Positions 1 through 64,000 of a DNA stretch of 64,000 nt are shown here, one piece after another. The number at the start of each line of letters is the position of its first letter. The first letter of the stretch is position 1. Made by a program: the position numbers and the translations under genes. Where the stretch lies: the NCBI GenBank assembly GCA_965202835.1, contig CBDBCA010000006.1, positions 806,035 through 870,034 of the forward strand. The letters run 5' to 3'. The notes beneath the pieces were generated by a model. The model saw nothing but the letters and a program-made list of their open reading frames with translations. It had not been told where the DNA came from and made no database searches. This stretch comes from Alphaproteobacteria bacterium. Its GTDB lineage: Bacteria > Pseudomonadota > Alphaproteobacteria > MPNO01.

Positions 1-111
1 AGCATCCCGGCATACTTTCACCCGCAGCAGTCCGCGGCTGACTCCGATATTGCATCGTAATCGATTTCCGCGGACCTTGCAGCCGATCCGAACCCCCGCC
101 CCGGGTCGCCG

Positions 112-723
112 TCAATGGGCGAAGATATCCACCTCGCCCCAGCCCCCGAGGTCCAGGGCGGCTCTGTGCCCGACGAAATCGAAGCAACGTTGGGCAAGTT
201 CGGACCGCCCCTCGCGTTCCAGCATCGCGTCCAGCGCCTCTCGGATCGCGTGCAGATGAAGGACATCCACCGCGGCATATCTGCATTGCGCCTCCGTCAG
301 GGTTTCCGCTCCCCAGTCCGAGGACTGCTGTGCCTTGGAGATCTCGACACCGGTCAACTCGGCCGCGAGATCCTTCAGCGAATGGCGGTCGGTATAGGTG
401 CGAGCGATCCTTGAAGCGATCTTGGTGCAGTAGACCGGTGCCGTCCGGATCCCGAGATAGCGTTCGAGCACGGCGATGTCGAAGCGGGCAAAATGGAAGA
501 TCTTGGTGACCGCGCGGTCTTCGAGGAGTCCCACGAGTCGGGGAGCGTCGTAGGCGCCGTTCCGGAAGCGCACCAGATGTGCCTTGCCGTCGCCCGCGCT
601 CAACTGGACCAGACACAGGCGGTCCCGGCCCGGGTTGAGCCCCATCGTCTCGGTGTCGACCGCGACCGCGCCGCCGAAATCGAGGCCCGCGGGCAGGTCG
701 CCTTCGTGTATCTCTATTGCCAT
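112..723 (-). CDS. 3'-5' exonuclease, RNase D-like (short DEDD-family form)
   Basis: 203-aa ORF. It has an 'AVDTETMGL' Exo I-type motif near the N-terminus, the overall DEDD exonuclease pattern, and a GC3-rich frame. Confidence 0.75.
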   Translation of the reverse strand: MAIEIHEGDLPAGLDFGGAVAVDTETMGLNPGRDRLCLVQLSAGDGKAHLVRFRNGAYDAPRLVGLLEDRAVTKIFHFARFDIAVLERYLGIRTAPVYCTKIASRIARTYTDRHSLKDLAAELTGVEISKAQQSSDWGAETLTEAQCRYAAVDVLHLHAIREALDAMLEREGRSELAQRCFDFVGHRAALDLGGWGEVDIFAH

Positions 724-779
724 AGGCGCCGCACCACCGCCCCATCCGGGCGCCGTGGAACCGGAAGCGTGCGATCCGG

Positions 780-866
780 TGGTGCCCAGGAGAAGACTCG
801 AACTTCCACGACCTTGCGGTCACAGGTACCTGAAACCTGCGCGTCTACCAATTCCGCCACCTGGGC
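780..866 (-). tRNA. tRNA-Leu (anticodon CAG), class II with long variable arm, CCA encoded
   Basis: The reverse complement reads GCCCAGG...CCTGGGCACCA. The anticodon stem is CAGGT/ACCTG with loop TTCAGGT (anticodon CAG). It also has a TTCGAGT T-loop and a long variable arm. Confidence 0.9.
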
Positions 867-1016
867 TGATCGGCGACCGGACCCCCGCTGCGCGGGTCCG
901 TACGCCAGCGGCCGTCGGCTTGTCAACCGCTTTCGCTTCCCGCGGGAGGCACGACGCAACGATATTGACGGGTTCCGCCCCAACCGATATTAGCCGCCCG
1001 TTCGATAGGGGGCTCG

Positions 1017-1961
1017 ATGGCTACGCCCACAGCGACCGTGTTCGGCGGTTCCGGCTTCGTCGGCCGCTATACCGTGGGCGAACTGGCCCGCCGGGGTTAT
1101 CGGGTGCGCGTCGCGGTCAGGCGGCCCGACCGGGCCCTGTTCCTCAAGCCCCTTGGGGACGTCGGTCAGATCACGCCCATCGCGGCGAACATTCGCGACG
1201 ACGCATCGGTGGCCGCCGCCGTCGAGGGCGTCGACACGGTAATCAATCTCGTCGGCGTGCTTTATGAAACGGGGGCGCAGCGTTTCCAGGCGGTTCATGC
1301 CGAAGGCGCGGGGCGCATCGCGCGGTTCGCCGCCGCCGCGGGCGTCGGACGCATGATCCATGTCTCCGCCATCGGCGCCGCGCCCGACGTCGCCGCCGAG
1401 TACGCGCGGAGCAAGGCGGCCGGCGAGGAGGCGGTGCGGGAGGCGTTCTCGGCCGCCTCGATCGTCCGCCCGAGCATCGTGTTCGGCAAGGAAGACGATT
1501 TTCTCAATCGCTTCGCCTGGATCGCCCGCCTCGCGCCCGCCATCCCGCTGATCGGCGGCGGCAATACGAGATTTCAGCCGGTCTATGTCGGTGACGTCGC
1601 AGTGGGCATCGCGCGTATCGCCGAGGATGCCGGGACCGCCGGGCGGACTTACGAATTCGGCGGTCCCGAGGTCTACAGCTTCAGGGAGTTGATGGAAGCG
1701 TTGCTGCGGCATATCGGGAGGCGGCGACTGCTGCTGCCCGTTCCCGGCATCCTCGCCATGTTCCCGGCCCGGCTGATGGAACTCTCGCCTTTTCCTCCGA
1801 TGCTCACCCGGGACCAGGTCCGGATGCTGGAATGCGACAACGTCGCTTCCGGAGATGTGCCCGGGCTCGCGGATCTGGGCGTTTCGCCTACCCCGCTGGA
1901 AGCGGTGGCTCCCGAATACCTCGCGCGCTATCGCCGCGGCGGCCGCCCGCCCGGTCGTTGA
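1017..1961 (+). CDS. NAD(P)-binding SDR, complex I NDUFA9-subunit-like family protein
   Basis: 314 aa. It has an N-terminal 'VFGGSGFVGR' Rossmann motif and the typical alphaproteobacterial NDUFA9-like sequence pattern. Confidence 0.8.
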   Translation: MATPTATVFGGSGFVGRYTVGELARRGYRVRVAVRRPDRALFLKPLGDVGQITPIAANIRDDASVAAAVEGVDTVINLVGVLYETGAQRFQAVHAEGAGRIARFAAAAGVGRMIHVSAIGAAPDVAAEYARSKAAGEEAVREAFSAASIVRPSIVFGKEDDFLNRFAWIARLAPAIPLIGGGNTRFQPVYVGDVAVGIARIAEDAGTAGRTYEFGGPEVYSFRELMEALLRHIGRRRLLLPVPGILAMFPARLMELSPFPPMLTRDQVRMLECDNVASGDVPGLADLGVSPTPLEAVAPEYLARYRRGGRPPGR

Positions 1962-1962
1962 G

Positions 1963-2763
1963 CTACAGGTAGACGATCCCCAGCAGGGCCCCGCCGAGGA
2001 CCAGGCGATAGATCACGAAGGGCGTGAACGTCGCCCGTCTCAACCATCCCATCATCGCCGCGATCGCGATCAACGCCGCGACGAAGGCCATGCCGGCCGC
2101 CAGCAAAGCGTTCCATTGCAGAACCGAATCCCCCGACTCCACGAGTTCCCTCCCGGCCAGGGCGCCGGCCGCCAGAATGGTGGGAATCGACATCAGCATC
2201 GAGAAACGGGCTGCGTCCCGGCGCTCGAACCCCAGCAAACGGGCCGCGGTCATCGTGACGCCGGCGCGGCTCGCCCCCGGGATCAGCGCAAGCACCTGTG
2301 CCAGCCCGATGGCGAACGCCGTCGACAGGCCCACGTGCTCGACGCGGCGCACCGTGAGGCCGATGCGGTCCGACAAATGCAGCAGGAGTCCGAAACCCAG
2401 CATGGCCCAGGCGATGACTTCGAGGCTGTTGCGCCACCCCGTGTCGAGAAATTCGGTCATCGCATAACCCGCCGCTACGACCGGGATGGTGGCGGTCACC
2501 AGGTAGACGATCAGGCGAACGCCCGGATCCGCCATGCCCGACCTGATCCGGACAAGGCCCACGAGCATCGCGACAACGTCCCGCCACAAATATGCAAGAA
2601 CCGCGAACAGGGTGCCGACATGGACGGCGACGTCGATCGTCAGCCCCTGGTCCGGCCAGTCGCTCAGCATGGGAATCAGCCGAAGATGCCCCGAGGAGCT
2701 GATCGGCAGGAATTCCGTGACGCCCTGTACCACCGCGATCACGGCGAGCTGAAGCAGCGTCAA
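1963..2763 (-). CDS. uppP: undecaprenyl-diphosphate phosphatase
   Basis: 266-aa polytopic membrane protein with the BacA/UppP signature 'VTEFLPISSSGHL' at the N-terminus. Confidence 0.9.
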   Translation of the reverse strand: MTLLQLAVIAVVQGVTEFLPISSSGHLRLIPMLSDWPDQGLTIDVAVHVGTLFAVLAYLWRDVVAMLVGLVRIRSGMADPGVRLIVYLVTATIPVVAAGYAMTEFLDTGWRNSLEVIAWAMLGFGLLLHLSDRIGLTVRRVEHVGLSTAFAIGLAQVLALIPGASRAGVTMTAARLLGFERRDAARFSMLMSIPTILAAGALAGRELVESGDSVLQWNALLAAGMAFVAALIAIAAMMGWLRRATFTPFVIYRLVLGGALLGIVYL

Positions 2764-2830
2764 GGGCCGCTCCCCCGGTTTGCGGATCGCTCATGATAGC
2801 GGAATCGGCACGGCAAGGCCAAAGCCGGTC

Positions 2831-2857
2831 AATTTAGTCCCATTTTGGAACTAAATT
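2831..2857. promoter_or_regulatory. Perfect dyad AATTTAGT-N11-ACTAAATT (T-N11-A, LysR-box-like) in the AT-rich uppP/gltD divergent intergenic region
   Basis: Read directly from the sequence: 8-bp perfect inverted arms separated by 11 nt, inside a ~300-bp AT-rich spacer upstream of gltD. Confidence 0.4.
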
Positions 2858-3097
2858 TTGCAAGCTTCGCGTCCGGGAATCCAAATACCGGATGTGACAC
2901 GAAAATTTCGCAGTTTATTATGGCAGCAATACTGACTTATTTATCTTGATTTCTGCGCAATCCGTGCTAGATTGACGGGATAAGCAGTTCGGCCGACGCA
3001 CGGCGACCCCTCGAAGGGCTTGGCGGTGCCGACCGGCCGGCTCGCCAGGACGGCGGAGACAACAGCAACCGCCGCCGCCGAGGGAGACGGGGCGCGC

Positions 3098-4543
3098 ATG
3101 TCCGGCCGCATGTTGAAGTTTGTCGATCTGCCGCAGGCGACGCCGGAGAAACGCAGCGTCGAACTCCGCCGCGCCGACTTCGACGAGATCTACGACATCT
3201 TCACCACCGACAGGGCGGCGGCGCAGGCGAGCCGCTGCTCGCAATGCGGCGTACCCTATTGCCAGATTCACTGTCCGGTACACAACAACATCCCCGACTG
3301 GCTGATGCTGACGGCCGAAGGTCGGCTCGCGGAAGCCTATGAAGTATCTTCGGCGACCAACAACATGCCCGAGATCTGCGGCCGGATCTGCCCGCAGGAC
3401 CGATTGTGCGAAGGCAATTGCGTCATCGAGCAGTCCGGCCACGGTACGGTGACCATAGGGTCGGTCGAGCGCTACATCACGGATACCGCCTTCGAGCGAG
3501 GTTGGGTCAGGCCGCCGACGCCGGCGCGCGAACGGGGTCGCTCGGTAGGCATCATCGGCGCCGGGCCGGCGGGACTTGCCGCGGCGGAGCAGCTCCGCCG
3601 CCGCGGATACGAAATCCATGTCTACGACCGCCACGACCGCATGGGCGGGCTGTTGGTCTATGGCATCCCCAACTTCAAGCTCGAAAAGACGATCGTGGCG
3701 CGTCGCGTCGCGCTCCTGGAAGAAGGCGGCGTCGTCTTCAACCGCGGCTTCGAGGTCGGCCGCGACGCGAGCCTTAAGCAAATCCGCGAACGGCACGATG
3801 CGGTGTTGATCGCGACCGGTGTGTACCGGGCCCGCGACATCCAGGTGCCGGGCGGCGGGCTCGGCAATATCGTGGCCGCGCTTGACTATCTGATCGCCTC
3901 GAACCGCAAGGGACTCGGGGACGCGGTTCCCGCCTTCGACGACGGCCGGCTCAACGCGGCGGACAAGGATGTCGTGGTGATCGGCGGCGGCGACACGGCG
4001 ATGGACTGCGTGCGTACCGCGGTGCGGCAGGGAGCGAAATCGGTCACCTGCCTCTACCGGCGGGACCGGGAGAACATGCCGGGCTCGCGTCGCGAGGTGC
4101 AATACGCCGAGGAGGAAGGCGTCCGGTTCTCATGGCTTGCCACGCCCGAAGCCTTCGTCGGTGACGATACGGTCGCCGGCGTCCGCGCTCTGCGGGTCCA
4201 TCTCGGCGTGCCGGATGCCGCGGGGCGCCAGACGCCGGAGCCGATCGAGGGCTCGAGCTTCGTCACCGACGCGGATCTGGCGATCAAGGCGCTTGGTTTC
4301 GACCCCGAGGATTTGCCGACATTGTTCGACGCGCCGGAGTTGAAGGTAACCCGCTGGGGCACGGTCCAGATAGACCACCGCACCATGATGACCGCGATCG
4401 ACGGGGTGTTCGCGGCCGGAGATATCGTCCGCGGGGCGTCGCTCGTTGTCTGGGGTATCCGCGACGGCCGCGACGCGGCCGAGGCGATCCATGCCTATGT
4501 GGAGCAGCGCCACGCCGTCGCCGACGCGGAGGCAGCGGCGTGA
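3098..4543 (+). CDS. gltD: glutamate synthase (NADPH) small subunit
   Basis: The ORF track gives 3020..4543. I place the start at the ATG at 3098 (MSGRMLKFVDLP...). It has Cys clusters for Fe-S binding (CSQCGVPYC, CPQDRLCEGNC) and two GxGxxG dinucleotide folds (IIGAGPAG, VIGGGDTAMD). Confidence 0.9.
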   Translation: MSGRMLKFVDLPQATPEKRSVELRRADFDEIYDIFTTDRAAAQASRCSQCGVPYCQIHCPVHNNIPDWLMLTAEGRLAEAYEVSSATNNMPEICGRICPQDRLCEGNCVIEQSGHGTVTIGSVERYITDTAFERGWVRPPTPARERGRSVGIIGAGPAGLAAAEQLRRRGYEIHVYDRHDRMGGLLVYGIPNFKLEKTIVARRVALLEEGGVVFNRGFEVGRDASLKQIRERHDAVLIATGVYRARDIQVPGGGLGNIVAALDYLIASNRKGLGDAVPAFDDGRLNAADKDVVVIGGGDTAMDCVRTAVRQGAKSVTCLYRRDRENMPGSRREVQYAEEEGVRFSWLATPEAFVGDDTVAGVRALRVHLGVPDAAGRQTPEPIEGSSFVTDADLAIKALGFDPEDLPTLFDAPELKVTRWGTVQIDHRTMMTAIDGVFAAGDIVRGASLVVWGIRDGRDAAEAIHAYVEQRHAVADAEAAA

Positions 4544-4562
4544 GCGCGCCCGGGAGGATCGA

Positions 4563-9095
<4,533 letters not shown>

Positions 9096-9129
9096 GCCGC
9101 CCTTCGAGCCGCGCCCCTGGAGAGACAGC

Positions 9130-9984
9130 GTGCCCGGCACGGCGCGAAAGCTCGTTTGTCTGGGGTTCGGCTATTGCGCGCAGGCTCTCGCTCGGGCGGC
9201 TGCCGGCGAGTTCCGGGAGATTGTCGGAACCACGAGACGGGCGGAACGGGAACGCGATCTCGGCTCCGACGGATTCCCAGTCGTTCCCTACGGCGCTACC
9301 GACCTTCTCGACGGCGCGACCCACATACTGATCTCGGCCCCGCCCGAGGAGTCGGGCGACCCGGTGCTCGCCGCCCTGGGCGACGCCATCGCGAGACTCT
9401 CCGGCGTCGAGTGGATCGGTTACCTTTCGACCACGGGCGTCTACGGCGACCGGCAGGGCGACTTGGTGAGCGAGGAAGATGCGCCAAGTCCCGGCCAGGC
9501 GCGGTCCAGGCTGCGTCTCGCCGCCGAGCGTGACTGGCTCGCCTTCGGCGAAACGCAAGGTATGGCGGTTCATGTTTTCCGCCTTGCCGGGATATACGGT
9601 CCCGGCCGAAACGTGCTCGACCGGCTCGGCGCCGGCTCCGCGCGGCGGATCGTCAAACCCGGCCAGGTGTTCTCCCGGATCCATGTCGAAGACGTCGCGC
9701 AGGTGCTCCGGGCCTCGATCGCGCGACCGGACGCGGGACGGGTCTACAACGTCGCCGACGACGAACCCTCCTCCCAGGAAGAAGTGGTTGCCTTTGCCGC
9801 CTGCCTGCTCGGCATCGCGCCGCCTCCGGAGGAACCGTTCGAGACCGCGGAACTCTCCGAACTCGCGCGGAGCTTTTATGCCGAATGCCGACGGGTCCGG
9901 AACGACCGCATCAAGCGCGAGCTCGGCGTGGTGCTGCGCTATCCGACCTATCGCGAAGGACTAAGCAGCCTCGCCGCGCCGTGA
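9130..9984 (+). CDS. SDR-family NAD(P)-dependent oxidoreductase/epimerase-like protein
   Basis: 284 aa with a degenerate N-terminal Rossmann motif 'LGFGYCAQAL' and an atypical-SDR pattern. The specific function is unknown. Confidence 0.6.
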   Translation: MPGTARKLVCLGFGYCAQALARAAAGEFREIVGTTRRAERERDLGSDGFPVVPYGATDLLDGATHILISAPPEESGDPVLAALGDAIARLSGVEWIGYLSTTGVYGDRQGDLVSEEDAPSPGQARSRLRLAAERDWLAFGETQGMAVHVFRLAGIYGPGRNVLDRLGAGSARRIVKPGQVFSRIHVEDVAQVLRASIARPDAGRVYNVADDEPSSQEEVVAFAACLLGIAPPPEEPFETAELSELARSFYAECRRVRNDRIKRELGVVLRYPTYREGLSSLAAP

Positions 9985-11391
9985 ACCGCCGGTATCGACC
10001 GCGAGCAACCGGAACATCAGCAAGGCCATCAGCACGGCCGGTACGAGGTTGAAGCCGAACACGAAGGTCACGGCGTCGCCCACCGCTTCCCTGGACATCG
10101 AGTCGTCGAAACCCGCGATCGTCGTCAGCATTCCGGCAAGCGCCGCACCGAAGGCGGTGCCGAGAGAACGCACCGAGGGCAGGGACGCAGCGGTCAACCC
10201 CTCCTCGCCCGGGTCCGCCCGGGCGATGGTCCGGGTGATCAGATGAACGTTGTGGATGCCCACCCCGAAGCCGATGAAAAACGCCGAAACCGTGAGCAGC
10301 ACGAGCCCCGGCGCAGTGGTGGTCGCGGTCATAAGTGCGAGCCCCAGGAGGACGATCACCGGCCCCCACCAGAGCGCGCGGTGCTCACGGCGACCGGTCC
10401 AGCCGTTGACCATGAAGGTTCCCACCGTCCAGCCCACCGAAAGCACGATGCTGACGAAGCTGACATAGATCGGCGGCACGCCGTGAAAGATCTGGAGAAG
10501 CAGGGGCACGAACAGCGTGATCGAGGTCTGGACGCTACCGACCAGGAAGTGAATCAGCAGGCCGAGCCCGACCACTGCGGAAAGCGAGAGCGTGCGTGTC
10601 GGGAACAGAGGCGTCCGCGCCGTCCGGTCCAACCGGAACGTCGCCCAGACGAGCGCTATCGCGGCGACGATCAGGATCGCCCGTAACCAGGTGTCATCTA
10701 TCGGTCCGGCCGCCGCGACGGCGATAACCCCCGCGGTCAGCACGGTCAGCCGGAAGAACGGAAAGCCCCCGGCATGCTCGCCCCTTTGCGGCCGGGTGTC
10801 GGGAATCTTCCACCAGATCAGCGCGGCGTAGCAGGCGATGAACGGGATCAGCGACCAGAACGAGCCGCGCCACCAGCCGATCTCCGCGAACACCCCGCCG
10901 AAGACCGGACCGAGAAGCTGCGCGAACATCCAGACGCCCTGATAGGCGGCGAGAATGCGCGCCCGCAGATGCGGCGGAAACAGGACCCCGATCAGCGCCA
11001 TCGAGGCGCCGATGATCAGCCCGCCCGCGAAACCCTGGACGCCGCGCGCGGCAATCAGGGTGAAGATATCGGGCGCGAGCGCGCAACCCGCGGTGGACAG
11101 CATGAAAACGACCGCGACCGCGACATAGCCCACCCGGCGCCCGACCGCGCGGCTGATCGGTTCCACCGTCGCCGCGCCCACGATGGAGCCCACGGTGTAG
11201 ACGATCGCCGTCCACGCGTAATAGACCGCGCCACCCAGGTCGGCGACGATGGTCGGCATCACTATCGAGATCACCAGTATCTGCAGGGCGTGGAGCAGCG
11301 TGCCGAGCAGGACGATGGCCGAATAGGTCGCGTATTCCTTGTGGATCAGGTCGCGCCAGGGTCCGGCCGCGCTCCTGTCGGATGCCGCCAT
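9961..11391 (-). CDS. MFS transporter (14-TMS drug:H+ antiporter-like)
   Basis: A long hydrophobic ORF with many predicted TM segments. I chose the start at the internal Met (MAASDRS...) so that it does not overlap the upstream hydrolase gene, which ends at 11399. Confidence 0.75.
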   Translation of the reverse strand: MAASDRSAAGPWRDLIHKEYATYSAIVLLGTLLHALQILVISIVMPTIVADLGGAVYYAWTAIVYTVGSIVGAATVEPISRAVGRRVGYVAVAVVFMLSTAGCALAPDIFTLIAARGVQGFAGGLIIGASMALIGVLFPPHLRARILAAYQGVWMFAQLLGPVFGGVFAEIGWWRGSFWSLIPFIACYAALIWWKIPDTRPQRGEHAGGFPFFRLTVLTAGVIAVAAAGPIDDTWLRAILIVAAIALVWATFRLDRTARTPLFPTRTLSLSAVVGLGLLIHFLVGSVQTSITLFVPLLLQIFHGVPPIYVSFVSIVLSVGWTVGTFMVNGWTGRREHRALWWGPVIVLLGLALMTATTTAPGLVLLTVSAFFIGFGVGIHNVHLITRTIARADPGEEGLTAASLPSVRSLGTAFGAALAGMLTTIAGFDDSMSREAVGDAVTFVFGFNLVPAVLMALLMFRLLAVDTGGSRRGEAA

Positions 11392-11398
11392 GCCGGGA

Positions 11399-12172
11399 TC
11401 AGCTCTCGGCCGAGACGCAGAGCTCGTCCACCGAGGCCCATATCCGGGCGAGATCCTGCTCGCGCGCCAGCCTGTGGTCGCCGTCTGGCACGAGAAAGAC
11501 GCGGACATCCTCGCTCAGCACCTGCTCGGCGATGCGCGAGGCGGTCATCCACGGCACATCCGCGTCCCGCTTGCCGTGCAGCAGGCGGATCGGGCAGTGG
11601 ATGGCGATGGGGCGACGCAACAGGAGATGCCGTCGTCCCTCCTCGATCAGCGCGTAGGCGATCGGATAGTCCTCATCGTCGTAATCGGAGGGCACGTGGA
11701 TGACGCCCTTTTTCCGCAGCTCCGCGCGCATGTCCTCGCCGTAGCGGTTCCACATCAGGTCTTCGGTGAAATCGGGCGCCGCGGCGACGCCCACCAGTCC
11801 CGCGACGCGCTTGGGACGCGCGAGCGCCACCAGCAGCATAATCCACCCGCCCATCGAGGAACCGACGAGGACCTGGCGTCCCTGCGCCGCGTCGTCGAGC
11901 ACCGCGATCGCGTCGTCGCACCAGCTTCCGATGGTGCCGTCGAGGAAATCGCCCGAGGATTCCCCATGCCCTGAGTAGTCGAAACGGACGAACGCCCGCC
12001 CCGCCGCGCGACAGGCGGCTCCCAGCACCGTCGCCTTGGTTCCCGTCATGTCGGATCGGAAGCCGCCGAGGAACATGACACCCGGCTCGCGGCCTTCGAG
12101 CCGCCGGCACGCGATTGTCGTCCCTCCGGGGCGTGATAAGATCGCGACCGTTTCGGATCCGTCCGCGTTCAC
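11399..12172 (-). CDS. alpha/beta-fold hydrolase
   Basis: It has a 'GSSMGG' nucleophile elbow and a 'HG' oxyanion region (FDYSGHGES). The start is uncertain. The ORF track extends to 12316, but that would overlap the divergent TauE gene, and a GTG at 12172 gives a ~257-aa product. Confidence 0.65.
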   Translation of the reverse strand: MNADGSETVAILSRPGGTTIACRRLEGREPGVMFLGGFRSDMTGTKATVLGAACRAAGRAFVRFDYSGHGESSGDFLDGTIGSWCDDAIAVLDDAAQGRQVLVGSSMGGWIMLLVALARPKRVAGLVGVAAAPDFTEDLMWNRYGEDMRAELRKKGVIHVPSDYDDEDYPIAYALIEEGRRHLLLRRPIAIHCPIRLLHGKRDADVPWMTASRIAEQVLSEDVRVFLVPDGDHRLAREQDLARIWASVDELCVSAES

Positions 12173-12303
12173 AGGCGGATTTCCCGGTTTCGTTTGCGTT
12201 CGGGGGTCACCGGCGGCGTCGTTTTCCGACCTGCAGACCCTATCACCGAAACCGAAGCCACGAAAGCAGGCCGCCGCGCGCGGACGCGTTTCGGAGTGCG
12301 GCC

Positions 12304-13056
12304 ATGACGGACCCATTCATCATCGCGGCCATCGCGCTCGTATTCCTCTTCGCCGGCGGTATCAAGGGAGTCATCGGTCTCGGTCTGCCGACGGTAAGTC
12401 TCGGGCTGTTGGCGATTTTCCTCGATCTGACGACGGCGATGGCCCTGCTCACCATGCCGGCGGCGGCGACCAATGTGTGGCAGGCGGCGGTCGGCGGGAA
12501 CGCGCGGATGATCGTCCGCAGGCTGTGGCCGTTCATGCTGGCGGCGACGATCACGGTGTGGCTCGGGGCGCTGGCGCTCACCCGGGTCGACCTCGCTCTG
12601 CTGTCCGCGCTCCTCGGCCTGATCCTTCTCGCCTATGCGGGTCTCAGCCTCGGCGGGTGGCGCTTCGCGATACCGGCGCGCGCCGAGGGCTGGTCGGGGC
12701 CCCTGTTCGGCGCGGTGAACGGAATTCTCACCGGGATGACCGGGTCTTTCGTCGTTCCCGGGATCATGTATTTGCAGGCTATCGGGCTGGGTCGCGAGGC
12801 GCTGGTCCAGGCGATGGGGTTCCTGTTCGGCGCCTCGGCGCTCGCGCTGGCGGTGGCGCTGGGCGGCTCGGGACTCTTCCCCAGGGATACGGGGATCGTA
12901 TCGGCCGTCGCGCTGGTTCCCGCCCTGATCGGCATGGCGATCGGCCAACGGGTCCGCCGGCGCCTGTCCGAAGAGCGGTTCAGGCGTGTCTTTTTCGTGG
13001 GCATTCTCGCGCTCGGGGCCTATATCTTTGCCGCCGCCGTGCTGGAGCGCTGGTAA
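12304..13056 (+). CDS. TauE/SafE (TSUP) family anion permease
   Basis: Start at the ATG at 12304 (MTDPFIIAAIALVFLFAGGIKGVIGLG...). It has the typical TSUP N-terminal motif and multiple TM helices. Confidence 0.75.
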   Translation: MTDPFIIAAIALVFLFAGGIKGVIGLGLPTVSLGLLAIFLDLTTAMALLTMPAAATNVWQAAVGGNARMIVRRLWPFMLAATITVWLGALALTRVDLALLSALLGLILLAYAGLSLGGWRFAIPARAEGWSGPLFGAVNGILTGMTGSFVVPGIMYLQAIGLGREALVQAMGFLFGASALALAVALGGSGLFPRDTGIVSAVALVPALIGMAIGQRVRRRLSEERFRRVFFVGILALGAYIFAAAVLERW

Positions 13057-13131
13057 CCCGCCGCTTGTGACTGGGCCGCGATTGCGCTAAATGCGCGCGG
13101 TCCGTCCGGCGGCGTAGTCGCGAAAGGAACC

Positions 13132-15090
13132 ATGGCAACCGTAACCCAACAGCAGACGGCGCGCGTGGTCGTCACTCTCCCCGACGGCAGCCGGCGGCCG
13201 TTCGATGTCCCGCCGACGGGCGCGGACATCGCCGCGTCGATCGGCCCCGGGCTGGCCAAGGCGGCGATCGCGGTCAAGGTCGACGGCGAGGTTCGCGATC
13301 TCGCGCGGCCGATAGAGCGCGATGCCGCAGTCGAGATCGTCACGCGCCGTTCGGACGACGCACTGGAGCTGATCCGCCACGACGCCGCGCATGTGATGGC
13401 CGAGGCGGTGCAGGAATTGTTCCCCGGGACCCAGGTCACCATCGGCCCGGCGATCGAGAACGGCTTCTACTACGACTTCGCGCGCGAGACCCCGTTCTCG
13501 ACCGAGGATCTCGACGTCATCGAGCGCAAGATGCACGAGATCGTCGGCCGCGACGAGCCGATCGTCCGCGAGGTGTGGGACCGGCAGGACGCGGTCCGCC
13601 GCTTCGGGGAGCAGGGCGAGCACTACAAGGCGGAAATCATCGAAGGCCTGCCCGACGACGAGGCGGTCACGGTCTACCGGCAGGGCGAATGGCACGATTT
13701 GTGCCGCGGCCCCCATCTGCCGTCGACCGGCCATATCGGCAAGGGCTTCAAGCTGCTCAAGGTCGCGGGCGCCTATTGGCGCGGCGATTCCCGGAACGAG
13801 ATGCTGCAACGCATCTACGGCACCGCGTGGCGCGACGAAAAGGAGCTGAAGGTCCATCTCCACCAGCTCGAGGAAGCCGAGCGGCGCGACCACCGCCGGC
13901 TCGGGCGCGAGATGAACCTGTTCCACTTCCAGGAAGAGGCCCCCGGATCCGCCTTCTGGCACCCGCGGGGGTGGAGCCTCTACCTCCGCCTGATCGACTA
14001 CATGCGCCGGCGCCAGGACGCGGCGGGTTATGTCGAGATTTCCACGCCCGAGCTGATGGACCGCTCGCTGTGGGAGCTCTCCGGCCACTGGGAGACCTTC
14101 CGCGAGCACATGTTCACCTCCGAGACGGAGGACGGGCGGGTGTTCGCGGTCAAGCCGATGAACTGCCCGGGCGGCGTCCAGGTGTTCCGCCAGGGCATGA
14201 AGAGCTATCGCGACCTGCCGCTCCGCGTCGCCGAGTTCGGCCGGGTTCACCGCTACGAACCTTCGGGCGCGCTGCACGGGCTGATGCGGGTGCGCGCGTT
14301 CACCCAGGACGACGCGCACATCTTCTGCACGCCGGAGCAGATGGAGGCCGAGTGCCGGACGGTGATCGCCCTGATCATCGACATCTACCGCGATTTCGGC
14401 TTCGAGGACGTAAGTATCAAGTTCTCCGACCGGCCGGAGAAACGGATCGGCTCGGACGAGGTTTGGGACCGGCTCGAGGGCGCGCTCAGGGGCGCGCTCG
14501 ACGGGATGGGCGTGGATTACGGCGTCAACCCCGGCGAGGGCGCGTTCTACGGTCCCAAGGTCGAGTTCGTCCTGCGCGACGCGATCGGCCGCGACTGGCA
14601 ATGCGGCACGCTCCAGGTCGACCTCAACCTGCCCGAGCGGCTGGACGCCGCCTATATCGGCGAGGACGGCGAGCGCCACCGCCCGGTGATGCTGCACCGG
14701 GCGCTGTTCGGGTCGCTCGAACGCTTTCTCGGCATCCTGCTCGAACACTATGCCGGCCATCTGCCGTTCTGGCTCGCGCCGCTGCAGGCGGTGGTCGCCA
14801 CGATCACCGGCGATGCCGACGACTACGCCGGGGAGGTTGCCGCTTCCGCAAGGAAAGCCGGCTTGCAGGTGGAGCTCGACCTCAGGAACGAGAAGATCGG
14901 CTACAAGGTCCGCGAGCACAGCGTCCGCAAGGTGCCGGTCATCCTCGTGGTCGGACGCAACGAGGTCGAGGACCGTACGGTCGCCATGCGGCGCCTCGGA
15001 GGCAGGAACCAAGAAGTCCTTGCGCTGGATACGGCTATCGATAGACTTAAGTCGGAAGCTGCCGGTCCGGACCAAGACGCCGACGCGTGA
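13132..15090 (+). CDS. thrS: threonine--tRNA ligase
   Basis: 652 aa with a TGS N-terminal domain, class II aaRS motifs (FRHEPSG-like '[16 protein letters not shown]') and an anticodon-binding C-terminus. Confidence 0.95.
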
Positions 15091-15210
15091 CTGCAACGAA
15101 AACCGTGAAATGTTGCTTTATCGGCACGGCCCGCGCCGGATGACGCGGGCCGCATCCGTGCCGGCGGTGTCGTAAAACAGGGAGACCGGTCCATAGCAAG
15201 ACCACCCATT

Positions 15211-15729
15211 ATGGAGCCGCCCGTTCGCGAGGAACGCGGCGTCAACGAGGCGATCCGGGCTCAGGCCGTCAGGGTCGTCGATACCAACGGCACCGTGCTC
15301 GGTGTCTTCCCCACCGCGGATGCGATCGAACTTGCCGCCGAACGCGGGCTCGACCTCGTCGAGGTGTCGCCCAACGCGGACCCGCCGGTCTGCAAGATCC
15401 TCGACTACGGCAAGCTCAAATACGAGACCCAGAAAAAGAAGACCGAGGCGCGCAAGAAGCAGAAGACGATCGAGGTCAAGGAGATCAAGCTCCGCCCGGC
15501 GATCGACCGGCACGACTACGACGTCAAGATGCGCTTCATCCGCCGCTTCCTCGACGAGGGCGACAAGGTCAAGGTCACCATGCGCTTCCGCGGCCGCGAG
15601 ATGGCGCACCAGGATCTCGGCCTGAAGGTGCTTTTTCGGGTGCGCGACGAGCTTGAGGAGCTCGCCAAGGTCGAGCAGCTTCCCAAGATGGAAGGCCGGC
15701 AGATGGTCATGGTGATGGCGCCCAAATAG
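15211..15729 (+). CDS. infC: translation initiation factor IF-3 (true start probably a non-AUG codon slightly upstream)
   Basis: 172 aa from the ATG at 15211, with clear IF-3 N- and C-domain sequence. An in-frame ATA at 15193 lies 7 nt after a GGAGA Shine-Dalgarno at 15181-15185 (see findings). Confidence 0.9.
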
Positions 15730-15880
15730 GGGCTGCCACTCGCTTGCGTGGCGCGTCCCGCGCCGCTATAACCCGCCGTCTGTTTGGGATCGTCCGGCGA
15801 GGCGGCCGGACCCGACCGGGTCCGGAACCGCGGGGCATGCCGAGGCGGTCCGCGTTTTCACGTCCCGGACGGAGGATGAA

Positions 15881-16078
15881 ATGCCCAAGCTCAAGTCCAA
15901 GAGCGGGGCGAAGAAACGGTTTCGCACAACCGCGACCGGCAAGATGCGGTCGAACTTCGCCTTCAAGCGGCACAACTTGCGCAAGCGCACGCAGAAGATG
16001 AAGCGGAAGGCGCGTGGGACCCGCATCATGGCGCCCGAAGACGCCAGGATCGTGAAGTCCTACCTGCCCTACCCCTGA
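15881..16078 (+). CDS. rpmI: 50S ribosomal protein L35
   Basis: 65 aa starting [14 protein letters not shown]..., with a GGAGG Shine-Dalgarno at 15871. Confidence 0.95.
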
Positions 16079-16088
16079 GGAGCGCGCC

Positions 16089-16448
16089 ATGGCCAGAGTC
16101 AAGCGCGGCGTGACCGCCCACGCCCGGCACAAGAAGGTCCTCGACCTCGCGGCCGGCTACCGGGAACGCAACCGCACCAGCTTCCGCGTGGCGATCGAGC
16201 GGGTCGAAAAGGGGCTGCAATACGCCTACCGCGACCGGCGCAACCGCAAGCGCAGTTTCCGCGCCCTTTGGATCCAGCGCATCAACGCCGGCGTTCGCCA
16301 GCACGGTCTCACCTATTCCCAGTTCATGAACGGCGTGAAGCGGGCGGGGATCGAGGTCGACCGGAAAATGCTGGCCGATCTTGCCGTGCGCGAACCCGAT
16401 GCGTTCAAGGCGATCGTCGAGCAGGCGCAAGCGGCGCTTGCGGACTAG
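16089..16448 (+). CDS. rplT: 50S ribosomal protein L20
   Basis: 119 aa starting [18 protein letters not shown]... Confidence 0.95.
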
Positions 16449-16497
16449 GCGGGCGGGGGCCCGCTTCCCGGCGGGCTGAAAACCGGCGGGTCTTTGG

Positions 16498-17571
16498 ATG
16501 GACGACCTCGAACAGCTTCGTTCGGATTTGCTGACGCGGATCGAGGCGGCCGGCCTCGACGATCTGGAATCGCTCCGCGTCGAGACCCTCGGCCGCAGGG
16601 GCCGCGTGACCGCGCTGATGAAGGAGCTCGGCACGCTCCCGCCTGAGGACCGGCGGGAAGCCGGCCAGGCGCTCAACGCGCTCAAGACCGTTGTGACCGA
16701 AGCCATGGACGTGCGTCGTGCGGCTCTGGAGGCGGGCGCACTCGATTCCCGCCTCTCCGATGAGACGATCGACGTTTCGTTGCCGCCCAGGCCCGAGCCG
16801 GAAGGGCGCGTCCATCCCATCAGCCAGGCCATCGACGAGATCGTGGCGATCTTCTGCCAAATGGGGTTCGCGGTCGCCGAAGGGCCCGACATCGAGGACG
16901 ATTTCCACAACTTCACCGCGCTGAACATCCCGCCCGAGCATCCCGCCCGGCAGGACCACGACACGTTCTACTTCGAGGAGGGCGAGGACGGCGAACGGCT
17001 GCTGCTCCGGACCCATACGTCGCCGGTTCAGATCCGCACCATGCTCGTACAGAAGCCGCCGATCCGCATCATCGTGCCGGGCCGCACCTACCGCGCCGAC
17101 CACGACGCCACCCATTCGCCGATGTTCCACCAGGTCGAGGGGCTGGTGATCGACGAGGAGACCCATATGGGCCACCTCAAGGGCTGCCTGATCGAGTTCT
17201 GCCGCGCGTTCTTCGGCGTCGACGACCTGCCGGTCCGTTTCCGGCCGAGCTTCTTCCCCTTCACCGAGCCGTCGGCGGAGGTCGACATCGGCTGCAGCAG
17301 GTCGGCGGACGGACTCACCATCGGCGCCGGGGACGGCTGGCTCGAAATCCTCGGCAGCGGGATGGTCCATCCCAAGGTGCTGGAGAACTGCAACATCGAC
17401 CCGTCGCGCTACCAGGGCTTCGCCTTCGGCATGGGCGTGGAGCGCGTCGCGATGCTCAAATACGGCATCCCGGATCTGCGGACTTTCTTCGACTCCGATC
17501 TCCGCTGGCTCCGCCATTACGGATTTTCGGCGCTCGACATGCCGAACGTCGCCGCTGGGTTCGCACAGTGA
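16498..17571 (+). CDS. pheS: phenylalanine--tRNA ligase alpha subunit
   Basis: 357 aa with class II motifs ([22 protein letters not shown]). Confidence 0.95.
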
Positions 17572-19967
17572 AATTCACCCTTTCCTGGCTCCGCGATCAC
17601 CTCGACACGGACGCCCCGCTCCAGGCGATTAGCGATCGCCTCTCCATGATCGGGCTCGAAGTCGAGGCGGTGGACGACCCCGCCGCCGCGCTGGCGGATT
17701 TCGTGGTCGGCGACGTGATCGAGGCGGGGCCGCACCCCAACGCCGACCGGCTCAGCGTCTGCACCGTCGATATCGGCGGCGGCGAACACTTCGACGTGGT
17801 GTGCGGCGCGCCGAATGCGCGTGCCGGCATGAAGGGCGTGTTCGCGCGCGAGGGGCTGGTCATTCCCGGGACCGGAGCGAAGCTCAAGAAATCCAAGATC
17901 CGCGGCGTCGAGAGCCGCGGCATGCTCTGTTCCGAACGCGAGCTGGGGCTGTCCGACGAGCACGAGGGCATCATCGATCTCCCCGGTGACCACGCCGCCG
18001 GCACGCCCGCGGCCGAGGCGCTCGGAATCGGCGATCCCGCCATCGAGGTCGGGCTGACGCCCAACCGCCCGGATTGCGCAGGCGTCCGCGGAATCGCCCG
18101 AGACCTCGCGGCGGCCGGAATGGGGACGCTCAGGCCGCTCGACACGGCGCCGGTCGAAGGCAGCTTCGAGAGTCCGTTCTCGTGGCGGCGCGATTTCGCG
18201 CCCGGCGACGGCGATGCGTGCCCCTTCGTGGTCGGGCGGACCTTCCGCGACGTACGCAACGGCCCGAGCCCCAAATGGCTCCAGGACCGGCTGATCGCGA
18301 TCGGGCTCAGGCCGATTTCCGCGCTGGTCGATATCACCAACTACGTCACCTTCGACCTCGCGCGCCCGCTCCATGTCTTCGACGCCGACAAGCTGGCAAG
18401 CGATCCCACCATGCGGTTCGCGAGGGAAGGAGAAGGCGTGGCAGCGCTCGACGGGCGGGCCTACACCCTCGATCCGTCGATGACGGTGATCGCCGACGAC
18501 AGCGGGGCGCTCGCCATCGGCGGGGTGATGGGCGGCGAGGACACCGGCTGCGGCGAAGACACGACGAGCGTGTTCCTCGAGGTCGCGCTTTTCGATCCGG
18601 TGCGGACCGCCGCCACCGGGCGCAAGCTCGGCATTCTCTCCGATGCCCGCTACCGGTTCGAACGCGGGGTCGATCCGACATCGGCGCTCTGGGGGGCGGA
18701 GATCGCGGCCCGGCTGATCCTCGACATCTGCGGCGGCGAGGCGAGCGCTCTTACCATGGCCGGTGAGATGCCCGATCACGGCCGCAGCATCGCGCTGCGC
18801 AAGTCGCGCATTGCCACGCTCGGCGGGGTCGCGGTCGGGGACGGGGCCGCGCAACGGATCCTGGGCGATCTCGGTTTCGAAATCGAGGACGAGGGCGACG
18901 GCCTTAACGCTACCGTGCCGCCCTGGCGGCCGGATATCGAGGGCGAGGCGGATCTCGTCGAGGAGGTGCTGCGGATCAACGGCTTCGAGGCGATTCCCGC
19001 GGTGCCGCTGCGCGCCGCTACGGCGGTGCCGGGCGCGGCCTGGTCGCGGGAGCAATCCCGGCGCGGCCGCGTGAGGCGCGCTCTGGCGGCGCGCGGGCTG
19101 ACCGAGGCGGTGACCTTCTCCTTCATATCCGGCGAGAAGGCCGAAGCCTTCGGCGCCGATACATCGCTTCGCCTCGCCAATCCCATCAGCGTCGATCTCG
19201 CGCAGATGCGCGCGTCGATCCTGCCCAACCTGCTGGATGCCGCGGCGCGGAATGCGGCGCGCGGAATCGCCGATATCGCCCTGTTCGAGATCGGACCGCA
19301 ATTCGGGAGCGGCAAGGGGAGACAATCCCAGGCGGCCTGCGGGCTCCGCGTCGGCGGGACGGCGCCGCGGCATTGGGCCGGAACCCGCGCCGACGTGGAT
19401 GCCTACCACGCCAAGGCCGACGCGCTGGCGGCGCTCGAGGCGGCGGGCGTCGCCGCGCACAATCTCCGCATCGGCGACGACGTGCCGGGCTGGTACCACC
19501 CCGGCCGCGGGGCGGCGCTCATGCTCGGCCCGAAGCCGCTCGCCCGGTTCGGCGAAGTGCACCCGGCGATGCTGGAGCGTTTCGACGTTCGGGGGCCTGC
19601 CTCCGCCTTCGAGGTCCTGCTCGACGACGTTCCCGTGCGCAAGGCGGCGAAGACCGCGTCCCGTCCGATGCTTCATCTGGCGACGCTGCAGCCGGTGGAA
19701 CGGGATTTCGCCTTCGTGGTCGACGACGCGACACCCGGCGCGGCGCTCGCCATGGCCGCGCGGGGTGCCGACAAGGCACTGATCGCCGATGTCGCGCTGT
19801 TCGACGTCTACCGGGGTCCGGAGCTCGGGAAAGGCAGGAAATCCGTAGCGCTCTGCGTCACCCTGCAGCCCCGGGTTGCGACACTGACGGACGCGGAAAT
19901 CGAGGCGGTCGGCGAGCGGATCGTCGCGGCGGTTTCCAAGGCGACGGGGGCCGTCCTGCGAGGCTGA
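17568..19967 (+). CDS. pheT: phenylalanine--tRNA ligase beta subunit
   Basis: 799 aa with a 4-nt overlap with pheS. It starts [12 protein letters not shown] and has the B3/4, B5 and FDX-ACB domain pattern. Confidence 0.95.
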
Positions 19968-19972
19968 CCGGG

Positions 19973-21775
19973 ATGACCGATCTCTCGCATATCCGCAACT
20001 TCGCCATCATCGCCCATATCGACCACGGCAAGTCGACGCTCGCCGACCGCCTGATCCTGACCTGCGGCGGGGTCGAGGAGCGCGAGTTCCGCGACCAGAT
20101 ACTCGACACCATGGAGCTGGAGCGCGAGCGCGGCATCACCATCAAGGCGCAGACCGTGCGCCTGCCCTACAGGGCGCGGAACGGCCGGACCTATCAGCTC
20201 AACCTGATGGACACGCCGGGCCATGTCGATTTCACCTACGAGGTCTCCCGCTCCCTTGCCGCCTGCGAAGGCTCGATCCTGGTCGTCGATTCGACCCAGG
20301 GGGTCGAGGCGCAGACTCTCGCCAACGCCTATCTCGCGATCGACGCCAACCACGAGATCGTCCCTGTCCTCAACAAGATCGACCTGCCCGCCTCCGAACC
20401 CGTGAGGATCCAGACCCAGGTGGAGGACGTGATCGGACTCGCCGCCAAAGACTGCATCGCCGTCTCGGCCAAGACCGGCGAGGGGATCGAAGACGTGCTC
20501 GAAGCGCTGATCGCACGCCTTCCGCCGCCCGAGGGCGACCGGGATGCTCCGCTCAGCGCGCTGCTGGTGGATTCCTGGTACGACGCCTATCTCGGCGTCA
20601 TCATCCTGGTCCGCGTGCGGCACGGCGCGCTCCAGCGCGGCATGAAGGTCAGGACGATGGCGACCGGCGCGGTCCACCAGATCGACCGCGTGGGCACCTT
20701 CACCCCGAAGCGCGCCGAGGTCGACACCCTCGGCCCGGGCGAGATCGGCTTCATCACCGCCAGCATCAAGCACGTCGCCGAAACCCAGGTGGGCGACACG
20801 ATCACCGAGGAGCGCCGTCCCACCGATGCGCCGCTTCCGGGCTTCCGGCCCAGCGTGCCGGTGGTGTTTTGCGGTCTGTTCCCGGTCGACGCGGCGGATT
20901 ACGAGGATTTGCGCGAAAGCCTCGCGCGGCTGCGGCTCAACGACTCGAGCTTTCACTACGAGCCCGAGACTTCGGCGGCGCTCGGTTTCGGGTTCCGCTG
21001 CGGCTTCCTCGGCCTGCTCCATCTCGAGATCGTCCAGGAACGCCTGTCGCGCGAATTCGACCTGGACCTCGTCACCACCGCGCCCTCGGTGGTCTACCGG
21101 GTTCATACCAATGACGGCGAGGTCGAGGAGATCCACAACCCGGCCGATATGCCCGACCCGGTGCGCATCCGGAAGATCGAGGAGCCCTGGATCAAGGCGA
21201 CGATCATGGTGCCCGACGCCTATCTCGGCGCCGTATTGGCGCTTTGCGAGGACCGCCGGGGCACGCAGATCGAGCTCACCTATGTCGGCGGGCGGGCTAT
21301 GGTGGTCTACCGGCTGCCGCTGAACGAGGTGGTGTTCGATTTCTACGACCGGCTCAAATCGGTGAGCCGGGGTTATGCCAGCTTCGACTACCAGCTCGAA
21401 GCCTACGAGGAGGGCGACCTGGTCAAGCTGGCGATCCTGGTCAACGCCGAGCCGGTCGACGCGCTGTCGATGATCGTCCACCGCGGCCGGTCCGAACAGC
21501 GCGGCCGGGCGATCTGCGTCCGGCTCAAGGACCTGATCCCGCGCCAGCTCTTCAAGGTGCCGCTCCAGGCCGCGATCGGCGGCAAGGTCATCGCGCGCGA
21601 GACCATCAGCGCGCTCAGGAAGGACGTGACCGCCAAGTGCTATGGCGGCGACGTGACCCGCAAGCGCAAGCTCCTCGAACGCCAGAAAGAGGGCAAGAAG
21701 CGGATGCGCCAGTTCGGCCAGGTCGAGATCCCGCAATCGGCCTTCATCGACGCGCTCCGCATCGGCGACGACTAG
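19973..21775 (+). CDS. lepA: elongation factor 4 (LepA)
   Basis: Start at the ATG at 19973 ([26 protein letters not shown]). The sequence upstream of this ATG in the ORF track overlaps pheT and is not coding. The product is 600 aa. Confidence 0.95.
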
Positions 21776-21820
21776 AGTCTGTCTGTTTCAGATAGAAGCG
21801 CTGCCACCCTTGCTTCCTAA

Positions 21821-21842
21821 CCGTCATGGTCGACCATGACGG
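21821..21842. terminator. Perfect 22-bp palindrome CCGTCATGGTCGACCATGACGG between the convergent lepA and amidase genes (candidate bidirectional terminator hairpin)
   Basis: Read directly from the sequence. There is no clear U-tract on either side, so the terminator call is tentative. Confidence 0.35.
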
Positions 21843-21894
21843 AAGAAAATGGACAAGGCGGTTCCAACTAAACCAGACACGCTATAGGCCCAGG

Positions 21895-23232
21895 CTACAG
21901 CACCGTCAGCAACCCTGCCGCCGCGCCGAACAGCGCCGCGTCCTGGTTGACGAAACCCATCGCCTGCAGGCCGAGCGGAAGGCCGTCGACCTCCATCACC
22001 GGCATCGTCAGGGCGGGGATGCCAAGGAGCGAGGCGGGAACGTTGAACACCGGATCGCCGGTCGATCCGAGGCCGACCGGCGCCGGTCCGGTGGCACCCA
22101 GCGTGATGGAAATTTCGAAATACTCGCCGAGGGCGGCCCACGAGGCGCGTGCGCGGTCGCGGTCCGCGAGCAGCCCCCGGTATTGCTCCTGCGTCATCCC
22201 CTCGGCCTCGGCGAGGCGGTCGGTCGAGACCTCGCTCAGCCCGGACCGGTCCATGTCCCTGGCATAGGTGTTGAGCGGCCAGCGGGTCTCCCAGGCGTTG
22301 ACGCTGCGCGCCAGCGGGACCGCGTTCGCGATCGCGTCCTCGACGCCCGCGACCGTCTCGTCCGACCGGCGGTCGGCGCATTCGATGCCCGCCGCCTCCA
22401 GCTTCTCGCGAACCGACGAAAACGCGGCCTTGGCGGCGTCCCCCGCGACCTCCCAGCCCGCGGTCTCCAGCACCGCGATACGGCCCGGCCGTCTGGCGGC
22501 GGGGCGCACCATGGGGCCCGAAACCCCCGGATAGCCGGGGTCGCCGCCGCATCGCGCCGATATTGCCCGCGCCACCACCCAGGTCTCGTCGATGGTGGCG
22601 GCGATCGTCCCGGTGCAGCTCTGGCTGAATACGTCGAAGCTGCCGCCCCGGTTGATGCCGCCGACGCTCGGCTTGAAGCCGAATACGCCGCAATAGCTCG
22701 ACGGGCGCAGGATGGAGCCGATCACCTGGGTGCCGAGCGCCGCGGGCACCATGCCGCAGGCGACTGACGCGGCCGACCCGCTGCTCGATCCGCCCGGCGT
22801 GCGCGACAGGTCCCACGGGTTGCGGGTGCCGCGCGGCTCGGTGGCGGCGAACTCGGTGGTCACGGTCTTGCCGACGATCACCGCGCCCGCTTCGCGCAAG
22901 GCCGCGACCGCCGCCGCGTCGCGCTTGCCTTCCCAGCCGGCGAAGAGCGGCGAGCCCTGCTCGGTCGCCATGTCGGCGGTCTCCATGATGTCCTTGATAC
23001 CGACCGGCATTCCGTCGATGGCGGACAGCGGCCGGCCGTCCTTCCACCGCGCCGAGGCTTCGTCCGCCGCCGCGCGGGCGGCATCGCGGTTGACGCTCAC
23101 GAATGCGCCGACCTCTCCGTCGTCCGCCTCGATCTGCGCGATGCAGCGTTCGAGAAATTCGCGCGGGCTGTCCTTGCCGGCGGCGAAGGCCGCGGTTGCC
23201 GTGAAGTAGGACCGGGATTCGGGACGGGTCAT
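21895..23232 (-). CDS. amidase (amidase-signature family)
   Basis: 445 aa with a 'GGSSSGSAA' amidase-signature motif and the Ser-cisSer-Lys pattern. Confidence 0.85.
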   Translation of the reverse strand: MTRPESRSYFTATAAFAAGKDSPREFLERCIAQIEADDGEVGAFVSVNRDAARAAADEASARWKDGRPLSAIDGMPVGIKDIMETADMATEQGSPLFAGWEGKRDAAAVAALREAGAVIVGKTVTTEFAATEPRGTRNPWDLSRTPGGSSSGSAASVACGMVPAALGTQVIGSILRPSSYCGVFGFKPSVGGINRGGSFDVFSQSCTGTIAATIDETWVVARAISARCGGDPGYPGVSGPMVRPAARRPGRIAVLETAGWEVAGDAAKAAFSSVREKLEAAGIECADRRSDETVAGVEDAIANAVPLARSVNAWETRWPLNTYARDMDRSGLSEVSTDRLAEAEGMTQEQYRGLLADRDRARASWAALGEYFEISITLGATGPAPVGLGSTGDPVFNVPASLLGIPALTMPVMEVDGLPLGLQAMGFVNQDAALFGAAAGLLTVL

Positions 23233-23262
23233 TGCGATGCCTTTCCTTCGGGGACCGCCGCG

Positions 23263-24567
23263 CTATTCGATCATCCTGTTGGGCAGGAAGAGCGCGATCT
23301 CGGGGAATACGACGAGTACCGCCATGCATACCACCATCGCCGCCCAGAATGGCATGATGCCGATGAAGATGTCGCGCATCGGCACGTCCTCGGCGATCCC
23401 CTTGACGACGAAGACGTTGACGCCGACCGGCGGGCTGATCAGCCCCATCTCCAGCACGATCACCATCAGCACGCCGAACCAGATGGGATCGTATCCCAGC
23501 TCGACGATCAGGGGATGGACGATGGGGAGGGTCAGCACCAGGATCGCGAAGCCCTCAAGAAACGTGCCGAGGAGGATGAACACGGCGAGCAGAATGGCGA
23601 GGATGCCGAGCCGGGGGAGCTCCGTGCCGATGAGCAGTTCCGCGAGGTCGCTCGGGATATGGGTGAGCGCCAGAAACGGGTTGAAGATATGCGCCCCGAT
23701 CAGGATCAGGAATGCGAAGGCGCTGGTCCGCACGGTCTCCAGCAGGGTGAAGTTGAGCGAAGAAGGCGAAACGCTCCGGCGCGCGAGCGCCAGCAGGAAG
23801 GCGAGGAACGCGCCGACCCCGGCGGCCTCGCCGGCGGTGAAAAAGCCGGAATAGATGCCGCCGATGGTGACGGCGACGATGCCGATCATCGCGGTCGCCC
23901 GCGCGGTCGTGCGGAACCGCTGCGCCAATGGGAGCACGGGTCCGGGCGGGCCGAGGGCGGGCCGGAATCTGGTCTGGATCGCGATGGCGACCATGAACAG
24001 AGCCGTGAGCAACAGGCCGGGGAGGACGCCCGCGAGAAACAGCCGGCCGATCGATTCCTCGGTCAGGATGGCGTAGATCACGAACCCGGTGGAAGGCGGT
24101 ATCAGGATGCCGAGCGTGCCGCCCGCCGCGATCGCGCCGGTGGCGAGCCTGGGGTGGTAGGCGTAGCGCCGCATCTCCGGTAGGGCGACGCGGCCCATCG
24201 TCACCGCCGAGGCGACCGACGAGCCCGAAAGCGCCGCGAACCCCGCGCAGGCCGCGATGGTCGCCGAGGCGAGGCCGCCCCGCCAATGGCCGAACCAGGC
24301 GTAAGCCGCGCCGTAAAGGTCGCGGCTCATCCCCGACATCGAAGCGAGATTCCCCATCAGCACGAACATCGGGATGATCATCAGCTCGAAATTGGACGCG
24401 ATGACGAAGGGCTCGCTGCCCAGCGTGGCGAACGCCGCCGGCAAGCCGTTCATCACGGCGATCCCGACGAAGCCCACCAGCATCATCACGATCCCGACCG
24501 GCATACGGATGGCGAGGAGTCCGAACAGCGCGAGGATGCCGATGACGCCGATCAGCGAGTTACTCAT
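23263..24567 (-). CDS. dctM: TRAP transporter large permease
   Basis: 434-aa polytopic protein. It overlaps the upstream small-permease gene by 8 nt. Confidence 0.85.
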   Translation of the reverse strand: MSNSLIGVIGILALFGLLAIRMPVGIVMMLVGFVGIAVMNGLPAAFATLGSEPFVIASNFELMIIPMFVLMGNLASMSGMSRDLYGAAYAWFGHWRGGLASATIAACAGFAALSGSSVASAVTMGRVALPEMRRYAYHPRLATGAIAAGGTLGILIPPSTGFVIYAILTEESIGRLFLAGVLPGLLLTALFMVAIAIQTRFRPALGPPGPVLPLAQRFRTTARATAMIGIVAVTIGGIYSGFFTAGEAAGVGAFLAFLLALARRSVSPSSLNFTLLETVRTSAFAFLILIGAHIFNPFLALTHIPSDLAELLIGTELPRLGILAILLAVFILLGTFLEGFAILVLTLPIVHPLIVELGYDPIWFGVLMVIVLEMGLISPPVGVNVFVVKGIAEDVPMRDIFIGIMPFWAAMVVCMAVLVVFPEIALFLPNRMIE

Positions 24568-25078
24568 CGGATGCCCGTCTCGCGATCTCGGGGAAGCCGT
24601 AAGCCGAGCGAAGGCCGAGCACGACGAGAACGCACGCGAATACCAGCGACCCGAAGGCGATCACGAAATAGAACGGAAAATGCGGGATATCGAGGAGGTT
24701 GAACCCGCCGCCGAACTCGAGCGCGTCAAATCCCTGGCCAAGGCTCTGCCACGCGACGACGAGGAAGAACAGCCCGCACACGATGCGAACCGCGGCGTCC
24801 ATGACGGCGAGCCTTCGCGCGGAGACGAAGTTGCCGATCAGGTCGACCGCGATGTGGCCGCCCGTCCAGCCCGAATAGGCCATGGCGAAGAACACCACGA
24901 TCGTCAGCCCCGCTTCCGACAGGTCCTGGGTGCCGAGGATCGGATCGTTGAACTTCCGCAGCGTCACCGCGACGACGGTGAGCGCCATCAGGCACATCAG
25001 CATCGCCCCGCCGACGATCGCCATCAGGCGAACGCCCGCGCCGAGGGTTCCCGAAAGCCGCTCCAGGCTGGCGCGCAA
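24560..25078 (-). CDS. dctQ: TRAP transporter small permease
   Basis: 172 aa with 4 TM segments, located between dctP and dctM. Confidence 0.8.
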   Translation of the reverse strand: MRASLERLSGTLGAGVRLMAIVGGAMLMCLMALTVVAVTLRKFNDPILGTQDLSEAGLTIVVFFAMAYSGWTGGHIAVDLIGNFVSARRLAVMDAAVRIVCGLFFLVVAWQSLGQGFDALEFGGGFNLLDIPHFPFYFVIAFGSLVFACVLVVLGLRSAYGFPEIARRASDE

Positions 25079-25093
25079 GAGCCGGCGCCGGGA

Positions 25094-26131
25094 TCAGCTT
25101 CCAGCCACCCCCATCGCCTTCAGTATCCTGCTCGCCGGTACGCCGCTTCCGTCGAGCGACTTGACCTGCGCTTCCCGGGCCGCCATCAGCCGCTTGACAC
25201 CTTCCTGCAGCGCGGCGCCGCCGAGCGCGATGACCTCGTGCTTGCCCGAGTTGCGGACCCGGTCCAGGCCCCTGTTCCCGGCGCGCATGTAGAACCGCGC
25301 CGCGCGAAGGCTCATGGCCCGTCCCGTGGTGCGCTCCACCATCGCCTTGTGGGCGTCGGACAGCTTGTCGAAGGTCCGGTTGTTCATCACCAGGAAGAAC
25401 GGCGAGCGTCCGAGCGGCCAGCCGGTGGTGTAGTACTTTGCCACCTCGTTGAACTTGAAGCTGACGATGGTGCTGGGACCGGTCAGCACGCCGTCGATGA
25501 CGCCCGTATTCAGCGCGTTGTAGACCCGGTTGATCGGCATGAAGACCGGCACCGCGCCGAGCGCCTTGATCGCCTCGCCCTGGGTCTTCGAGGGGACCCG
25601 GAACTTGAGATCCTTCATGTCGGCGACCGAACGGATGGGCTTCTCGCGGGTCATCAGGACCTGGCGTTCGTTGGTCCAGAGCGCCAGCAGCTTGACCCGG
25701 CGGAACTCGGGCGCCAGCTCGCCCAGGGCGTTCCATAACGCGTTGGTCGCATCCGTCGACGTCGCCGCGATGCCCGGCAACTCGACCACGCCCACCCTCG
25801 GGAACAGCTTGGAGGTGAAGCCCGGCAGGCCGAAGGCGATATCCGCCACCCCGTCGACCGCGCGCTTGTATTGCGCGACCGGACCCTTGCCGAGCGCTCC
25901 GCCGGGATAAATCCGGACCCTCAGGTCTCCGCCCGACAACGTCGCCACCTCCTCCGACCACGGGCGCATGATGAAGCGGTCCATCGGATGCTTGGGCGAC
26001 ATGAAATGCGCGAGCTTGAGCTCGGTGGCGTTCGCGGCGGCGCCGAGGCCGGACAGCAGGCCCGCGGCGGCGGCGACGGCGAACGCCCCGCCCAGGGAAG
26101 CCCGGATTACGGCGGAAAATCTTGTCGGCAT
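25094..26131 (-). CDS. dctP: TRAP transporter substrate-binding protein (DctP family)
   Basis: Start at the ATG at 26131 (MPTRFSAVIRASLGGAFAVAAAAG... signal peptide). The longer ORF in the track runs across the tRNA-Ser gene and is an artefact. Confidence 0.85.
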   Translation of the reverse strand: MPTRFSAVIRASLGGAFAVAAAAGLLSGLGAAANATELKLAHFMSPKHPMDRFIMRPWSEEVATLSGGDLRVRIYPGGALGKGPVAQYKRAVDGVADIAFGLPGFTSKLFPRVGVVELPGIAATSTDATNALWNALGELAPEFRRVKLLALWTNERQVLMTREKPIRSVADMKDLKFRVPSKTQGEAIKALGAVPVFMPINRVYNALNTGVIDGVLTGPSTIVSFKFNEVAKYYTTGWPLGRSPFFLVMNNRTFDKLSDAHKAMVERTTGRAMSLRAARFYMRAGNRGLDRVRNSGKHEVIALGGAALQEGVKRLMAAREAQVKSLDGSGVPASRILKAMGVAGS

Positions 26132-26269
26132 GGGAAACCTCTTTCCTGAACCGGAAGGCGCGATGTCGTTCGACTCGTCCGGTCGATGATCGAAACCGCG
26201 CATTGCCGTGTCAACCGCGCGGCGCAGGCCGTGACACTGGTGAGAAATGCGGGCTAGAGTGCGCGCGAC

Positions 26270-26359
26270 GGAGGGGTGGCCGAGCGGCTGAAGGCGCACG
26301 CTTGGAAAGCGTGTATACCGGAAACGGTATCGTGGGTTCGAATCCCACTCCCTCCGCCA
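26270..26359 (+). tRNA. tRNA-Ser (anticodon GGA), class II, CCA encoded
   Basis: The sequence reads GGAGGGGTGGCCGAGCGGCTGAAGGCG...CTTGGAAAG...GGTTCGAATCCCACTCCCTCCGCCA, with a long variable arm. Confidence 0.9.
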
Positions 26360-26605
26360 CTCTCCTGTATTAACTCGCCGATCCATAAGATTTGATCATT
26401 ACTCGATCATGTCTATTGCCGATGGATGTTATGCTTCAACGATCGATAGCATAACTCGACTTTTTCCTGCCTCGGTCTGCGTAGCGCCAAGGCGATTCCG
26501 CATCCCTCGCTTTGCGTATCCACGGGCGTGCGATACCATAATGCGTACGCTTCCTCGGCGCTTGGAGGTATCGAGGGACCGGGAAACAGGTAGGCGGACG
26601 GAACG

Positions 26606-27694
26606 ATGTCAGAAGAATCGACGAACCCCGCGAGCTCCTCCGAGAGGCCGCGGTGGCTGGGCTTCGCTCAGCTTGCCCTGATCCTTCTCGCGGTCGTTGT
26701 CGCGCTCTACTTCGCCAGAGCGCCCGACCGCGTGGAACGCGGGCCGATAGCCGGTCCCGCTCAGGCAAAACCGGTCGTCGGTATCGTCAAACCGGCCGCG
26801 ACCGTGCACGTGCCGACGCTCAAGCTGACCGGAACGGTCACGCTCGAAAGAAAGACCACGGTGGTTTCCGAGGTCGTCGGCCGCGTCGTCTGGGTGTCGC
26901 CGAATTTCAGCAGTGGCGGCTCAATCCCGGCGAACGAGGTCTTCGTCAAGATCGATCCGAGCGAGTACGAGCTTGAGGTCGAGGCCGCGAAGATGGCGGT
27001 GAAGGAATTGGAAGCACTTCCGAATGCGGATGCCGTGATGGAAGCCAAGCTGGGCAAAGCGCGGGCGGAGCTCGCGCTGGCGGAACGCCGGCTGGCGCGT
27101 ACCGAGATATCGCTTCCATATGCGAGCCGGGTGGTGTCTTCCGATCTGGAGGTCGGTGAATTGGTGGGGCCGGCGGAAGACGTCGGTCGCCAGTCGGTAT
27201 TGGGGGTGGTTTATAGACAGGGCGCGTTACAGGCCCGTGTGCCGGTCGCGCAACGCGATCTGGCCGCGCTTCACCCGGCGGTGGGACGTTCCGCGAGGGT
27301 CCGCGCCGGCGGAGCCGCGTTCGAGGCCAAGGTGGCGCGCGTGTCCTCCGTGGTCGCCCCCAAGACACGGTTCGCCGCGCTCTTCCTGAAGTTCGCGGAA
27401 GACGCTCCGCCGGAATCCCTGCCCCTCCCGGGAACCTTCGCGCATGTCGAAATCATGGGTCCCGGGCGCGACGGGGTCTACGTGCTGCCCGAGTCCGCGG
27501 CCAGGGAACGCGACAGGGTCTGGGTGGTGAAGGACGGCGCCCTCGCTTCGCTGGCGCCCGTCACGGTCGGGCGCACCGACGCGGGCTGGATCGTGGAAGC
27601 GTTCGATGCCGGCGACGGCGTTGTCGTGGGCGCGCTGCCGTCCGCGAGGGAAGGGCTGAAGGTCGATGCCGCCCAGGCCCCGTCGTCGCAATAG
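26606..27694 (+). CDS. efflux RND transporter periplasmic adaptor (membrane fusion protein, HlyD family)
   Basis: 362 aa with an N-terminal TM anchor, a coiled-coil hairpin region and beta-barrel domains. It lies directly upstream of the RND permease. Confidence 0.8.
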   Translation: MSEESTNPASSSERPRWLGFAQLALILLAVVVALYFARAPDRVERGPIAGPAQAKPVVGIVKPAATVHVPTLKLTGTVTLERKTTVVSEVVGRVVWVSPNFSSGGSIPANEVFVKIDPSEYELEVEAAKMAVKELEALPNADAVMEAKLGKARAELALAERRLARTEISLPYASRVVSSDLEVGELVGPAEDVGRQSVLGVVYRQGALQARVPVAQRDLAALHPAVGRSARVRAGGAAFEAKVARVSSVVAPKTRFAALFLKFAEDAPPESLPLPGTFAHVEIMGPGRDGVYVLPESAARERDRVWVVKDGALASLAPVTVGRTDAGWIVEAFDAGDGVVVGALPSAREGLKVDAAQAPSSQ

Positions 27695-27750
27695 ACCGGT
27701 CCTGAAATCGAGACCGTAACGCCAGCCACGCGCCATCGCCGGGGGCTATC

Positions 27751-30700
27751 GTGAAAAACGGACTGATCGCATATTTCGTCGGAAATCCCGTCGCCGCCAA
27801 GCTGCTGATGGTCTTCCTGATCCTGGGCGGCATCCTCGCGGGCCTGCACACCCAGGTCCGGCAGATCCCCGACCTGGATTTCCGCACGATCGTCATCACG
27901 CTGGCTTCGCCCGGGTCCTCGCCGAGGGAAATCGAGGAAGACATCAATCGCCGTATCGAGGAGAGCGTGGTGGGTCTCGAGGGCGTCGACCGGGTGGTCG
28001 GCGTCGCGTCCGAAAGCTTCGCCCGTATCGAAGTCGAACTCGAGACCTTCGCCGACGCCGATGCCGTCCTCGCCGATGTCGAGAACGCGGTCGACAGCAT
28101 CGAGGGCTTTCCGCCCGCCAGCGCCGAGGCGCCGAAAATCGCGCACAAGAAACTGTCCGTCGAAGTCCTGACGCTCTCGGTGTCCTCGTCCACCCTGTCC
28201 GAGGACGGATTGCGCAAGGCGGCGGAGGACCTTCGCGACGACCTTCTGGCCCTGCCCTCGGTATCGCTGGTCCGCCTTCGGGGCACGCGTGACCGGGAAA
28301 TCTCCATCGAGATGAACGAGGAGGAGCTGCGGCGCAACGGCCTGTCCATTTCCAACGTGGCGAGCAAGGTGCGGCGGTCCTCGCTCAACCTCACCTTCGG
28401 GGAATTGCGCACCGGCGCCGGCGGCGTGGTTCTCAACGTGATCGGGAAGCGGAGCCGAGGCGAGGAATTCGCGAACATCCCGCTGATCACCCGGCTCGAC
28501 GGCTCGGTCGTGCTGCTCGGCGACGTGGCGCGGATTCGAGACGGCTTCGTCGACGAGGACATCCTGTCGGAGGTCGACGGAAAACCGACCGTATTCGTCC
28601 GGGTAGAGGCGGGCGAGGAACAATCGATTCTTGGAATCGCCAACGCCGTCAAGGACCGGCTGGCAACCTACCGGCCGCCGGCGGGCGTCGTGATCGACGT
28701 CTGGAAGGACGGTGTCGAAGGGATTCTCGACAGATTCTCCGGAATCATCCTGAACGCCGTAGTCGGGACGATCCTGGTGTTCCTCTGCCTGGTGCTGGTG
28801 TTCGACCTTCGCGTGGCGACGTGGATCGCGATGGGAATTCCCATCTCCTTCATCGGCTCGTTGTTGTTCTTCGGCGTTTCGGACCTGACCCTGAACATGG
28901 GAACGCTGTTCGCGTTCTTCCTCCTCATCGGCATCGTGGTCGACGACGCCGTGGTGGTGGGCGAAAGTATCGCGGCGGAACGGGAGAAGGGGAAGAGCGC
29001 GCGCGACGCTGCGATCTCCGGAGCGAGAGCCGTGTTCGGTCCGATCACCGTCGGCGTGCTCACCACCCTGCTCGCCTTCGTGCCGCTGCTCTTCGTGACC
29101 ACCGGCACCTATCAGCTCGTTCAGGTGTTTCCCTATGTGGCGATCTTCGTCCTCCTGATCTCCCTCGTCGAGGCGTTCTGCGTCCTGCCGGCGCATCTCT
29201 CTCACGAGGGGCGCTGGAGTCTTTCTCCGCTGAGCGACATCCAGGAACGGATAAGCGACCGGCTTGCCGAGTTGCGCGATGCGATCGTCGCGCCGGCGGT
29301 GTCGTGGTCGGTGCGCCATGTCTGGCTGACATTCCTGCTGGCCGTCGTCTTCGTGATCGCCGCGCTCTGGTTGTTGCGGGCGGAGGTCGTCCGGGTGATC
29401 GTGCTGGACAGCGCCGCCAATGTGGGCAACACGATCCAGGCCGACTTGGAGTTGCCGGCGGGAGCCCCGTTCGAGGCCAGCGTCGCCGCGGGACGACGGT
29501 TCGTGCGGGCGGCAAACGCGATCAACGAGCAGCTCGAAGGGACCTCGATCGAATCGATCAGCCTGATCGTCGGCAACCTGGGCGGCGCCGCGGGGTCGCG
29601 AACCGGCCACGAACAGGCGAACAGGAGCCATCTCGCGTCGGTCAGGCTCCACTTGCACAAACGGCCGCTTCGCCAGGCCTCTCCCGAGGTCATCGAACGG
29701 CTGTGGCGCCAGAATGTCGGCGAAATGTCCGGGGTGGAGAAACTTTCCATTCAGACGACACGACTCCGGTTCAGGCCGGGGGCCGCCTACGCGCTGCTCC
29801 ATGACGACCCCCGAATGCTCCGGCAGGCCGCGCGCGAATTGGGCTCCTATCTGCGCACCATCCCCGGCCTCTACGCGCAGTCGGACAGTCTGTCGCCGGG
29901 CAAGCGGCATTTCGAAATCCGCCTCACCCCGGCCGGGGAGGCGGCCGGGCTGACGCCGGCGATGATCGGCAAGCAGCTCAGGGCGAACTTTCACGGCCTG
30001 ACGGTGCAGCGGATTCAACGTGGCCGGGACGAGATCGCGGTCGTGGTCCGCTATCCCGCCGAACGGCGGCGCAGCCTGCGGGAGCTCGCCAGCGAGCGGA
30101 TCGTGCGGCCGGGCGGCCAGGAGATTCCCCTTTCGACCGTGGCCCGGGTCGTCGAGCGGCGGGAACTGGCGACGCTCACGCGTATCGACGGGAAGCAGGC
30201 GGCGCTGGTCAACGCGCATGTCGATTTCAGCAAGATCACCGCGATTCAGGCGAGGCGGGCGGTGGCGGAGAACTTCCTTCCCGGCCTGCTCGAAAAATAT
30301 CCCGGCCTTTCGGTGGCGCGCGATGCCGGCGCCCGCGACGAAAGGGTGCTGCTCGAGACCATGGCGGTGCTGGTCCCCATCGTGCTGATCCTGATGTACG
30401 GCCTGATGGCCGGATTCCTGCGCAGCTACTGGAAGCCCCTCGTGGCGGTGATCGGGGTCCCGATGGCCTTCGCCGGCGGGGTGTTCGGGCATTGGGTGTT
30501 GGGCTGGGACCTGACGGCGATTTCGCTGTTCGGCATGATCGGCGTGGCCGGCGTCATCGTGAACGACGCGCTGGTCCTGCTCGACCGCTACAACGTGATT
30601 AGACGGGAGAACGACGCGATCCCCGCGATTGCGGCGGCGTCGGCCGCGACGCGGGACCGTTTCCGCGCCGTCTTCCTGACCTCGCTGACCACGGTGCTCG

Positions 30701-30855
30701 GGCTCTCCCCCCTGCTCTACGAGCGGAGCGACGAACTCCTGTTCCTGGTGCCGTTCGTGGTCAGCATGCTGGGTGGCCTCATCGCGGCGGGCGCGTTCAC
30801 GCTGTTCGTTTTGCCGGCGCTGGTAATGGCCGTCGAGGGCCGCAGGGAAACCTGA
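27751..30855 (+). CDS. efflux RND transporter permease (AcrB/AcrD/AcrF family)
   Basis: 1034 aa with a GTG start, 12-TM topology and two large periplasmic loops. There is no outer-membrane factor gene in the operon. Confidence 0.9.
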   Translation: MKNGLIAYFVGNPVAAKLLMVFLILGGILAGLHTQVRQIPDLDFRTIVITLASPGSSPREIEEDINRRIEESVVGLEGVDRVVGVASESFARIEVELETFADADAVLADVENAVDSIEGFPPASAEAPKIAHKKLSVEVLTLSVSSSTLSEDGLRKAAEDLRDDLLALPSVSLVRLRGTRDREISIEMNEEELRRNGLSISNVASKVRRSSLNLTFGELRTGAGGVVLNVIGKRSRGEEFANIPLITRLDGSVVLLGDVARIRDGFVDEDILSEVDGKPTVFVRVEAGEEQSILGIANAVKDRLATYRPPAGVVIDVWKDGVEGILDRFSGIILNAVVGTILVFLCLVLVFDLRVATWIAMGIPISFIGSLLFFGVSDLTLNMGTLFAFFLLIGIVVDDAVVVGESIAAEREKGKSARDAAISGARAVFGPITVGVLTTLLAFVPLLFVTTGTYQLVQVFPYVAIFVLLISLVEAFCVLPAHLSHEGRWSLSPLSDIQERISDRLAELRDAIVAPAVSWSVRHVWLTFLLAVVFVIAALWLLRAEVVRVIVLDSAANVGNTIQADLELPAGAPFEASVAAGRRFVRAANAINEQLEGTSIESISLIVGNLGGAAGSRTGHEQANRSHLASVRLHLHKRPLRQASPEVIERLWRQNVGEMSGVEKLSIQTTRLRFRPGAAYALLHDDPRMLRQAARELGSYLRTIPGLYAQSDSLSPGKRHFEIRLTPAGEAAGLTPAMIGKQLRANFHGLTVQRIQRGRDEIAVVVRYPAERRRSLRELASERIVRPGGQEIPLSTVARVVERRELATLTRIDGKQAALVNAHVDFSKITAIQARRAVAENFLPGLLEKYPGLSVARDAGARDERVLLETMAVLVPIVLILMYGLMAGFLRSYWKPLVAVIGVPMAFAGGVFGHWVLGWDLTAISLFGMIGVAGVIVNDALVLLDRYNVIRRENDAIPAIAAASAATRDRFRAVFLTSLTTVLGLSPLLYERSDELLFLVPFVVSMLGGLIAAGAFTLFVLPALVMAVEGRRET

Positions 30856-30959
30856 CGCCCGAAATCGACCCGAATTCCAACGACACTTGACGCCCGCGCG
30901 CCGAAGGTCCGAACTATCGGGCGATTGCCGCCTCGATAAGGGGTTGATCTTCGACCGCG

Positions 30960-33900
30960 ATGACTAGCCAGCCGCAAACCCGTTTCAGCCGGATTCTGGT
31001 CGCGAACCGAAGCGAGATCGCCATTCGGGCGCTGCGCGCTGCGGTGGAGCTCGGCATCCGGACCGTCGCGATCTACTCGCAGGAGGACCGGTTCGCGCTG
31101 CACCGGTTCAAGGCCGACGAAGCCTATCTCATAGGCCGGGACATGGGCCCCATCGAGGCTTATCTCAGCATCGACGAGGTGATCCGGGTGGCGCGCGAGA
31201 ACGGCGCCGACGCGATCCATCCGGGCTACGGCTTCCTGTCCGAGAACCCGGAATTCGCCGAGGCTTGCGCCCAAGCGGGTATTGCGTTCGTCGGCCCGCG
31301 CCCAGAGATCATGCGCAAGCTCGGCAACAAGGTTGCGGCGCGGGAGATCGCGCAATCGGCCGGCGTGCCCGTCGTTCCGGCGACCGGCCCGCTTCCCGAC
31401 GACCCGGAGGAGACCGCGCGTCTCGCCCGCGAGGTCGGCTTTCCCGTCATGCTCAAGGCAAGCTGGGGCGGCGGCGGCCGGGGCATGCGGGCGATCGAGG
31501 ACGAATCCGAGCTCGCCGACCAGGTCGAGGCGGCGCGGCGCGAGTGTCTCGCCGCGTTCGGCAATGACGAGGTCTATCTGGAAAAGCTGATCCGCCGGGC
31601 GCGCCATGTCGAGGTCCAGATCCTCGGCGACGATCACGGCAACCTCGTGCATTTGCACGAACGGGACTGCTCGGTGCAACGGCGCAACCAGAAGATCGTG
31701 GAGCGGGCGCCCGCTCACTCCCTCGACCCGGCGACCCGCGCCGCGATGCACGACGACGCGCTGAAACTCGGGCGCGCGGTCGGTTACAACAACGCGGGCA
31801 CCGTCGAGTTCCTCGTCGATGCCGACACCGGGGCCTTCTATTTCATCGAGGTCAACCCGCGTATCCAGGTCGAACACACGGTCACCGAGGTCGTGACCGG
31901 CGTGGACCTGGTAAAGGCCCAGATTCGGATCGCCGACGGTGCGACGATCGGCACCCCCGAGAGCGGCGTTCCGCCGCAGGATACGATCCGGGTCAACGGT
32001 CATGCCCTGCAATGCCGCGTCACCACCGAGGATCCGGAAAACAACTTCATTCCCGATTACGGCGTGCTGACCGCCTATCGCGGCGCGACCGGCTTCGGCG
32101 TCCGGCTCGACGGCGGCACCGCCTATTCCGGCGCCCGCATCACGCCGTTCTACGATTCGCTGCTCGAAAAGGTGACGACCTGGGCACCGACGCCCGACGA
32201 GGCGATCCAGCGGATGGATCGTGCGCTGCGCGAGTTCCGCATCCGGGGCGTCGCCACCAACCTCGCTTTCCTGGAGAACGTGATCGGCCATCCGCAGTTC
32301 CTGGACGGCTCGTATACGACACGCTTCGTCGACGAGACGCCGGAGCTGTTCAGCTTCGTCGAGCGACAAGACCGCGCGACCCGGCTGCTGCGCTATGTCG
32401 GAGAGGTCATCGTCAACGGTAACGACGCCGTGGAGGGCCGGGCCGAACCGCCGACGCGCCAGGCGCCCGGCGTGCCCGAGACCGGGAGCGCCGATGTTCC
32501 CGGCGGATCGCGCCAGCGCCTCGACTCTCTGGGCCCGGAGGGCTTCGCCCGATGGATGCTGGAGCAGACGCAGGTGCTGATGACGGACACCACGTTCCGC
32601 GACGCGCACCAGTCGCTTCTGGCGACGCGCGTGCGCACGCACGATCTGGCGGCGATCGCCCCGACCTATGCGCGCCTCCTGCCGGGGCTTCTCTCGGTCG
32701 AGTGCTGGGGCGGCGCGACCTTCGACGTGGCGATGCGCTTTCTCGACGAGTGCCCGTGGGATCGCCTCGAACGGCTGCGCGCGGCGATGCCCAACATCCT
32801 GACGCAGATGCTGCTGCGCGCCTCGAACGGCGTCGGCTACACCACCTATCCGGACAACGTCGTCCGCTATTTCGTGCGCCAGTCGGCGGAGAACGGGATC
32901 GACATTTTCCGGATCTTCGATTCGCTCAACTGGGTCGAGAACATGCGCCCGGCGATCGACGCCGTGCTGGAGACCGGCAGGCTGTGCGAGGCGGCGATCT
33001 GCTACACCGGCGACATGATGGATCCCGACCGCCCAAAATACGACCTTGGATACTACGTCTCCCTTGCCAGGGAGCTGGAGGCGGCGGGAGCACACATCCT
33101 TTGCATCAAGGACATGGCGGGGCTGTGCAAGCCGGCCGCCGCGCGGACCCTGGTGGGGGCGCTGAAGCAGGAAATCGGCATCCCGATCCACTTCCACACC
33201 CACGACACCAGCGGCATTTCCGCCGCCAGCGTGCTGGCCGCCGTCGAAGCCGGCGTGGACGCGGTCGATGCCGCGATGGATTCGATGAGCGGACTCACCT
33301 CGCAGCCCAGCTTCGGTTCCATCACCGCGGCGCTGCGCCACTCAGAACGCGATCCTGGCATCGACCCCGGGACGGTGATGACGCTTTCGACTTATTGGGA
33401 ACAGGTGCGCAACGGCTATCGCGCCTTCGAGAGCGACTTCCGCGCCGGCACGTCGGATGTCTACAACCACGAAATCCCCGGCGGCCAGTACACCAATCTG
33501 CGCGAGCAGGCGCGCGCGATGGGTATCGACGATCAGCACTGGCCGGAGGTTTCGCGCACCTATGCCGAGGTCAACCGGATGTTCGGCGACATCGTCAAGG
33601 TAACGCCGTCGTCCAAGGTGGTCGGCGACATGGCGCTGATGATGGTGACCAGCGGGCTGACGCCGGACGACGTCGCGGAACCGGGCCGTGAGATCGCCTT
33701 TCCGGAGTCGGTGGTCTCGCTGTTCGCCGGCGAGCTGGGTCAGCCCCATGGCGGTTTCCCGCGCGCCCTGCAGGACAAGATCCTCAAGGGGAGGGAGCCG
33801 ATAACCGTGCGGCCCGGCTCGGCGATGCCCGACGCCGATCTCGAAGCGGGGCGAAAGGAGGCCGAACGGGCCGCGGAGCGTCCGATCGGCGACGCCGAGT

Positions 33901-34424
33901 TCGCCTCCTGGCTCATGTATCCGCAGGTATTCGCCGACTACGCGTCCCGGCAGCGGAATTACGGCGACGTCAGCGTCCTGCCGACACCCGTCTATTTCTA
34001 CGGCATGGAAGCGGGCGAGGAGATCGCGGTCGACATCGAACGCGGGCGTACCCTGATCGTGCGTTATCTCGCGCGCAGCGAACCCGACCGGAAAGGCGAA
34101 TGCACTGTCTTCTTCGAACTCAACGGGCAACCGCGCACGGTGCGTATCGCCGACCGCAGCGCCGCGGCCGCGGGTGCGGCTCTCCCCAAGGCCGAGGAGG
34201 GTAATGCCGGCCATGTCGGCGCGCCCATGCCGGGGATGGTGGTCAAGGTCTTCTTCAACGAGGGCGAAACGGTGGACGAGGGCGACGTGCTGGTCGCCAT
34301 CGAGGCGATGAAAATGGAGACCGTGATCCGCGCCGGGCGGGGCGGCGTCGTCTCGCAAGTCGTCGCGCCCGCCGGCACGACCGTGGAGACGAAAGACCTG
34401 CTGGTCGTCGTCGGCGACGGCTAG
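30960..34424 (+). CDS. pyc: pyruvate carboxylase
   Basis: 1154 aa with biotin carboxylase, carboxyltransferase (HFHTHDTSG) and biotinyl (EAMKME) domains. Confidence 0.95.
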   Translation: MTSQPQTRFSRILVANRSEIAIRALRAAVELGIRTVAIYSQEDRFALHRFKADEAYLIGRDMGPIEAYLSIDEVIRVARENGADAIHPGYGFLSENPEFAEACAQAGIAFVGPRPEIMRKLGNKVAAREIAQSAGVPVVPATGPLPDDPEETARLAREVGFPVMLKASWGGGGRGMRAIEDESELADQVEAARRECLAAFGNDEVYLEKLIRRARHVEVQILGDDHGNLVHLHERDCSVQRRNQKIVERAPAHSLDPATRAAMHDDALKLGRAVGYNNAGTVEFLVDADTGAFYFIEVNPRIQVEHTVTEVVTGVDLVKAQIRIADGATIGTPESGVPPQDTIRVNGHALQCRVTTEDPENNFIPDYGVLTAYRGATGFGVRLDGGTAYSGARITPFYDSLLEKVTTWAPTPDEAIQRMDRALREFRIRGVATNLAFLENVIGHPQFLDGSYTTRFVDETPELFSFVERQDRATRLLRYVGEVIVNGNDAVEGRAEPPTRQAPGVPETGSADVPGGSRQRLDSLGPEGFARWMLEQTQVLMTDTTFRDAHQSLLATRVRTHDLAAIAPTYARLLPGLLSVECWGGATFDVAMRFLDECPWDRLERLRAAMPNILTQMLLRASNGVGYTTYPDNVVRYFVRQSAENGIDIFRIFDSLNWVENMRPAIDAVLETGRLCEAAICYTGDMMDPDRPKYDLGYYVSLARELEAAGAHILCIKDMAGLCKPAAARTLVGALKQEIGIPIHFHTHDTSGISAASVLAAVEAGVDAVDAAMDSMSGLTSQPSFGSITAALRHSERDPGIDPGTVMTLSTYWEQVRNGYRAFESDFRAGTSDVYNHEIPGGQYTNLREQARAMGIDDQHWPEVSRTYAEVNRMFGDIVKVTPSSKVVGDMALMMVTSGLTPDDVAEPGREIAFPESVVSLFAGELGQPHGGFPRALQDKILKGREPITVRPGSAMPDADLEAGRKEAERAAERPIGDAEFASWLMYPQVFADYASRQRNYGDVSVLPTPVYFYGMEAGEEIAVDIERGRTLIVRYLARSEPDRKGECTVFFELNGQPRTVRIADRSAAAAGAALPKAEEGNAGHVGAPMPGMVVKVFFNEGETVDEGDVLVAIEAMKMETVIRAGRGGVVSQVVAPAGTTVETKDLLVVVGDG

Positions 34425-34483
34425 GCCGCGCTCTTGCGCGCGAGCCCTTCCAACGGACCTGAGCGAAACCTCCGGAGACGACC

Positions 34484-35005
34484 ATGTATCTCGCCAGCTT
34501 CCGCTACCGCGAGAGGGAATGCGTCGGAGCGCGGATCGACGACGACCGTCTGATCGACTTCGCGGGTGCGGCGACGGCGCTGGGCGGGTCGTGGGATTAC
34601 GGCTCGATGCTGGAGCTGGTGCTGGGCGGCGCGGAAGCCGGGGGCGCCGCTTGCCGCCTGCTCGATGCCGCCCGCGCCGATCCCGCGGTGGAACGCATCC
34701 CGGCGGGCGATGTCGTGTGGCATCCGCCGATCCCGCGCCCCGGAAAGATCTGCGGCGTGGCGCTCAACAACTCGGCGTCGGATGCGCGCAAGATTTCCTC
34801 GCCCGACCACCCGATGTTCTTCCTGAAACCGGGCACCTGTCTGGTCGGGCATCTGCAGCCCATCGTCGCGCGGCGGCAATATATGGGGTTTCATCCCGAG
34901 CCCGAGCTGGGAGTCGTGATATCCCGCCTCGCCCGGAACCTGGACCCGGAGAAGGCGATGGATCACGTATACGGGTACACCATCGTGCGCACCATCCGGT
35001 GCTAA
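34484..35005 (+). pseudogene. 5' half of a fumarylacetoacetate hydrolase (FAH) family gene, truncated by insertion of the element
   Basis: FAH-family sequence runs up to ...AMDHVYGYTIV (ending at 34986). It is followed by 5 unrelated codons (RTIRC) and a stop. The in-frame continuation TIVNDVTGNDMRAED... is found at 63598. Confidence 0.8.
34976..34986 (+). repeat. attL core, TACACCATCGT
   Basis: Identical 11-mer to 63598..63608, located exactly where FAH homology stops. Confidence 0.7.
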
Positions 35006-35107
35006 CTATCTGAAAACAGGGTCGTTTTCTCTCCCAAACCGAGTTGCAGCCGGAAGAGGTCGTTATCCTTTGCTTCCCCGGCTGCAACCGCAGCCCGGAG
35101 AACGAAA

Positions 35108-36229
35108 TTGCCCAGACCCAACCTCACCAACGCGCGAATCGCGGCGCTCGCGACGTGCAAGACCGCCTACGACATCCGAGACGGGAAGCTCAGGGGCTTC
35201 GGCGTCCGGGTGACGCCTTCCGGGCGCAGGCGCTTCTTCGTCCATTGCCAGCGCCGGGGCGAGCGCATCTGGAAGATCGTGGGCGACGCCGACGCGATGG
35301 ACATCGCCGAGGCGCGGTCTCTGGCCAAGACCATGCTGGCCGCGATCCGCCGGGGAGAGGTAGCCCCTGCCCGGCCCGAGCAGGCCCTCTTCGAGGCCGT
35401 CGCCGAGACCGTGTTCCGGCAGCACGAGCGCCTGTGGAAGCCGCGCACGCTCCATGTCAACCGGTGCTACCTCCGCAACCAGATCCTGCCGCATTTCGCT
35501 GGCCGCAACGTCGCCGGCATCGACAGCCGGGACGTGCGCAACTGGTTCGCCTCGCTGGCCGCCACCCCGGTCGCGGCGGACCGGTCCATGCCCATCCTCT
35601 CCGTCATCATGCGGGAAGCGGAAGCGATGGGTCTCCGACCCGAGGGCTCCAACCCGTGCCGCGGCATCCGCCGCTACCGCAGGAAGGGGCGCGAGCGGTT
35701 CCTGTCCGACGCCGAGATCCGGCGGCTGTCGGCGGTCCTGTCCGAACGGGAGGAAAGCCGGCCCCGCCAGGTTGCAGTTGTTCGTCTCCTTCTGCTGACC
35801 GGGTGCCGCAAAAGCGAGATCCTGACCCTCCGCTGGTCCGACTACCGCGAAGGCCGCCTGTTCCTCCGCGATTCCAAAACTGGACCCCGCACCGTCTGGC
35901 TGTCCCGGCCGGCACGTGCGATCCTCGACCGGTTGCTGCGGGAGGGCCCGTGGATGTTTCCGGCGCCGCGGGCGCGAGGACCACGGGATTCGGATTGGCT
36001 GGACCGCTTCTGGCGGGATGTCCGCGCCGAGGCGGGCTTCGGGGACGTACGCATTCACGACCTGCGCCATACGCATGCCAGCATCGCCCTGAGAGAGGGC
36101 GCGACCGTCCTCGCGATCGGAAAGCTCTTGGGTCATGCCGATCCGCAGACCACCCTCAAATACGCCCATCCCGCCGACGCCATGATCGCCGATGCCGCCG
36201 AGACCGTCGGCGCCGTGCTGGAGGGTTGA
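35108..36229 (+). CDS. tyrosine-type site-specific integrase (DUF4102/P4-like N-terminus)
   Basis: 373 aa. The N-terminus 'LTNARIAAL...YDIRDGKLRGFGVRVTPSGRRRFFV' is arm-binding-like. The catalytic C-terminus is 'HDLRHTHAS...LGHADPQTTLKYAH'. Confidence 0.9.
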   Translation: MPRPNLTNARIAALATCKTAYDIRDGKLRGFGVRVTPSGRRRFFVHCQRRGERIWKIVGDADAMDIAEARSLAKTMLAAIRRGEVAPARPEQALFEAVAETVFRQHERLWKPRTLHVNRCYLRNQILPHFAGRNVAGIDSRDVRNWFASLAATPVAADRSMPILSVIMREAEAMGLRPEGSNPCRGIRRYRRKGRERFLSDAEIRRLSAVLSEREESRPRQVAVVRLLLLTGCRKSEILTLRWSDYREGRLFLRDSKTGPRTVWLSRPARAILDRLLREGPWMFPAPRARGPRDSDWLDRFWRDVRAEAGFGDVRIHDLRHTHASIALREGATVLAIGKLLGHADPQTTLKYAHPADAMIADAAETVGAVLEG

Positions 36230-36232
36230 GAC

Positions 36233-37378
36233 GTGCCTGCAAGGGACCGAAGGAAGCTCACCGACGCTGCCATCGAGCGCCTCCGCCCCCGTGCGGGGGA
36301 ATTTACCGTCTGGGACAGAAGCGTACCCGGCCTCGGGGTGCGGGTGCGCCCGACCGGCGGCAAGACCTGGGTCCTGCTGGAGGAGATCGGGGGACGCGCG
36401 AAGCGTGTATCGCTTGGGCCGGTATCGACGATGGCGGTGGCGGAAGCGCGGCGCGCGTGCCATCAGCGCCGGGCAAGACCGGAGCCGGCGGAGCCCGCCC
36501 GCCCCATGAGCGCCGTCCCGCTCTTCCGCGAGTTCGTGGAAGGAGAGTGGAAGGGGCCGCATTTCCACCGCTACAAGCCGGCGACGCGCAGGGGCGTGTC
36601 GTCCGCGCTGGAGGGACGGATATTGCCGGCCTTCGGATCGAGACCGCTGGACCGCATTACCCCGGCGCAGGTGCGGAAATGGTTCGACGCCGCCAGCGGA
36701 GCCGCCCCCGGGGGCGCGAACAGGGGGCTCCAGCTCCTCCGCCAGATCATGAATTTCGCCATCGCCCGGGGGCATATCGAGAAAAACCCGACACAGGGCA
36801 TCCGGCCCAACCGACGCCGGAAACTCACGCGGTTTCTCTCGCGCGAGGAAATCGCCCGACTGCACCGGGCGCTGGACCGGCGGACCGGAGAAGGTGGCCG
36901 CCGGCAGGCGGACATCATCCGGCTGCTGCTTCTGACCGGATGCCGCAGGGGCGAAATCCTCGGGTTGCGCTGGTCCGAGGTCCAGGGGGACGGCATCTTC
37001 CTTGCCGATAGCAAGACCGGGCCGCGACGGGTGCCGCTCAACTCCCAGGCTCGAACCATCCTCGACAGGCAGCCGCGGACGGAAAGTCCCTTCGTGTTCC
37101 CTTCCCCGCTCGATCCGTCCCGGCCGCGCAGCCGCCAACTATCGATCTGGGACCGGGTTCGCGAGGAGGTCGGCATCGAGGACGTTCGCCTTCACGACCT
37201 TCGCCACACGCATGCCAGCCACGCGGTGATGAACGGCGTGCCCGTGCCCGTCGTCTCGCGCCTGCTCGGACACTCCAACGTGCGCATGACGCTCAGATAC
37301 GCCCATCTTGGGGACCGCGAGGTCGAGGAAGCAGCGGAGCGCGTGGGGCAGGCCATCGGCGAACTCATGGGCCTGTAG
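36233..37378 (+). CDS. second tyrosine-type integrase, paralogous to the first
   Basis: 381 aa with a GTG start 4 nt after the stop of integrase 1. It has the same domain pattern ('LTDAAIERL...FTVWDRSVPGLGVRVRPTGGKTWV'; 'HDLRHTHASHAV...LGHSNVRMTLRYAH'). Confidence 0.9.
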   Translation: MPARDRRKLTDAAIERLRPRAGEFTVWDRSVPGLGVRVRPTGGKTWVLLEEIGGRAKRVSLGPVSTMAVAEARRACHQRRARPEPAEPARPMSAVPLFREFVEGEWKGPHFHRYKPATRRGVSSALEGRILPAFGSRPLDRITPAQVRKWFDAASGAAPGGANRGLQLLRQIMNFAIARGHIEKNPTQGIRPNRRRKLTRFLSREEIARLHRALDRRTGEGGRRQADIIRLLLLTGCRRGEILGLRWSEVQGDGIFLADSKTGPRRVPLNSQARTILDRQPRTESPFVFPSPLDPSRPRSRQLSIWDRVREEVGIEDVRLHDLRHTHASHAVMNGVPVPVVSRLLGHSNVRMTLRYAHLGDREVEEAAERVGQAIGELMGL

Positions 37379-37431
37379 GAATGCGAAGGAGCGGCAGATG
37401 ATGTCGAACGGCGCGACCGTCGGGCGCCCAC

Positions 37432-37605
37432 TTCGGTGCCCGACAGCGGGTTCTCCAGACGATTCATGATCGGTTGGGAACGTAGATCCTGCCCGCCATT
37501 CGGCGCCCGGGTCACCGCCAACTTGAACATCGGATCCGCGCGCAGGCCGTCGGCGCCCTCCTGGCGATGCGACATTCGATAGCGGTTGCCGTATGGCGAG
37601 CGCCA
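37432..37605 (-). mobile_element. IS1380-family transposase gene fragment (N-terminal piece only)
   Basis: The minus-strand translation '...LRADPMFKLAVTRAPNGGQDLRSQPIMNRLEN' matches from memory the conserved IS1380 N-terminal motif (DP.fKl...r.p....LaSQPTlSRlEN). No intact ORF is present. Confidence 0.5.
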
Positions 37606-37643
37606 TGCCATCTTGTGGTTGACAACAAGATGGATGGTCCAAA

Positions 37644-38123
37644 GTGCCAGTGAAATACACACCGGGTCAACTCCGGAGCGTGATAGGTATCTCACAACCG
37701 ACTTATCGCCATTGGAAGAAGGCTTTAGGGCCACTTCGTCGGGAGGTGGGACATAGTCCATGTTTCACTGCCGGGGATCTGCTTGCTGTCGCAGTGGTAC
37801 GTAGCCTGACGGCCGATTTTGCTATTCGCGTCGGCGCGATCTCAGCCGTTGCCGAAGCCCTGTTCAACACTTGCAATGTGGGGGTTTGGCCGGCTCTTGA
37901 GCGCGGCAAGCTAGTCGTCGATCTGGCAAACAAGGACCTAAAGCTGTTATCGGAGGCCGATATCATCCTTTGTGACGCAGCGGTATTGGTTATTCCGATC
38001 GGACCAATAGTCGGGAAACTGCGTAGTGCGCTACTGACTGAGGGGCAACTTGATAGTCAAGAGTCGCTTCGTTTTCCACCAACGCCGTTGCCATCGAAGA
38101 TTGAGGCAGCGACGAGGCTATAG
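37644..38123 (+). CDS. hypothetical protein with a putative N-terminal HTH; first gene of the MTase-PIN operon
   Basis: 159 aa with a GTG start. 'LRSVIGISQPTYRHWKK' looks like a MerR/AlpA-type HTH. Its stop is 2 nt before the MTase start, and it marks the start of lower-GC DNA. Confidence 0.5.
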   Translation: MPVKYTPGQLRSVIGISQPTYRHWKKALGPLRREVGHSPCFTAGDLLAVAVVRSLTADFAIRVGAISAVAEALFNTCNVGVWPALERGKLVVDLANKDLKLLSEADIILCDAAVLVIPIGPIVGKLRSALLTEGQLDSQESLRFPPTPLPSKIEAATRL

Positions 38124-38125
38124 CT

Positions 38126-40621
38126 ATGAATGCCGTTGACGTCATCGCTGAGGCCGCACGATCTACAGGCTACCGTGAAGAAGCGATCGTACGCGACTAT
38201 CTATTCGCCGACGTCCTCGATCCTACAGACACGACCAGGGAGGTTGCTCTGGCTGCATTCACTCAGACACCTCCATCGTACCGATCAGCTGCTCTCGCCG
38301 CGGTATCGTTACCAGGGGGAGGTGACACGACAGAATTGGTGCAGGCGCATCGAGCCCTAGGTGCACCTCTTCTATTCGTCATTGAGGGAGAACAACTTTC
38401 ACTCTGGCAGGTTCGCGGCGACACACCGCGCTGCCTATATAAGAACCTGCGCGTTGGGGATGTATCGGGAGTGTTCGAACGGAACCAGGAAGAATGGTGC
38501 CCCGACGCGATCCATCGAGCAAAATCGATCGGTGCCATCGACGAGAGCTATCAGTTGGACTTCGTGGATCTCGGTTTATTGCCGGCATTAGAAGGTGAGA
38601 TTCATGCCAAACTTGATCGTCTAATAGTCGACTCGCTTGTCGCTGCGACCGATGACCAAGACGGAAGGCTACCAGAAACGCGAATACTTTTTCCGGTCCT
38701 ATTTCGCCTGCTAGCTGCAAAAGTTTTGCAGGACCGAGGTCACCCCGACGCCGAGGGCTGGAATGTCAATAATCTAGTCGAGACATTGCATGGCATCGAA
38801 TCTTACTATTCTCTTCCATCCGTAATGATAAGAGGTCATCGAAATCTACGGTCAGCCTTCTCAGCCGCTTGGGAATGTCTGCGTAAAGGTCTTAGCTTCG
38901 CCAATATATCATCAGACGACCTCGCCTTTGTCTACGAGAATACGCTCGTTACTCCCGAAACCAGAAAGCATTTTGGTACACATAGTACGCCGCGGCAGCT
39001 TGCCGAATATGCGGTGGCAAGATTAGAGCTTCATCGATATGAGCCAGACGCATTACGCATTTATGAACCATTTACGGGTGCTGGAACATTCCTTGTGTCA
39101 GCGCTTCGGCATATGCGGGAATTGTTGGCGGTCGAATGGAGCGACGCCCAACGTCATGACTTTCTTGTTGAACGTATTTCAGGTGATGAAATCGATCCTT
39201 TCGCCTGTGAAGTGGCAAAACTGTCTCTGATACTGGCAGATTATCCCAATAGGAATAGCTGGTGTATTACACAAACAGATCTTTTCAAAGATAATTTACT
39301 AATGGAGCACATGTCTGGTCGTAATATCATTTTGTGTAATCCGCCATTTGAAAATTTCAATGGCGAGGAACGATCTCGTTATCCCATCGCTAACACCTCC
39401 CTTTCCAAACCTACCTTGGCGTTAGAAGCGGCGCTTGCCGCGCACCCGTTTGCGCTTGGCTTCGTTCTTCCCCATTCATTCCTTACGAGCAAAAAATACG
39501 CCAGACAGAGAAAAAAAATCGAGAAATTATATGACCACGTAGAATTGGTGGAGTTACCCAAACATATATTTCGCGCTTCTGTCATTGAATCATCTCTCCT
39601 GATTGCCCGCAAGTCTTGCACAAGACAACCCTCTATGCTCAGTTTGCGGTCAACGGAGGTGTGGGGTCGTGATCGCACCGACTTCCTGAAAACCGGAAGG
39701 ATCACGACGGCACGTAACGAGCAGCGTGTTATTCAGGATTTTCCTACCGGTGACCTTTGGATTCCAGCGCTCAAGGACATTTGGGACTATCAGAAGGCGC
39801 TACCGCGATTGGACGACCATTTCATCATTCACCGAGGACTTGAGTGGCAATCGGATCAAGATGCAGCTTGGAGCAATCACCGTCGAACCGGTTACAGGCG
39901 GGGATTCCACACAGCGCGCAAGTTGAAGCAGTTTCAGTTGCCGAAACCCGTATGGCTCGACTGTAGGGAAGAAAGACTACGAGGCGAGGCAATCAAGCTC
40001 CCGTGGCACCAGCGGAAACTTGTTGTAAATGCCGGACGTTTAAGCATTGGTCCGTGGCGCATTGCGGCAATGACAGACTGGGACGGATTGTTGTGCTCTC
40101 AACAGTTCTTTGGACTATGGCCGCGTGAGCATCTTTCAGATCGTCAGCTTCTGGCATACACGGCGACCTTGAACGGTCCACTTGCAAATGCCTTTCTCGC
40201 CACTCATTGGTCTGCAAAGGGCATTAGAATCTCCTCCGTTCGCCAAATACCGATACCTCCATTTCTACCATTACATATTGGAGAATTAGTGGCAGAATAT
40301 GCTTTTAAGAAACGTGCAGAGAGCGGATTAGATTTGTTGGACGGCGAACAGCAAGAAGCTCTTGCAAAGATTGATGCGGAGGTCCTAAGGTCTTATGATT
40401 TACCCCTAAGATTTGAGCGGCAATTGTTGAAGTATTTTCGAGATGCAAAACGTCCTGTTGCACACAATTGGCAACACTGGGACGTAATGGATCCGACTCC
40501 AGGCCTTACGCTTGCAGAACGTACGTCTAGACGCTTCGACGTTCAAACCTCATGGATTCGTGAGGTCTTCCAGCCTTTGCCAGATGATGAAGCAGAGATA
40601 CTGAGAGCGTATGGGGGATGA
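38126..40621 (+). CDS. N6-adenine DNA methyltransferase-like protein (gamma-class, Eco57I/TaqI-like) with large N- and C-terminal extensions
   Basis: 831 aa. It has motif X 'FGTHSTPRQLAEY', motif I 'YEPFTGAGTF' (39062-39091) and motif IV 'NPPF' (39338-39349). The C-terminal ~400 aa is TRD-like. I recognised no PD-(D/E)xK nuclease motif in the N-terminal ~290 aa. Confidence 0.75.
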   Translation: MNAVDVIAEAARSTGYREEAIVRDYLFADVLDPTDTTREVALAAFTQTPPSYRSAALAAVSLPGGGDTTELVQAHRALGAPLLFVIEGEQLSLWQVRGDTPRCLYKNLRVGDVSGVFERNQEEWCPDAIHRAKSIGAIDESYQLDFVDLGLLPALEGEIHAKLDRLIVDSLVAATDDQDGRLPETRILFPVLFRLLAAKVLQDRGHPDAEGWNVNNLVETLHGIESYYSLPSVMIRGHRNLRSAFSAAWECLRKGLSFANISSDDLAFVYENTLVTPETRKHFGTHSTPRQLAEYAVARLELHRYEPDALRIYEPFTGAGTFLVSALRHMRELLAVEWSDAQRHDFLVERISGDEIDPFACEVAKLSLILADYPNRNSWCITQTDLFKDNLLMEHMSGRNIILCNPPFENFNGEERSRYPIANTSLSKPTLALEAALAAHPFALGFVLPHSFLTSKKYARQRKKIEKLYDHVELVELPKHIFRASVIESSLLIARKSCTRQPSMLSLRSTEVWGRDRTDFLKTGRITTARNEQRVIQDFPTGDLWIPALKDIWDYQKALPRLDDHFIIHRGLEWQSDQDAAWSNHRRTGYRRGFHTARKLKQFQLPKPVWLDCREERLRGEAIKLPWHQRKLVVNAGRLSIGPWRIAAMTDWDGLLCSQQFFGLWPREHLSDRQLLAYTATLNGPLANAFLATHWSAKGIRISSVRQIPIPPFLPLHIGELVAEYAFKKRAESGLDLLDGEQQEALAKIDAEVLRSYDLPLRFERQLLKYFRDAKRPVAHNWQHWDVMDPTPGLTLAERTSRRFDVQTSWIREVFQPLPDDEAEILRAYGG

Positions 40622-40627
40622 GCGATC

Positions 40628-41131
40628 GTGGATGGGTGCATTCTTGACACTAGCGTTTTATCCATTTGCTTGGATTCTTCACACTCGCGGCACGACGACA
40701 TACAAACCGAATTTACAAAGATAGAGAAGAATGCAGTGTTATTTCTTTCCACGATTTCTTTGGGGGAGTTGGAATTCGGTGTGCGGCTTGCAAAGGTGTT
40801 TGGTGGGAGACCGCTGCCGGTGCTTGAGCAGATGTTGATCGATGCACGAAGGTATGGAATTCTGGATGTGACTAGCCATACCTCCGCATCTTATGGTGAA
40901 TTGAAATCCAATCTTGCGGAGACCTATCTCGCGGACGCAAGCCGTAGGGGCCGACGACGTTGGGTGGAAGATTGGATTGATAAGACGAGCGGGAAAAGGC
41001 TTCAGATAGATGAGAATGACTTATGGATATGTGCTCAGGCCAAGGAACGCGATTTGTTGGTTGTCACTGCAGATAAACGCATGCAGCGGATCGCTGATGC
41101 AGACACGGAAGTGCGTCTCCGTATAATATGA
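40628..41131 (+). CDS. PIN-domain nuclease (VapC-like) without a recognisable VapB partner
   Basis: 167 aa with a GTG start. The PIN acidic residues are in the contexts 'ILDTSVL', 'LGELEFG', 'ENDLWICAQA' and 'VVTADK'. It is in the same reading frame as the MTase, separated by TGA plus 2 codons. Confidence 0.75.
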   Translation: MDGCILDTSVLSICLDSSHSRHDDIQTEFTKIEKNAVLFLSTISLGELEFGVRLAKVFGGRPLPVLEQMLIDARRYGILDVTSHTSASYGELKSNLAETYLADASRRGRRRWVEDWIDKTSGKRLQIDENDLWICAQAKERDLLVVTADKRMQRIADADTEVRLRII

Positions 41132-41427
41132 CAATCGGCAGCGTCGCGTGGGATATTTCGACTCGGAGAGGACTACGGGTCGGTGCCAGCCGCTGGTCGT
41201 GTTGAAGCCGCCGCATAGCCTCTATATCGAGACCCCCTTTTGGCTTGGACAGCAATCATGACCCTCCTTACTCCGAAATGTAGTGCATACACCATGCGCC
41301 ACCATAGGCAACGCGCCACTGCTGCATTGAACTATTTCCGGAACGGAGTTTGAGTATCCGTCGTGCGCGGAGCGTGAAGAGACGTCCTCCAGCCGTTCCG
41401 AACGGGCGTCATCGTCCGGTGTGGGAA

Positions 41428-42078
41428 TCACTCCCACCACCAACCCATCATCCCTTCTTCCACATACGCGTGGACATCCAGCTTGCCGTCGCCGAAACGG
41501 ACGGTATTCACAATATCGTTCAATAGCTCCTTTTCATCGGACGCGTTTCTCGATCTCCACAGGGAGACGAACAATTCTGTCTCCCCGCCGTAGTGGTCGA
41601 CGAGCGTCGTGAAAATCGCGTTCGTTTCGCCTTCGACTAGCTCCATCGCCAGTTCGTACAGCCGCTCGTCGTCGACGTCCTCGTCTTCGTCAAGACTTTC
41701 CGCGACGGTTTCGAGTGTGCCCATCCGACGAGCGAGCTCCCACAGATCCTCGGTGTCCACATTCAAGGAATCGAGATACCGAGAGAGGGGAACGTGTTCG
41801 GAAAAATATCCCCCGAGTTCCGAGAAATTCCCGGCCGCCTGGTAAATGCCGAGATACATCGCCAACAGGCAAACAGCCCGTAGCCTGGGCACCGTCCGGT
41901 CGAACCCGACTTCCTCGGACTCGGCTGCGCCGGTCAGACCCGCCTTCTCCAACGCGCCCCAAGATTCCCTGTACCATCCAAGTTCGGGCGTGTCGACGAT
42001 GACGCAACCGTGTTCCCGGAAGAATCCCTCGACCTGAACCCACCGGAGCGATTCCCTTTCAGATGCCGAGGTCGTCAT
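41428..42078 (-). CDS. hypothetical, extremely acidic protein co-transcribed with hsdRMS
   Basis: 216 aa with about 45 Asp/Glu versus about 17 Lys/Arg by my count, including a 'SLDEDEDVDDE' run. Its start overlaps the 3' end of hsdS by 20 nt. I recognised no family. Confidence 0.6.
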   Translation of the reverse strand: MTTSASERESLRWVQVEGFFREHGCVIVDTPELGWYRESWGALEKAGLTGAAESEEVGFDRTVPRLRAVCLLAMYLGIYQAAGNFSELGGYFSEHVPLSRYLDSLNVDTEDLWELARRMGTLETVAESLDEDEDVDDERLYELAMELVEGETNAIFTTLVDHYGGETELFVSLWRSRNASDEKELLNDIVNTVRFGDGKLDVHAYVEEGMMGWWWE

Positions 42079-43300
42079 CGCTCCCTCTGTTGGGTTCGTC
42101 GTGCGCGATATCCAGCAACCGATTCATCAGAGAGGCGGTCAGGGCATTGGCACTCTCGGAGCCGGAATGTCCAACGTTACCCGCGGACCGAACGCTGTTG
42201 AGGATTTGCACGAATTTACTTTGCCGCTCCAACGGTGGAACAGGAAGCTTCAAGCTTTCCAAGCTACGAATGTTGACGTTGTAGTTTCCCGCAGTGGTCC
42301 GTGCCAGCCGTAAAATGGCCTGCCGCATCGGCGGTAGTTCAAGGCATGTCGAGACATATCCGGGGATTGCGCGCGCACTCGACGCAAGACGTAATCGAAT
42401 AAGGTACGAAGCGTATGCTGCTTTGCGGCCATCGGTGAATACTGCGCATCTGCCTACATAATCCGGATTGCCGTTTGTACGAACGAACAAAAGGTCTCCT
42501 TGTTCCAAGAGGAGTGTTTCTGTTTCTCTTTCAGTAAGAGAAGTAAATTTAATGTCATGCCAATTGATCGCGTTTCCCAATACGTTGGGAATACGCAGGA
42601 TCGGAATATCCCCATTGCGTGGCTCACTTAGGCATTTCCTTGAAGTGCCGTACCGAAATTCGTGGGCGAGTTGCGCAAGGCTCTCAATACCCCAACCCAT
42701 CGGATTCTCGACCGGATCGCCGAACATCCTGACGAACAGCGCGGGGACGAATTCCCGCAGCCGGTCCTGAGCCTGCGCGCGCAGCTGCTCGATTTTCGCC
42801 GCCCGGTTCAGAATGCCGACGATCCGCTGTTGCTCATCGAGCAATGGAAGGGGAACAGGGAGCTCCGCAACATCTTTGGGATACAAGTGTAGCCCGGTTA
42901 CCGCGCCCCTCAGCGCCGAGCGTCCCGCGTCGGAGTTCAACCACCAGTATATTAGCGCTGGCTCGATTCGGTCACGATTAGGACGCACAATAGTCCATTC
43001 GCCAACCGGTAAGGAACGTTCCACTTCCTTTTCTGCGAAGTACAGTTTGCTGCCGACATGAGAAGCACTATGTGCGGAATTTAGAATTAGAATGTCGTTT
43101 TCGTTTATCCACTTGGACGGGTATTTTAATGCAAAGTCGGTATCCACAAAATTGTCAAATTCACCAGAAAAACGTCGATCTGGTCTAACATCTTTAACCT
43201 TTAATACTGGATGTCCCGATGATCGCTTGTCCTTCTTCGAGGGTGTTTTCCCGTTGAAGACTTCCGCCACCTCACCAATGGGAACATTGGTGCCGCTCAT
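42059..43300 (-). CDS. hsdS: Type I restriction-modification system specificity subunit
   Basis: 413 aa with two target-recognition halves separated by the conserved 'LPLLDEQQRIVGILN...' and 'LPVPPLERQSKFVQIL' helices. It has an ATGA overlap with hsdM. Confidence 0.9.
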   Translation of the reverse strand: MSGTNVPIGEVAEVFNGKTPSKKDKRSSGHPVLKVKDVRPDRRFSGEFDNFVDTDFALKYPSKWINENDILILNSAHSASHVGSKLYFAEKEVERSLPVGEWTIVRPNRDRIEPALIYWWLNSDAGRSALRGAVTGLHLYPKDVAELPVPLPLLDEQQRIVGILNRAAKIEQLRAQAQDRLREFVPALFVRMFGDPVENPMGWGIESLAQLAHEFRYGTSRKCLSEPRNGDIPILRIPNVLGNAINWHDIKFTSLTERETETLLLEQGDLLFVRTNGNPDYVGRCAVFTDGRKAAYASYLIRLRLASSARAIPGYVSTCLELPPMRQAILRLARTTAGNYNVNIRSLESLKLPVPPLERQSKFVQILNSVRSAGNVGHSGSESANALTASLMNRLLDIAHDEPNRGSDDDLGI

Positions 43301-44928
43301 TCTGCCGCGGGCTCCCGCACCGCCTCCGCCAACTCGTCGATCTCCCCCAATATCTCCGTCTCTATGGCTCGCAGCTCGTCCAGTATCTCCAGCGGATCGC
43401 GATGCTCCACCCTCGCCCGGCTCTGCGGCCGGTGGCGGTTGGCGCTAAGGTTGAAGTCGGCTTCGCGGATGGCGTCGGCTTCGGCGAACCACCAGTTTTC
43501 GGTCCAGTCGGCATCTGGGTCGCGGTCCCGCCATGCCGTCCATCCCTCCTCCCGGTCGCGGAACGCCTCGATCAGGCCGGGCAGGTCGTCTTCGTCGATG
43601 GGTTGGTCGTGGTTGGCGTCCAACTTGAAGCCGTCGTTCTCGGCGTGGAGGAACATGACGCGTCCGGTCGTCCCGTCCTTGCGGAAGACGAGCACCGAGG
43701 TCTTGACCCCGGCATAGGGGTTGAACACGCCGCCGGGAAGGGACAGCACCGCCTCCACTGTGTTGTTCTCGACCAGCTTGCGGCGCAGCTCCCGGTGCGC
43801 GCCCGTCGAGCCAAACAGCACACCCTCCGGCACCACGACGCCGCAGCGCCCGCCGTCTCGCAGGTGGTTCAGCATGTATTGCAGGAACAGGAGCTCCGTC
43901 TGCGCGGTGCGCCCGACCTTTACCTCCTCGACGATCCGGTCCTTGTCGAGCCGGCCGGAAAATGGCGGGTTGGCGAGAATGACATCGAAGCCCTGCACCG
44001 GGAGCCCGAGTTCCGCCTTTGCCGCGCGGTCGAGCGAGCGGGTGAGCGCGTCGCGGCGCAGGATGCGCACCCGATCGAGACCACGCAGCGTCAGGTTCAT
44101 GGTGGCGAGGCGGACCATTTGAGGGTCCACGTCGGCACCGTAGAACGTCGCATCCTCCAATTGTTCGACGGCCTCCCTGCCCAGCATATCGCCCAGGCCG
44201 CGCCGGATCGTCTCGCCCTCCGCTTCCACCTCCTCGATGCCGGCGGGCGACGAGTTGGCGAGCCGGATATGATCCCACGCGGCCACAAGGAAGCCCGCCG
44301 TCCCCGCCGCCGGGTCGTAAATCGTCTCGCCAATCCTGGGATCGACCAGCCGGACCAGGGCGCGGATGACGTGGCGCGGCGTCCGGAACTGGCCGAGCTC
44401 CCCCGCCTGCCTGATCTGGCGGAGCACGTGCTCGAACAGGTCGCCCTTGGTGTCGGCGTCCACCCGCTCCAGCTCCAGGTCGTTCAACTGGCTCACGACC
44501 TGGGTGAGCACGTTGGGCTCGTCGATCACCAGCCGGGCGCCATCCATGAAGTCGGTGACGCCGCTGGCCGCGAGTTCGGCATGGAAGGGGAAAACCTCCT
44601 CCCGTACCCAGTTGACCAGCGGCGGCCCGTTCAGCGCCTGCGCCCAGGACGACCAGCGCAGGCGTTCGCGCGGCACCGTCTCGACGCCGGTGTCCGGCGC
44701 GTTGCGCGGATTGCGCAGCGCCCATTCGCCTTCGAAGGCGCTGACATGGGGTTCGGAGCCGGGCCGGCGGGCGGCGCGCACGCGGGCCGCATCCGCCGCC
44801 TCGTACATGTAGAAATAGATCAGGAAGCTGAGCTGTTCCGCGTTCTGGGCGGGGTTGGGATAGCCGCCGCCGTACAGGTAATCGCGGATGCGGTCGATGC
44901 CGCTTCGGAGCTCGGGCGTCATGGGCAT
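43297..44928 (-). CDS. hsdM: Type I restriction-modification system methyltransferase subunit
   Basis: It has an HsdM N-terminal domain, motif I 'DPAAGTAGFL' and motif IV 'NPPF' (ILANPPFSG). The start is set at the Met after the hsdR stop; the ORF track start at 44976 would overlap hsdR. Confidence 0.9.
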   Translation of the reverse strand: MPMTPELRSGIDRIRDYLYGGGYPNPAQNAEQLSFLIYFYMYEAADAARVRAARRPGSEPHVSAFEGEWALRNPRNAPDTGVETVPRERLRWSSWAQALNGPPLVNWVREEVFPFHAELAASGVTDFMDGARLVIDEPNVLTQVVSQLNDLELERVDADTKGDLFEHVLRQIRQAGELGQFRTPRHVIRALVRLVDPRIGETIYDPAAGTAGFLVAAWDHIRLANSSPAGIEEVEAEGETIRRGLGDMLGREAVEQLEDATFYGADVDPQMVRLATMNLTLRGLDRVRILRRDALTRSLDRAAKAELGLPVQGFDVILANPPFSGRLDKDRIVEEVKVGRTAQTELLFLQYMLNHLRDGGRCGVVVPEGVLFGSTGAHRELRRKLVENNTVEAVLSLPGGVFNPYAGVKTSVLVFRKDGTTGRVMFLHAENDGFKLDANHDQPIDEDDLPGLIEAFRDREEGWTAWRDRDPDADWTENWWFAEADAIREADFNLSANRHRPQSRARVEHRDPLEILDELRAIETEILGEIDELAEAVREPAAE

Positions 44929-44938
44929 GGGTGTGTTC

Positions 44939-47050
44939 TCAGGACTCTTCCTTGCTTTCCCCGAAGACCGCCGCATTGAAGCCGGCGATCAGCCGGGCCA
45001 GCGGTTCTTCGCCACCGAACACCCGCCGCGCCTGATCGTAGCCGCCCAGCGCGCTGAAAGGGTGCGCGTCGAAATCGTAGTCCCCGAAGGCGGTCATGGT
45101 CGTCGCGTCGGCTCGGGCCCGGCTTCCAATCAGTTTGGCCCAGCGCGCCTGCTCGGCATCGAAGTCGTGCGCCTTGTGCCAGGATTCGAACCGAATGCCG
45201 ATCTCCGCCGCGCGGGCCTCGTGCTCGGGCGTCCTCACGATCCTGCCGTCCTCGTCGAGGGTCAACCATTCCCGGCTCGCCGGGTCGATGCGATCCCCCA
45301 CGTCGAGCGTCAGCAGCGCCCGCGGGTCGCCGGTGCCGGTCGGCTGGCGCCTGGTCCCGATCCCACCGGGAATGTCGCCATCGTCGTCGCCGTGGAAATC
45401 CGTCACGCCCACGAAATCGAACATCGTGAAATCGGTCTTTTTGATGTGCGGCGCCTTGCGTGTCCCGCGACCGCGCATCTGCCGGTAGAGGATCGCACTT
45501 TCGGTGTAGCGTGCCATCACGAGGCCGACCACTTCCGGGCAGTCGAAGCCGGTATCGAGCATGTTCACGCTGACCAGGATCTTCGGGAAGTCCTCGTCCT
45601 TGAAGCGCTTGATGATGGCGGTGGCGTCCGGCGCCGGACCGCCGCCCACGTCGCTCACCACGAAATCGGCGTAGCGCACCGTCGGATGGGGTTTCAGGTC
45701 GGCGAAATGCTCGTCGAGCATGGTCGCCAGGGTCTCCGCATGGCGCCGCGTCACCGCGAAGACGATGGTCTTGCCCCAGCTCGGGAACCGCCGCACCCCG
45801 TCCCTGCCGGTGAAGCCGTTTTCCAGGACTTCCCGGAACTCGCGCACGATGGCGCGGTTGCGCTCGGGGATGGTGAACTTGCGTTCCAGCGCGCGCGGGT
45901 CGACGGAGATGGTGTCCGAGGCCGCGAACAGCTCTTCGAACTCGGCCCTCGTCGCCTCGTCCATCGCGGTCCAGTCGAGCTCGTCGCGGCGAACCGGGAA
46001 CCCGCCCTCGGCGGCGGTCTTGACCGTCAATGCGCGGTAGATGCCGTAGGGCACCAGATAGCCCTCGGCGATCGCCTCGCGAAGCCCGTAGCGGAAGGTC
46101 GGCCTGTCGACCTCGAAGAAGCGGAGCGTGTCGCGGACGAACAGCCCGTCCTCGGGGTCGGCCACCTCGTCCGCCACGGCGGCGGTGCAGGGCGTCGCGG
46201 TCAGGCCGAGTTGGATGGAATCGAAATGCCGCAACACGCCGCTCCACTTGCCGTAGATCGAGCGGTGGCACTCGTCGGTGATCACCAGGTCGAAATAGCC
46301 GGGCGAGAGGTCGCGGTATTCCGCGATCATCGTCTGGAGCGTGGCGATGGTGATCCGCTTGGCGCGGTCGAAGCCGCGGCCGGGGCGCAGCACGTGGCAG
46401 GGGTAGTCGCGGAGATGGTCGGTGAAGGCGTCCTCGGCCTGTCCCGCCAGCGCGATCCGGTCGACGAGGAACAGCACGCGGGTGACGGCCCCGGCCTCGA
46501 ACAGCCGCTTGACTAAGGCCGCCGCGGTGCGGGTCTTGCCGGTGCCGGTCGCCATCTCCACCAGCAGCTTGCGGCGGCCGCGCGAGACTTCGGCGGACAG
46601 CGTCTCGATGCACGCGATCTGGTAGTCGCGATCGACGATCCCGCGGTCGATTTCGACGGTCGAGAGGTCGCGGCGGAGCGAGCGCGCGGCGATCCGCCGC
46701 TCGAGATCGTCCTGTGCATAGAACCCCGCGATCCGGCGCGTGTGCGCGTCCGTCTCGCGGTCGAGGAACCGGACCTCCTCGCCGTTCGACAGGAAGACGA
46801 ACGGCACGTCGAGTTGTTCCGCGTAGTGGCGGCCTTGGTCCTGAGCGAGGATCGGGTCGACGCTGGCACGCTTTGCTTCGAGCGCCGCCATCGGCCGTCC
46901 CGCGCGGTCGCAGAGCACGTAGTCGGCCAGCGTGCCGTCGGGGAGCGCGTATTCGAACAGGACGCTTGCGCCGTCCGTGATGTCCCAGCCGGCATCCTTG
47001 AGGAGCGCGTCGATCTTCGCGCGCGCGAAGGCCTCGGTGGTGCCGGTCAT
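44939..47050 (-). CDS. hsdR: Type I restriction enzyme endonuclease/translocase subunit
   Basis: It has an N-terminal PD-(D/E)xK motif ('ADYVLCD...ALEAKR'), SF2 helicase motif I 'MATGTGKT' and motif II 'DECH'. The start is placed at Met30 of the tracked ORF (MTGTTEAFARAKIDALLKDAGW). Confidence 0.9.
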   Translation of the reverse strand: MTGTTEAFARAKIDALLKDAGWDITDGASVLFEYALPDGTLADYVLCDRAGRPMAALEAKRASVDPILAQDQGRHYAEQLDVPFVFLSNGEEVRFLDRETDAHTRRIAGFYAQDDLERRIAARSLRRDLSTVEIDRGIVDRDYQIACIETLSAEVSRGRRKLLVEMATGTGKTRTAAALVKRLFEAGAVTRVLFLVDRIALAGQAEDAFTDHLRDYPCHVLRPGRGFDRAKRITIATLQTMIAEYRDLSPGYFDLVITDECHRSIYGKWSGVLRHFDSIQLGLTATPCTAAVADEVADPEDGLFVRDTLRFFEVDRPTFRYGLREAIAEGYLVPYGIYRALTVKTAAEGGFPVRRDELDWTAMDEATRAEFEELFAASDTISVDPRALERKFTIPERNRAIVREFREVLENGFTGRDGVRRFPSWGKTIVFAVTRRHAETLATMLDEHFADLKPHPTVRYADFVVSDVGGGPAPDATAIIKRFKDEDFPKILVSVNMLDTGFDCPEVVGLVMARYTESAILYRQMRGRGTRKAPHIKKTDFTMFDFVGVTDFHGDDDGDIPGGIGTRRQPTGTGDPRALLTLDVGDRIDPASREWLTLDEDGRIVRTPEHEARAAEIGIRFESWHKAHDFDAEQARWAKLIGSRARADATTMTAFGDYDFDAHPFSALGGYDQARRVFGGEEPLARLIAGFNAAVFGESKEES

Positions 47051-47093
47051 CGCTTCACGTGCGCCGACCGCGACGGCAATTCGGGCGCGGCTG

Positions 47094-47438
47094 TCACCGC
47101 TTGCGCCCCGATCTGGCGATGCGCTGGACCTCGGCACGTTGGAGGCGGAACTGCCTAGCGATCCCAGCCGGTTTCACACCCGCCTCCAGCGCCGCCCGGG
47201 CGACCCGTTCGAGACCGAGAGAGATCGCGCTCGCTCGTTTCCCGGCGGATGGGCCGGAACCGCTCCTCGATACCGCGTCTCTACGGTTTCCGCGACCATC
47301 GCCCGTTTCATTTACCGTCAAGCCGCGCCGCCGCACCTCCGCCGTTGCCGTGCGCAGCAATTCCTCCAGTTGAGAGTCGTTGAGATGGCGGAGCGACCGC
47401 GCAAGGTTACCCGGCAGGGCGAGTTTGGGCGGATCCAT
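47094..47438 (-). CDS. small hypothetical protein with a C-terminal resolvase/Hin-like HTH
   Basis: 114 aa. 'GVKPAGIARQFRLQRAEVQRIAR' resembles HTH_7/HTH_23. It lies immediately upstream of hsdR on the same strand. Confidence 0.45.
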   Translation of the reverse strand: MDPPKLALPGNLARSLRHLNDSQLEELLRTATAEVRRRGLTVNETGDGRGNRRDAVSRSGSGPSAGKRASAISLGLERVARAALEAGVKPAGIARQFRLQRAEVQRIARSGRKR

Positions 47439-47459
47439 GTCGGTCGGCCCGCTTCCGGA

Positions 47460-48089
47460 TCACCAGTTCATGCCGAGCCTGCCCTGGCCCGCTCCGGTTT
47501 CCGGTTCCCCGGATGCGGCATTCCTGTCCGGTGTATCCCCTGTCCGCACGCTCGCCGCCTCGCCCGGCTCCCGGGACGGATCGGTTTCTGAAGGGGAGCT
47601 GTCGCCGGAAGTACCCGCCGAGACGTTGGCCCCAGGAGACTCCGGCGCGTCCGGTGCACCGCCGTCGGCCGCCGAAGGAGACGCGGCCGGCGACCAGCGG
47701 CCGTCCTTCGACTCATACCGGCCCTGCCGCCCTCCCGTGTGCAGCTCCACCCGGATCGACGAAAGCTTGACCAGCCGTTCCGCGTCGGTTGTCGCACAGT
47801 TCAGGATTTCTTGCGGCGTAGCCTCCGGCCGGTCGCGCATCGCCCGTTCCACCAGGGCGCGCACCGTGCCCCGTGGCGCGCGCTTGCCTCCGCCCGCCCG
47901 CGGCCTGCCCGCCGTCCGTGCCGCGCGAGGCCTTCCCCGCTGCGGCCGAGGCGCCGGTTCCGTTGCGGCCCCGAGGGCTGCCCGAATTTCCTTCCGGGCA
48001 TCGGTCCGGCCGCGCGCGTAAGCCTCCGCCTCGATCTCTGCCACCAGCGCCGAAAGCCTGTCCCCCGCGCTCTCCTGACTCTTTGCCAT
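47460..48089 (-). CDS. hypothetical protein: N-terminal coiled coil, two RGRP/GRPR AT-hook-like motifs, Ser/Pro/Gly-rich tail
   Basis: 209 aa. It has 'LSALVAEIEAEAYARG' followed by 'RPQRGRPRAARTAGRPRAGGGKR'. The frame is GC3-rich. Confidence 0.45.
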   Translation of the reverse strand: MAKSQESAGDRLSALVAEIEAEAYARGRTDARKEIRAALGAATEPAPRPQRGRPRAARTAGRPRAGGGKRAPRGTVRALVERAMRDRPEATPQEILNCATTDAERLVKLSSIRVELHTGGRQGRYESKDGRWSPAASPSAADGGAPDAPESPGANVSAGTSGDSSPSETDPSREPGEAASVRTGDTPDRNAASGEPETGAGQGRLGMNW

Positions 48090-48242
48090 CCATGCGTTCC
48101 CCTGATCGTTGCCATGATGCCGAGATGCGCGGCATTCCGTAGAGCGATAACGACCCGCGACGCCCGCCGCAACCGTGATGAACGACGGTGCCGAAATTCT
48201 CGTAGGAAGGCGCGACGGTCACCGCGAGAGAGGTGATTGCAG

Positions 48243-48377
48243 ATTTCGACGGTACTCAACTATTTCGACAGCGGGCATATCACATTGCCCAAGTTTCAGC
48301 CCGGCTATGTCTGGAACCGCGTTCAAGTACGGGGGTTTTTCGATTTCTTCTACCGCCATCATCCAGTGGGTGGCCTG
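48243..48377 (+). pseudogene. N-terminal remnant of a DUF262 (GmrSD/ParB-like nuclease) gene
   Basis: 'ISTVLNYFDSGHITLPKFQPGYVWNRVQVRGFFDFFYRHHPVGGL' matches the DUF262 'IP.FQR.YVW' N-terminal motif. Homology stops after about 47 codons. Confidence 0.55.
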
Positions 48378-48464
48378 CGCCCGCAGCGGATGATCCGCCG
48401 GTACCCGGGAATTCAGATCCGCGTAGCTGAACAACCCATCGTCCCGCTCGTCCACACCCCGCAT
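48375..48464 (-). mobile_element. IS5/IS1182-type transposase N-terminal fragment (DUF772-like)
   Basis: The minus-strand translation 'DDGLFSYADLNSRVPADHPLRA' matches the conserved InsH-type N-terminal motif. Only about 30 codons remain, abutting the DUF262 remnant. Confidence 0.5.
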
Positions 48465-48493
48465 CGCAACCGCCGCAACCAATTATCACGGAA

Positions 48494-49660
48494 TCAAGAA
48501 ATCGCGAGATCGAGAGCCGTGGCACGCTGCTTTCTTTCTTCGAAAGCTCGTATCGGCTCGTCGAGAGGGGGAAGGATTTCATGAAATCCACTGTGCAAAT
48601 TCCGAAACATCCGAGCAAGAATTCCAAGTAGATCGTGGACGTCCTTCTTATTCTCATGAATGTGCTGCTTCAGCCGTACCGTCGTGTCTCTACTATCGTC
48701 CAGGTACTTTTGATCCACTTCGCCTGCATTATGTTCGTAAACATGACGACGATGAAACATCAAAATAGTCTGCTTGCGCTCATTCTCCGAAATTTCAGAA
48801 AAGATGTCAATATCAAACCAAGTAAGCAGAATTTCTGAGACCTCAGAAAGATCGTGAAAGCCCTGCTTCAATAGCCGTTGTTTGCGACGTCGCGACATTG
48901 GAACGAGATTGGCCAATTGCATCCCTACCTGCCGGACAAAAGACTCGAACGCCGCAACAGCGTCCCTCAAGCAATCTTCCGGAAGACTATCTGCGTTCAG
49001 TTGCGCTCGAATTTCTGGGACGACACTATTCTCAAATTCCATTAGATCATTTCGCGTGCAACACATGGAGCAATATCCAAATCTACCCAAGATATCGTTG
49101 AACTCATTGCAAGCGGAACAATTGAATTTCTTCTGTTGACTTTCTTCAGATACGTAGAACGAGGGTCTTTCTTCGTCCTTAAACGCAGCATCGGCGACCG
49201 CATCCATATCAATTTCTACTCTGCCGTCTTCCTTTGAGTCGAGGGCTTCGAACAGAGTGTTACAGTAGTGCTTCACGTAGCGAAGCTGCGCTTCGGAGAG
49301 AAACTGATAAGGGGCAAACGACGCTGCACAGTACGGACAGAAATGGGGCCAAGGGCCGCTGCGCCAGTACCCTCCACAATGTGGGCATTTGTGACCAAAA
49401 TAACCTTCGCTATCGGACGCAATTAGCACAGGAACACATTCAGAGAATGGCGGCGGATTCCACGGCTGTCCGATTCCACGAAGTTCAATGCATTCCACTA
49501 CCACTCCCTGGGGAAGGGCGTAGACGCCAATCAAGGAATGAGGAACGGATCGACTAGACTTGAACGTTACCTGATAAGCTTGTCTTCCATCATCATCCGT
49601 CTTGAGATCGAACGTGATCTTACCACCAGAGTGGCTCACTTCTACGAAGTCTCTGCTCAT
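48494..49660 (-). CDS. hypothetical protein with two zinc ribbons and a C-terminal HEPN-like Rx4H motif
   Basis: 388 aa from AT-rich DNA. It has Cys pairs C92xxC95...C108xxC111 and C181xxC184...C197xxC200, plus 'FHRRHVYEHNAGEVD' (R305-x4-H310). It is monocistronic. Confidence 0.6.
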   Translation of the reverse strand: MSRDFVEVSHSGGKITFDLKTDDDGRQAYQVTFKSSRSVPHSLIGVYALPQGVVVECIELRGIGQPWNPPPFSECVPVLIASDSEGYFGHKCPHCGGYWRSGPWPHFCPYCAASFAPYQFLSEAQLRYVKHYCNTLFEALDSKEDGRVEIDMDAVADAAFKDEERPSFYVSEESQQKKFNCSACNEFNDILGRFGYCSMCCTRNDLMEFENSVVPEIRAQLNADSLPEDCLRDAVAAFESFVRQVGMQLANLVPMSRRRKQRLLKQGFHDLSEVSEILLTWFDIDIFSEISENERKQTILMFHRRHVYEHNAGEVDQKYLDDSRDTTVRLKQHIHENKKDVHDLLGILARMFRNLHSGFHEILPPLDEPIRAFEERKQRATALDLAIS

Positions 49661-49873
49661 GTCTCGCCGTTACTCCCTAGCTACATGGTTATTCTATGCT
49701 AGCCCACGAGAATGTTCCAGAAATCGCACAGATTTTACCGGTGGCGACGGCTGGATTCCACACGAATATCAGGCTTATGAGGGATTGAAGGCCTGGGGCA
49801 TGAGGTCTCCGACACGATCATTTGGATGTCTGGCGGCGATGACTTCGAGCGTGCCCTAAGGGGCTGTACAGCT

Positions 49874-50197
49874 TCACCGGAAGAGCCTCACGAGCGCGTA
49901 GCGCTGGGTACTGTGCTTCCGGGGAACCGCTTGCTTGAGCTTTTCCAGGTTCGTCAGCTTCCGGCGAACGGCGGGCAGGTAAGCGGCTTCGGGCACGTCG
50001 ATCAGGCCGAAGTCCAGCTTGGCATCGTGCAGGGAGAGTAGGAAGGTCGCGACGTGGCCGGTCAGCCCGCAGGCCGCCGCCACTCCTTGAAACGGCATGT
50101 CGGGGGTTACGAAGAAGGTGCGTCCCCACCGAACCGTCCCATATCGAAATCGTCGCCGAGGTGGATAGCCGCGCCCGTCGCTCGACGTAACGACCAT
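49874..50197 (-). CDS. hypothetical protein (weak call)
   Basis: About 107 aa from the internal Met of the tracked ORF. The frame is GC3-rich and I recognised no family. Confidence 0.3.
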   Translation of the reverse strand: MVVTSSDGRGYPPRRRFRYGTVRWGRTFFVTPDMPFQGVAAACGLTGHVATFLLSLHDAKLDFGLIDVPEAAYLPAVRRKLTNLEKLKQAVPRKHSTQRYALVRLFR

Positions 50198-50330
50198 CCG
50201 CTGCCGCCCCGCGCGATCCCGCGTATCTTCCGGAAGAGAGTTGAGAGAAGCCTTGAGCCGGTCGGCGTTGGGGTGTCCCGGGGAAGGACATCTCCTCCGC
50301 CATCCACCACCGGCACGAGGAGACGGAAAC

Positions 50331-50660
50331 ATGGCGACAGCGCTGGCGATGCCCGGCAACACTGCGGACACCTTCCTGGTACATTTCTTCGGGACCGGCC
50401 TGGCCGACGATCGCTATGTAGTCGAGAAATTCCGGGCGCGCGCGGACGGCGACATCGTACCCATCCCCGCCGGGCCGACCGGAACGAACGGCCGCCGCGG
50501 GAAGGCGAAGCACACGATTGTCTCGCGCGAGCAGGCGGAGGCGATGCGGCCCGACCGCACGGAGATCATCATCTGCACGGGGCTCAGCACCCGCGGCGGT
50601 CGCCAGGCGTGGGGGAGCGTAGCCGCCGGTCTCCTGTGCGACCGCAGGCAGCGGGGCTGA
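50331..50660 (+). CDS. hypothetical protein (weak call), upstream of the zinc-ribbon repeat gene
   Basis: About 109 aa (MATALAMPGNTADTFLVHFFG...). The frame is GC3-rich and I recognised no family. Confidence 0.3.
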   Translation: MATALAMPGNTADTFLVHFFGTGLADDRYVVEKFRARADGDIVPIPAGPTGTNGRRGKAKHTIVSREQAEAMRPDRTEIIICTGLSTRGGRQAWGSVAAGLLCDRRQRG

Positions 50661-50749
50661 GACGCGGTTCTCCAGGATGCCCGGCCGGCCCCCATCCGGG
50701 TCGGCCGGGCGTCCCTCTCCCCTTTTCCCACGGCAATGAGGATGCTCCC

Positions 50750-51901
50750 ATGTGCGAGCAGCAGGACATCGAGGCCCGCCGCGCGCGCGACCTGCAGCGC
50801 CGGCGTCGCCGGGCGGCCGAGCGCCGCGCCCGGGGGCTCTGCGTAAAATGCGGCAAGCGTTCGCCCGAGCCGGAGCGCAGCCAGTGCGGGCCGTGCGCCG
50901 GGAAGCGGCGGAAGGCCGATCTGGAACGCCACCATCGGCGGACCGCCGAACGCACCGCCCTGGGTTTGTGCCCCAGATGCGGCAAGCGCGAACCGGCGCC
51001 CGAGCGGGTACTGTGCGAGCCCTGCGGCGAGAAGCGGACCCGCGCGAGCCGGACCCGCGATGCCCGGCTGCGCGCCGAGGGAGTTCCGCGCCGCGACCCT
51101 GTCCGCGCGAAAGCCTACGAACGGAAGAGGTCCCGCTGCGAGCGTGCCGCGCGCGAGGCCGCCGGCATCTGCACCGCGTGCGGCGCGACGCCCGCCGCCC
51201 CGGGCCGGGTTCGCTGCGAGCCATGCCTCGAGAAGCGCCGGGCGGCGGACCGTGAGAAATACGCCGCCGGCAAGGCTGCCGGGCTGCCCTATGGGGGCTC
51301 GAACATCGAGGCGAAACGGCGCGGCGCCCGCGCCAGGAGCAAGACGCGCCAGAAGGAGCGGATCGAGGCCGGGCTGTGTATCCGCTGCGGCAAGCACCCG
51401 CCGGTCGAGGACGGGACGACCTGCCAGACTTGCCGTGACAAGAGGCAGGCGGCGGAGCGCCGGCAGTACCAGGATCGGCGTACCGCCCGGCTTTGCACGA
51501 GATGCGGGGGGCCGGCGATCAACGGCCTGTCGCGCTGTACCCCATGCGCCATCGTCGAGGAGGCCAGCCACGATCCGGAGCGCAAGAACGCGCGCTCGCG
51601 CAAGCTGTATTCCGAACGGAGGGCCCGGGGGTTGTGTACATCCTGCGGGGCGCCGTCACAGGGAGCCAGCCGATGTGCCCCGTGCGCGGAGCGCAGCTAT
51701 CACGGCTCGGCGCATTTCAGGGGCATCCCGGTCTGGGACCCGACCTGGACGGTGATCGAGCTGGACACGGGGCGCGCGCACGGCCCGTTCGACAGCGAGG
51801 CCGACGTCGCCCTCTGCCTGGTCTTCGAGAAGCTCGACCGCGACCGGGTCGAGATCGTCACCGACGCGAGCCCGATGGCCGCGTTGACGTCCTGGTCCTA
51901 G
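50750..51901 (+). CDS. hypothetical protein made of six tandem CxxC-(8-11)-CxxC zinc-ribbon repeats with basic linkers plus a ~60-aa C-terminal domain
   Basis: 383 aa from the ATG at 50750 (MCEQQDIEARR...). The repeats are GLCVKCG..CGPC, GLCPRCG..CEPC, GICTACG..CEPC, GLCIRCG..CQTC, RLCTRCG..CTPC and GLCTSCG..CAPC. Confidence 0.65.
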   Translation: MCEQQDIEARRARDLQRRRRRAAERRARGLCVKCGKRSPEPERSQCGPCAGKRRKADLERHHRRTAERTALGLCPRCGKREPAPERVLCEPCGEKRTRASRTRDARLRAEGVPRRDPVRAKAYERKRSRCERAAREAAGICTACGATPAAPGRVRCEPCLEKRRAADREKYAAGKAAGLPYGGSNIEAKRRGARARSKTRQKERIEAGLCIRCGKHPPVEDGTTCQTCRDKRQAAERRQYQDRRTARLCTRCGGPAINGLSRCTPCAIVEEASHDPERKNARSRKLYSERRARGLCTSCGAPSQGASRCAPCAERSYHGSAHFRGIPVWDPTWTVIELDTGRAHGPFDSEADVALCLVFEKLDRDRVEIVTDASPMAALTSWS

Positions 51902-52190
51902 AGCCCGGGAGGCACGTGCCGTCGGCCAGCACGCGGCGGAACACCGGCTCGCCCATGCCGAGACGCTGCCGGGCTGCATCCGGGAGTGGCGGGATCCGGA
52001 GCAAACGGTTCGCACCGTGCCGGCGTTGCCCGGTTCCGGGTGTTCGCGATCGCGTGGTGCGCCGGTCGATCCGGGTCTTGCGTCGTTTGCCGGTCTTGGT
52101 CAGGTGGACGTTGACGGCGATGTGCGCGGTGACGGCGCGCCCGCGCTGCGCATCGACGGGCGGCCACGTCATAGCCTTTGTCGGCGCCGA
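51900..52190 (-). mobile_element. degenerate IS5-family DDE transposase fragment (frameshifted)
   Basis: The minus-strand translation has 'IGADKGYD' followed, in another frame, by '...GRAVTAHIAVN...RIDRRTTR', which resembles the IS5-group C-terminal region. No intact ORF is present. Confidence 0.45.
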
Positions 52191-52191
52191 T

Positions 52192-52344
52192 ACGCATGCG
52201 AGCCCCGCGGTGATGAACGGAGTGCCGGTACCGGTGGTATCTCGGATGCTCGGCCATGCCGATGTGGGCATGACGCTACGTTACGCCCATTTCGGAGATC
52301 GCGAAATCGAGGCGCCTGCCGAGAGGGTCGGTCGGGCCGTCGCG
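52192..52344 (+). pseudogene. C-terminal fragment of a third tyrosine integrase, paralogous to integrase 2
   Basis: 'THASPAVMNGVPVPVVSRMLGHADVGMTLRYAHFGDREIEAPAERVGRAV' aligns with integrase 2 'THASHAVMNGVPVPVVSRLLGHSNVRMTLRYAHLGDREVEEAAERVGQAI'. Everything N-terminal to it is missing. Confidence 0.75.
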
Positions 52345-52450
52345 AGATCATGCGCCTGGATAGCCGCTGATCGGAAATCGTGGTCGATCAGCACCGTCGC
52401 GGGCCAGGTGAAATTTACCTCATAGCCCCATTCTTTTGTGTTTCCTGCCG

Positions 52451-54829
52451 TCAACCGACGATTGCCTGTCTGGCTCGGCCGACACTTTCGGACACCTTAT
52501 CCGCGCCCGTTCTCGCTCTATCAATGTCAGATAATGAACCGAGCTCTTGTTGTATCAACGCCAAGTGATAAACTAAACTCGTGCGTTCGGCTGTTGACAG
52601 TGCTATAAGTCTCGCGCGTACAAACGGCTCGATCTCCATTAACACTTGAATTGCATGGTCTCTCCTACTTTCTTCGCCAATCATTTGTCTAATTTCATCG
52701 ATTTTTCCAACAATCTGATCAAATCTTTGCACCGTTTCTCCGCTAACTTCCCGCTGTTCTATTAGCAACATGAGTCTCAATGCAAAGGTATCTATTTGAA
52801 AGGTAAGGAACCCGGGACTATCCTTCGCCCTTGCGTAGGCTGTTCGAATTAAGTCCTCGGCCATATATAGATCGTCTGCTGCCGTCATTAGTATGGAGTA
52901 CTGCAACCAAAAGAGTGGCTCTTTATTCACATCAATATCCCGCCTCAATTTTTCGTACAAACCAATCAGCAATTCAATTCTGCGAGGCTCTTTCACCAAT
53001 GCTCGATTTAAGATAGAGAACCTCATAAGACTGCTTAGTATTCCTTGATAGCGTTTTTGGTGCTTTCTCTTTACCGCCTCGACTATTATTGGGTACACCC
53101 CATCCAATATGTCAGCTGCTGCTATATGAGTTTGAATGATATATTCTGAAAAAATAGGAGACCTTACATGGACCTGATCGTCATCCAGTCGAAAAATTTC
53201 AGTAGCGATGGCTCGAAATCTCGCCATAGCGGCATACGCGTCACAATTGGTTACGCTGCGTAAGAAACCAGGATCTACCTCATGTCCGGCCCATCTCAAC
53301 AAATGGCTTGCTACAATTATCTTCCGAATTTCAGAATCATCCATCAAGGGTTTGAGTTCGTCTGATATTTTTTGTTTGATCTCTGAATGATCATATAGCG
53401 TAGTTACTACTTCACGAAAATCTTTACAGTTTCGAATGCCTTCTTCCAAATTCTCCGTCCGTATGCCCGATTGATCCAACAGCACACAAAATTCTTCCAA
53501 ATCGCTTCGACTTACTTTATTAAGGTTAAGACGCTGTATCGGAGCAGGAAAGCGATTTTGTATTTCATGCAATCTAACGTCCTGTATGCCAGTGCGCACA
53601 GCAACAATCACCTTTGCCATAGGAAGGCGTTCTTTCATCTCGTCGATAATATCTCTTGCGGAATCATAATCATCGAACATTAGTACGGCTTCTTTAATAT
53701 CACGCAACACTGCCACATCTTCTGGCAGTAGCGTTGTATTTGTTCTTGCTAAAAAACATTTGTACTCTTTTTGGGCAAGTCTGTGAGCGAGAATATAAAG
53801 GAAAATAGATTTTCCATTTCCCAAAAGTGAATGCAGAATTAACGTATGTGTGTTATCAAGCAACGCGGCAGCCTCCTCGGCCTGAGCTCGACGGGCCACG
53901 ATATACTCACTATTTGGTAGAGTCGATAGGCAGCGTCGAAAATTGAATGTTCCGTAAGTTACGAGATTCAAAATTTCCAATGCTGTGGGAGACGAAAGGG
54001 ATTTTTTGTCCATGAGTGGATCCAAATATCGAAATGATCGTAAGGTGTGAATGTTGCCTGTAGACGTTGGCTCCGAAAGGTTCCTGCAATGGTCAGAGAA
54101 ACCTTCTATTCCTACAGGCAGCACTTCACCATAAGGGGCGATTCGGCGAGAGAAAATAGCATCAACTGTGCCACTGGTAATAAAATATGTCTTTTCTGTT
54201 GTCTCTCGATGCTGCAATAAAATTGATGAAATATGGTAGTCCCTCAGGCTATATCCCACAAAGATACACATTTGACAGAATCGGAGATCGTGAATGAATT
54301 CGTCGTACCACAAGGATTTTTCAAAATGTTGCCGTACATACGAACTTTCCGTCAGCACTAGCTGTTCCAATATATTATCTTGATTAGCAAGACGAATCAT
54401 TCCATGTAAATGGACGATCGTCCCAGGGGCCATTCTGTTCGGCTTCGGGTCAGTGTAACTGAAACTGTTGATGTTTTGTTTCGAATTGTGATAATGTAAT
54501 TCCAACCCATCGTCGTAGTTGGTGGTGTAGATGCGACGCCAAGGTTTCTGTAGTACGTTGACTTGATGTTCGTGTAGTTCCCGTACCGTGAAAAGTTCGT
54601 ACAGCATTTGGTACAAATTCAATTTCTCACGAGAATTCACTTCTTCTGCCAGAGTTTGAAAGTCGTAGAGATTTTCGTCCACGCTCAATGCGTGAGCAAG
54701 TTCGCGTTTCAATTCTTCTCCCGTTGGGATTGCATTGCCGCGAATGTTGATAGCGTTACGTGAAAAGCCGGAACCAAGGAACAAAATAGACTCAGCTGTA
54801 CGAAGTTCCTTTAGTTGGTCAATGCTCAT
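52451..54829 (-). CDS. SIR2-domain plus P-loop (STAND-like) NTPase with a helical C-terminal region; candidate single-gene antiphage protein (SIR2-STAND / Avs5-like architecture)
   Basis: 792 aa from very AT-rich DNA. The SIR2_2-type motifs are 'LFLGSGFS', 'YTTNYDDGLE' and 'IVHLHGM'. Walker A is 'SLLGNGKS' (aa 334-341) and Walker B is 'VLMFDDYD' (aa 382-389). The C-terminal half is about 400 aa and helical. Confidence 0.7.
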   Translation of the reverse strand: MSIDQLKELRTAESILFLGSGFSRNAINIRGNAIPTGEELKRELAHALSVDENLYDFQTLAEEVNSREKLNLYQMLYELFTVRELHEHQVNVLQKPWRRIYTTNYDDGLELHYHNSKQNINSFSYTDPKPNRMAPGTIVHLHGMIRLANQDNILEQLVLTESSYVRQHFEKSLWYDEFIHDLRFCQMCIFVGYSLRDYHISSILLQHRETTEKTYFITSGTVDAIFSRRIAPYGEVLPVGIEGFSDHCRNLSEPTSTGNIHTLRSFRYLDPLMDKKSLSSPTALEILNLVTYGTFNFRRCLSTLPNSEYIVARRAQAEEAAALLDNTHTLILHSLLGNGKSIFLYILAHRLAQKEYKCFLARTNTTLLPEDVAVLRDIKEAVLMFDDYDSARDIIDEMKERLPMAKVIVAVRTGIQDVRLHEIQNRFPAPIQRLNLNKVSRSDLEEFCVLLDQSGIRTENLEEGIRNCKDFREVVTTLYDHSEIKQKISDELKPLMDDSEIRKIIVASHLLRWAGHEVDPGFLRSVTNCDAYAAMARFRAIATEIFRLDDDQVHVRSPIFSEYIIQTHIAAADILDGVYPIIVEAVKRKHQKRYQGILSSLMRFSILNRALVKEPRRIELLIGLYEKLRRDIDVNKEPLFWLQYSILMTAADDLYMAEDLIRTAYARAKDSPGFLTFQIDTFALRLMLLIEQREVSGETVQRFDQIVGKIDEIRQMIGEESRRDHAIQVLMEIEPFVRARLIALSTAERTSLVYHLALIQQELGSLSDIDRARTGADKVSESVGRARQAIVG

Positions 54830-55025
54830 CTTCTTTCTGTCCCATTTACGGCCAAGTAAACGTTAGCTGTTCGATACCAAAGGTAAAGAAAGCAGTAGAG
54901 TGGTTGCGACGCGGTAGGAATCTAGCACTGCGCGCTCCTTGGTGCAATCCAGTGTACCTCACATGATTACCAGCCCAAGGGCGGCTCAGGTGCATCACGG
55001 CTCGGGGCACGATCGTGCCGAACAT

Positions 55026-55396
55026 TGAGGTGGCCCCACCTTTTCGGACAACCTGACGGCCGAGTTAAGGTGTATTCCGGTTGAAGTTCAGGCCGCCAGA
55101 ATCCCCTTGAATCTCTCTTCCTGCTGCTGCTGTTGCGCCTGTGGGTATGTGGTCAAGGCGCGAAGCGGCTTGTCCATCATATCCACAGGCGTGTCGCCCC
55201 GATAGGCCTCGGCCGGCGTCCGCCCGCCGAGCGCCGGGTGAGGTCTCCGGGTGTTGTAAAAGCCGATCCACTCGCCGATGACGCGCCGGGCGGTGAAGCC
55301 GTCGGCGATGTCGTGCAGGTAGACCGCCTCGTATTTGAGCGAGCGCCACAGCCGCTCGATGAAGATGTTGTCCCTGCACCGGCCGCGGCCGTCCAT
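55026..55396 (-). mobile_element. 3' fragment of an IS3-family element (integrase-core C-terminus of the transposase plus terminal inverted repeat)
   Basis: The 102-aa ORF contains 'DNIFIERLWRSLKYEAVYL...FYNTRRPHPALGGRTPAEAY' (rve domain end). An IS3-like end, TGAGGTGGCCCCACCTTTTCGGACA, lies at 55026. Confidence 0.7.
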
Positions 55397-55406
55397 CGAG
55401 ATGTCA

Positions 55407-55453
55407 ATCGGCGTTCAAAGTTGACCCCTGATCGGCGTCGAAGATTGACCCCT
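55407..55453 (+). repeat. Two tandem 23-bp direct repeats (ATCGGCGTTCAAAGTTGACCCCT / ATCGGCGTCGAAGATTGACCCCT)
   Basis: Read directly from the sequence. They lie at the point where the IS3 fragment is cut off and upstream of the relaxase operon. Confidence 0.6.
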
Positions 55454-55471
55454 CTGTAGGTTGTCCCGGTA

Positions 55472-55551
55472 GTCAACAGGAGGGCCCCGCGCGGCTCCGC
55501 GTAGCGCCTCGCGATACGTGGAGCGGAGCCGGGTGGGAGGTGCCTGTTGAC
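55472..55551. repeat. Nested inverted repeats (GTCAACAGG...CCTGTTGAC enclosing CGGCTCCGC...GCGGAGCCG)
   Basis: Read directly from the sequence. The arms are at 55472-55480/55543-55551 and 55492-55500/55523-55531. Confidence 0.6.
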
Positions 55552-55757
55552 CCACCGGGGCAACCGGGCCGCGGGCACGGCGTCGCCGGGTCGAGCCCCG
55601 TCAATCTCCCCGCGCCACGGGGCGAGAATCCGCGCTTCGGCCGGAGTCGCCGATGGTATCCTGCCCCCGGATCGGCCGGCGCTGCGCGGGCGGGGGAGGC
55701 GCGCGGCGGCGGGTCTTTCGGACATCGGTCCGGCGGCCGGGGGAAGGGGAGCGCGCG

Positions 55758-56888
55758 ATGGCGTCTGGCAACAACGACGGGAAGGGTCGGCCTCCGGCGG
55801 GTGACGACGACCGGAGTCTCCTGTTCGGCGTGACGGACGACGGCGGAGATGCGGGGGCGGGCCCCGGCGTTCCGCCCGGGGCCGGCGAGACGCCCGCGGA
55901 GACCGCCGCGGCGCTGGAGGAGATCGCCGCCACCCTGGGACGGCAGGAAGCGCGGCTGTCGGCGCTGGAGGAGATGCTCGCGGCGGAGCGTGCGTCCGGA
56001 TCCCGACTTTCCGATGTCGCGACGCAGATCGTGGGGGCTGCGGCGAAGATCGCCCGGGCGGCGGAGGCGGTGGCGAGGATCGAGAAGACGACCGCCGACG
56101 CGGCCCGGTTCACCGGCGACACGAAGGAGGCGACGGGCGTTCTTCATTCGGAGGCCGGCAAGCAGATCGCGGGTCTGAAGGAGGGGCGGCGCGAGCTCGA
56201 CGCGGCGGTGGCGGAGCTGGCCAGCCGGGCGGAAGGGCTGAAGGCGCGGGAGGACAGGCTGGGCGCGGCCATCGGGGAGCTGCGCGCGGTGTCGAAGCAG
56301 GTGAGCGGCCTCGCGGACCGGGTCGCCGCGCGGCTGGAGACGCTTTCCAACAATTATTCGAGTTGGACGGAGTCGGCGGCGGCGCACGGGCGGGCGATCG
56401 CGGCGCTGTCGAAGGACCTCCGGGACGGCGGCGCCCGGATTCGGCGGAGCGTCGACGAGACCGCGGAGGCGCAGCGGGAGCTCTCCGCGAGGATTCTGGG
56501 CAACGTCGAGGACTACGCGCGCGAGAACGAGAGCTTCCTGAAGCGCTTCGCGGCGGGCGGCGAGAAGGTTCTCGGGGCCATCCGGCGCGAGCGGAAGGCG
56601 GTGCGGCGCTGGACGGTGCCGGCGCTGTCGGCGGCCCTGGTGGTCGCGGTTCCGTCGTTCGCGGCGGTGGGCGCGCTGGCGCAGAAGGAGTTCCGCTTCT
56701 TCGAGCCGTACGACGAGACGGGCGGCTGGAAGCAGCTGATGTGGGACCGCCATGGCGGGCGGGTCAAGGCGTGCCTGATCGAGTCCGAGCGCAGGGGGAA
56801 GGTTCTGCGTTGCGAGCTGCGGGTCGACGGCAGGGGATTATTCGGAACGCCGGCCGATGAGCTCCCGCCGATCCCCGGCGAAGGCTGA
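55758..56888 (+). CDS. coiled-coil protein with a C-terminal TM segment, upstream partner of the relaxase
   Basis: Start at the ATG at 55758 (MASGNNDGKG) with a purine-rich RBS. It has long Ala/Glu/Arg heptad-like regions and the TM segment 'WTVPALSAALVVAVPSFAAVGALA'. Its stop is 3 nt before the relaxase start. Confidence 0.6.
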   Translation: MASGNNDGKGRPPAGDDDRSLLFGVTDDGGDAGAGPGVPPGAGETPAETAAALEEIAATLGRQEARLSALEEMLAAERASGSRLSDVATQIVGAAAKIARAAEAVARIEKTTADAARFTGDTKEATGVLHSEAGKQIAGLKEGRRELDAAVAELASRAEGLKAREDRLGAAIGELRAVSKQVSGLADRVAARLETLSNNYSSWTESAAAHGRAIAALSKDLRDGGARIRRSVDETAEAQRELSARILGNVEDYARENESFLKRFAAGGEKVLGAIRRERKAVRRWTVPALSAALVVAVPSFAAVGALAQKEFRFFEPYDETGGWKQLMWDRHGGRVKACLIESERRGKVLRCELRVDGRGLFGTPADELPPIPGEG

Positions 56889-56891
56889 CCG

Positions 56892-59800
56892 TTGGTCGCG
56901 AGCCTGAGCGAGGTGGGCTCGACGGCGACCACGGTGGCCTATTTCGCGCGCGAGGGCTATTACGCGAAGGACGACCGGAGGCACTACCTGGCGAGCTTCT
57001 GGCACGGCGGCGCGGCAAGGGCGCTGGGCCTGCCGAAGCATGTTTCCTCCAGGGTGTTCGAGAAGATCCTCACGGGCTTCGTGCCGGGGACGGAGATCCG
57101 GCTGGGCCGCGCGCGGGACGGCGAGCACCAGCACCGTCCGGGGCTCGACCTCACCCTGTCGGCGCCGAAGTCGGTGTCGCTGGAGGCGCTGCTCCACGGC
57201 GACCGGCGAGTGGTGACCGCGCACGACCGGGCGGTGCGGGCGACGCTGGACTGGGTCGAGGCGGAGCTGTTGCAGACCCGCGGCTACGACCCGGCGACGG
57301 GTCGGCGCCCGCGGGTGGCGGCGGACGGTCTGGTGGCGGCGACGTTCCGCCACCTGACCAGCCGGGACCAGGACCCGCAGCTCCACACCCACTGCATCCT
57401 CGCCAACATGACGCGCAACCGGGCCGGCGAATGGCGCAGCATGGAGCCGACCGAGATCCGCCGGAGCGTGAAGCTGATCGGGGCCTATTACCGCCAGGAG
57501 CTGGCGAGCCGGCTGATCGGGATGGGGTTCCGGATCGAGGCCACGATGATCGGCGGCGTGCCGGGCTTCGAGATCGCGGGCTATCCGCGGGCGCTGCTGG
57601 AGGAGTTCTCGTCGCGCCGGCGCGAGATCCTGTCGTGGCTGGAGAAGCACGGCCTTCCGTTCTCCTCGGCGCTGACGCAGCAGGCGGCGCTGATCACCCG
57701 CGAGCGCAAGGTCGAGCGGGACCTCGACGAGCTGAAGGCGGAGTGGACGGCGCGGGCCGGGGCGCTCGGAGTTGCGCGGGACAGGAGCGTGGCCAGGCCA
57801 GGAAGGGGGCGGAGGAAGAAGGCCTCGAAGGAGACCGCCCGGAAGGCGGGCCGGCCCTATGTCCGGACGGCGGAACAACTCACCCCCGAGCCGCCCGGGC
57901 TGAGCGCGCGCGAGATCGTCTGGCGGGCGGTGGAGCACCTGGCGGAGCGCGCCTCGGTGTTCCGGGAGAGCGACATCAGGGCGATGGCGCTGAGCCACGC
58001 GCCGGGGCGGCACGGGCTGGCGGAGATCGACGCGAGCATCGCCGGGCTGACGGCGGACAGTCATCTCGTGGAAGCCAACCTTCGGGGCGGGCGCTCGTTC
58101 GTGACCGGCGACGCGCTGCGTTCGGAGCGCGAGATCCTGTCCCGCATGCGGGAGGGGCAAGGGCAGGCCCGGGCGCTGGCGCCGGAGGCCCGCGTCTCCG
58201 AGCGTCTGGAGGAGACGACGCTCACCGAGGGCCAGAAGGAGGCGGTGCGGACGATGCTGCTGTCCGGCGACCGGATCGTGGCGGTCCAGGGCGCGGCGGG
58301 GACCGGCAAGACAACGATGCTGCGCGAGGCGCTGGGTCTGATCGGCGACCGCCCGGCGATCCTGCTCGCCCCCTCGGCCGCGGCCGCGCGGGTGCTGGCC
58401 ACCGAGACCGGCGCCCGCGCGCGCACCCTGCAATGGTTCCTGACCCGCTACGGCGACATCGGCAGCGCCGAGAAGATGGACGCCGCCCGCCGCGAGCACC
58501 AGGGCTCGGTGCTGGTGCTAGACGAATCCTCGATGGTGTCGACGGCGCAGATGGAGCTGTTGATGCGGATTGCCGAGAGGCTCCGCATCGCGCGGCTGGT
58601 GCTGGTGGGGGACCGGGGCCAGCTGCGCGCGGTGACCGCGGGCGAGCCGTTCCGGGCTCTCCAGGACGCCGGGATCGAGACGGCGGAGATGGACGAGATC
58701 ATGCGCCAGGAGGATCCCGCCCTGAAGCAGGCCGTCGAGCGGCTCCAGGACGGCCGGCCGGCCGAGGCGCTGGGCGGGCTCGCCGACGTGTGCGAGGTGC
58801 CGCACGAGGCGCTTGCGGCGACGGCGGCGCGGCTCTGGCTGGAGCTCGATCCGGAGAAGCGCGCCGGAACGGCGATCCTGGCGCCCACCCACTTCATCCG
58901 GGCCGAAATCCACCGCATCGTGCGCGACGGGCTCGCGGATGAGGGCGTGCTGCACGGGCGCGAGATCGAGATCGACCGGTTCGTCAACCGGCATCTCACG
59001 GCGGCGCAGCGGGCGGACGTGCGCAACCACGAGCCGGGCGACTTCGTCATCTTCCACTCGCGCGTGCCGCCTCTCAGGGTCCAGGAGGGGGATGCCTGCC
59101 GGATCGAACGCACGGAAGGCGAGTTCGTGTTCCTCGATCACCCCACCGGGCGGACGATCCGCATCCGGCCGGGCGACAGCTGGGTGCGCTACCGCTTCGC
59201 GGTCCATGAGACGGCGCGCATCCGGCTCCGGGCGGGCGACCGGATCCGCTGGACGGCGAACGACAAGCGGTACGGGCTGGTCAACGGCGGCGAGGCGGTG
59301 GTGGAGAAGATCGGCACGCGCCGGGTGCGGTTCGCGCTGGCCGAGGGACGGACGCTGACGCTATCCCGCGACGACCCCCGGCTGCGCCATCTCGACCATG
59401 CCTGGAGCTCGACGGTGCACGCCGCCCAGGGGATGACGCGGGACGCGGCGATCGGGGTGCTCGATACCGGGCACGGCCGTCTGTCCGGTCAGGCGGCGCT
59501 CTACGTGGAGGCGAGCCGGGCGCGGGAGCGGTTCGTGCTGGTCACCGACAACCGCGACACCCTGGCGGAGGCGCTGGAGGAGAACGACGGCGCCGGCATG
59601 ACGGCGCGCGAGGCGGTCGGTGAGGGGGTCGAACCGCCCCCCGCCAGCCCCGGACACCGATCCGGGGGGACGGTTGCCGGCATGCTGCGCGAGCTGCGCG
59701 ACGACTGGCGCGCGCTCACCGCCCGGGCGGAGGCGGAGAATGCCGAGCTCAACCGCATGGAGGGCTACGCGCGGATCGTGACCGGGGCGGCGGCGGCGGA

Positions 59801-62093
59801 GGGCCACGACCTGCCGGCGGACCTCGCGGCCTTCGCGGCCGAGGTGCGGCGCCGCGACGCGGAGATCGCCGAACGGCGGAGGGCGGAGCTCGCCTTCGTG
59901 CAGCGGGCCGACCGGCACTGCCGGACGCAGCCGCTCCTGCGATGGGCGGCGGCGGAGCGCGGCCGGCCGGTGTCCGAGCTGCCCGAGCACGCGCGATGGC
60001 GCGCCGACGGTGAGGCGCTGGCGGAGACCGGGCGCGCGTTGCGGGACGGGAGGGGCATCGCCGGCCGGGTCGCGGCGGCGCTCGGGCGGATACTGCGCAG
60101 CGTCCGCCTCGACGACGCCATCCGGTTCGGGGAAGACGCGGTCGCCCACGAGACGGTGGCGCGCGCGGCGGGGATCGAGGCCCGCGACATGGCGGGGGCC
60201 GAGACCCTGGCCGAGCGCGCGCGGGCCCTCGGCGGGGACGGTCTGCCGGAAGACCTGCGCCGGACGGTGGCGGCATGGAGCGCCAAGACCCCCGCGCCGG
60301 AGCCCGCGCGCCGGGAGGTCGAACGAGACCCGCGCCACGAGGCGGCGGGGCGCCGGATCGAGGGGTTCCTGCGCGACTGCCGCGACCATGCGGGCCGGGC
60401 GGCCGCGCTCGGCCCCACCGACCGTGGCGCCCGGGAGGACGCGACGCTGGACGGGTGGCTTCAGCGGGCGAACGAGCTCCGCCGCGACGGGCTCCGGATG
60501 CTGGGCGAGGGCGCGGGCGTGAGCCTCGACGATCCGGCCCGCATCCGGCTCGCCGGCGCGGACGACGAGCGCGAACGGGTGCGCGATGCCGTCGACGCGC
60601 TGTCCGGCGAAGCGCTTCGGCTCCGCGCGGAGGCGTTCGTGGGCCTCCACCGTAACGTCGAAAGCGAGGCCCGGGAGGCCGGCTGCGATCCGGCCGACCT
60701 CGCCGGCTGGCAGTCCCTTCGAGACCGGGCGGAGGCGCTGCGGGACGAGCCGGGGCTCGCGCCGGAGGCGAGGGAGGCCGCCCGCGCGGTGCTGGCCCAC
60801 GATGTCCGCGTCGCGGTCGAGACCGCCCCGGTGGCGGAGTTCCTCGAACAGGGCGCCCGGCACCTGGACCGCCGCGCCGAGCTGGAAGGGGAGGCCCATG
60901 AGCCCCGGGTCGGGGCCGTCGCGCTCGATGCGATGTCGGCCTGGCGGGAGGAATCGGCAGCGCTCCGCGAGACCGCCCACTGCCTGCTGGGCGGCGGCGA
61001 CGCGACGGAAACCCGGGCCGCATCGCGGCTGGAAAACATGCCGCGCCTGCAAGGCCGGGTCGGCGAGGTTCTCGACCGGCTGGAAGCGGTGGAGCTACTG
61101 GACGAGAGCGCGGCGTTCCGCGCCGCCGCCGAAACGGTCGAGGCCCGCGCCCGGCAGGCCGATACCCTGCCCCTTCATGCCGGGGGCTACGACCGTGCGA
61201 CAGAGATGGCGAGGGAGATCGCCGGGCGGGCAGAGCAGGCGGCATCGGTGCGCCGGGAAGCGGGCGCGTGGCTGGAGCGCGACCGCGGCTGGAGGGAAGA
61301 GCTCGCCTCGGTGCCGGCGCTCACCGGGGCGGAGGGGCGGCATGCCGATCCGGCCGAACGGCGCGCGGCCGCCCATCTGCCCGCCGTGGCCGGGGCGGTG
61401 CGCCGCGAGACCGACCGGCTCGCCGGGCTGCCGCCGCTGACGGAGGGCATTGCCTGGACCGGGGACGCGCCGCTGATCGCGGGCGACCGGATCGCCTTCC
61501 GGGCCGAGGGCCGGACCTGGCAGGCGGCGGTGGTCTCCCCGGGCGAATCGGGCGGCGTGCGCGGCGGCGACACGCTCCGGCTCAGGATTGCGGACCCCGC
61601 GAAGGAGGCCACGCCCGCCGGGGGCCGGCTCGTCGAGATCGGCGCGAGCGCCCTCGCGGGGGGCGACTGCGTCCGCGCCCCGTGGTCGGACGAGGGGCTG
61701 CGCGAGCTGGAGCTCGCCCGGCAGCGTTCGGTGCCGAGCGGCGCCTGCCGCCTGCCCTGCCCGGAACCCGTCCCCGGAGACCGCATCGCCTGGACCGAGG
61801 CCGCCGGGCCGGCAGGCGAGGTGCGGACGATCGAGGCCGAAGTCCAGACCCGGACCGACGCGGCCGGCGGTTACGCGCTCGACCTCCGTGTGATCCGCGC
61901 GGCCGGCCCCGGCGCGCCCGAGACCGGGAGCACGATCGCGCGCTCCGCCGAGGCGGTCGCCGCGCGCGGCTGCTACCGCGAGCCGTGGAAGGACGAGGCG
62001 CGGCGCGAGCGCATCCTCGGCCCGCCGCAACAGGAACAGCAGACCCGGCAGCAGAAACAGGATCGTTCCCGGGACCGGGGGTTCAGCCTGTGA
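56892..62093 (+). CDS. MOBF-family conjugative relaxase/helicase (TrwC/TraI-like) with a long low-complexity C-terminal extension
   Basis: 1733 aa with a TTG start. It has the relaxase motifs 'AYFAREGYYAKDD' (Tyr pair) and 'HLTSRDQDPQLHTHCILAN' (3-His), and a RecD-like helicase Walker A 'GAAGTGKTT' ending near 'LYVEASRARERFVLVTD'. The last ~830 aa are rich in Ala, Arg and Glu. Confidence 0.9.
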   Translation: MVASLSEVGSTATTVAYFAREGYYAKDDRRHYLASFWHGGAARALGLPKHVSSRVFEKILTGFVPGTEIRLGRARDGEHQHRPGLDLTLSAPKSVSLEALLHGDRRVVTAHDRAVRATLDWVEAELLQTRGYDPATGRRPRVAADGLVAATFRHLTSRDQDPQLHTHCILANMTRNRAGEWRSMEPTEIRRSVKLIGAYYRQELASRLIGMGFRIEATMIGGVPGFEIAGYPRALLEEFSSRRREILSWLEKHGLPFSSALTQQAALITRERKVERDLDELKAEWTARAGALGVARDRSVARPGRGRRKKASKETARKAGRPYVRTAEQLTPEPPGLSAREIVWRAVEHLAERASVFRESDIRAMALSHAPGRHGLAEIDASIAGLTADSHLVEANLRGGRSFVTGDALRSEREILSRMREGQGQARALAPEARVSERLEETTLTEGQKEAVRTMLLSGDRIVAVQGAAGTGKTTMLREALGLIGDRPAILLAPSAAAARVLATETGARARTLQWFLTRYGDIGSAEKMDAARREHQGSVLVLDESSMVSTAQMELLMRIAERLRIARLVLVGDRGQLRAVTAGEPFRALQDAGIETAEMDEIMRQEDPALKQAVERLQDGRPAEALGGLADVCEVPHEALAATAARLWLELDPEKRAGTAILAPTHFIRAEIHRIVRDGLADEGVLHGREIEIDRFVNRHLTAAQRADVRNHEPGDFVIFHSRVPPLRVQEGDACRIERTEGEFVFLDHPTGRTIRIRPGDSWVRYRFAVHETARIRLRAGDRIRWTANDKRYGLVNGGEAVVEKIGTRRVRFALAEGRTLTLSRDDPRLRHLDHAWSSTVHAAQGMTRDAAIGVLDTGHGRLSGQAALYVEASRARERFVLVTDNRDTLAEALEENDGAGMTAREAVGEGVEPPPASPGHRSGGTVAGMLRELRDDWRALTARAEAENAELNRMEGYARIVTGAAAAEGHDLPADLAAFAAEVRRRDAEIAERRRAELAFVQRADRHCRTQPLLRWAAAERGRPVSELPEHARWRADGEALAETGRALRDGRGIAGRVAAALGRILRSVRLDDAIRFGEDAVAHETVARAAGIEARDMAGAETLAERARALGGDGLPEDLRRTVAAWSAKTPAPEPARREVERDPRHEAAGRRIEGFLRDCRDHAGRAAALGPTDRGAREDATLDGWLQRANELRRDGLRMLGEGAGVSLDDPARIRLAGADDERERVRDAVDALSGEALRLRAEAFVGLHRNVESEAREAGCDPADLAGWQSLRDRAEALRDEPGLAPEAREAARAVLAHDVRVAVETAPVAEFLEQGARHLDRRAELEGEAHEPRVGAVALDAMSAWREESAALRETAHCLLGGGDATETRAASRLENMPRLQGRVGEVLDRLEAVELLDESAAFRAAAETVEARARQADTLPLHAGGYDRATEMAREIAGRAEQAASVRREAGAWLERDRGWREELASVPALTGAEGRHADPAERRAAAHLPAVAGAVRRETDRLAGLPPLTEGIAWTGDAPLIAGDRIAFRAEGRTWQAAVVSPGESGGVRGGDTLRLRIADPAKEATPAGGRLVEIGASALAGGDCVRAPWSDEGLRELELARQRSVPSGACRLPCPEPVPGDRIAWTEAAGPAGEVRTIEAEVQTRTDAAGGYALDLRVIRAAGPGAPETGSTIARSAEAVAARGCYREPWKDEARRERILGPPQQEQQTRQQKQDRSRDRGFSL

Positions 62094-62127
62094 CGGGGGT
62101 CCGGCAACAGCGCCCGGGTGTGCGTCC

Positions 62128-62544
62128 TCAACCGGCCGGCCGGCCGCGCGCCATCCACGTCCGGAACCGCCGTTCGAGCGCGGCGCCGAGCTCCTCGCCG
62201 AAGGTCTCGATCAGCAGCGGCAGGATCGCGGCCTCCCGGCCCTGCCGGACCATGTTGCCGAGCGTCTCGCCGAGCAGCAGCTCGACCGATTGCCGCAGCC
62301 GCGCGATCGCGCCGTGGCGCTCTCCCGCCTCGGCCAGCATGCCGTCGGCCAGCCGCTCCACCGTCTCCAGCAGCCGGCGCTGCTCGGCCTCGGACAGCGC
62401 CAGCGCAGGCGCCGTCGGCGCGGGATCGACGGCGAGCGCCGCCGCGACGAGATATTCGTTGATCGTCATCCCGCGCCGGAGCGCGATCTCGCGGATCCGT
62501 TCCCACTCCGATTCCCGGCACGAGACGGCGAGCCGCGCCGGCAT
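62128..62544 (-). CDS. ribbon-helix-helix (MobC/CopG-like) protein, paralog 3 of 3
   Basis: 138 aa. 'LAVSCRESEWERIREIALRRGMTINEYLVAAAL' follows an RHH pattern. It has an ATGA overlap with the upstream paralog. Confidence 0.6.
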   Translation of the reverse strand: MPARLAVSCRESEWERIREIALRRGMTINEYLVAAALAVDPAPTAPALALSEAEQRRLLETVERLADGMLAEAGERHGAIARLRQSVELLLGETLGNMVRQGREAAILPLLIETFGEELGAALERRFRTWMARGRPAG

Positions 62545-62849
62545 CAGTCTTCCGACCCGGGCGCGGCGAGCGCGCGGTGCATCGCGGCGAGCGCCCCGAA
62601 CAGCGACACCCCGGTTCCCGGAAGCGCCTCGAGCAGCGCCCGGCGCAGCCGGTCGAGCTCGGCCACCCGGTCGTACAGACGCCGCTGCTCCTCCTCCGAA
62701 AGCACGATCCCGGGCTCGCCCCCGGCATCGTCCTTCAGCGCGCAGGCCACCACGAAGCGCGAGACCGGCATGCCCGCCTCCCTGGCCCGCTCGCGGATGC
62801 GCGCCCGCTCGAGCGGGGTGCAGCGCAGCGACCGGCGCAGCACCGCCAT
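62544..62849 (-). CDS. ribbon-helix-helix (MobC/CopG-like) protein, paralog 2 of 3
   Basis: 101 aa from the internal Met (MAVLRRSLRCTPLERARIRERAREAGMPVSRFVVACAL). It has ATGA overlaps on both sides. Confidence 0.6.
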   Translation of the reverse strand: MAVLRRSLRCTPLERARIRERAREAGMPVSRFVVACALKDDAGGEPGIVLSEEEQRRLYDRVAELDRLRRALLEALPGTGVSLFGALAAMHRALAAPGSED

Positions 62850-63232
62850 CAGGGCCGCGGCGCCGGGCCGCCGCCGGGATCGGCGCTCGGCGACGCCGCC
62901 CGCCAGCGCTCCGCCGCGCCCGCGTCGCTCAGCCGGTCGAGCTCCGCCTCCCGGTCGAGCCAGGCATCCACCGCGTCGCCCACCGACGCCCAGCGTTCCT
63001 CCAGCCCCATGTCGGCCATGCGCGCCTCCTCCAGCTTCGACAGCAGCAGCAGCTCGCGCACCGCGCGGCGCAGCACGGTCGCGGGCAGCGGGTCGGGCTG
63101 CGTCGCCCGGTGAACCAGGTAGCGCGAGACCTCCATGCCGGCCGCCTCCGCGAGCTCCCGGATGCGCGCCCACTCGCTGGCGGTGGCCATCACCGCGTGC
63201 TGGCTGCGCCGCCCCTCCGGCGCCCGGCTCAT
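62849..63232 (-). CDS. ribbon-helix-helix (MobC/CopG-like) protein, paralog 1 of 3
   Basis: 127 aa. '...AVMATASEWARIRELAEAAGMEVSRYLVHRA' follows an RHH pattern. It is the first gene of the three-gene minus-strand operon. Confidence 0.6.
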   Translation of the reverse strand: MSRAPEGRRSQHAVMATASEWARIRELAEAAGMEVSRYLVHRATQPDPLPATVLRRAVRELLLLSKLEEARMADMGLEERWASVGDAVDAWLDREAELDRLSDAGAAERWRAASPSADPGGGPAPRP

Positions 63233-63597
63233 CGGGCCGCCCCCGGCGCGGCGCCTCCGGAGGGCGTGAAAAATCTCCCCAATACTCCTGTACTTCTCCT
63301 AATATATGGGTTCCCGAATATGCCAATCGACACACCGAACAGAGTCATGCCCAAAGCCCCTACAAACCTTTTCGACATGACGCATCACTCCTATATAATC
63401 AAGTTCACAGACAGAACGATACATCCCTACTTCCCGAAATTCCACAATCCTCGAATGTCCCCCATTCAGTATGTCCCGCGGAAACACGCACAGACTCCTT
63501 GTCATCCCCTCTAACCCACAGTAATATAACGACTTACTCAGAGAAACAACGACCCCATCCCGAACATGACCCACCGACAGTGCAACCCTAAGACTTC
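63233..63597. other. ~365-bp non-coding, AT-richer, strongly G-depleted (plus strand) region between the RHH operon and attR; candidate attP arm and/or oriT
   Basis: My manual count over 63281-63600 gives about 13% G versus about 30% C. The motif TCCCGAA occurs three times, at 63312, 63432 and 63558. Confidence 0.5.
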
Positions 63598-63608
63598 TAC
63601 ACCATCGT
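63598..63608 (+). repeat. attR core, TACACCATCGT
   Basis: Identical 11-mer to 34976..34986, located exactly where FAH homology resumes. Confidence 0.7.
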
Positions 63609-64000
63609 CAACGACGTCACCGGCAACGACATGCGCGCCGAGGACCGGGTGCACTACTACGCCCTCTACCCGAAACCGGACAATCCGGAAGAGGTGGAGA
63701 AGCGCGAGCAGCATCTTTCCTATACCGCGCGCTACAAGGGCGCGGATTCCTTCGGCCCCGCCGGGCCGTGGCTGGCGACGCGCGACGAGGTTCCCGACCC
63801 GCACGATCTCGACGTCGTCTGTTCGGTCGGCGGGGAGGTCTTCGCGGAAGACAACACCCGTTACTACACCTACCGGGTGGAGGAGGTCATCGCCTATATC
63901 TCGCGCTACATGACGCTGGAACCCGGCGACCTGGTTTCGATGGGAACCGCGTTCCGGGCCGGCGGAAAGGCACGAAAGCCGCTGCACGCCGCCAACTTCG
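63598..64000 (+). pseudogene. 3' half of the FAH-family gene (runs off the window)
   Basis: The frame starting at 63598 reads YTIVNDVTGNDMRAEDRVHYYALYPK...GADSFGPAGPWLATRDEVPDPHDLDVVCSVGGEVF...MTLEPGDLVSMGT. This is the typical FAH C-terminal fold sequence, with no start codon of its own. Confidence 0.8.

Follow-up and report, generated by a model that had tools for sequence, protein, structure and literature searches.

A 28.6-kb island with paired integrases inside an FAH-family gene, and a family of related elements with mostly genic targets

The split gene and its uninterrupted relatives

What has divided the FAH-family gene in this window (the whole stretch of 64,000 nucleotides analysed here), and is that gene its dedicated target? 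The first-pass annotation had described a 28.6-kb element that splits the gene, with an 11-bp repeat once at each junction, and this description holds. The 64-kb window has exactly two copies of the 11-mer TACACCATCGT, both of them on the + strand, at 34976-34986 and at 63598-63608, and its expected count was 0 in 100 shuffles of the window. The insert measures 28,611 bp, and counting one copy of the repeat makes it 28,622 bp.

34484..34986, +, split FAH-family gene, 5′ part: codons 1-167 and two bases (translation, Pfam, orthologues L001-L014)
34976..34986, +, attL core, left copy of TACACCATCGT (H-ACACC-N5; same 11-mer in relatives' empty sites)
63598..63608, +, attR core, right copy of TACACCATCGT (exact repeat)
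63598..64000, +, split FAH-family gene, 3′ part, from Tyr165 and off the window (translation, relatives)

As first read, the translation of the ORF from 34484 runs to ...DHVYGYTIV and then adds RTIRC from five codons of the element before it stops at 35003-35005. The right half continues in frame from 63598 as YTIVNDVTGNDMRAED... to the window end. When 34484-34986 is joined to 63609-64000, the 298-aa product has one Pfam FAA_hydrolase match, residues 99-286, which extends across the junction at residue 168. The insertion had also been called mutagenic, with its target around codon 165 and the gene not reconstituted. The split indeed lies at codons 165-168, and the FAH-family gene is not restored by the island because foreign codons and a stop follow the left half and an in-frame TAA (63589-63591) stands three codons 5′ of 63598.

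An intact orthologue across the junction, set by the first-pass annotation as a refutation test of its reading, is present in 14 relatives (L001-L014, MAGs under the labels Defluviicoccus, Alphaproteobacteria, Hyphomicrobiaceae and Rhodospirillaceae). Their FAH-family genes are whole and stop-free, with 61-93% protein identity, and none of the 14 is occupied by an element. The 11-mer is found once at the matching position in eight of the nine closest relatives, the exception, L008, differing at two bases; the eight nearest site-keeping relatives have GGCTACACCATCGTCAAC there. The reconstructed empty site is collinear with the relatives across the junction at 74-92% DNA identity. The target gene lies just 3′ of a pyruvate carboxylase gene, into which the alignment extends in L002-L005 and L007. 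The host of the island is a Defluviicoccus-like alphaproteobacterium.

Contents of the island

The island had been described as carrying integrases at one end and a relaxase at the other, with mosaic GC content. Pfam places an Arm-DNA-bind_3 pair on the left and TrwC on the right, and the GC content varies from 42 to 78% per kb.

34987..35107, +, conserved left end of the element, the int1 leader (alignments of 5 and 18 family members, motif survey)
35108..36229, +, Int1 tyrosine integrase, 373 aa, Arm-DNA-bind_3 (DUF4102) and Phage_integrase (Pfam, alignment, dN/dS)
36233..37378, +, Int2 tyrosine integrase, 381 aa, same domains as Int1 (Pfam, alignment, dN/dS)
37644..41131, +, low-GC cargo operon, ~50% GC (Pfam, PADLOC, GC profile)
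37644-38123, +, 159-aa protein without assigned function, first in the operon
38126-40621, +, N6-adenine methyltransferase-like protein, 831 aa (Pfam)
40628-41131, +, PIN-domain protein (Pfam)
41428..42078, -, 216-aa ORF that overlaps the hsdS end and matches no family
42059..47137, -, complete type I restriction-modification system (Pfam, PADLOC)
42059-43300, -, hsdS (PADLOC Specificity_I, 3e-75)
43297-44976, -, hsdM (PADLOC MTase_I, 5e-128)
44939-47137, -, hsdR (PADLOC REase_I, 2e-77)
47094-47438 and 47460-48089, -, two small putative ORFs, coding status uncertain
48141..48156, -, internal copy of the end motif (GGGTCGTTATCGCTCT) at a GC step (motif search, GC profile)
48494..49660, -, low-GC, Cys-rich 388-aa protein, no family match
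50750..51901, +, protein with repeated CxxC...CxxC units (129-nt DNA repeats), start codon uncertain, no family match
52192..52341, +, Int2-like integrase remnant, last 50 codons (internal repeat family D1, tblastn)
52451..54829, -, fusion of a SIR2-like domain with a STAND NTPase, 792 aa, 43% GC (Pfam SIR2_2 and nSTAND)
55088..55396, -, IS3-type transposase C-terminus remnant, rve_3 (Pfam)
55653..56888, +, 411-aa coiled-coil protein directly 5′ of the relaxase gene (GC3 0.90; weak SMC-like coiled-coil matches only)
56892..62093, +, TrwC-type (MOBF) relaxase with AAA_30 helicase domain, 1733 aa (Pfam TrwC 4e-75, AAA_30 1e-47)
62128-62544 and 62849-63232, -, two paralogous NikA-like ribbon-helix-helix mobilization accessory genes (Pfam scores at the cut-off or just under; internal repeat D5)
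63299..63597, no strand assigned, low-GC right end of the element (91-aa ORF and inverted left-end motif)
63299-63574, -, 91-aa ORF
63540-63555, -, inverted copy of the left-end motif, GGGTCGTTGTTTCTCT on the - strand

The left end consists, in order, of G-CGCACC (34988-34993), ATCC, GGTGC (34998-35002), TAACTATCTGAAAACA and GGGTCGTTTTCTCTCC (35019-35034), followed by a variable hairpin and a GGAGAA ribosome-binding site. The cargo is mostly anti-phage defence. Besides the type I system, the low-GC operon gives weak PADLOC matches to MTase, type IIG and mad2, and the SIR2-STAND gene, with SIR2 matches of the ThsA, Dsr1 and LmuA-like kind, is a candidate anti-phage gene. Neither a type IV secretion gene nor one for a coupling protein came up in profile searches of the genes in the insert, and no excisionase gene was identified in the island. 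The gene content points to a mobilizable island without conjugation ability of its own, and its capacity for excision and transfer is a prediction.

The paired-integrase family

Int1 and Int2 are 41% identical, and Int2 starts 3 nt past the Int1 stop. The catalytic residues R-K-H-R-H-Y of Int1 are complete, as are those of Int2, and R, K, HxxR, H and Y are invariant in the alignment. With dN/dS of 0.16-0.30 for both genes, the two integrases are under purifying selection. The pair and the conserved left end recur at ~45 metagenomic loci, with a spacing of 3-25 nt as a rule (~60 nt in L110 and L111), and the pair is kept across Int1 identities of 59-90%. A mere duplication or accident can be rejected for a pair conserved at ~45 loci with both members under such selection.

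A search for other occurrences of the element had been proposed, and its outcome is what is new here: a large family that always has two adjacent integrase genes, short ACACC-containing sites and mostly genic targets. We found no description of it in the literature searched. The insertion is real and well defined, a known kind of event in an undescribed paired-integrase variant.

The ~45 loci have 25 different left flanks. At every one of the 25 independent left junctions, H-ACACC-N5 forms the end of the host DNA, and the element then begins with (N)CGCACC-N3/4-GGTGCTAAC, in shorter form CGCACC-N3/4-GGTGC. The spacer between ACACC and CGCACC is different in almost every one of these junctions. 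The core ACACCATCG is common to five independent insertions (window, L081, L121, L154 and L155); Int1 is 86-90% identical to the window Int1 in four of the five, and 70% in L121. Two further ACACCATCG sites in the window are unoccupied, so either this 9-mer does not suffice by itself or insertions seldom happen. The right-junction rule rests on n = 2 elements with both ends, those of the window and L136, and right ends have no sequence conservation between family members.

Where the uninterrupted target is known, it supplies ACACC+5 itself in four of four cases: the FAH-family gene, an IS3 orfA (an intact IS3 copy is in L098), a terminal repeat of IS256 type and, in L136, the start of hsp20. 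The last is a complete ~4-kb element at the hsp20 5′ end, with identity running through ACACC+5. Other target genes are truncated: TauD at profile position 102 of 267, an amidase at 388 of 445 (both Pfam), a relaxase cut past its helicase domain, and a Lon-like protease left without its protease domain. At least 14 junctions adjoin a coding-like frame. Insertion inside protein-coding genes is the norm for the family, not the exception.

Integration model and alternatives

We interpret the 28.6-kb segment, with a probability of roughly 85%, as an integrative mobilizable element that entered the FAH-family gene by a tyrosine-recombinase crossover at matching 11 bp, between the attachment site of the element and TACACCATCGT within the gene. 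Strand exchange would occur inside the ACACC+5 core, with the recombinase reading the invariant ACACC and the next five bases having to match between element and target. Each lineage would then insert wherever its own 9-11-bp core occurs, and in a gene-dense genome such a place would usually be genic. Both integrases are probably needed. ACACC and CGCACC are in direct, not inverted, orientation, which is unusual for a recombinase core, and for this reason we suggest, as an explanation and not a result, that Int1 and Int2 may work as a XerC/XerD-like hetero-complex, one on ACACC and the other on CGCACC. Transfer between cells would combine the island relaxase with the conjugation machine of another element. 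The present island would have arisen by fusion of two or more related elements, as suggested by the remnant at 52192-52341, 78% identical in amino acids to Int2 residues 326-375, the GC steps and the rve_3 remnant. The Int2-like remnant and the IS debris show that rearrangement has taken place, and functions needed for excision could have been lost in it.

Protein-coding targets of DUF4102 integrases, prfC and dusA, are known (PMC8138268, PMC4482086). The DUF4102 (IntSXT/P4-like) IMEs and islands, such as SXT in prfC, the dusA islands and SGI1 in trmE, resemble the present island in the arm-binding DUF4102 and catalytic domains, the integrase at one end beside attL, the short direct repeat flanks (PMC8138268, PMC4482086, PMC8409611), the relaxase without mating apparatus and the defence cargo. 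However, they have one integrase and one dedicated target, usually a gene end that is rebuilt, whereas the paired-integrase family has two integrases and many targets. The window island crossed over in mid-gene with no rebuilding, although a replacement 5′ region is present in its relative L136. ICEPmu1/ICEMh1-type conjugative elements are thought to use an XerCD-like pair of their own tyrosine recombinases, and they share the element-encoded pair and direct repeat flanks (11-13 bp), but they are self-transmissible, target tRNA-Leu and have Xer-like recombinases (PMC6861422). The family here, set apart from them by descriptions, has DUF4102 in both integrases, mostly ORF targets and no conjugation apparatus.

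Tn554 (tnpA, tnpB, tnpC), SEs (intA-tfp-intB-srap), GInts (ginABCD) and RIT likewise have at least two recombinase genes in a one-end operon and few or variable targets, and att-site variants of GInts can shift target choice (PMC10214605, PMC5385486). Unlike those gene sets, both Int1 and Int2 have the DUF4102 arm domain; no tfp, srap, ginC, ginD or tnpC equivalent lies between or after int1/int2 of the window island, where the NCBIfam gamma-mobile-trio GmtZ model reaches 24 bits, far below its cut-off of 600. The island has a relaxase, while descriptions of SEs and GInts call them non-mobilizable, and SEs (strand-biased circularizing elements) are reported only in Gammaproteobacteria (PMC10214605, PMC5385486). 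Prophages and islands of 'active lysogeny' or 'regulated gene integrity' also sit in a protein-coding gene that precise excision could restore, but with a specific target and excision tied to a host or phage programme (PMC10111431; TIGER/Islander catalogue, PMC12424338). Nothing connects excision of the present island with FAH function, and its target looks opportunistic.

Could the FAH-family gene nevertheless be the dedicated site of a classical island, like a tRNA gene, dusA or prfC, in place of any H-ACACCATCGN site? The perfect 11-bp repeat would fit, and the site encodes a conserved YTIVND motif whose DNA is kept in 8 of the 9 nearest orthologues, a typical trait of dedicated targets. 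Against this, not one of the other 24 independent left junctions can be recognised as lying in an FAH gene (about half of them were judged by gene calls and Pfam), and relatives with Int1 86-90% identical were located in TauD, an alpha/beta hydrolase, a 544-aa gene beside a ParB-like gene and function-unassigned loci. The vacant orthologues and the lack of a replacement gene end on the island argue the same way; we regard a dedicated site as very improbable, and the FAH-family gene does not appear to be one. Transposition of the Tn916/CTnDOT/SE/Tn554 type, in which the 5-6 bases after ACACC are coupling sequences of the previous site and target homology is not needed, would account for the variable spacers, including those of the near-identical copies L096-L098 (ACGTCA, ACGTGA and ACGCGA), and multi-recombinase transposons of such a kind are known (PMC10214605). 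However, attL, attR and the empty site of the window agree over all 11 bases, including the five after ACACC, identity in L136 likewise runs through ACACC+5, and five independent insertions with ACACCATCG are unexpected for randomly acquired spacers. This, too, we consider improbable, if slightly less so.

The crossover model also has to be weighed against a fossil: at least two related islands in tandem, fused by deletion and no longer excisable, with the split gene a fixed pseudogene. We consider this unlikely, although less so than the readings above. The Int2-like and rve_3 remnants speak for it, as does the internal end motif at a GC step, which has no core sequence beside it and could represent the fossil right end of some inner element. 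The stretches at 47-48 kb and 50-52 kb are poorly coding, and several relatives have similar remnants or broken or fused integrases. On the other side, the two outer repeats match perfectly, Int1 and Int2 are full length with complete catalytic residues, and nothing is missing from the conserved left end. Furthermore, the FAH halves have no stops or frameshifts and the nearest orthologue is 93% identical, and this absence of decay favours a recent event. A chimeric contig, with unrelated DNA joined in a repeat, has only a negligible chance of being correct. The DNA is probably from a metagenome-assembled genome, and a single 1.93-Mb contig is recorded as carrying its Int1, but an 11-bp repeat is much too short to mislead an assembler, the two junctions fall on one and the same codon of a single gene with orientation and frame preserved, and the left-junction architecture is identical in 24 other independently assembled loci.

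The split FAH-family gene and its empty site

Exactly two copies of the 11-mer TACACCATCGT lie in the window, at the attL core (34976-34986) and at the attR core (63598-63608), with 0 copies expected by chance. Translation of the ORF from 34484 gives ...MDHVYGYTIV, followed by RTIRC and a stop, and the frame resumes at 63598 as YTIVNDVTGNDMRAED... and is open to the window end. There is an in-frame TAA three codons 5' of 63598, so no element-encoded N-terminus is fused to the 3' half of the gene. When 34484-34986 and 63609-64000 are joined, the product of 298 residues has a single continuous FAA_hydrolase match in Pfam (E = 1.5e-42; residues 99-286, profile positions 21-184 of 214), which runs across the junction residue 168. 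On this match, the interrupted gene belongs to the FAH (fumarylacetoacetate hydrolase) family. The first-pass annotation had claimed that an integrative element splits an FAH-family gene mid-ORF, that each junction carries a copy of an 11-bp direct repeat, and that the gene is not reconstituted. The joined profile match, the two copies of the repeat and the stops beside each half bear this out.

A search for an uninterrupted orthologue across the junction had also been proposed. In a scan of one genome per species, the joined protein was found uninterrupted and stop-free in 14 relatives (61-93% identity), labeled as Defluviicoccus, Alphaproteobacteria, Hyphomicrobiaceae, and Rhodospirillaceae MAGs. 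At the insertion site, 8 of the 9 closest relatives read GGCTACACCATCGTCAAC, so the empty site holds the 11-mer once. The reconstructed empty site is collinear through the junction in a 951-nt alignment to the relative L001 (91.7% identity), and it gives a single 4.4-kb alignment to L003. The 1154-aa pyruvate carboxylase encoded upstream is syntenic in the intact relatives L002-L005 and L007. The intact relatives and the collinear empty site show that the insertion, of 28,611 bp, is real and lineage-specific. This confirms the observation and supports its first interpretation, with three refinements. This is a clean, fully delimited case of a defense-gene island knocking out a metabolic gene.

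The pyruvate carboxylase gene (30960-34424) lies directly 5' of the FAH-family gene (34484 onward), a pairing kept in the same L002-L005 and L007. Some FAH-family enzymes decarboxylate oxaloacetate, and given this activity, the two genes may be functionally linked.

Anatomy and cargo of the insert

Features of the insert, from left to right
Leftmost part: conserved left end, 121 bp
35108-36229: Int1, Arm-DNA-bind_3 (DUF4102) and Phage_integrase (Pfam)
36233-37378: Int2, Arm-DNA-bind_3 (DUF4102) and Phage_integrase (Pfam), 41% identical to Int1
37644-41131: block of 50% GC with a 159-aa protein without known function, an 831-aa N6-methyltransferase-like protein, and a PIN-domain protein
42059-47137: complete type I restriction-modification system, hsdS, hsdM, and hsdR; all three adjacent genes matched by Pfam and PADLOC
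About 5 kb: poorly assignable stretch, with one low-GC, Cys-rich gene and another that has CxxC repeat units
52192-52341: 3' remnant of an Int2-like gene, 150 nt
Right of the Int2-like remnant: SIR2-STAND gene, 43% GC
Right of the SIR2-STAND gene: remnant of an IS3-type transposase
Between the IS3-type remnant and the relaxase gene: coiled-coil gene
Right of the coiled-coil gene: TrwC relaxase-helicase, 1733 aa
Right of the TrwC gene: two NikA-like genes
Last part: low-GC right end

The integrases at one end, the relaxase at the other, and the mosaic GC content, all noted at first pass, are seen again in the Pfam matches and the GC steps. That the insert is a mosaic is shown by these steps together with the integrase remnant and the IS debris. 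The 8-mer GGGTCGTT has only three copies in the window, at the left end of the element (35019, +), at its right end (63548, -), and at 48141-48156 (-). The third copy sits exactly at a GC step from about 70% to 54% and may mark, as a fossil, where an inner element had its right end.

The insert has its own integrases, att repeats, and empty sites in relatives, and it carries TrwC and two NikA-like genes and no T4SS or coupling protein. No ORF in 34987-63597 matched a T4SS or T4CP family, and no unassigned ORF there is of coupling-protein size. The Pfam matches of the large ORFs scanned include none of the capsid, tail, terminase, or lysis families that would be expected of a prophage. [quoted passage not shown] The low-GC three-gene block at 37644-41131 may be a further, uncharacterized defense module; it has only weak matches to known restriction-modification and MADS models, and the 831-aa methyltransferase-like protein has a long N-terminus and C-terminus without family assignment. 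Rfam and promoter/terminator scans added nothing within the element.

The ORF at 50750-51901 has at least four CxxC...CxxC repeats, with a 129-nt period in the DNA and no family match. Its neighbor, the gene at 48494-49660, is likewise Cys-rich and of low GC.

The integrase pair and its junctions

Database relatives of Int1 number in the thousands; identity is 73-90% for the best 120, and the named hosts among these are Defluviicoccus, Rhodospirillales, and unclassified (alpha)proteobacteria. A look at other occurrences and insertion sites had been proposed at first pass; the pair recurs in about 45 loci, drawn from ENA, NCBI, and JGI assemblies, with 25 different left flanks. Wherever a locus had enough sequence, the Int1 orthologue (59-90% identity) has an Int2 orthologue behind it; the gap is usually 3-25 nt, and about 60 nt in the loci L110 and L111. 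Both integrases belong to the DUF4102/IntSXT-P4-like class by Pfam and by the R-K-H-R-H/W-Y catalytic pattern of this class, and the six catalytic residues (Arg, Lys, His-x-x-Arg, His, and Tyr) are invariant in four Int1 and four Int2 sequences. In pairwise comparison with the window copies, dN/dS is 0.16-0.30 for both genes alike. The low dN/dS and the invariant catalytic residues show that both integrases are maintained by selection, and we infer from their linkage that they act together. The visible cargo downstream of the pair is often defense-related (Eco57I-like enzymes, GmrSD, DNA methylases, and ATPases). Such islands form a large family, uncovered here, in Defluviicoccus and related wastewater and soil alphaproteobacteria. 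The left-end DNA pattern, scanned for circular or other copies, had no match in IMG/VR or JGI metagenomes; relatives were located in ENA and NCBI assemblies, outside these DNA-pattern scans.

The 120 bp from attL to int1 are conserved across the family, and by anchoring on this region, we collected 25 left junctions with different host flanks. All 25 read H-ACACC, five variable bases, and (N)CGCACC-N3/4-GGTGCTAACTAT. ACACC is invariant in 25 of 25, and position -1 is T in 13, C in 8, A in 4, and G in none. The uninterrupted target is known in four cases: the FAH gene of the window, an IS3 orfA (intact copy in L098), the terminal repeat of an IS256-type element, and the ribosome-binding site and start codon of an hsp20 gene in L136. 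Each target supplies ACACC and the next five bases, and in all four the switch from host to element occurs exactly five bases past ACACC. The window repeat, T + ACACC + ATCGT, obeys this rule. The right ends of the window element, L096, and L083 showed no convincing similarity beyond the ACACC core.

In an alignment including the int1 leader (34987-35107), pairing is possible between a conserved TTTTCTCTCC and the GGGAGAA Shine-Dalgarno sequence. The hairpin between the two is variable, with compensatory changes, and the GCACC-N3/4-GGTGC palindrome has one double change, to GCACT/AGTGC, in L094. It is possible that this leader controls integrase translation or holds protein-binding sites.

L136 9760-13863 is a complete element of about 4 kb, with genes for Int1 and Int2 and a further two small ORFs. 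Its insertion point is at the ribosome-binding site and start codon of the hsp20-like gene, and on both sides it has an imperfect direct repeat of about 120 nt, which takes the place of the hsp20 upstream region. L136 behaves more classically, in that it carries a replacement upstream region.

In L083-L092 (e.g., L083 3417-7344), an IS3-family element carries the integrase pair inside orfA, with Int1 identical throughout; an intact copy of the IS3 is at L098 12401-13980. The pair-carrying IS3 is found in at least nine different genomic contexts, two of them within one 5.46-Mb contig. The ten places of this identical Int1 (P0070) were rejected as ten insertions and are counted as one insertion into IS3 that was then multiplied. 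Its right side lacks 166 nt of the IS and has an 8-nt microhomology, CAACACCC, at the junction; it was rejected as a true right end and is a deletion junction. In L096, an exact 11-mer match 9.9 kb downstream was rejected as attR because it is the other terminal repeat of the IS256-type element, and for a candidate attR with one mismatch in L108, neither reading frame nor Pfam gave support.

Int2-like C-terminal remnants lie 3' of an intact Int2 in three independent elements (window 52192-52341, L087 6312-6563, and L141 14038-14478), truncated at aa 326, 298, and 235, respectively. The pattern points to recurrent tandem insertions with later deletion, or to an exchange of cargo beside int2. 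Single hybrid integrase genes (L138 3383-4479, L143 10001-11096, L144, and L145) join Int1 N-terminal aa 1-223 to Int2 C-terminal aa 239-379, and probably arose by recombination between the paralogues. In L095 (10001-12271 and 14723-17116), a second, more distant tandem DUF4102 pair (394 and 398 aa, 35-39% identical to Int1) lies 2.4 kb 3' of the family pair, without the usual left-end motif.

Target choice, mechanism, and comparison with known systems

At least 14 left junctions abut a frame with coding-type codon bias. Targets truncated according to Pfam are TauD (profile position 102 of 267), an amidase (388 of 445), the relaxase of another element, and a Lon-like protease, and an alpha/beta hydrolase fragment is an additional interrupted target. 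An FAH gene is recognizable at no other left junction of the 25, as judged from gene calls and Pfam for about half of them. The core ACACCATCG is common to five independent insertions, all in different loci (window, L081, L121, L154, and L155); four of the five have an Int1 86-90% identical to window Int1, and the figure for L121 is 70%. Other lineages carry other five-base extensions after ACACC. Read most simply, these insertions show a lineage integrating at any occurrence of its 9-11-bp core. Where genes are dense, core sites lie mostly inside them, and on the same reading the FAH insertion would be opportunistic, with no dedicated specificity. Two more ACACCATCG sites in the window, at 6670 (+) and 58531 (-), are empty; both have G at -1, which is absent at that position in the 25 occupied junctions. 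The host flank has two tRNA genes, at 780 and 26270, and neither is occupied.

For elements of this kind, landing in other mobile DNA is frequent. Upstream of 9870 in L106, a family member interrupts the TraI/TrwC-type relaxase gene of another element within its helicase domain, and in L085 (1-2271) the IS3 carrying the integrase pair lies just 3' of a TrwC gene.

The boundaries, the repeat, the empty site, the intact recombinases, the conserved left end, and the invariant ACACC are established. We suggest that strand exchange occurs within ACACC and the next five bases and that a match of these five bases is required, given the 11/11 identity in the window, the identity through +5 in L136, and the common ACACCATCG core. 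The predicted attP junction is ...CCCTAAGACTTC-TACACCATCGT-GCGCACCATCCGGTGC..., and the predicted attB is the rejoined FAH gene. A homology-independent mechanism like that of Tn916 or the SEs, in which such a match would not be needed, is less likely. Int1 and Int2 would cooperate in the exchange, and transfer would need a helper conjugative element besides the TrwC relaxase. The direct, not inverted, orientation of ACACC and CGCACC is not explained by a homodimer and would fit a XerC/XerD-like hetero-complex. We regard such a complex of Int1 and Int2 as a tentative proposal, at a probability of roughly 0.25-0.4. It is rather unlikely that the complex is obligate, with one integrase reading ACACC, the other CGCACC, and the five bases serving as a freely drifting address. 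If true, each change of the five bases would send the island to a new set of 9-11-bp sites, and the family would be a naturally re-targetable integrase system that spreads defense genes while knocking out host genes.

Tyrosine-integrase islands inside protein-coding genes such as prfC, dusA, and trmE are well known (PMC8138268, PMC4482086, PMC8409611), and catalogues of gene-splitting islands exist (PMC12424338). Elements with several tyrosine recombinases are also known, among them Tn554, SEs, GInts, RITs, and ICEPmu1/ICEMh1 (PMC10214605, PMC5385486, PMC6861422). GInts have an operon (ginABCD) of three integrase-like genes and a small helix-loop-helix gene, all essential, whereas the window element has two integrase genes only, then 265 nt without a family match, and then cargo. 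Unlike in SEs, there is no gene between Int1 and Int2 (3-nt gap), the repeat is 11 bp, and the GmtZ model scores far below its cut-off. Tn554 has tnpA, tnpB, and tnpC and leaves no target duplication or flanking repeat; the window element has its flanking 11-bp repeat, and no tnpC-like gene was found in it. RITs (recombinase in trio) have three tandem tyrosine recombinases of three distinct subfamilies, but here there are two recombinases, both of DUF4102 type. Elements of the ICEPmu1 type differ in target and recombinase type, and the window element has no mating apparatus. In the literature searched, of which the coverage is incomplete, we found neither tandem DUF4102 integrase pairs nor mobile elements of Defluviicoccus described; this is weak evidence that the paired-integrase, short-core, mostly gene-disrupting IME family is a new variant. 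To a specialist, the single insertion is ordinary; its family is of moderate interest.

Closely related integrase pairs with different 5-base cores form a natural series, useful for studying how tyrosine integrases select and switch targets, and perhaps for engineering integrases whose short target can be chosen. For annotation, split genes beside paired "site-specific integrase" genes can be rejoined in silico. Among PLSDB plasmids, BLAST found integrases of <45% identity at best, some in tandem pairs. Tandem overlapping pairs are present on plasmids of other orders, at L101 4901-7203 (Aurantiacibacter atlanticus, NZ_CP015441.1) and L102 617-3228 (Photobacterium damselae, NZ_CP146975.1); the matched gene is <40% identical to Int1, and the annotation reads just 'site-specific integrase'.

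What the first reader, a model, noticed from the sequence alone, without database searches (positions are those of the whole stretch)
37644..41131. Candidate non-canonical defence operon: HTH protein, 831-aa N6A-methyltransferase-like protein and PIN nuclease, with no conventional restriction endonuclease and no VapB
Three same-strand genes are packed with gaps of 2 and 6 nt in DNA that is clearly more AT-rich than the host. The middle protein has gamma-class N6-adenine MTase motifs (FGTHSTPRQLAEY, EPFTGAGTF, NPPF) and a TRD-like C-terminal half. Its ~290-aa N-terminal region is one in which I could not recognise a PD-(D/E)xK or HNH nuclease. The slot where a cognate nuclease would be expected is occupied by a VapC-like PIN domain that carries an insertion (...ASRRGRRRWVEDWIDKTSGKRLQIDENDLW...). 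PIN toxins normally follow a small VapB antitoxin, and none is present. This suggests either an MTase-controlled PIN effector (an R-M-like or abortive-infection logic with a PIN nuclease) or a TA pair in which the MTase-like protein neutralises the PIN. I do not recognise this arrangement as a named system.
Basis: inference. Interest (0 to 1): 0.8.

Follow-up and report, generated by a model that had tools for sequence, protein, structure and literature searches.

The report
Methyltransferase scaffold carrying swappable toxin genes
The three genes are a real, widely conserved mobile module in which a large restriction-enzyme-like DNA methyltransferase is always followed by a toxin gene (here a PIN nuclease), and relatives show that the methyltransferase's tail changes with the toxin, which points to an undescribed hybrid of restriction-modification and toxin-antitoxin defence.

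Summary
Three tightly packed same-strand genes lie in a low-GC patch of a defence island: A (MerR-like HTH, 159 aa), B (831 aa) and C (PIN, 167 aa).

The arrangement is not chance. In 80 reference-genome loci, PIN follows B in 77, and an A-type gene precedes B in nearly all. No other neighbour is conserved.

B has the full domain order of single-chain Type IIG/IIL restriction-modification enzymes (BpuSI, DrdV):
- a PD-(D/E)xK-fold N-domain without a recognisable catalytic motif
- a helical spacer
- a gamma-class N6A MTase with intact motifs
- a target-recognition domain (TRD)
- a short C-terminal tail

In relatives the PIN is replaced by RES, DUF5615, metallo-beta-lactamase-fold (MBL-fold), HNH or PIN_3 effectors, and B's tail changes with each. 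Next to RES the tail is an MbcA/ParS antitoxin domain. Next to DUF5615 it is the DUF433 antitoxin domain.

So B most likely docks and neutralises the downstream toxin through its tail. NADase-type RES effectors argue against PIN acting simply as the restriction nuclease.

The trigger, the role of methylation and a defence phenotype are untested. I found no named system, PADLOC or NCBIfam model, or paper describing this module.

The parts
37644..38123 (+). Gene A: 159-aa protein with an N-terminal MerR-type HTH and an uncharacterised C-terminal domain ending in a conserved Q..L.FPP motif. Predicted transcriptional regulator or partner of B.
   Evidence: ORF. MerR_1 hits in 10 of 23 family members. 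Profile matches the CarH/LitR HTH, E 0.006. An A-type ORF lies upstream of B in nearly all of the 80 reference-genome loci (tblastn or inspected ORF). It overlaps B's start by 4 nt in 42 of 65 non-redundant loci that have an A-type ORF. It is retained in RES-type loci. MerR_1 proteins also lie upstream in the distant branch.
38126..40621 (+). Gene B: 831-aa Type IIG/IIL-like methyltransferase scaffold (whole gene).
   Evidence: ORF. N6_Mtase and MmeI_Mtase by Pfam. AF2 model with pLDDT 79 and pTM 0.71. Foldseek top hits are BpuSI 3s1s (3.5e-18), DrdV 7lo5, CamA, M.BseCI and BrxX/PglX. More than 1300 homologues of about 830 aa.
38126..38452 (+). B residues 1-109: restriction-endonuclease (PD-(D/E)xK) fold domain without a recognisable catalytic motif.
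   Evidence: Model of the isolated domain has pLDDT 87.5. Foldseek hits: putative REase domain 9y1l (5e-4), DrdV N-domain (5.7e-4), DUF820 3ot2, TT1808, BpuSI, HsdR N-domain. Invariant residues are G15, D29, F45, T46, P49, S51, R53, L78, A80, P81 and W94. No conserved D/ExK sits on the beta-hairpins.
38453..39025 (+). B residues 110-300: helical spacer / MTase N-terminal region. With the MTase core, the best-conserved part of B (0.58 vs 0.57).
   Evidence: Secondary structure. Per-domain conservation 0.58.
39026..39655 (+). B residues 301-510: gamma-class N6-adenine MTase core with motif I (E314-P315-x-x-G318) and motif IV (N405-P406-P407-F408).
   Evidence: Pfam N6_Mtase. Both motifs are invariant across 64 diverse members and conserved in the distant branch.
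39656..40225 (+). B residues 511-700: beta-rich target-recognition domain.
   Evidence: Model. Structural matches to MTase+TRD enzymes. TaqI_C hits in distant members. Conservation 0.46 with many invariant Trp/Gly.
40226..40456 (+). B residues 701-777: C-terminal helices ending at the invariant R776-P777, the last segment shared by all B types.
   Evidence: Alignment of PIN-, RES- and DUF433-type B proteins.
40457..40618 (+). B residues 778-831: effector-specific tail (PIN type, motif RPxxHxWxxW...PxLxLxE...W...F.P.P..E...L..Y). Proposed docking or neutralising element for the PIN.
   Evidence: Lower pLDDT than the preceding TRD (means about 64-68, last residues 35). Motif conserved in PIN-type members. 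Tail length 54-71 aa in 92 of 92 PIN-type members; other effector classes have other tails. No Pfam family. The function is inferred, not shown.
40628..41131 (+). Gene C: 167-aa VapC-like PIN nuclease with a conserved ~25-aa insertion (residues ~100-127). Predicted toxic effector.
   Evidence: Pfam PIN 2.2e-11. Weak VapC matches in NCBIfam and PDB (3zvk). Acidic residues are conserved across 59 members: E47, D131 and D149 at 95% or more, D7 at 80% or more. The insertion (W116) is also conserved. C lies immediately downstream of B in 77 of 80 reference-genome loci. By family HMM, the downstream ORF is this PIN in 40 of the 62 metagenome loci where one could be scored.

Best explanation
A-B-C is a self-contained, horizontally mobile module built around B.

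B is derived from single-chain Type IIG/IIL restriction-modification enzymes. It keeps a catalytically competent-looking N6-adenine DNA methyltransferase and a target-recognition domain. Its N-terminal nuclease-fold domain has lost the canonical catalytic motif.

The killing function is supplied in trans by the gene immediately downstream, here a VapC-like PIN nuclease. B's short C-terminal tail (residues 778-831) docks this toxin and keeps it inactive. B therefore acts as a giant antitoxin and sensor.

A, a MerR-type HTH protein translationally coupled to B, most likely supplies the DNA-binding and autoregulatory function that a normal type II antitoxin has and B lacks.

The most likely biological logic is defence against phages or other mobile DNA. 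B methylates its sites in host DNA as a self mark. When B meets unmodified target DNA, or is itself disabled, the toxin is released or activated and growth stops (abortive infection).

Shown here: the anatomy, the conservation, the effector swapping and the matching tail swapping.
Inferred: the tail-toxin interaction in the PIN type, the trigger, the role of methylation and the defence phenotype.
For: 1. Conservation. PIN lies directly downstream of B in 77 of 80 reference-genome loci from several phyla. An A-type gene lies upstream in nearly all of them. Junctions are tight: the A/B 4-nt overlap occurs in 42 of the 65 non-redundant loci that have an A-type ORF, and B/C gaps are -4 to +6 nt in most.
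2. No fourth conserved gene. Flanks are integrases, T4SS genes, transposases and other defence genes.
3. B matches Type IIG/IIL enzymes over its full length, and its N-domain matches REase-fold domains including DrdV's. MTase motifs I and IV are invariant.
4. Effector swapping with matching tails:
   - RES toxin with Xre-MbcA-ParS_M/_C domains fused to B: L079, L082-L084, L086, and at least 70 protein clusters.
   - DUF5615 toxin with DUF433 fused to B (E 1.2e-17 and 3.8e-11).
   - MBL-fold, HNH and PIN_3 effectors with their own tail families.
5. Tail and effector move as a cassette. RES arose at least twice. The DUF5615 type is nested in the RES clade at 73% core identity. HNH types share a tail family although their cores are closer to PIN types.
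6. The same PIN family occurs with B and no A-family ORF detected (L092), so A is not required as the PIN's antitoxin.
7. HNH and MBL effectors resemble effectors of known defence systems: PtuB, and LmuA / DRT-associated MBL / PDC-M48B.
8. RES-Xre, PIN-DUF433 and PIN-MerR were previously predicted as TA pairs (PMC2701414).
9. The window copy sits in a defence island with a Type I R-M operon and a SIR2-STAND gene, next to two integrases.
Against: - The PIN-type tail has no detectable similarity to any known antitoxin.
- A mirror-tree test showed no specific tail-PIN co-variation. The partial correlation was about 0, and PIN distances track B's N-terminal and helical parts best.
- No complex model could be made or evaluated with the tools available.
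- No experimental data exist on toxicity, methylation or phage protection.
- The module was absent from 50,697 phage records and rare on plasmids, with 3 hits, so those collections say little about its ecology.
- HNH and MBL effectors could mean that some variants restrict DNA directly rather than kill the host.
- The inactivity of the N-domain nuclease is inferred from missing motifs, not from a residue-level structural alignment.
Confidence: 0.55

Rival explanations
1. Guard (PrrC-like) model. B is a working R-M or modification enzyme, and the docked toxin is a second line of defence. It is released only when a phage anti-restriction protein (a DNA mimic such as Ocr, or an Stp-like peptide) binds or inactivates B. 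Recognition of unmodified DNA plays no part.
For: There is a documented precedent. The PrrC anticodon nuclease is held latent by the Type Ic enzyme EcoprrI and is activated by the T4 inhibitor of EcoprrI (PMC1484252, PMC2610378). B structurally resembles BrxX/PglX, for which Ocr complexes are in the PDB. Docking through an antitoxin-like tail fits equally well.
Against: It does not explain why the MTase catalytic motifs and TRD stay invariant unless B also has a primary function. B's nuclease-fold domain lacks a recognisable catalytic motif, so B alone probably cannot restrict. No anti-restriction trigger can be tested here.
Confidence: 0.2
2. R-M with a trans nuclease. B supplies specificity and modification. 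The downstream protein is the restriction subunit, recruited to unmodified foreign nucleic acid to cut it directly. The host is spared.
For: B has the Type IIG domain order with a seemingly dead nuclease domain. In relatives the effector slot can hold HNH endonucleases (PF01844, PtuB-like) and MBL-fold hydrolases that could be DNases.
Against: The same slot holds RES toxins and DUF5615 or VapC-like PINs. These are toxins of TA systems, and their cognate antitoxin domains are fused to B. An antitoxin domain is needed only if the effector is dangerous to the host. VapC-type PINs are known as RNases (established knowledge; the NCBIfam VapC hit is weak).
Confidence: 0.12
3. Selfish addiction module. 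A TA cassette is fused to an orphan MTase on mobile elements. Loss of the element leads to killing by the stable toxin, or loss of methylation matters only for the element. The module has no anti-phage role.
For: The module travels with integrases, conjugation genes and plasmids. R-M and TA systems are both known to act as addiction modules (established knowledge). Near-identical copies occur in different genera (L065-L068).
Against: Effector diversification with PtuB-like and LmuA-like effectors, and repeated placement in defence islands (Type I R-M, Shedu, DarTG, HEPN, SIR2-STAND), are typical of immune systems. A fused, presumably stable 830-aa antitoxin is a poor fit for classical post-segregational killing, which needs a labile antitoxin.
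Confidence: 0.1
4. A is the true antitoxin of the PIN (a MerR-PIN type II TA pair split by insertion of an unrelated MTase gene). B is a passenger.
For: MerR-like truncated HTH proteins were predicted as PIN antitoxins (PMC2701414). A is MerR-like.
Against: A homologues persist when the PIN is replaced by RES. The same PIN family occurs with B and no A-family ORF detected (L092). A is replaced by a small RHH-like ORF in L016 and L081. B-PIN adjacency is conserved across about 120 loci with gaps of a few nt, which is not expected for a passenger.
Confidence: 0.03

Closest known systems
Type IIG / IIL single-chain restriction-modification enzymes (BpuSI, MmeI, DrdV)
   Same: Same domain order in one polypeptide: N-terminal PD-(D/E)xK-fold domain, helical spacer, gamma-class N6A MTase, then C-terminal TRD. 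These are the best full-length structural matches. The N-domain matches DrdV's and BpuSI's nuclease domains. There are Pfam MmeI_Mtase and Eco57I hits.
   Different: No conserved catalytic D...(D/E)xK in the N-domain. B has an extra effector-specific C-terminal tail. It is obligately linked to a downstream toxin or effector gene and usually to an upstream MerR-type gene. None of these is a feature of Type IIG enzymes.
Type II toxin-antitoxin systems: VapBC; in relatives also RES-Xre (MbcTA/ParST) and DUF433-PIN-like pairs
   Same: The downstream genes are TA toxins: VapC-like PIN with intact acidic residues, RES, and DUF5615. In relatives the cognate antitoxin toxin-binding domains are present. 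The order is antitoxin-like element upstream and toxin downstream, with tight coupling.
   Different: There is no small antitoxin gene. The toxin-binding domain is fused to the C-terminus of an ~830-950-aa MTase scaffold and lacks its own DNA-binding domain. The PIN-type tail matches no known VapB. A separate MerR-type protein is encoded upstream.
PrrC-EcoprrI (and RloC): an RNase toxin silenced by a linked R-M enzyme
   Same: The logic is the same: a latent ribonuclease genetically linked to, and presumably held inactive by, an R-M-type protein (PMC1484252, PMC2610378).
   Different: PrrC is an ABC-ATPase plus anticodon-nuclease protein embedded in a complete Type Ic hsd operon. Here the effector is a PIN (or RES, HNH, MBL and others), the partner is a single Type IIG-like protein, and the linkage appears to run through a fused adaptor tail. 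There is no sequence relationship.
Sensor-plus-swappable-effector defence systems (e.g. Septu PtuAB, Lamassu LmuA variants) and fused toxin-antitoxin sensors such as CapRel
   Same: One conserved sensor or scaffold is paired with interchangeable effector modules. The HNH effector is PtuB-like, and the MBL effector resembles LmuA, DRT-associated MBL and PDC-M48B models. As in CapRel (PMC9712102, listed), an antitoxin element is covalently part of a larger sensing protein.
   Different: The scaffold here is an MTase+TRD protein, not an ATPase. None of the scaffold-specific models of those systems match B.
BREX PglX/BrxX and MADS mad2 methyltransferases
   Same: They share the gamma-class N6A MTase core. 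PADLOC's best hits to B include mad2 and PglX, and BrxX/PglX are structural matches.
   Different: The similarity is limited to the MTase core. The NCBIfam MAD2 equivalog scores 17.4 bits against a cut-off of 720. No BREX or MADS partner gene was seen in the loci whose neighbours were annotated, and no flanking gene is conserved across loci.

Membership tests
Type IIG/IIL R-M enzyme | Single polypeptide with nuclease-fold domain, gamma-class N6A MTase and TRD in that order | tested here: met
   AF2 model and Foldseek: BpuSI 3.5e-18 and DrdV 1.9e-17 over the full length. N-domain alone matches the DrdV and BpuSI nuclease domains and other REase folds.
Type IIG/IIL R-M enzyme | Catalytic PD...(D/E)xK residues in the nuclease domain | tested here: not met
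   The only (near-)invariant acidic residues in residues 1-140 are D29 and E19. No conserved D/ExK sits on the beta-hairpins in 30 diverse sequences or in the distant branch. Caveat: no residue-level structural alignment was available.
Type IIG/IIL R-M enzyme | Site-specific DNA methylation and cleavage activity | not testable with these tools
   Needs a methylome and in vitro cleavage assays. MTase motifs I and IV are invariant.
VapBC type II TA system | PIN-domain toxin with the conserved acidic active-site residues | tested here: met
   Pfam PIN 44.9 bits against a cut-off of 23.6. E47, D131 and D149 are conserved at 95% or more, and D7 at 80% or more, in 59 members.
VapBC type II TA system | Small VapB antitoxin gene (DNA-binding domain plus toxin-binding tail) immediately upstream of vapC | tested here: not met
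   The gene immediately upstream is the 831-aa B, with a 6-nt gap and no small ORF. The same holds across the family.
VapBC type II TA system | Toxin is growth-inhibitory and neutralised by direct binding of the antitoxin | not testable with these tools
   Requires expression and pull-down experiments, or a multimer model with interface scores.
MerR-PIN predicted TA pair (Makarova et al. 2009) | Truncated MerR-like HTH protein encoded adjacent to, and specifically associated with, a PIN toxin | tested here: not met
   A is MerR-like but is separated from the PIN by B. A persists with RES effectors, and the PIN occurs with B and no detected A-family ORF in L092.
PrrC-EcoprrI type restriction RNase | ABC-ATPase N-domain plus anticodon-nuclease C-domain protein embedded in a Type I hsd operon | tested here: not met
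   C is a 167-aa PIN with no NTPase domain. B is a single-chain Type IIG-like protein. The adjacent Type I operon is on the opposite strand and is not conserved with the module.
MADS (mad2) / BREX (PglX) | Protein reaches the family model's curated score, and partner genes (mad1-8; brxA/B/C, pglZ, brxL) are present | tested here: not met
   NCBIfam MAD2 scores 17.4 bits against a cut-off of 720. PADLOC hits cover the MTase core only. No such partner was seen where neighbours were annotated, and no flanking gene is conserved across loci.
RES-Xre (MbcTA/ParST) and DUF433-PIN-like TA pairs (for the relatives, not the window copy) | Toxin domain plus cognate antitoxin toxin-binding domain encoded in tandem | tested here: met
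   RES 1.1e-18. Xre-MbcA-ParS_M scores 28.3 bits against a cut-off of 27.8; the _C domain is weak. DUF433 1.2e-17 with DUF5615 3.8e-11. The antitoxin domains are fused to B instead of to an Xre HTH.

The most novel reading that the evidence does not exclude
This is a previously unrecognised class of immune system. A nuclease-dead Type IIG-like methyltransferase uses DNA methylation to tell self from non-self. Instead of cutting the invader, it releases a docked toxin held by an antitoxin-like C-terminal adaptor, which can be PIN, RES, DUF5615, HNH or MBL. The result is restriction-modification logic with an abortive-infection output and plug-in effector cassettes. About 500 protein clusters at the 50%-identity level are spread over Proteobacteria, Acidobacteriota, Chloroflexota and others.
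Probability: 0.35. Interest if true: 0.85.

Novelty: new variant of a known kind. Interest (0 to 1): 0.78.

Why it matters
If B really holds and releases toxins, the module links two of the oldest concepts in bacterial immunity: restriction-modification and toxin-antitoxin/abortive infection. It does so in one protein scaffold.

It would explain how a VapC-type toxin can exist without a VapB. It would give a natural series of tail-plus-effector cassettes (PIN, RES, DUF5615, HNH, MBL) for dissecting how antitoxin domains can be grafted onto sensors.

It would also add a widespread, currently unannotated family to defence-system catalogues. That family has about 500 clusters at 50% identity and is labelled only 'N-6 DNA methylase' plus 'PIN domain-containing protein'. 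Methylome studies would gain a candidate for orphan m6A motifs in many soil and aquatic bacteria.

Tried and rejected
- **Sequence searches against PDB.** Searches of B, the N-domain profile and A gave only the MTase core or the MerR HTH, and nothing for the N-domain. Only fold comparison identified the N-domain.
- **Pfam scan of 22 PIN-type tails.** No family was found, so the tail cannot be called a VapB homologue.
- **Mirror-tree and partial-correlation test for tail-PIN co-evolution.** It was inconclusive. The partial correlation was about 0 for the tail and higher for the N-terminal and helical parts, but the control overlaps those parts.
- **Reading L093's tail as MbcA/ParS-like by eye.** Pfam did not confirm it, so the claim was dropped.
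- **Folding the N-domain with locus-derived homologues.** A less diverse permitted alignment was used instead.
- **B+PIN complex prediction.** It was not attempted.
- **Promoter and terminator scan.** Counts were at the shuffled expectation and were not used. A palindrome ATGGCGAGCGCCAT at 37593-37606 upstream of A was seen but not tested for conservation.
- **Single-linkage clustering of tails.** It merged classes through one marginal hit and through the PIN-type N-terminal part of L094's longer tail. This was resolved by inspecting the hits.
- **Fourth conserved gene or Type I R-M linkage.** This was rejected. No flanking gene is shared by more than 5 loci.
- **MADS, BREX or DISARM membership.** This was rejected, because the similarity covers the MTase core only.
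- **Phage carriage.** No hits in 50,697 phage records.

Full report
**1. The observation**

A is at 37644-38123 (159 aa), B at 38126-40621 (831 aa) and C at 40628-41131 (167 aa). All are on the + strand, separated by 2 and 6 nt. GC drops from about 0.66-0.69 to 0.48-0.53 over 38-41 kb.

Pfam finds N6_Mtase (residues 263-500, E 1.7e-11) and MmeI_Mtase in B, and PIN (E 2.2e-11, above the curated cut-off) in C. It finds nothing in the window's A. PADLOC and NCBIfam see only the generic MTase core of B and a weak VapC-like signal in C. No system-specific model matches. No small + strand ORF that could be a VapB exists near the B/C junction.

The neighbourhood is a defence island beside two tandem tyrosine integrases (35108-37378). 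It holds a Type I R-M operon on the minus strand (hsdS, hsdM and hsdR at 42059-47137) and a SIR2-STAND gene at 52451-54829.

**2. Is the arrangement conserved?**

Yes, strongly.
- B has more than 1300 database relatives of about 830 aa.
- A scan of one genome per species returned 178 matching loci, and the 80 best were analysed.
- By tblastn, PIN lies directly downstream in 77 of 80. The exceptions are contig ends or disrupted copies. In L067, for example, the PIN is truncated by an inserted S8-peptidase/AAA pair.
- An A homologue is detected upstream in about 60. The clade without a tblastn hit has a diverged A (17-20% identity) with the same N-terminal HTH and a conserved C-terminal Q..L.FPP motif.
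- A's stop overlaps B's start by 4 nt in 42 of the 65 non-redundant loci that have an A-type ORF. B/C gaps are mostly -4 to +6 nt.
- No flanking gene is shared by more than five loci. Flanks are integrases, conjugation genes, transposases and other defence genes.
- RefSeq annotation calls the three genes 'hypothetical protein', 'N-6 DNA methylase' and 'PIN domain-containing protein'.

**3. What B is**

An AlphaFold2 model (pLDDT 79, pTM 0.71) shows these parts in order:
- an alpha/beta N-domain (1-109)
- a helical region (110-300)
- the MTase core (301-510)
- a beta-rich domain (511-700)
- C-terminal helices, followed by a lower-confidence tail

Foldseek against the PDB ranks the Type IIG enzyme BpuSI (3.5e-18) and the Type IIL enzyme DrdV (1.9e-17) first over the full length. 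Next come the MTase+TRD enzymes CamA and M.BseCI, then BrxX/PglX.

The N-domain modelled alone (pLDDT 87.5) matches restriction-endonuclease-fold domains. These are a putative REase domain 9y1l (5e-4), DrdV's N-domain (5.7e-4), DUF820, TT1808, BpuSI and the HsdR N-domain. So B has the full Type IIG/IIL architecture.

The residues that stay invariant in the N-domain are G15, D29, F45, T46, P49, S51, R53, L78, A80, P81, W94 and K133. They include no D...(D/E)xK constellation on the beta-hairpins. I therefore regard the nuclease as probably inactive or repurposed. This rests on motif inspection, not on a residue-level superposition.

MTase motifs I (E314, P315, G318) and IV (N405-P406-P407) are invariant. 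The TRD is moderately conserved and hits TaqI_C in distant members. B is therefore most likely a working DNA N6-adenine methyltransferase.

**4. The decisive comparative evidence**

*RES type.* One reference locus (L079) has a 947-aa B whose downstream gene is not a PIN but a RES toxin (E 1.1e-18). Its extra C-terminal residues give a weak hit to the Xre/MbcA/ParS toxin-binding domain.

This is a recurrent subfamily of at least 70 clusters of 932-948 aa. In Sphingomonas, Xanthobacter, Thalassospira and a Rhizobium plasmid the order is A, long B, RES. The Xre-MbcA-ParS_M domain reaches Pfam's curated cut-off in L082 (28.3 against 27.8 bits).

*DUF433 type.* A third type (L081) has DUF433 fused to B (E 1.2e-17), followed by a DUF5615 PIN-like toxin (E 3.8e-11). 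The toxin's start overlaps B's stop.

RES-Xre and PIN-DUF433 are TA pairs predicted by Makarova et al. 2009 (PMC2701414).

*Where the types diverge.* All B types are colinear up to the invariant R776-P777 and diverge completely after it.

*The wider family.* The N-domain profile finds about 505 clusters at 50% identity. The domain is always N-terminal, in proteins of ~820-1000 aa.

I looked up five contexts from a distant branch, which includes Chloroflexota. I also ran a census of 80 metagenomic loci. Of the 62 loci with a scorable downstream ORF:

| Effector | Loci |
|---|---|
| PIN of the same family | 40 |
| Metallo-beta-lactamase fold | 15 |
| HNH endonuclease | 4 |
| PIN_3 | 1 |

The HNH proteins are PtuB-like. 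The MBL proteins resemble LmuA, DRT-associated MBL and PDC-M48B effector models.

*Tail and effector match.* Tail length and tail sequence family track effector class:

| Effector class | Tail length (aa) | Tail family |
|---|---|---|
| PIN | 54-71 | one family, 92 of 92 |
| HNH | 73-96 | own family |
| MBL | ~101 | own family |
| DUF5615 | 126 | own |
| RES | 119-172 | own (L093 separate) |

*Repeated switches.* B-core identities show repeated switching:
- RES arose at least twice.
- The DUF5615 type is nested in the RES clade at 73% identity.
- HNH types share a tail family although each core is closer to PIN types than to the other HNH types.

Tail plus effector therefore behaves as a mobile cassette plugged onto a constant scaffold.

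**5. Gene A**

A is a MerR-type HTH protein. Upstream ORFs in the distant branch hit MerR_1 above the cut-off. Three observations bear on its role:
- It persists when the PIN is replaced by RES.
- It is replaced by a small RHH-like ORF in two loci.
- No A-family ORF is detected in L092, where the same PIN family follows B.

So A is not the PIN's dedicated antitoxin, although MerR-PIN pairs have been predicted elsewhere.

The fused MbcA/ParS-type tail was matched only by the middle and C-terminal domain models, not by an HTH model. The simplest inference is that A supplies DNA binding and autoregulation in trans. This is inference.

**6. Mechanism**

*Best-supported reading (confidence about 0.55).* B is a Type IIG-derived methyltransferase scaffold. 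Its C-terminal tail docks and silences the downstream toxin, and the PIN is the toxic output. The module is a defence or conflict system whose self mark is B's methylation.

*What is shown and what is inferred.* The anatomy, the conservation, and the effector and tail swapping are shown. The tail-PIN contact, the trigger and the phenotype are inferred.

*Evidence that does not help.* The PIN-type tail matches no known antitoxin, and a mirror-tree test was uninformative.

*Rivals:*
- a PrrC/EcoprrI-like guard model, in which toxin release is triggered by phage anti-restriction proteins (PMC1484252)
- a literal R-M with a trans nuclease, favoured by the HNH and MBL variants but disfavoured by RES toxins and fused antitoxin domains
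- a purely selfish addiction module
- A as the antitoxin with B as a passenger, which is largely excluded

**7. Comparison with what is known, and novelty**

B works like, and looks like, a Type IIG/IIL enzyme, but it fails the catalytic-motif test for the nuclease. C is a VapC-like PIN, but the locus fails the VapB test. MADS and BREX membership fails.

None of the seven full-text literature searches surfaced a paper describing an MTase-fused antitoxin or this cassette. This is absence of evidence in an incomplete library, and DefenseFinder and REBASE could not be queried.

I rate it a new variant of known kinds, an R-M/TA hybrid. There is a real chance (about 0.35) that it is a distinct class of immune system.

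Noticed in passing
window 35108-36229 and 36233-37378 (+): Two tandem tyrosine integrases (Phage_integrase plus Arm-DNA-bind_3) lie immediately upstream of the module. They mark the edge of an integrated island. No tRNA gene is nearby; the nearest is tRNA-Ser at 26270-26359.
   Followed up: partly
window 41428-47137 (-): A complete Type I R-M operon: hsdR 44939-47137, hsdM 43297-44976, hsdS 42059-43300. It is followed by an acidic 216-aa ORF (41428-42078) that overlaps hsdS by 20 nt and has no family match. In L087/L088 the A-B-PIN cassette also sits inside a Type I R-M locus. The linkage is not general.
   Followed up: partly
window 52451-54829 (-), GC 0.42-0.45: A 792-aa SIR2_2 plus STAND-NTPase protein lies in a second low-GC patch and is probably another defence gene. 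A further low-GC patch at 48-50 kb holds a 388-aa ORF (48494-49660) with no Pfam hit.
   Followed up: no
window 37593-37606: A perfect 6+6 palindrome ATGGCG-AG-CGCCAT lies about 40 nt upstream of gene A's start. It could be an operator for the MerR-like protein. Its conservation in other loci was not tested.
   Followed up: no
L019-L026 (whole 3725-bp contigs): An identical 3725-bp contig (A, B and part of the PIN) is binned into MAGs of several different genera from what appears, from the isolate names, to be one study. This is either a binning artefact or very recent spread of a small element.
   Followed up: no
L065-L068, positions 1-9000: Near-identical loci with VirB11/VirD4-like conjugation genes upstream occur in a Sphingomonadaceae bacterium, Acidovorax, Sphingopyxis and Sphingobium. 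This indicates carriage on a conjugative element. In L067 the PIN is truncated by insertion of an S8-peptidase plus AAA-ATPase gene pair.
   Followed up: partly
L094 3501-6902; L091 3501-6503: Two unexplained variants. L094's B (960 aa) has a PIN-type tail extended by a HEAT-like repeat (27.4 bits, just under the 27.7 cut-off) and is followed by a 171-aa protein with no family. L091's B (1000 aa) has a 230-aa C-terminal extension with no family and no obvious downstream effector; it may be a fused effector.
   Followed up: partly
L082 1226-2526 and 7727-10835; L085 9178-9993: Copies of the module sit beside DarT/DarG-like genes, HEPN and HEPN-Toprim genes (Sphingomonas), and a Shedu SduA gene (Agrobacterium plasmid). 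This is consistent with defence-island residence.
   Followed up: no
L087-L090 (A at 7523-7981, PIN at ~10491-11000): Public gene calls miss or misplace the A and PIN genes in several long contigs, although tblastn shows that both are intact. Automated annotation therefore under-reports this module.
   Followed up: yes
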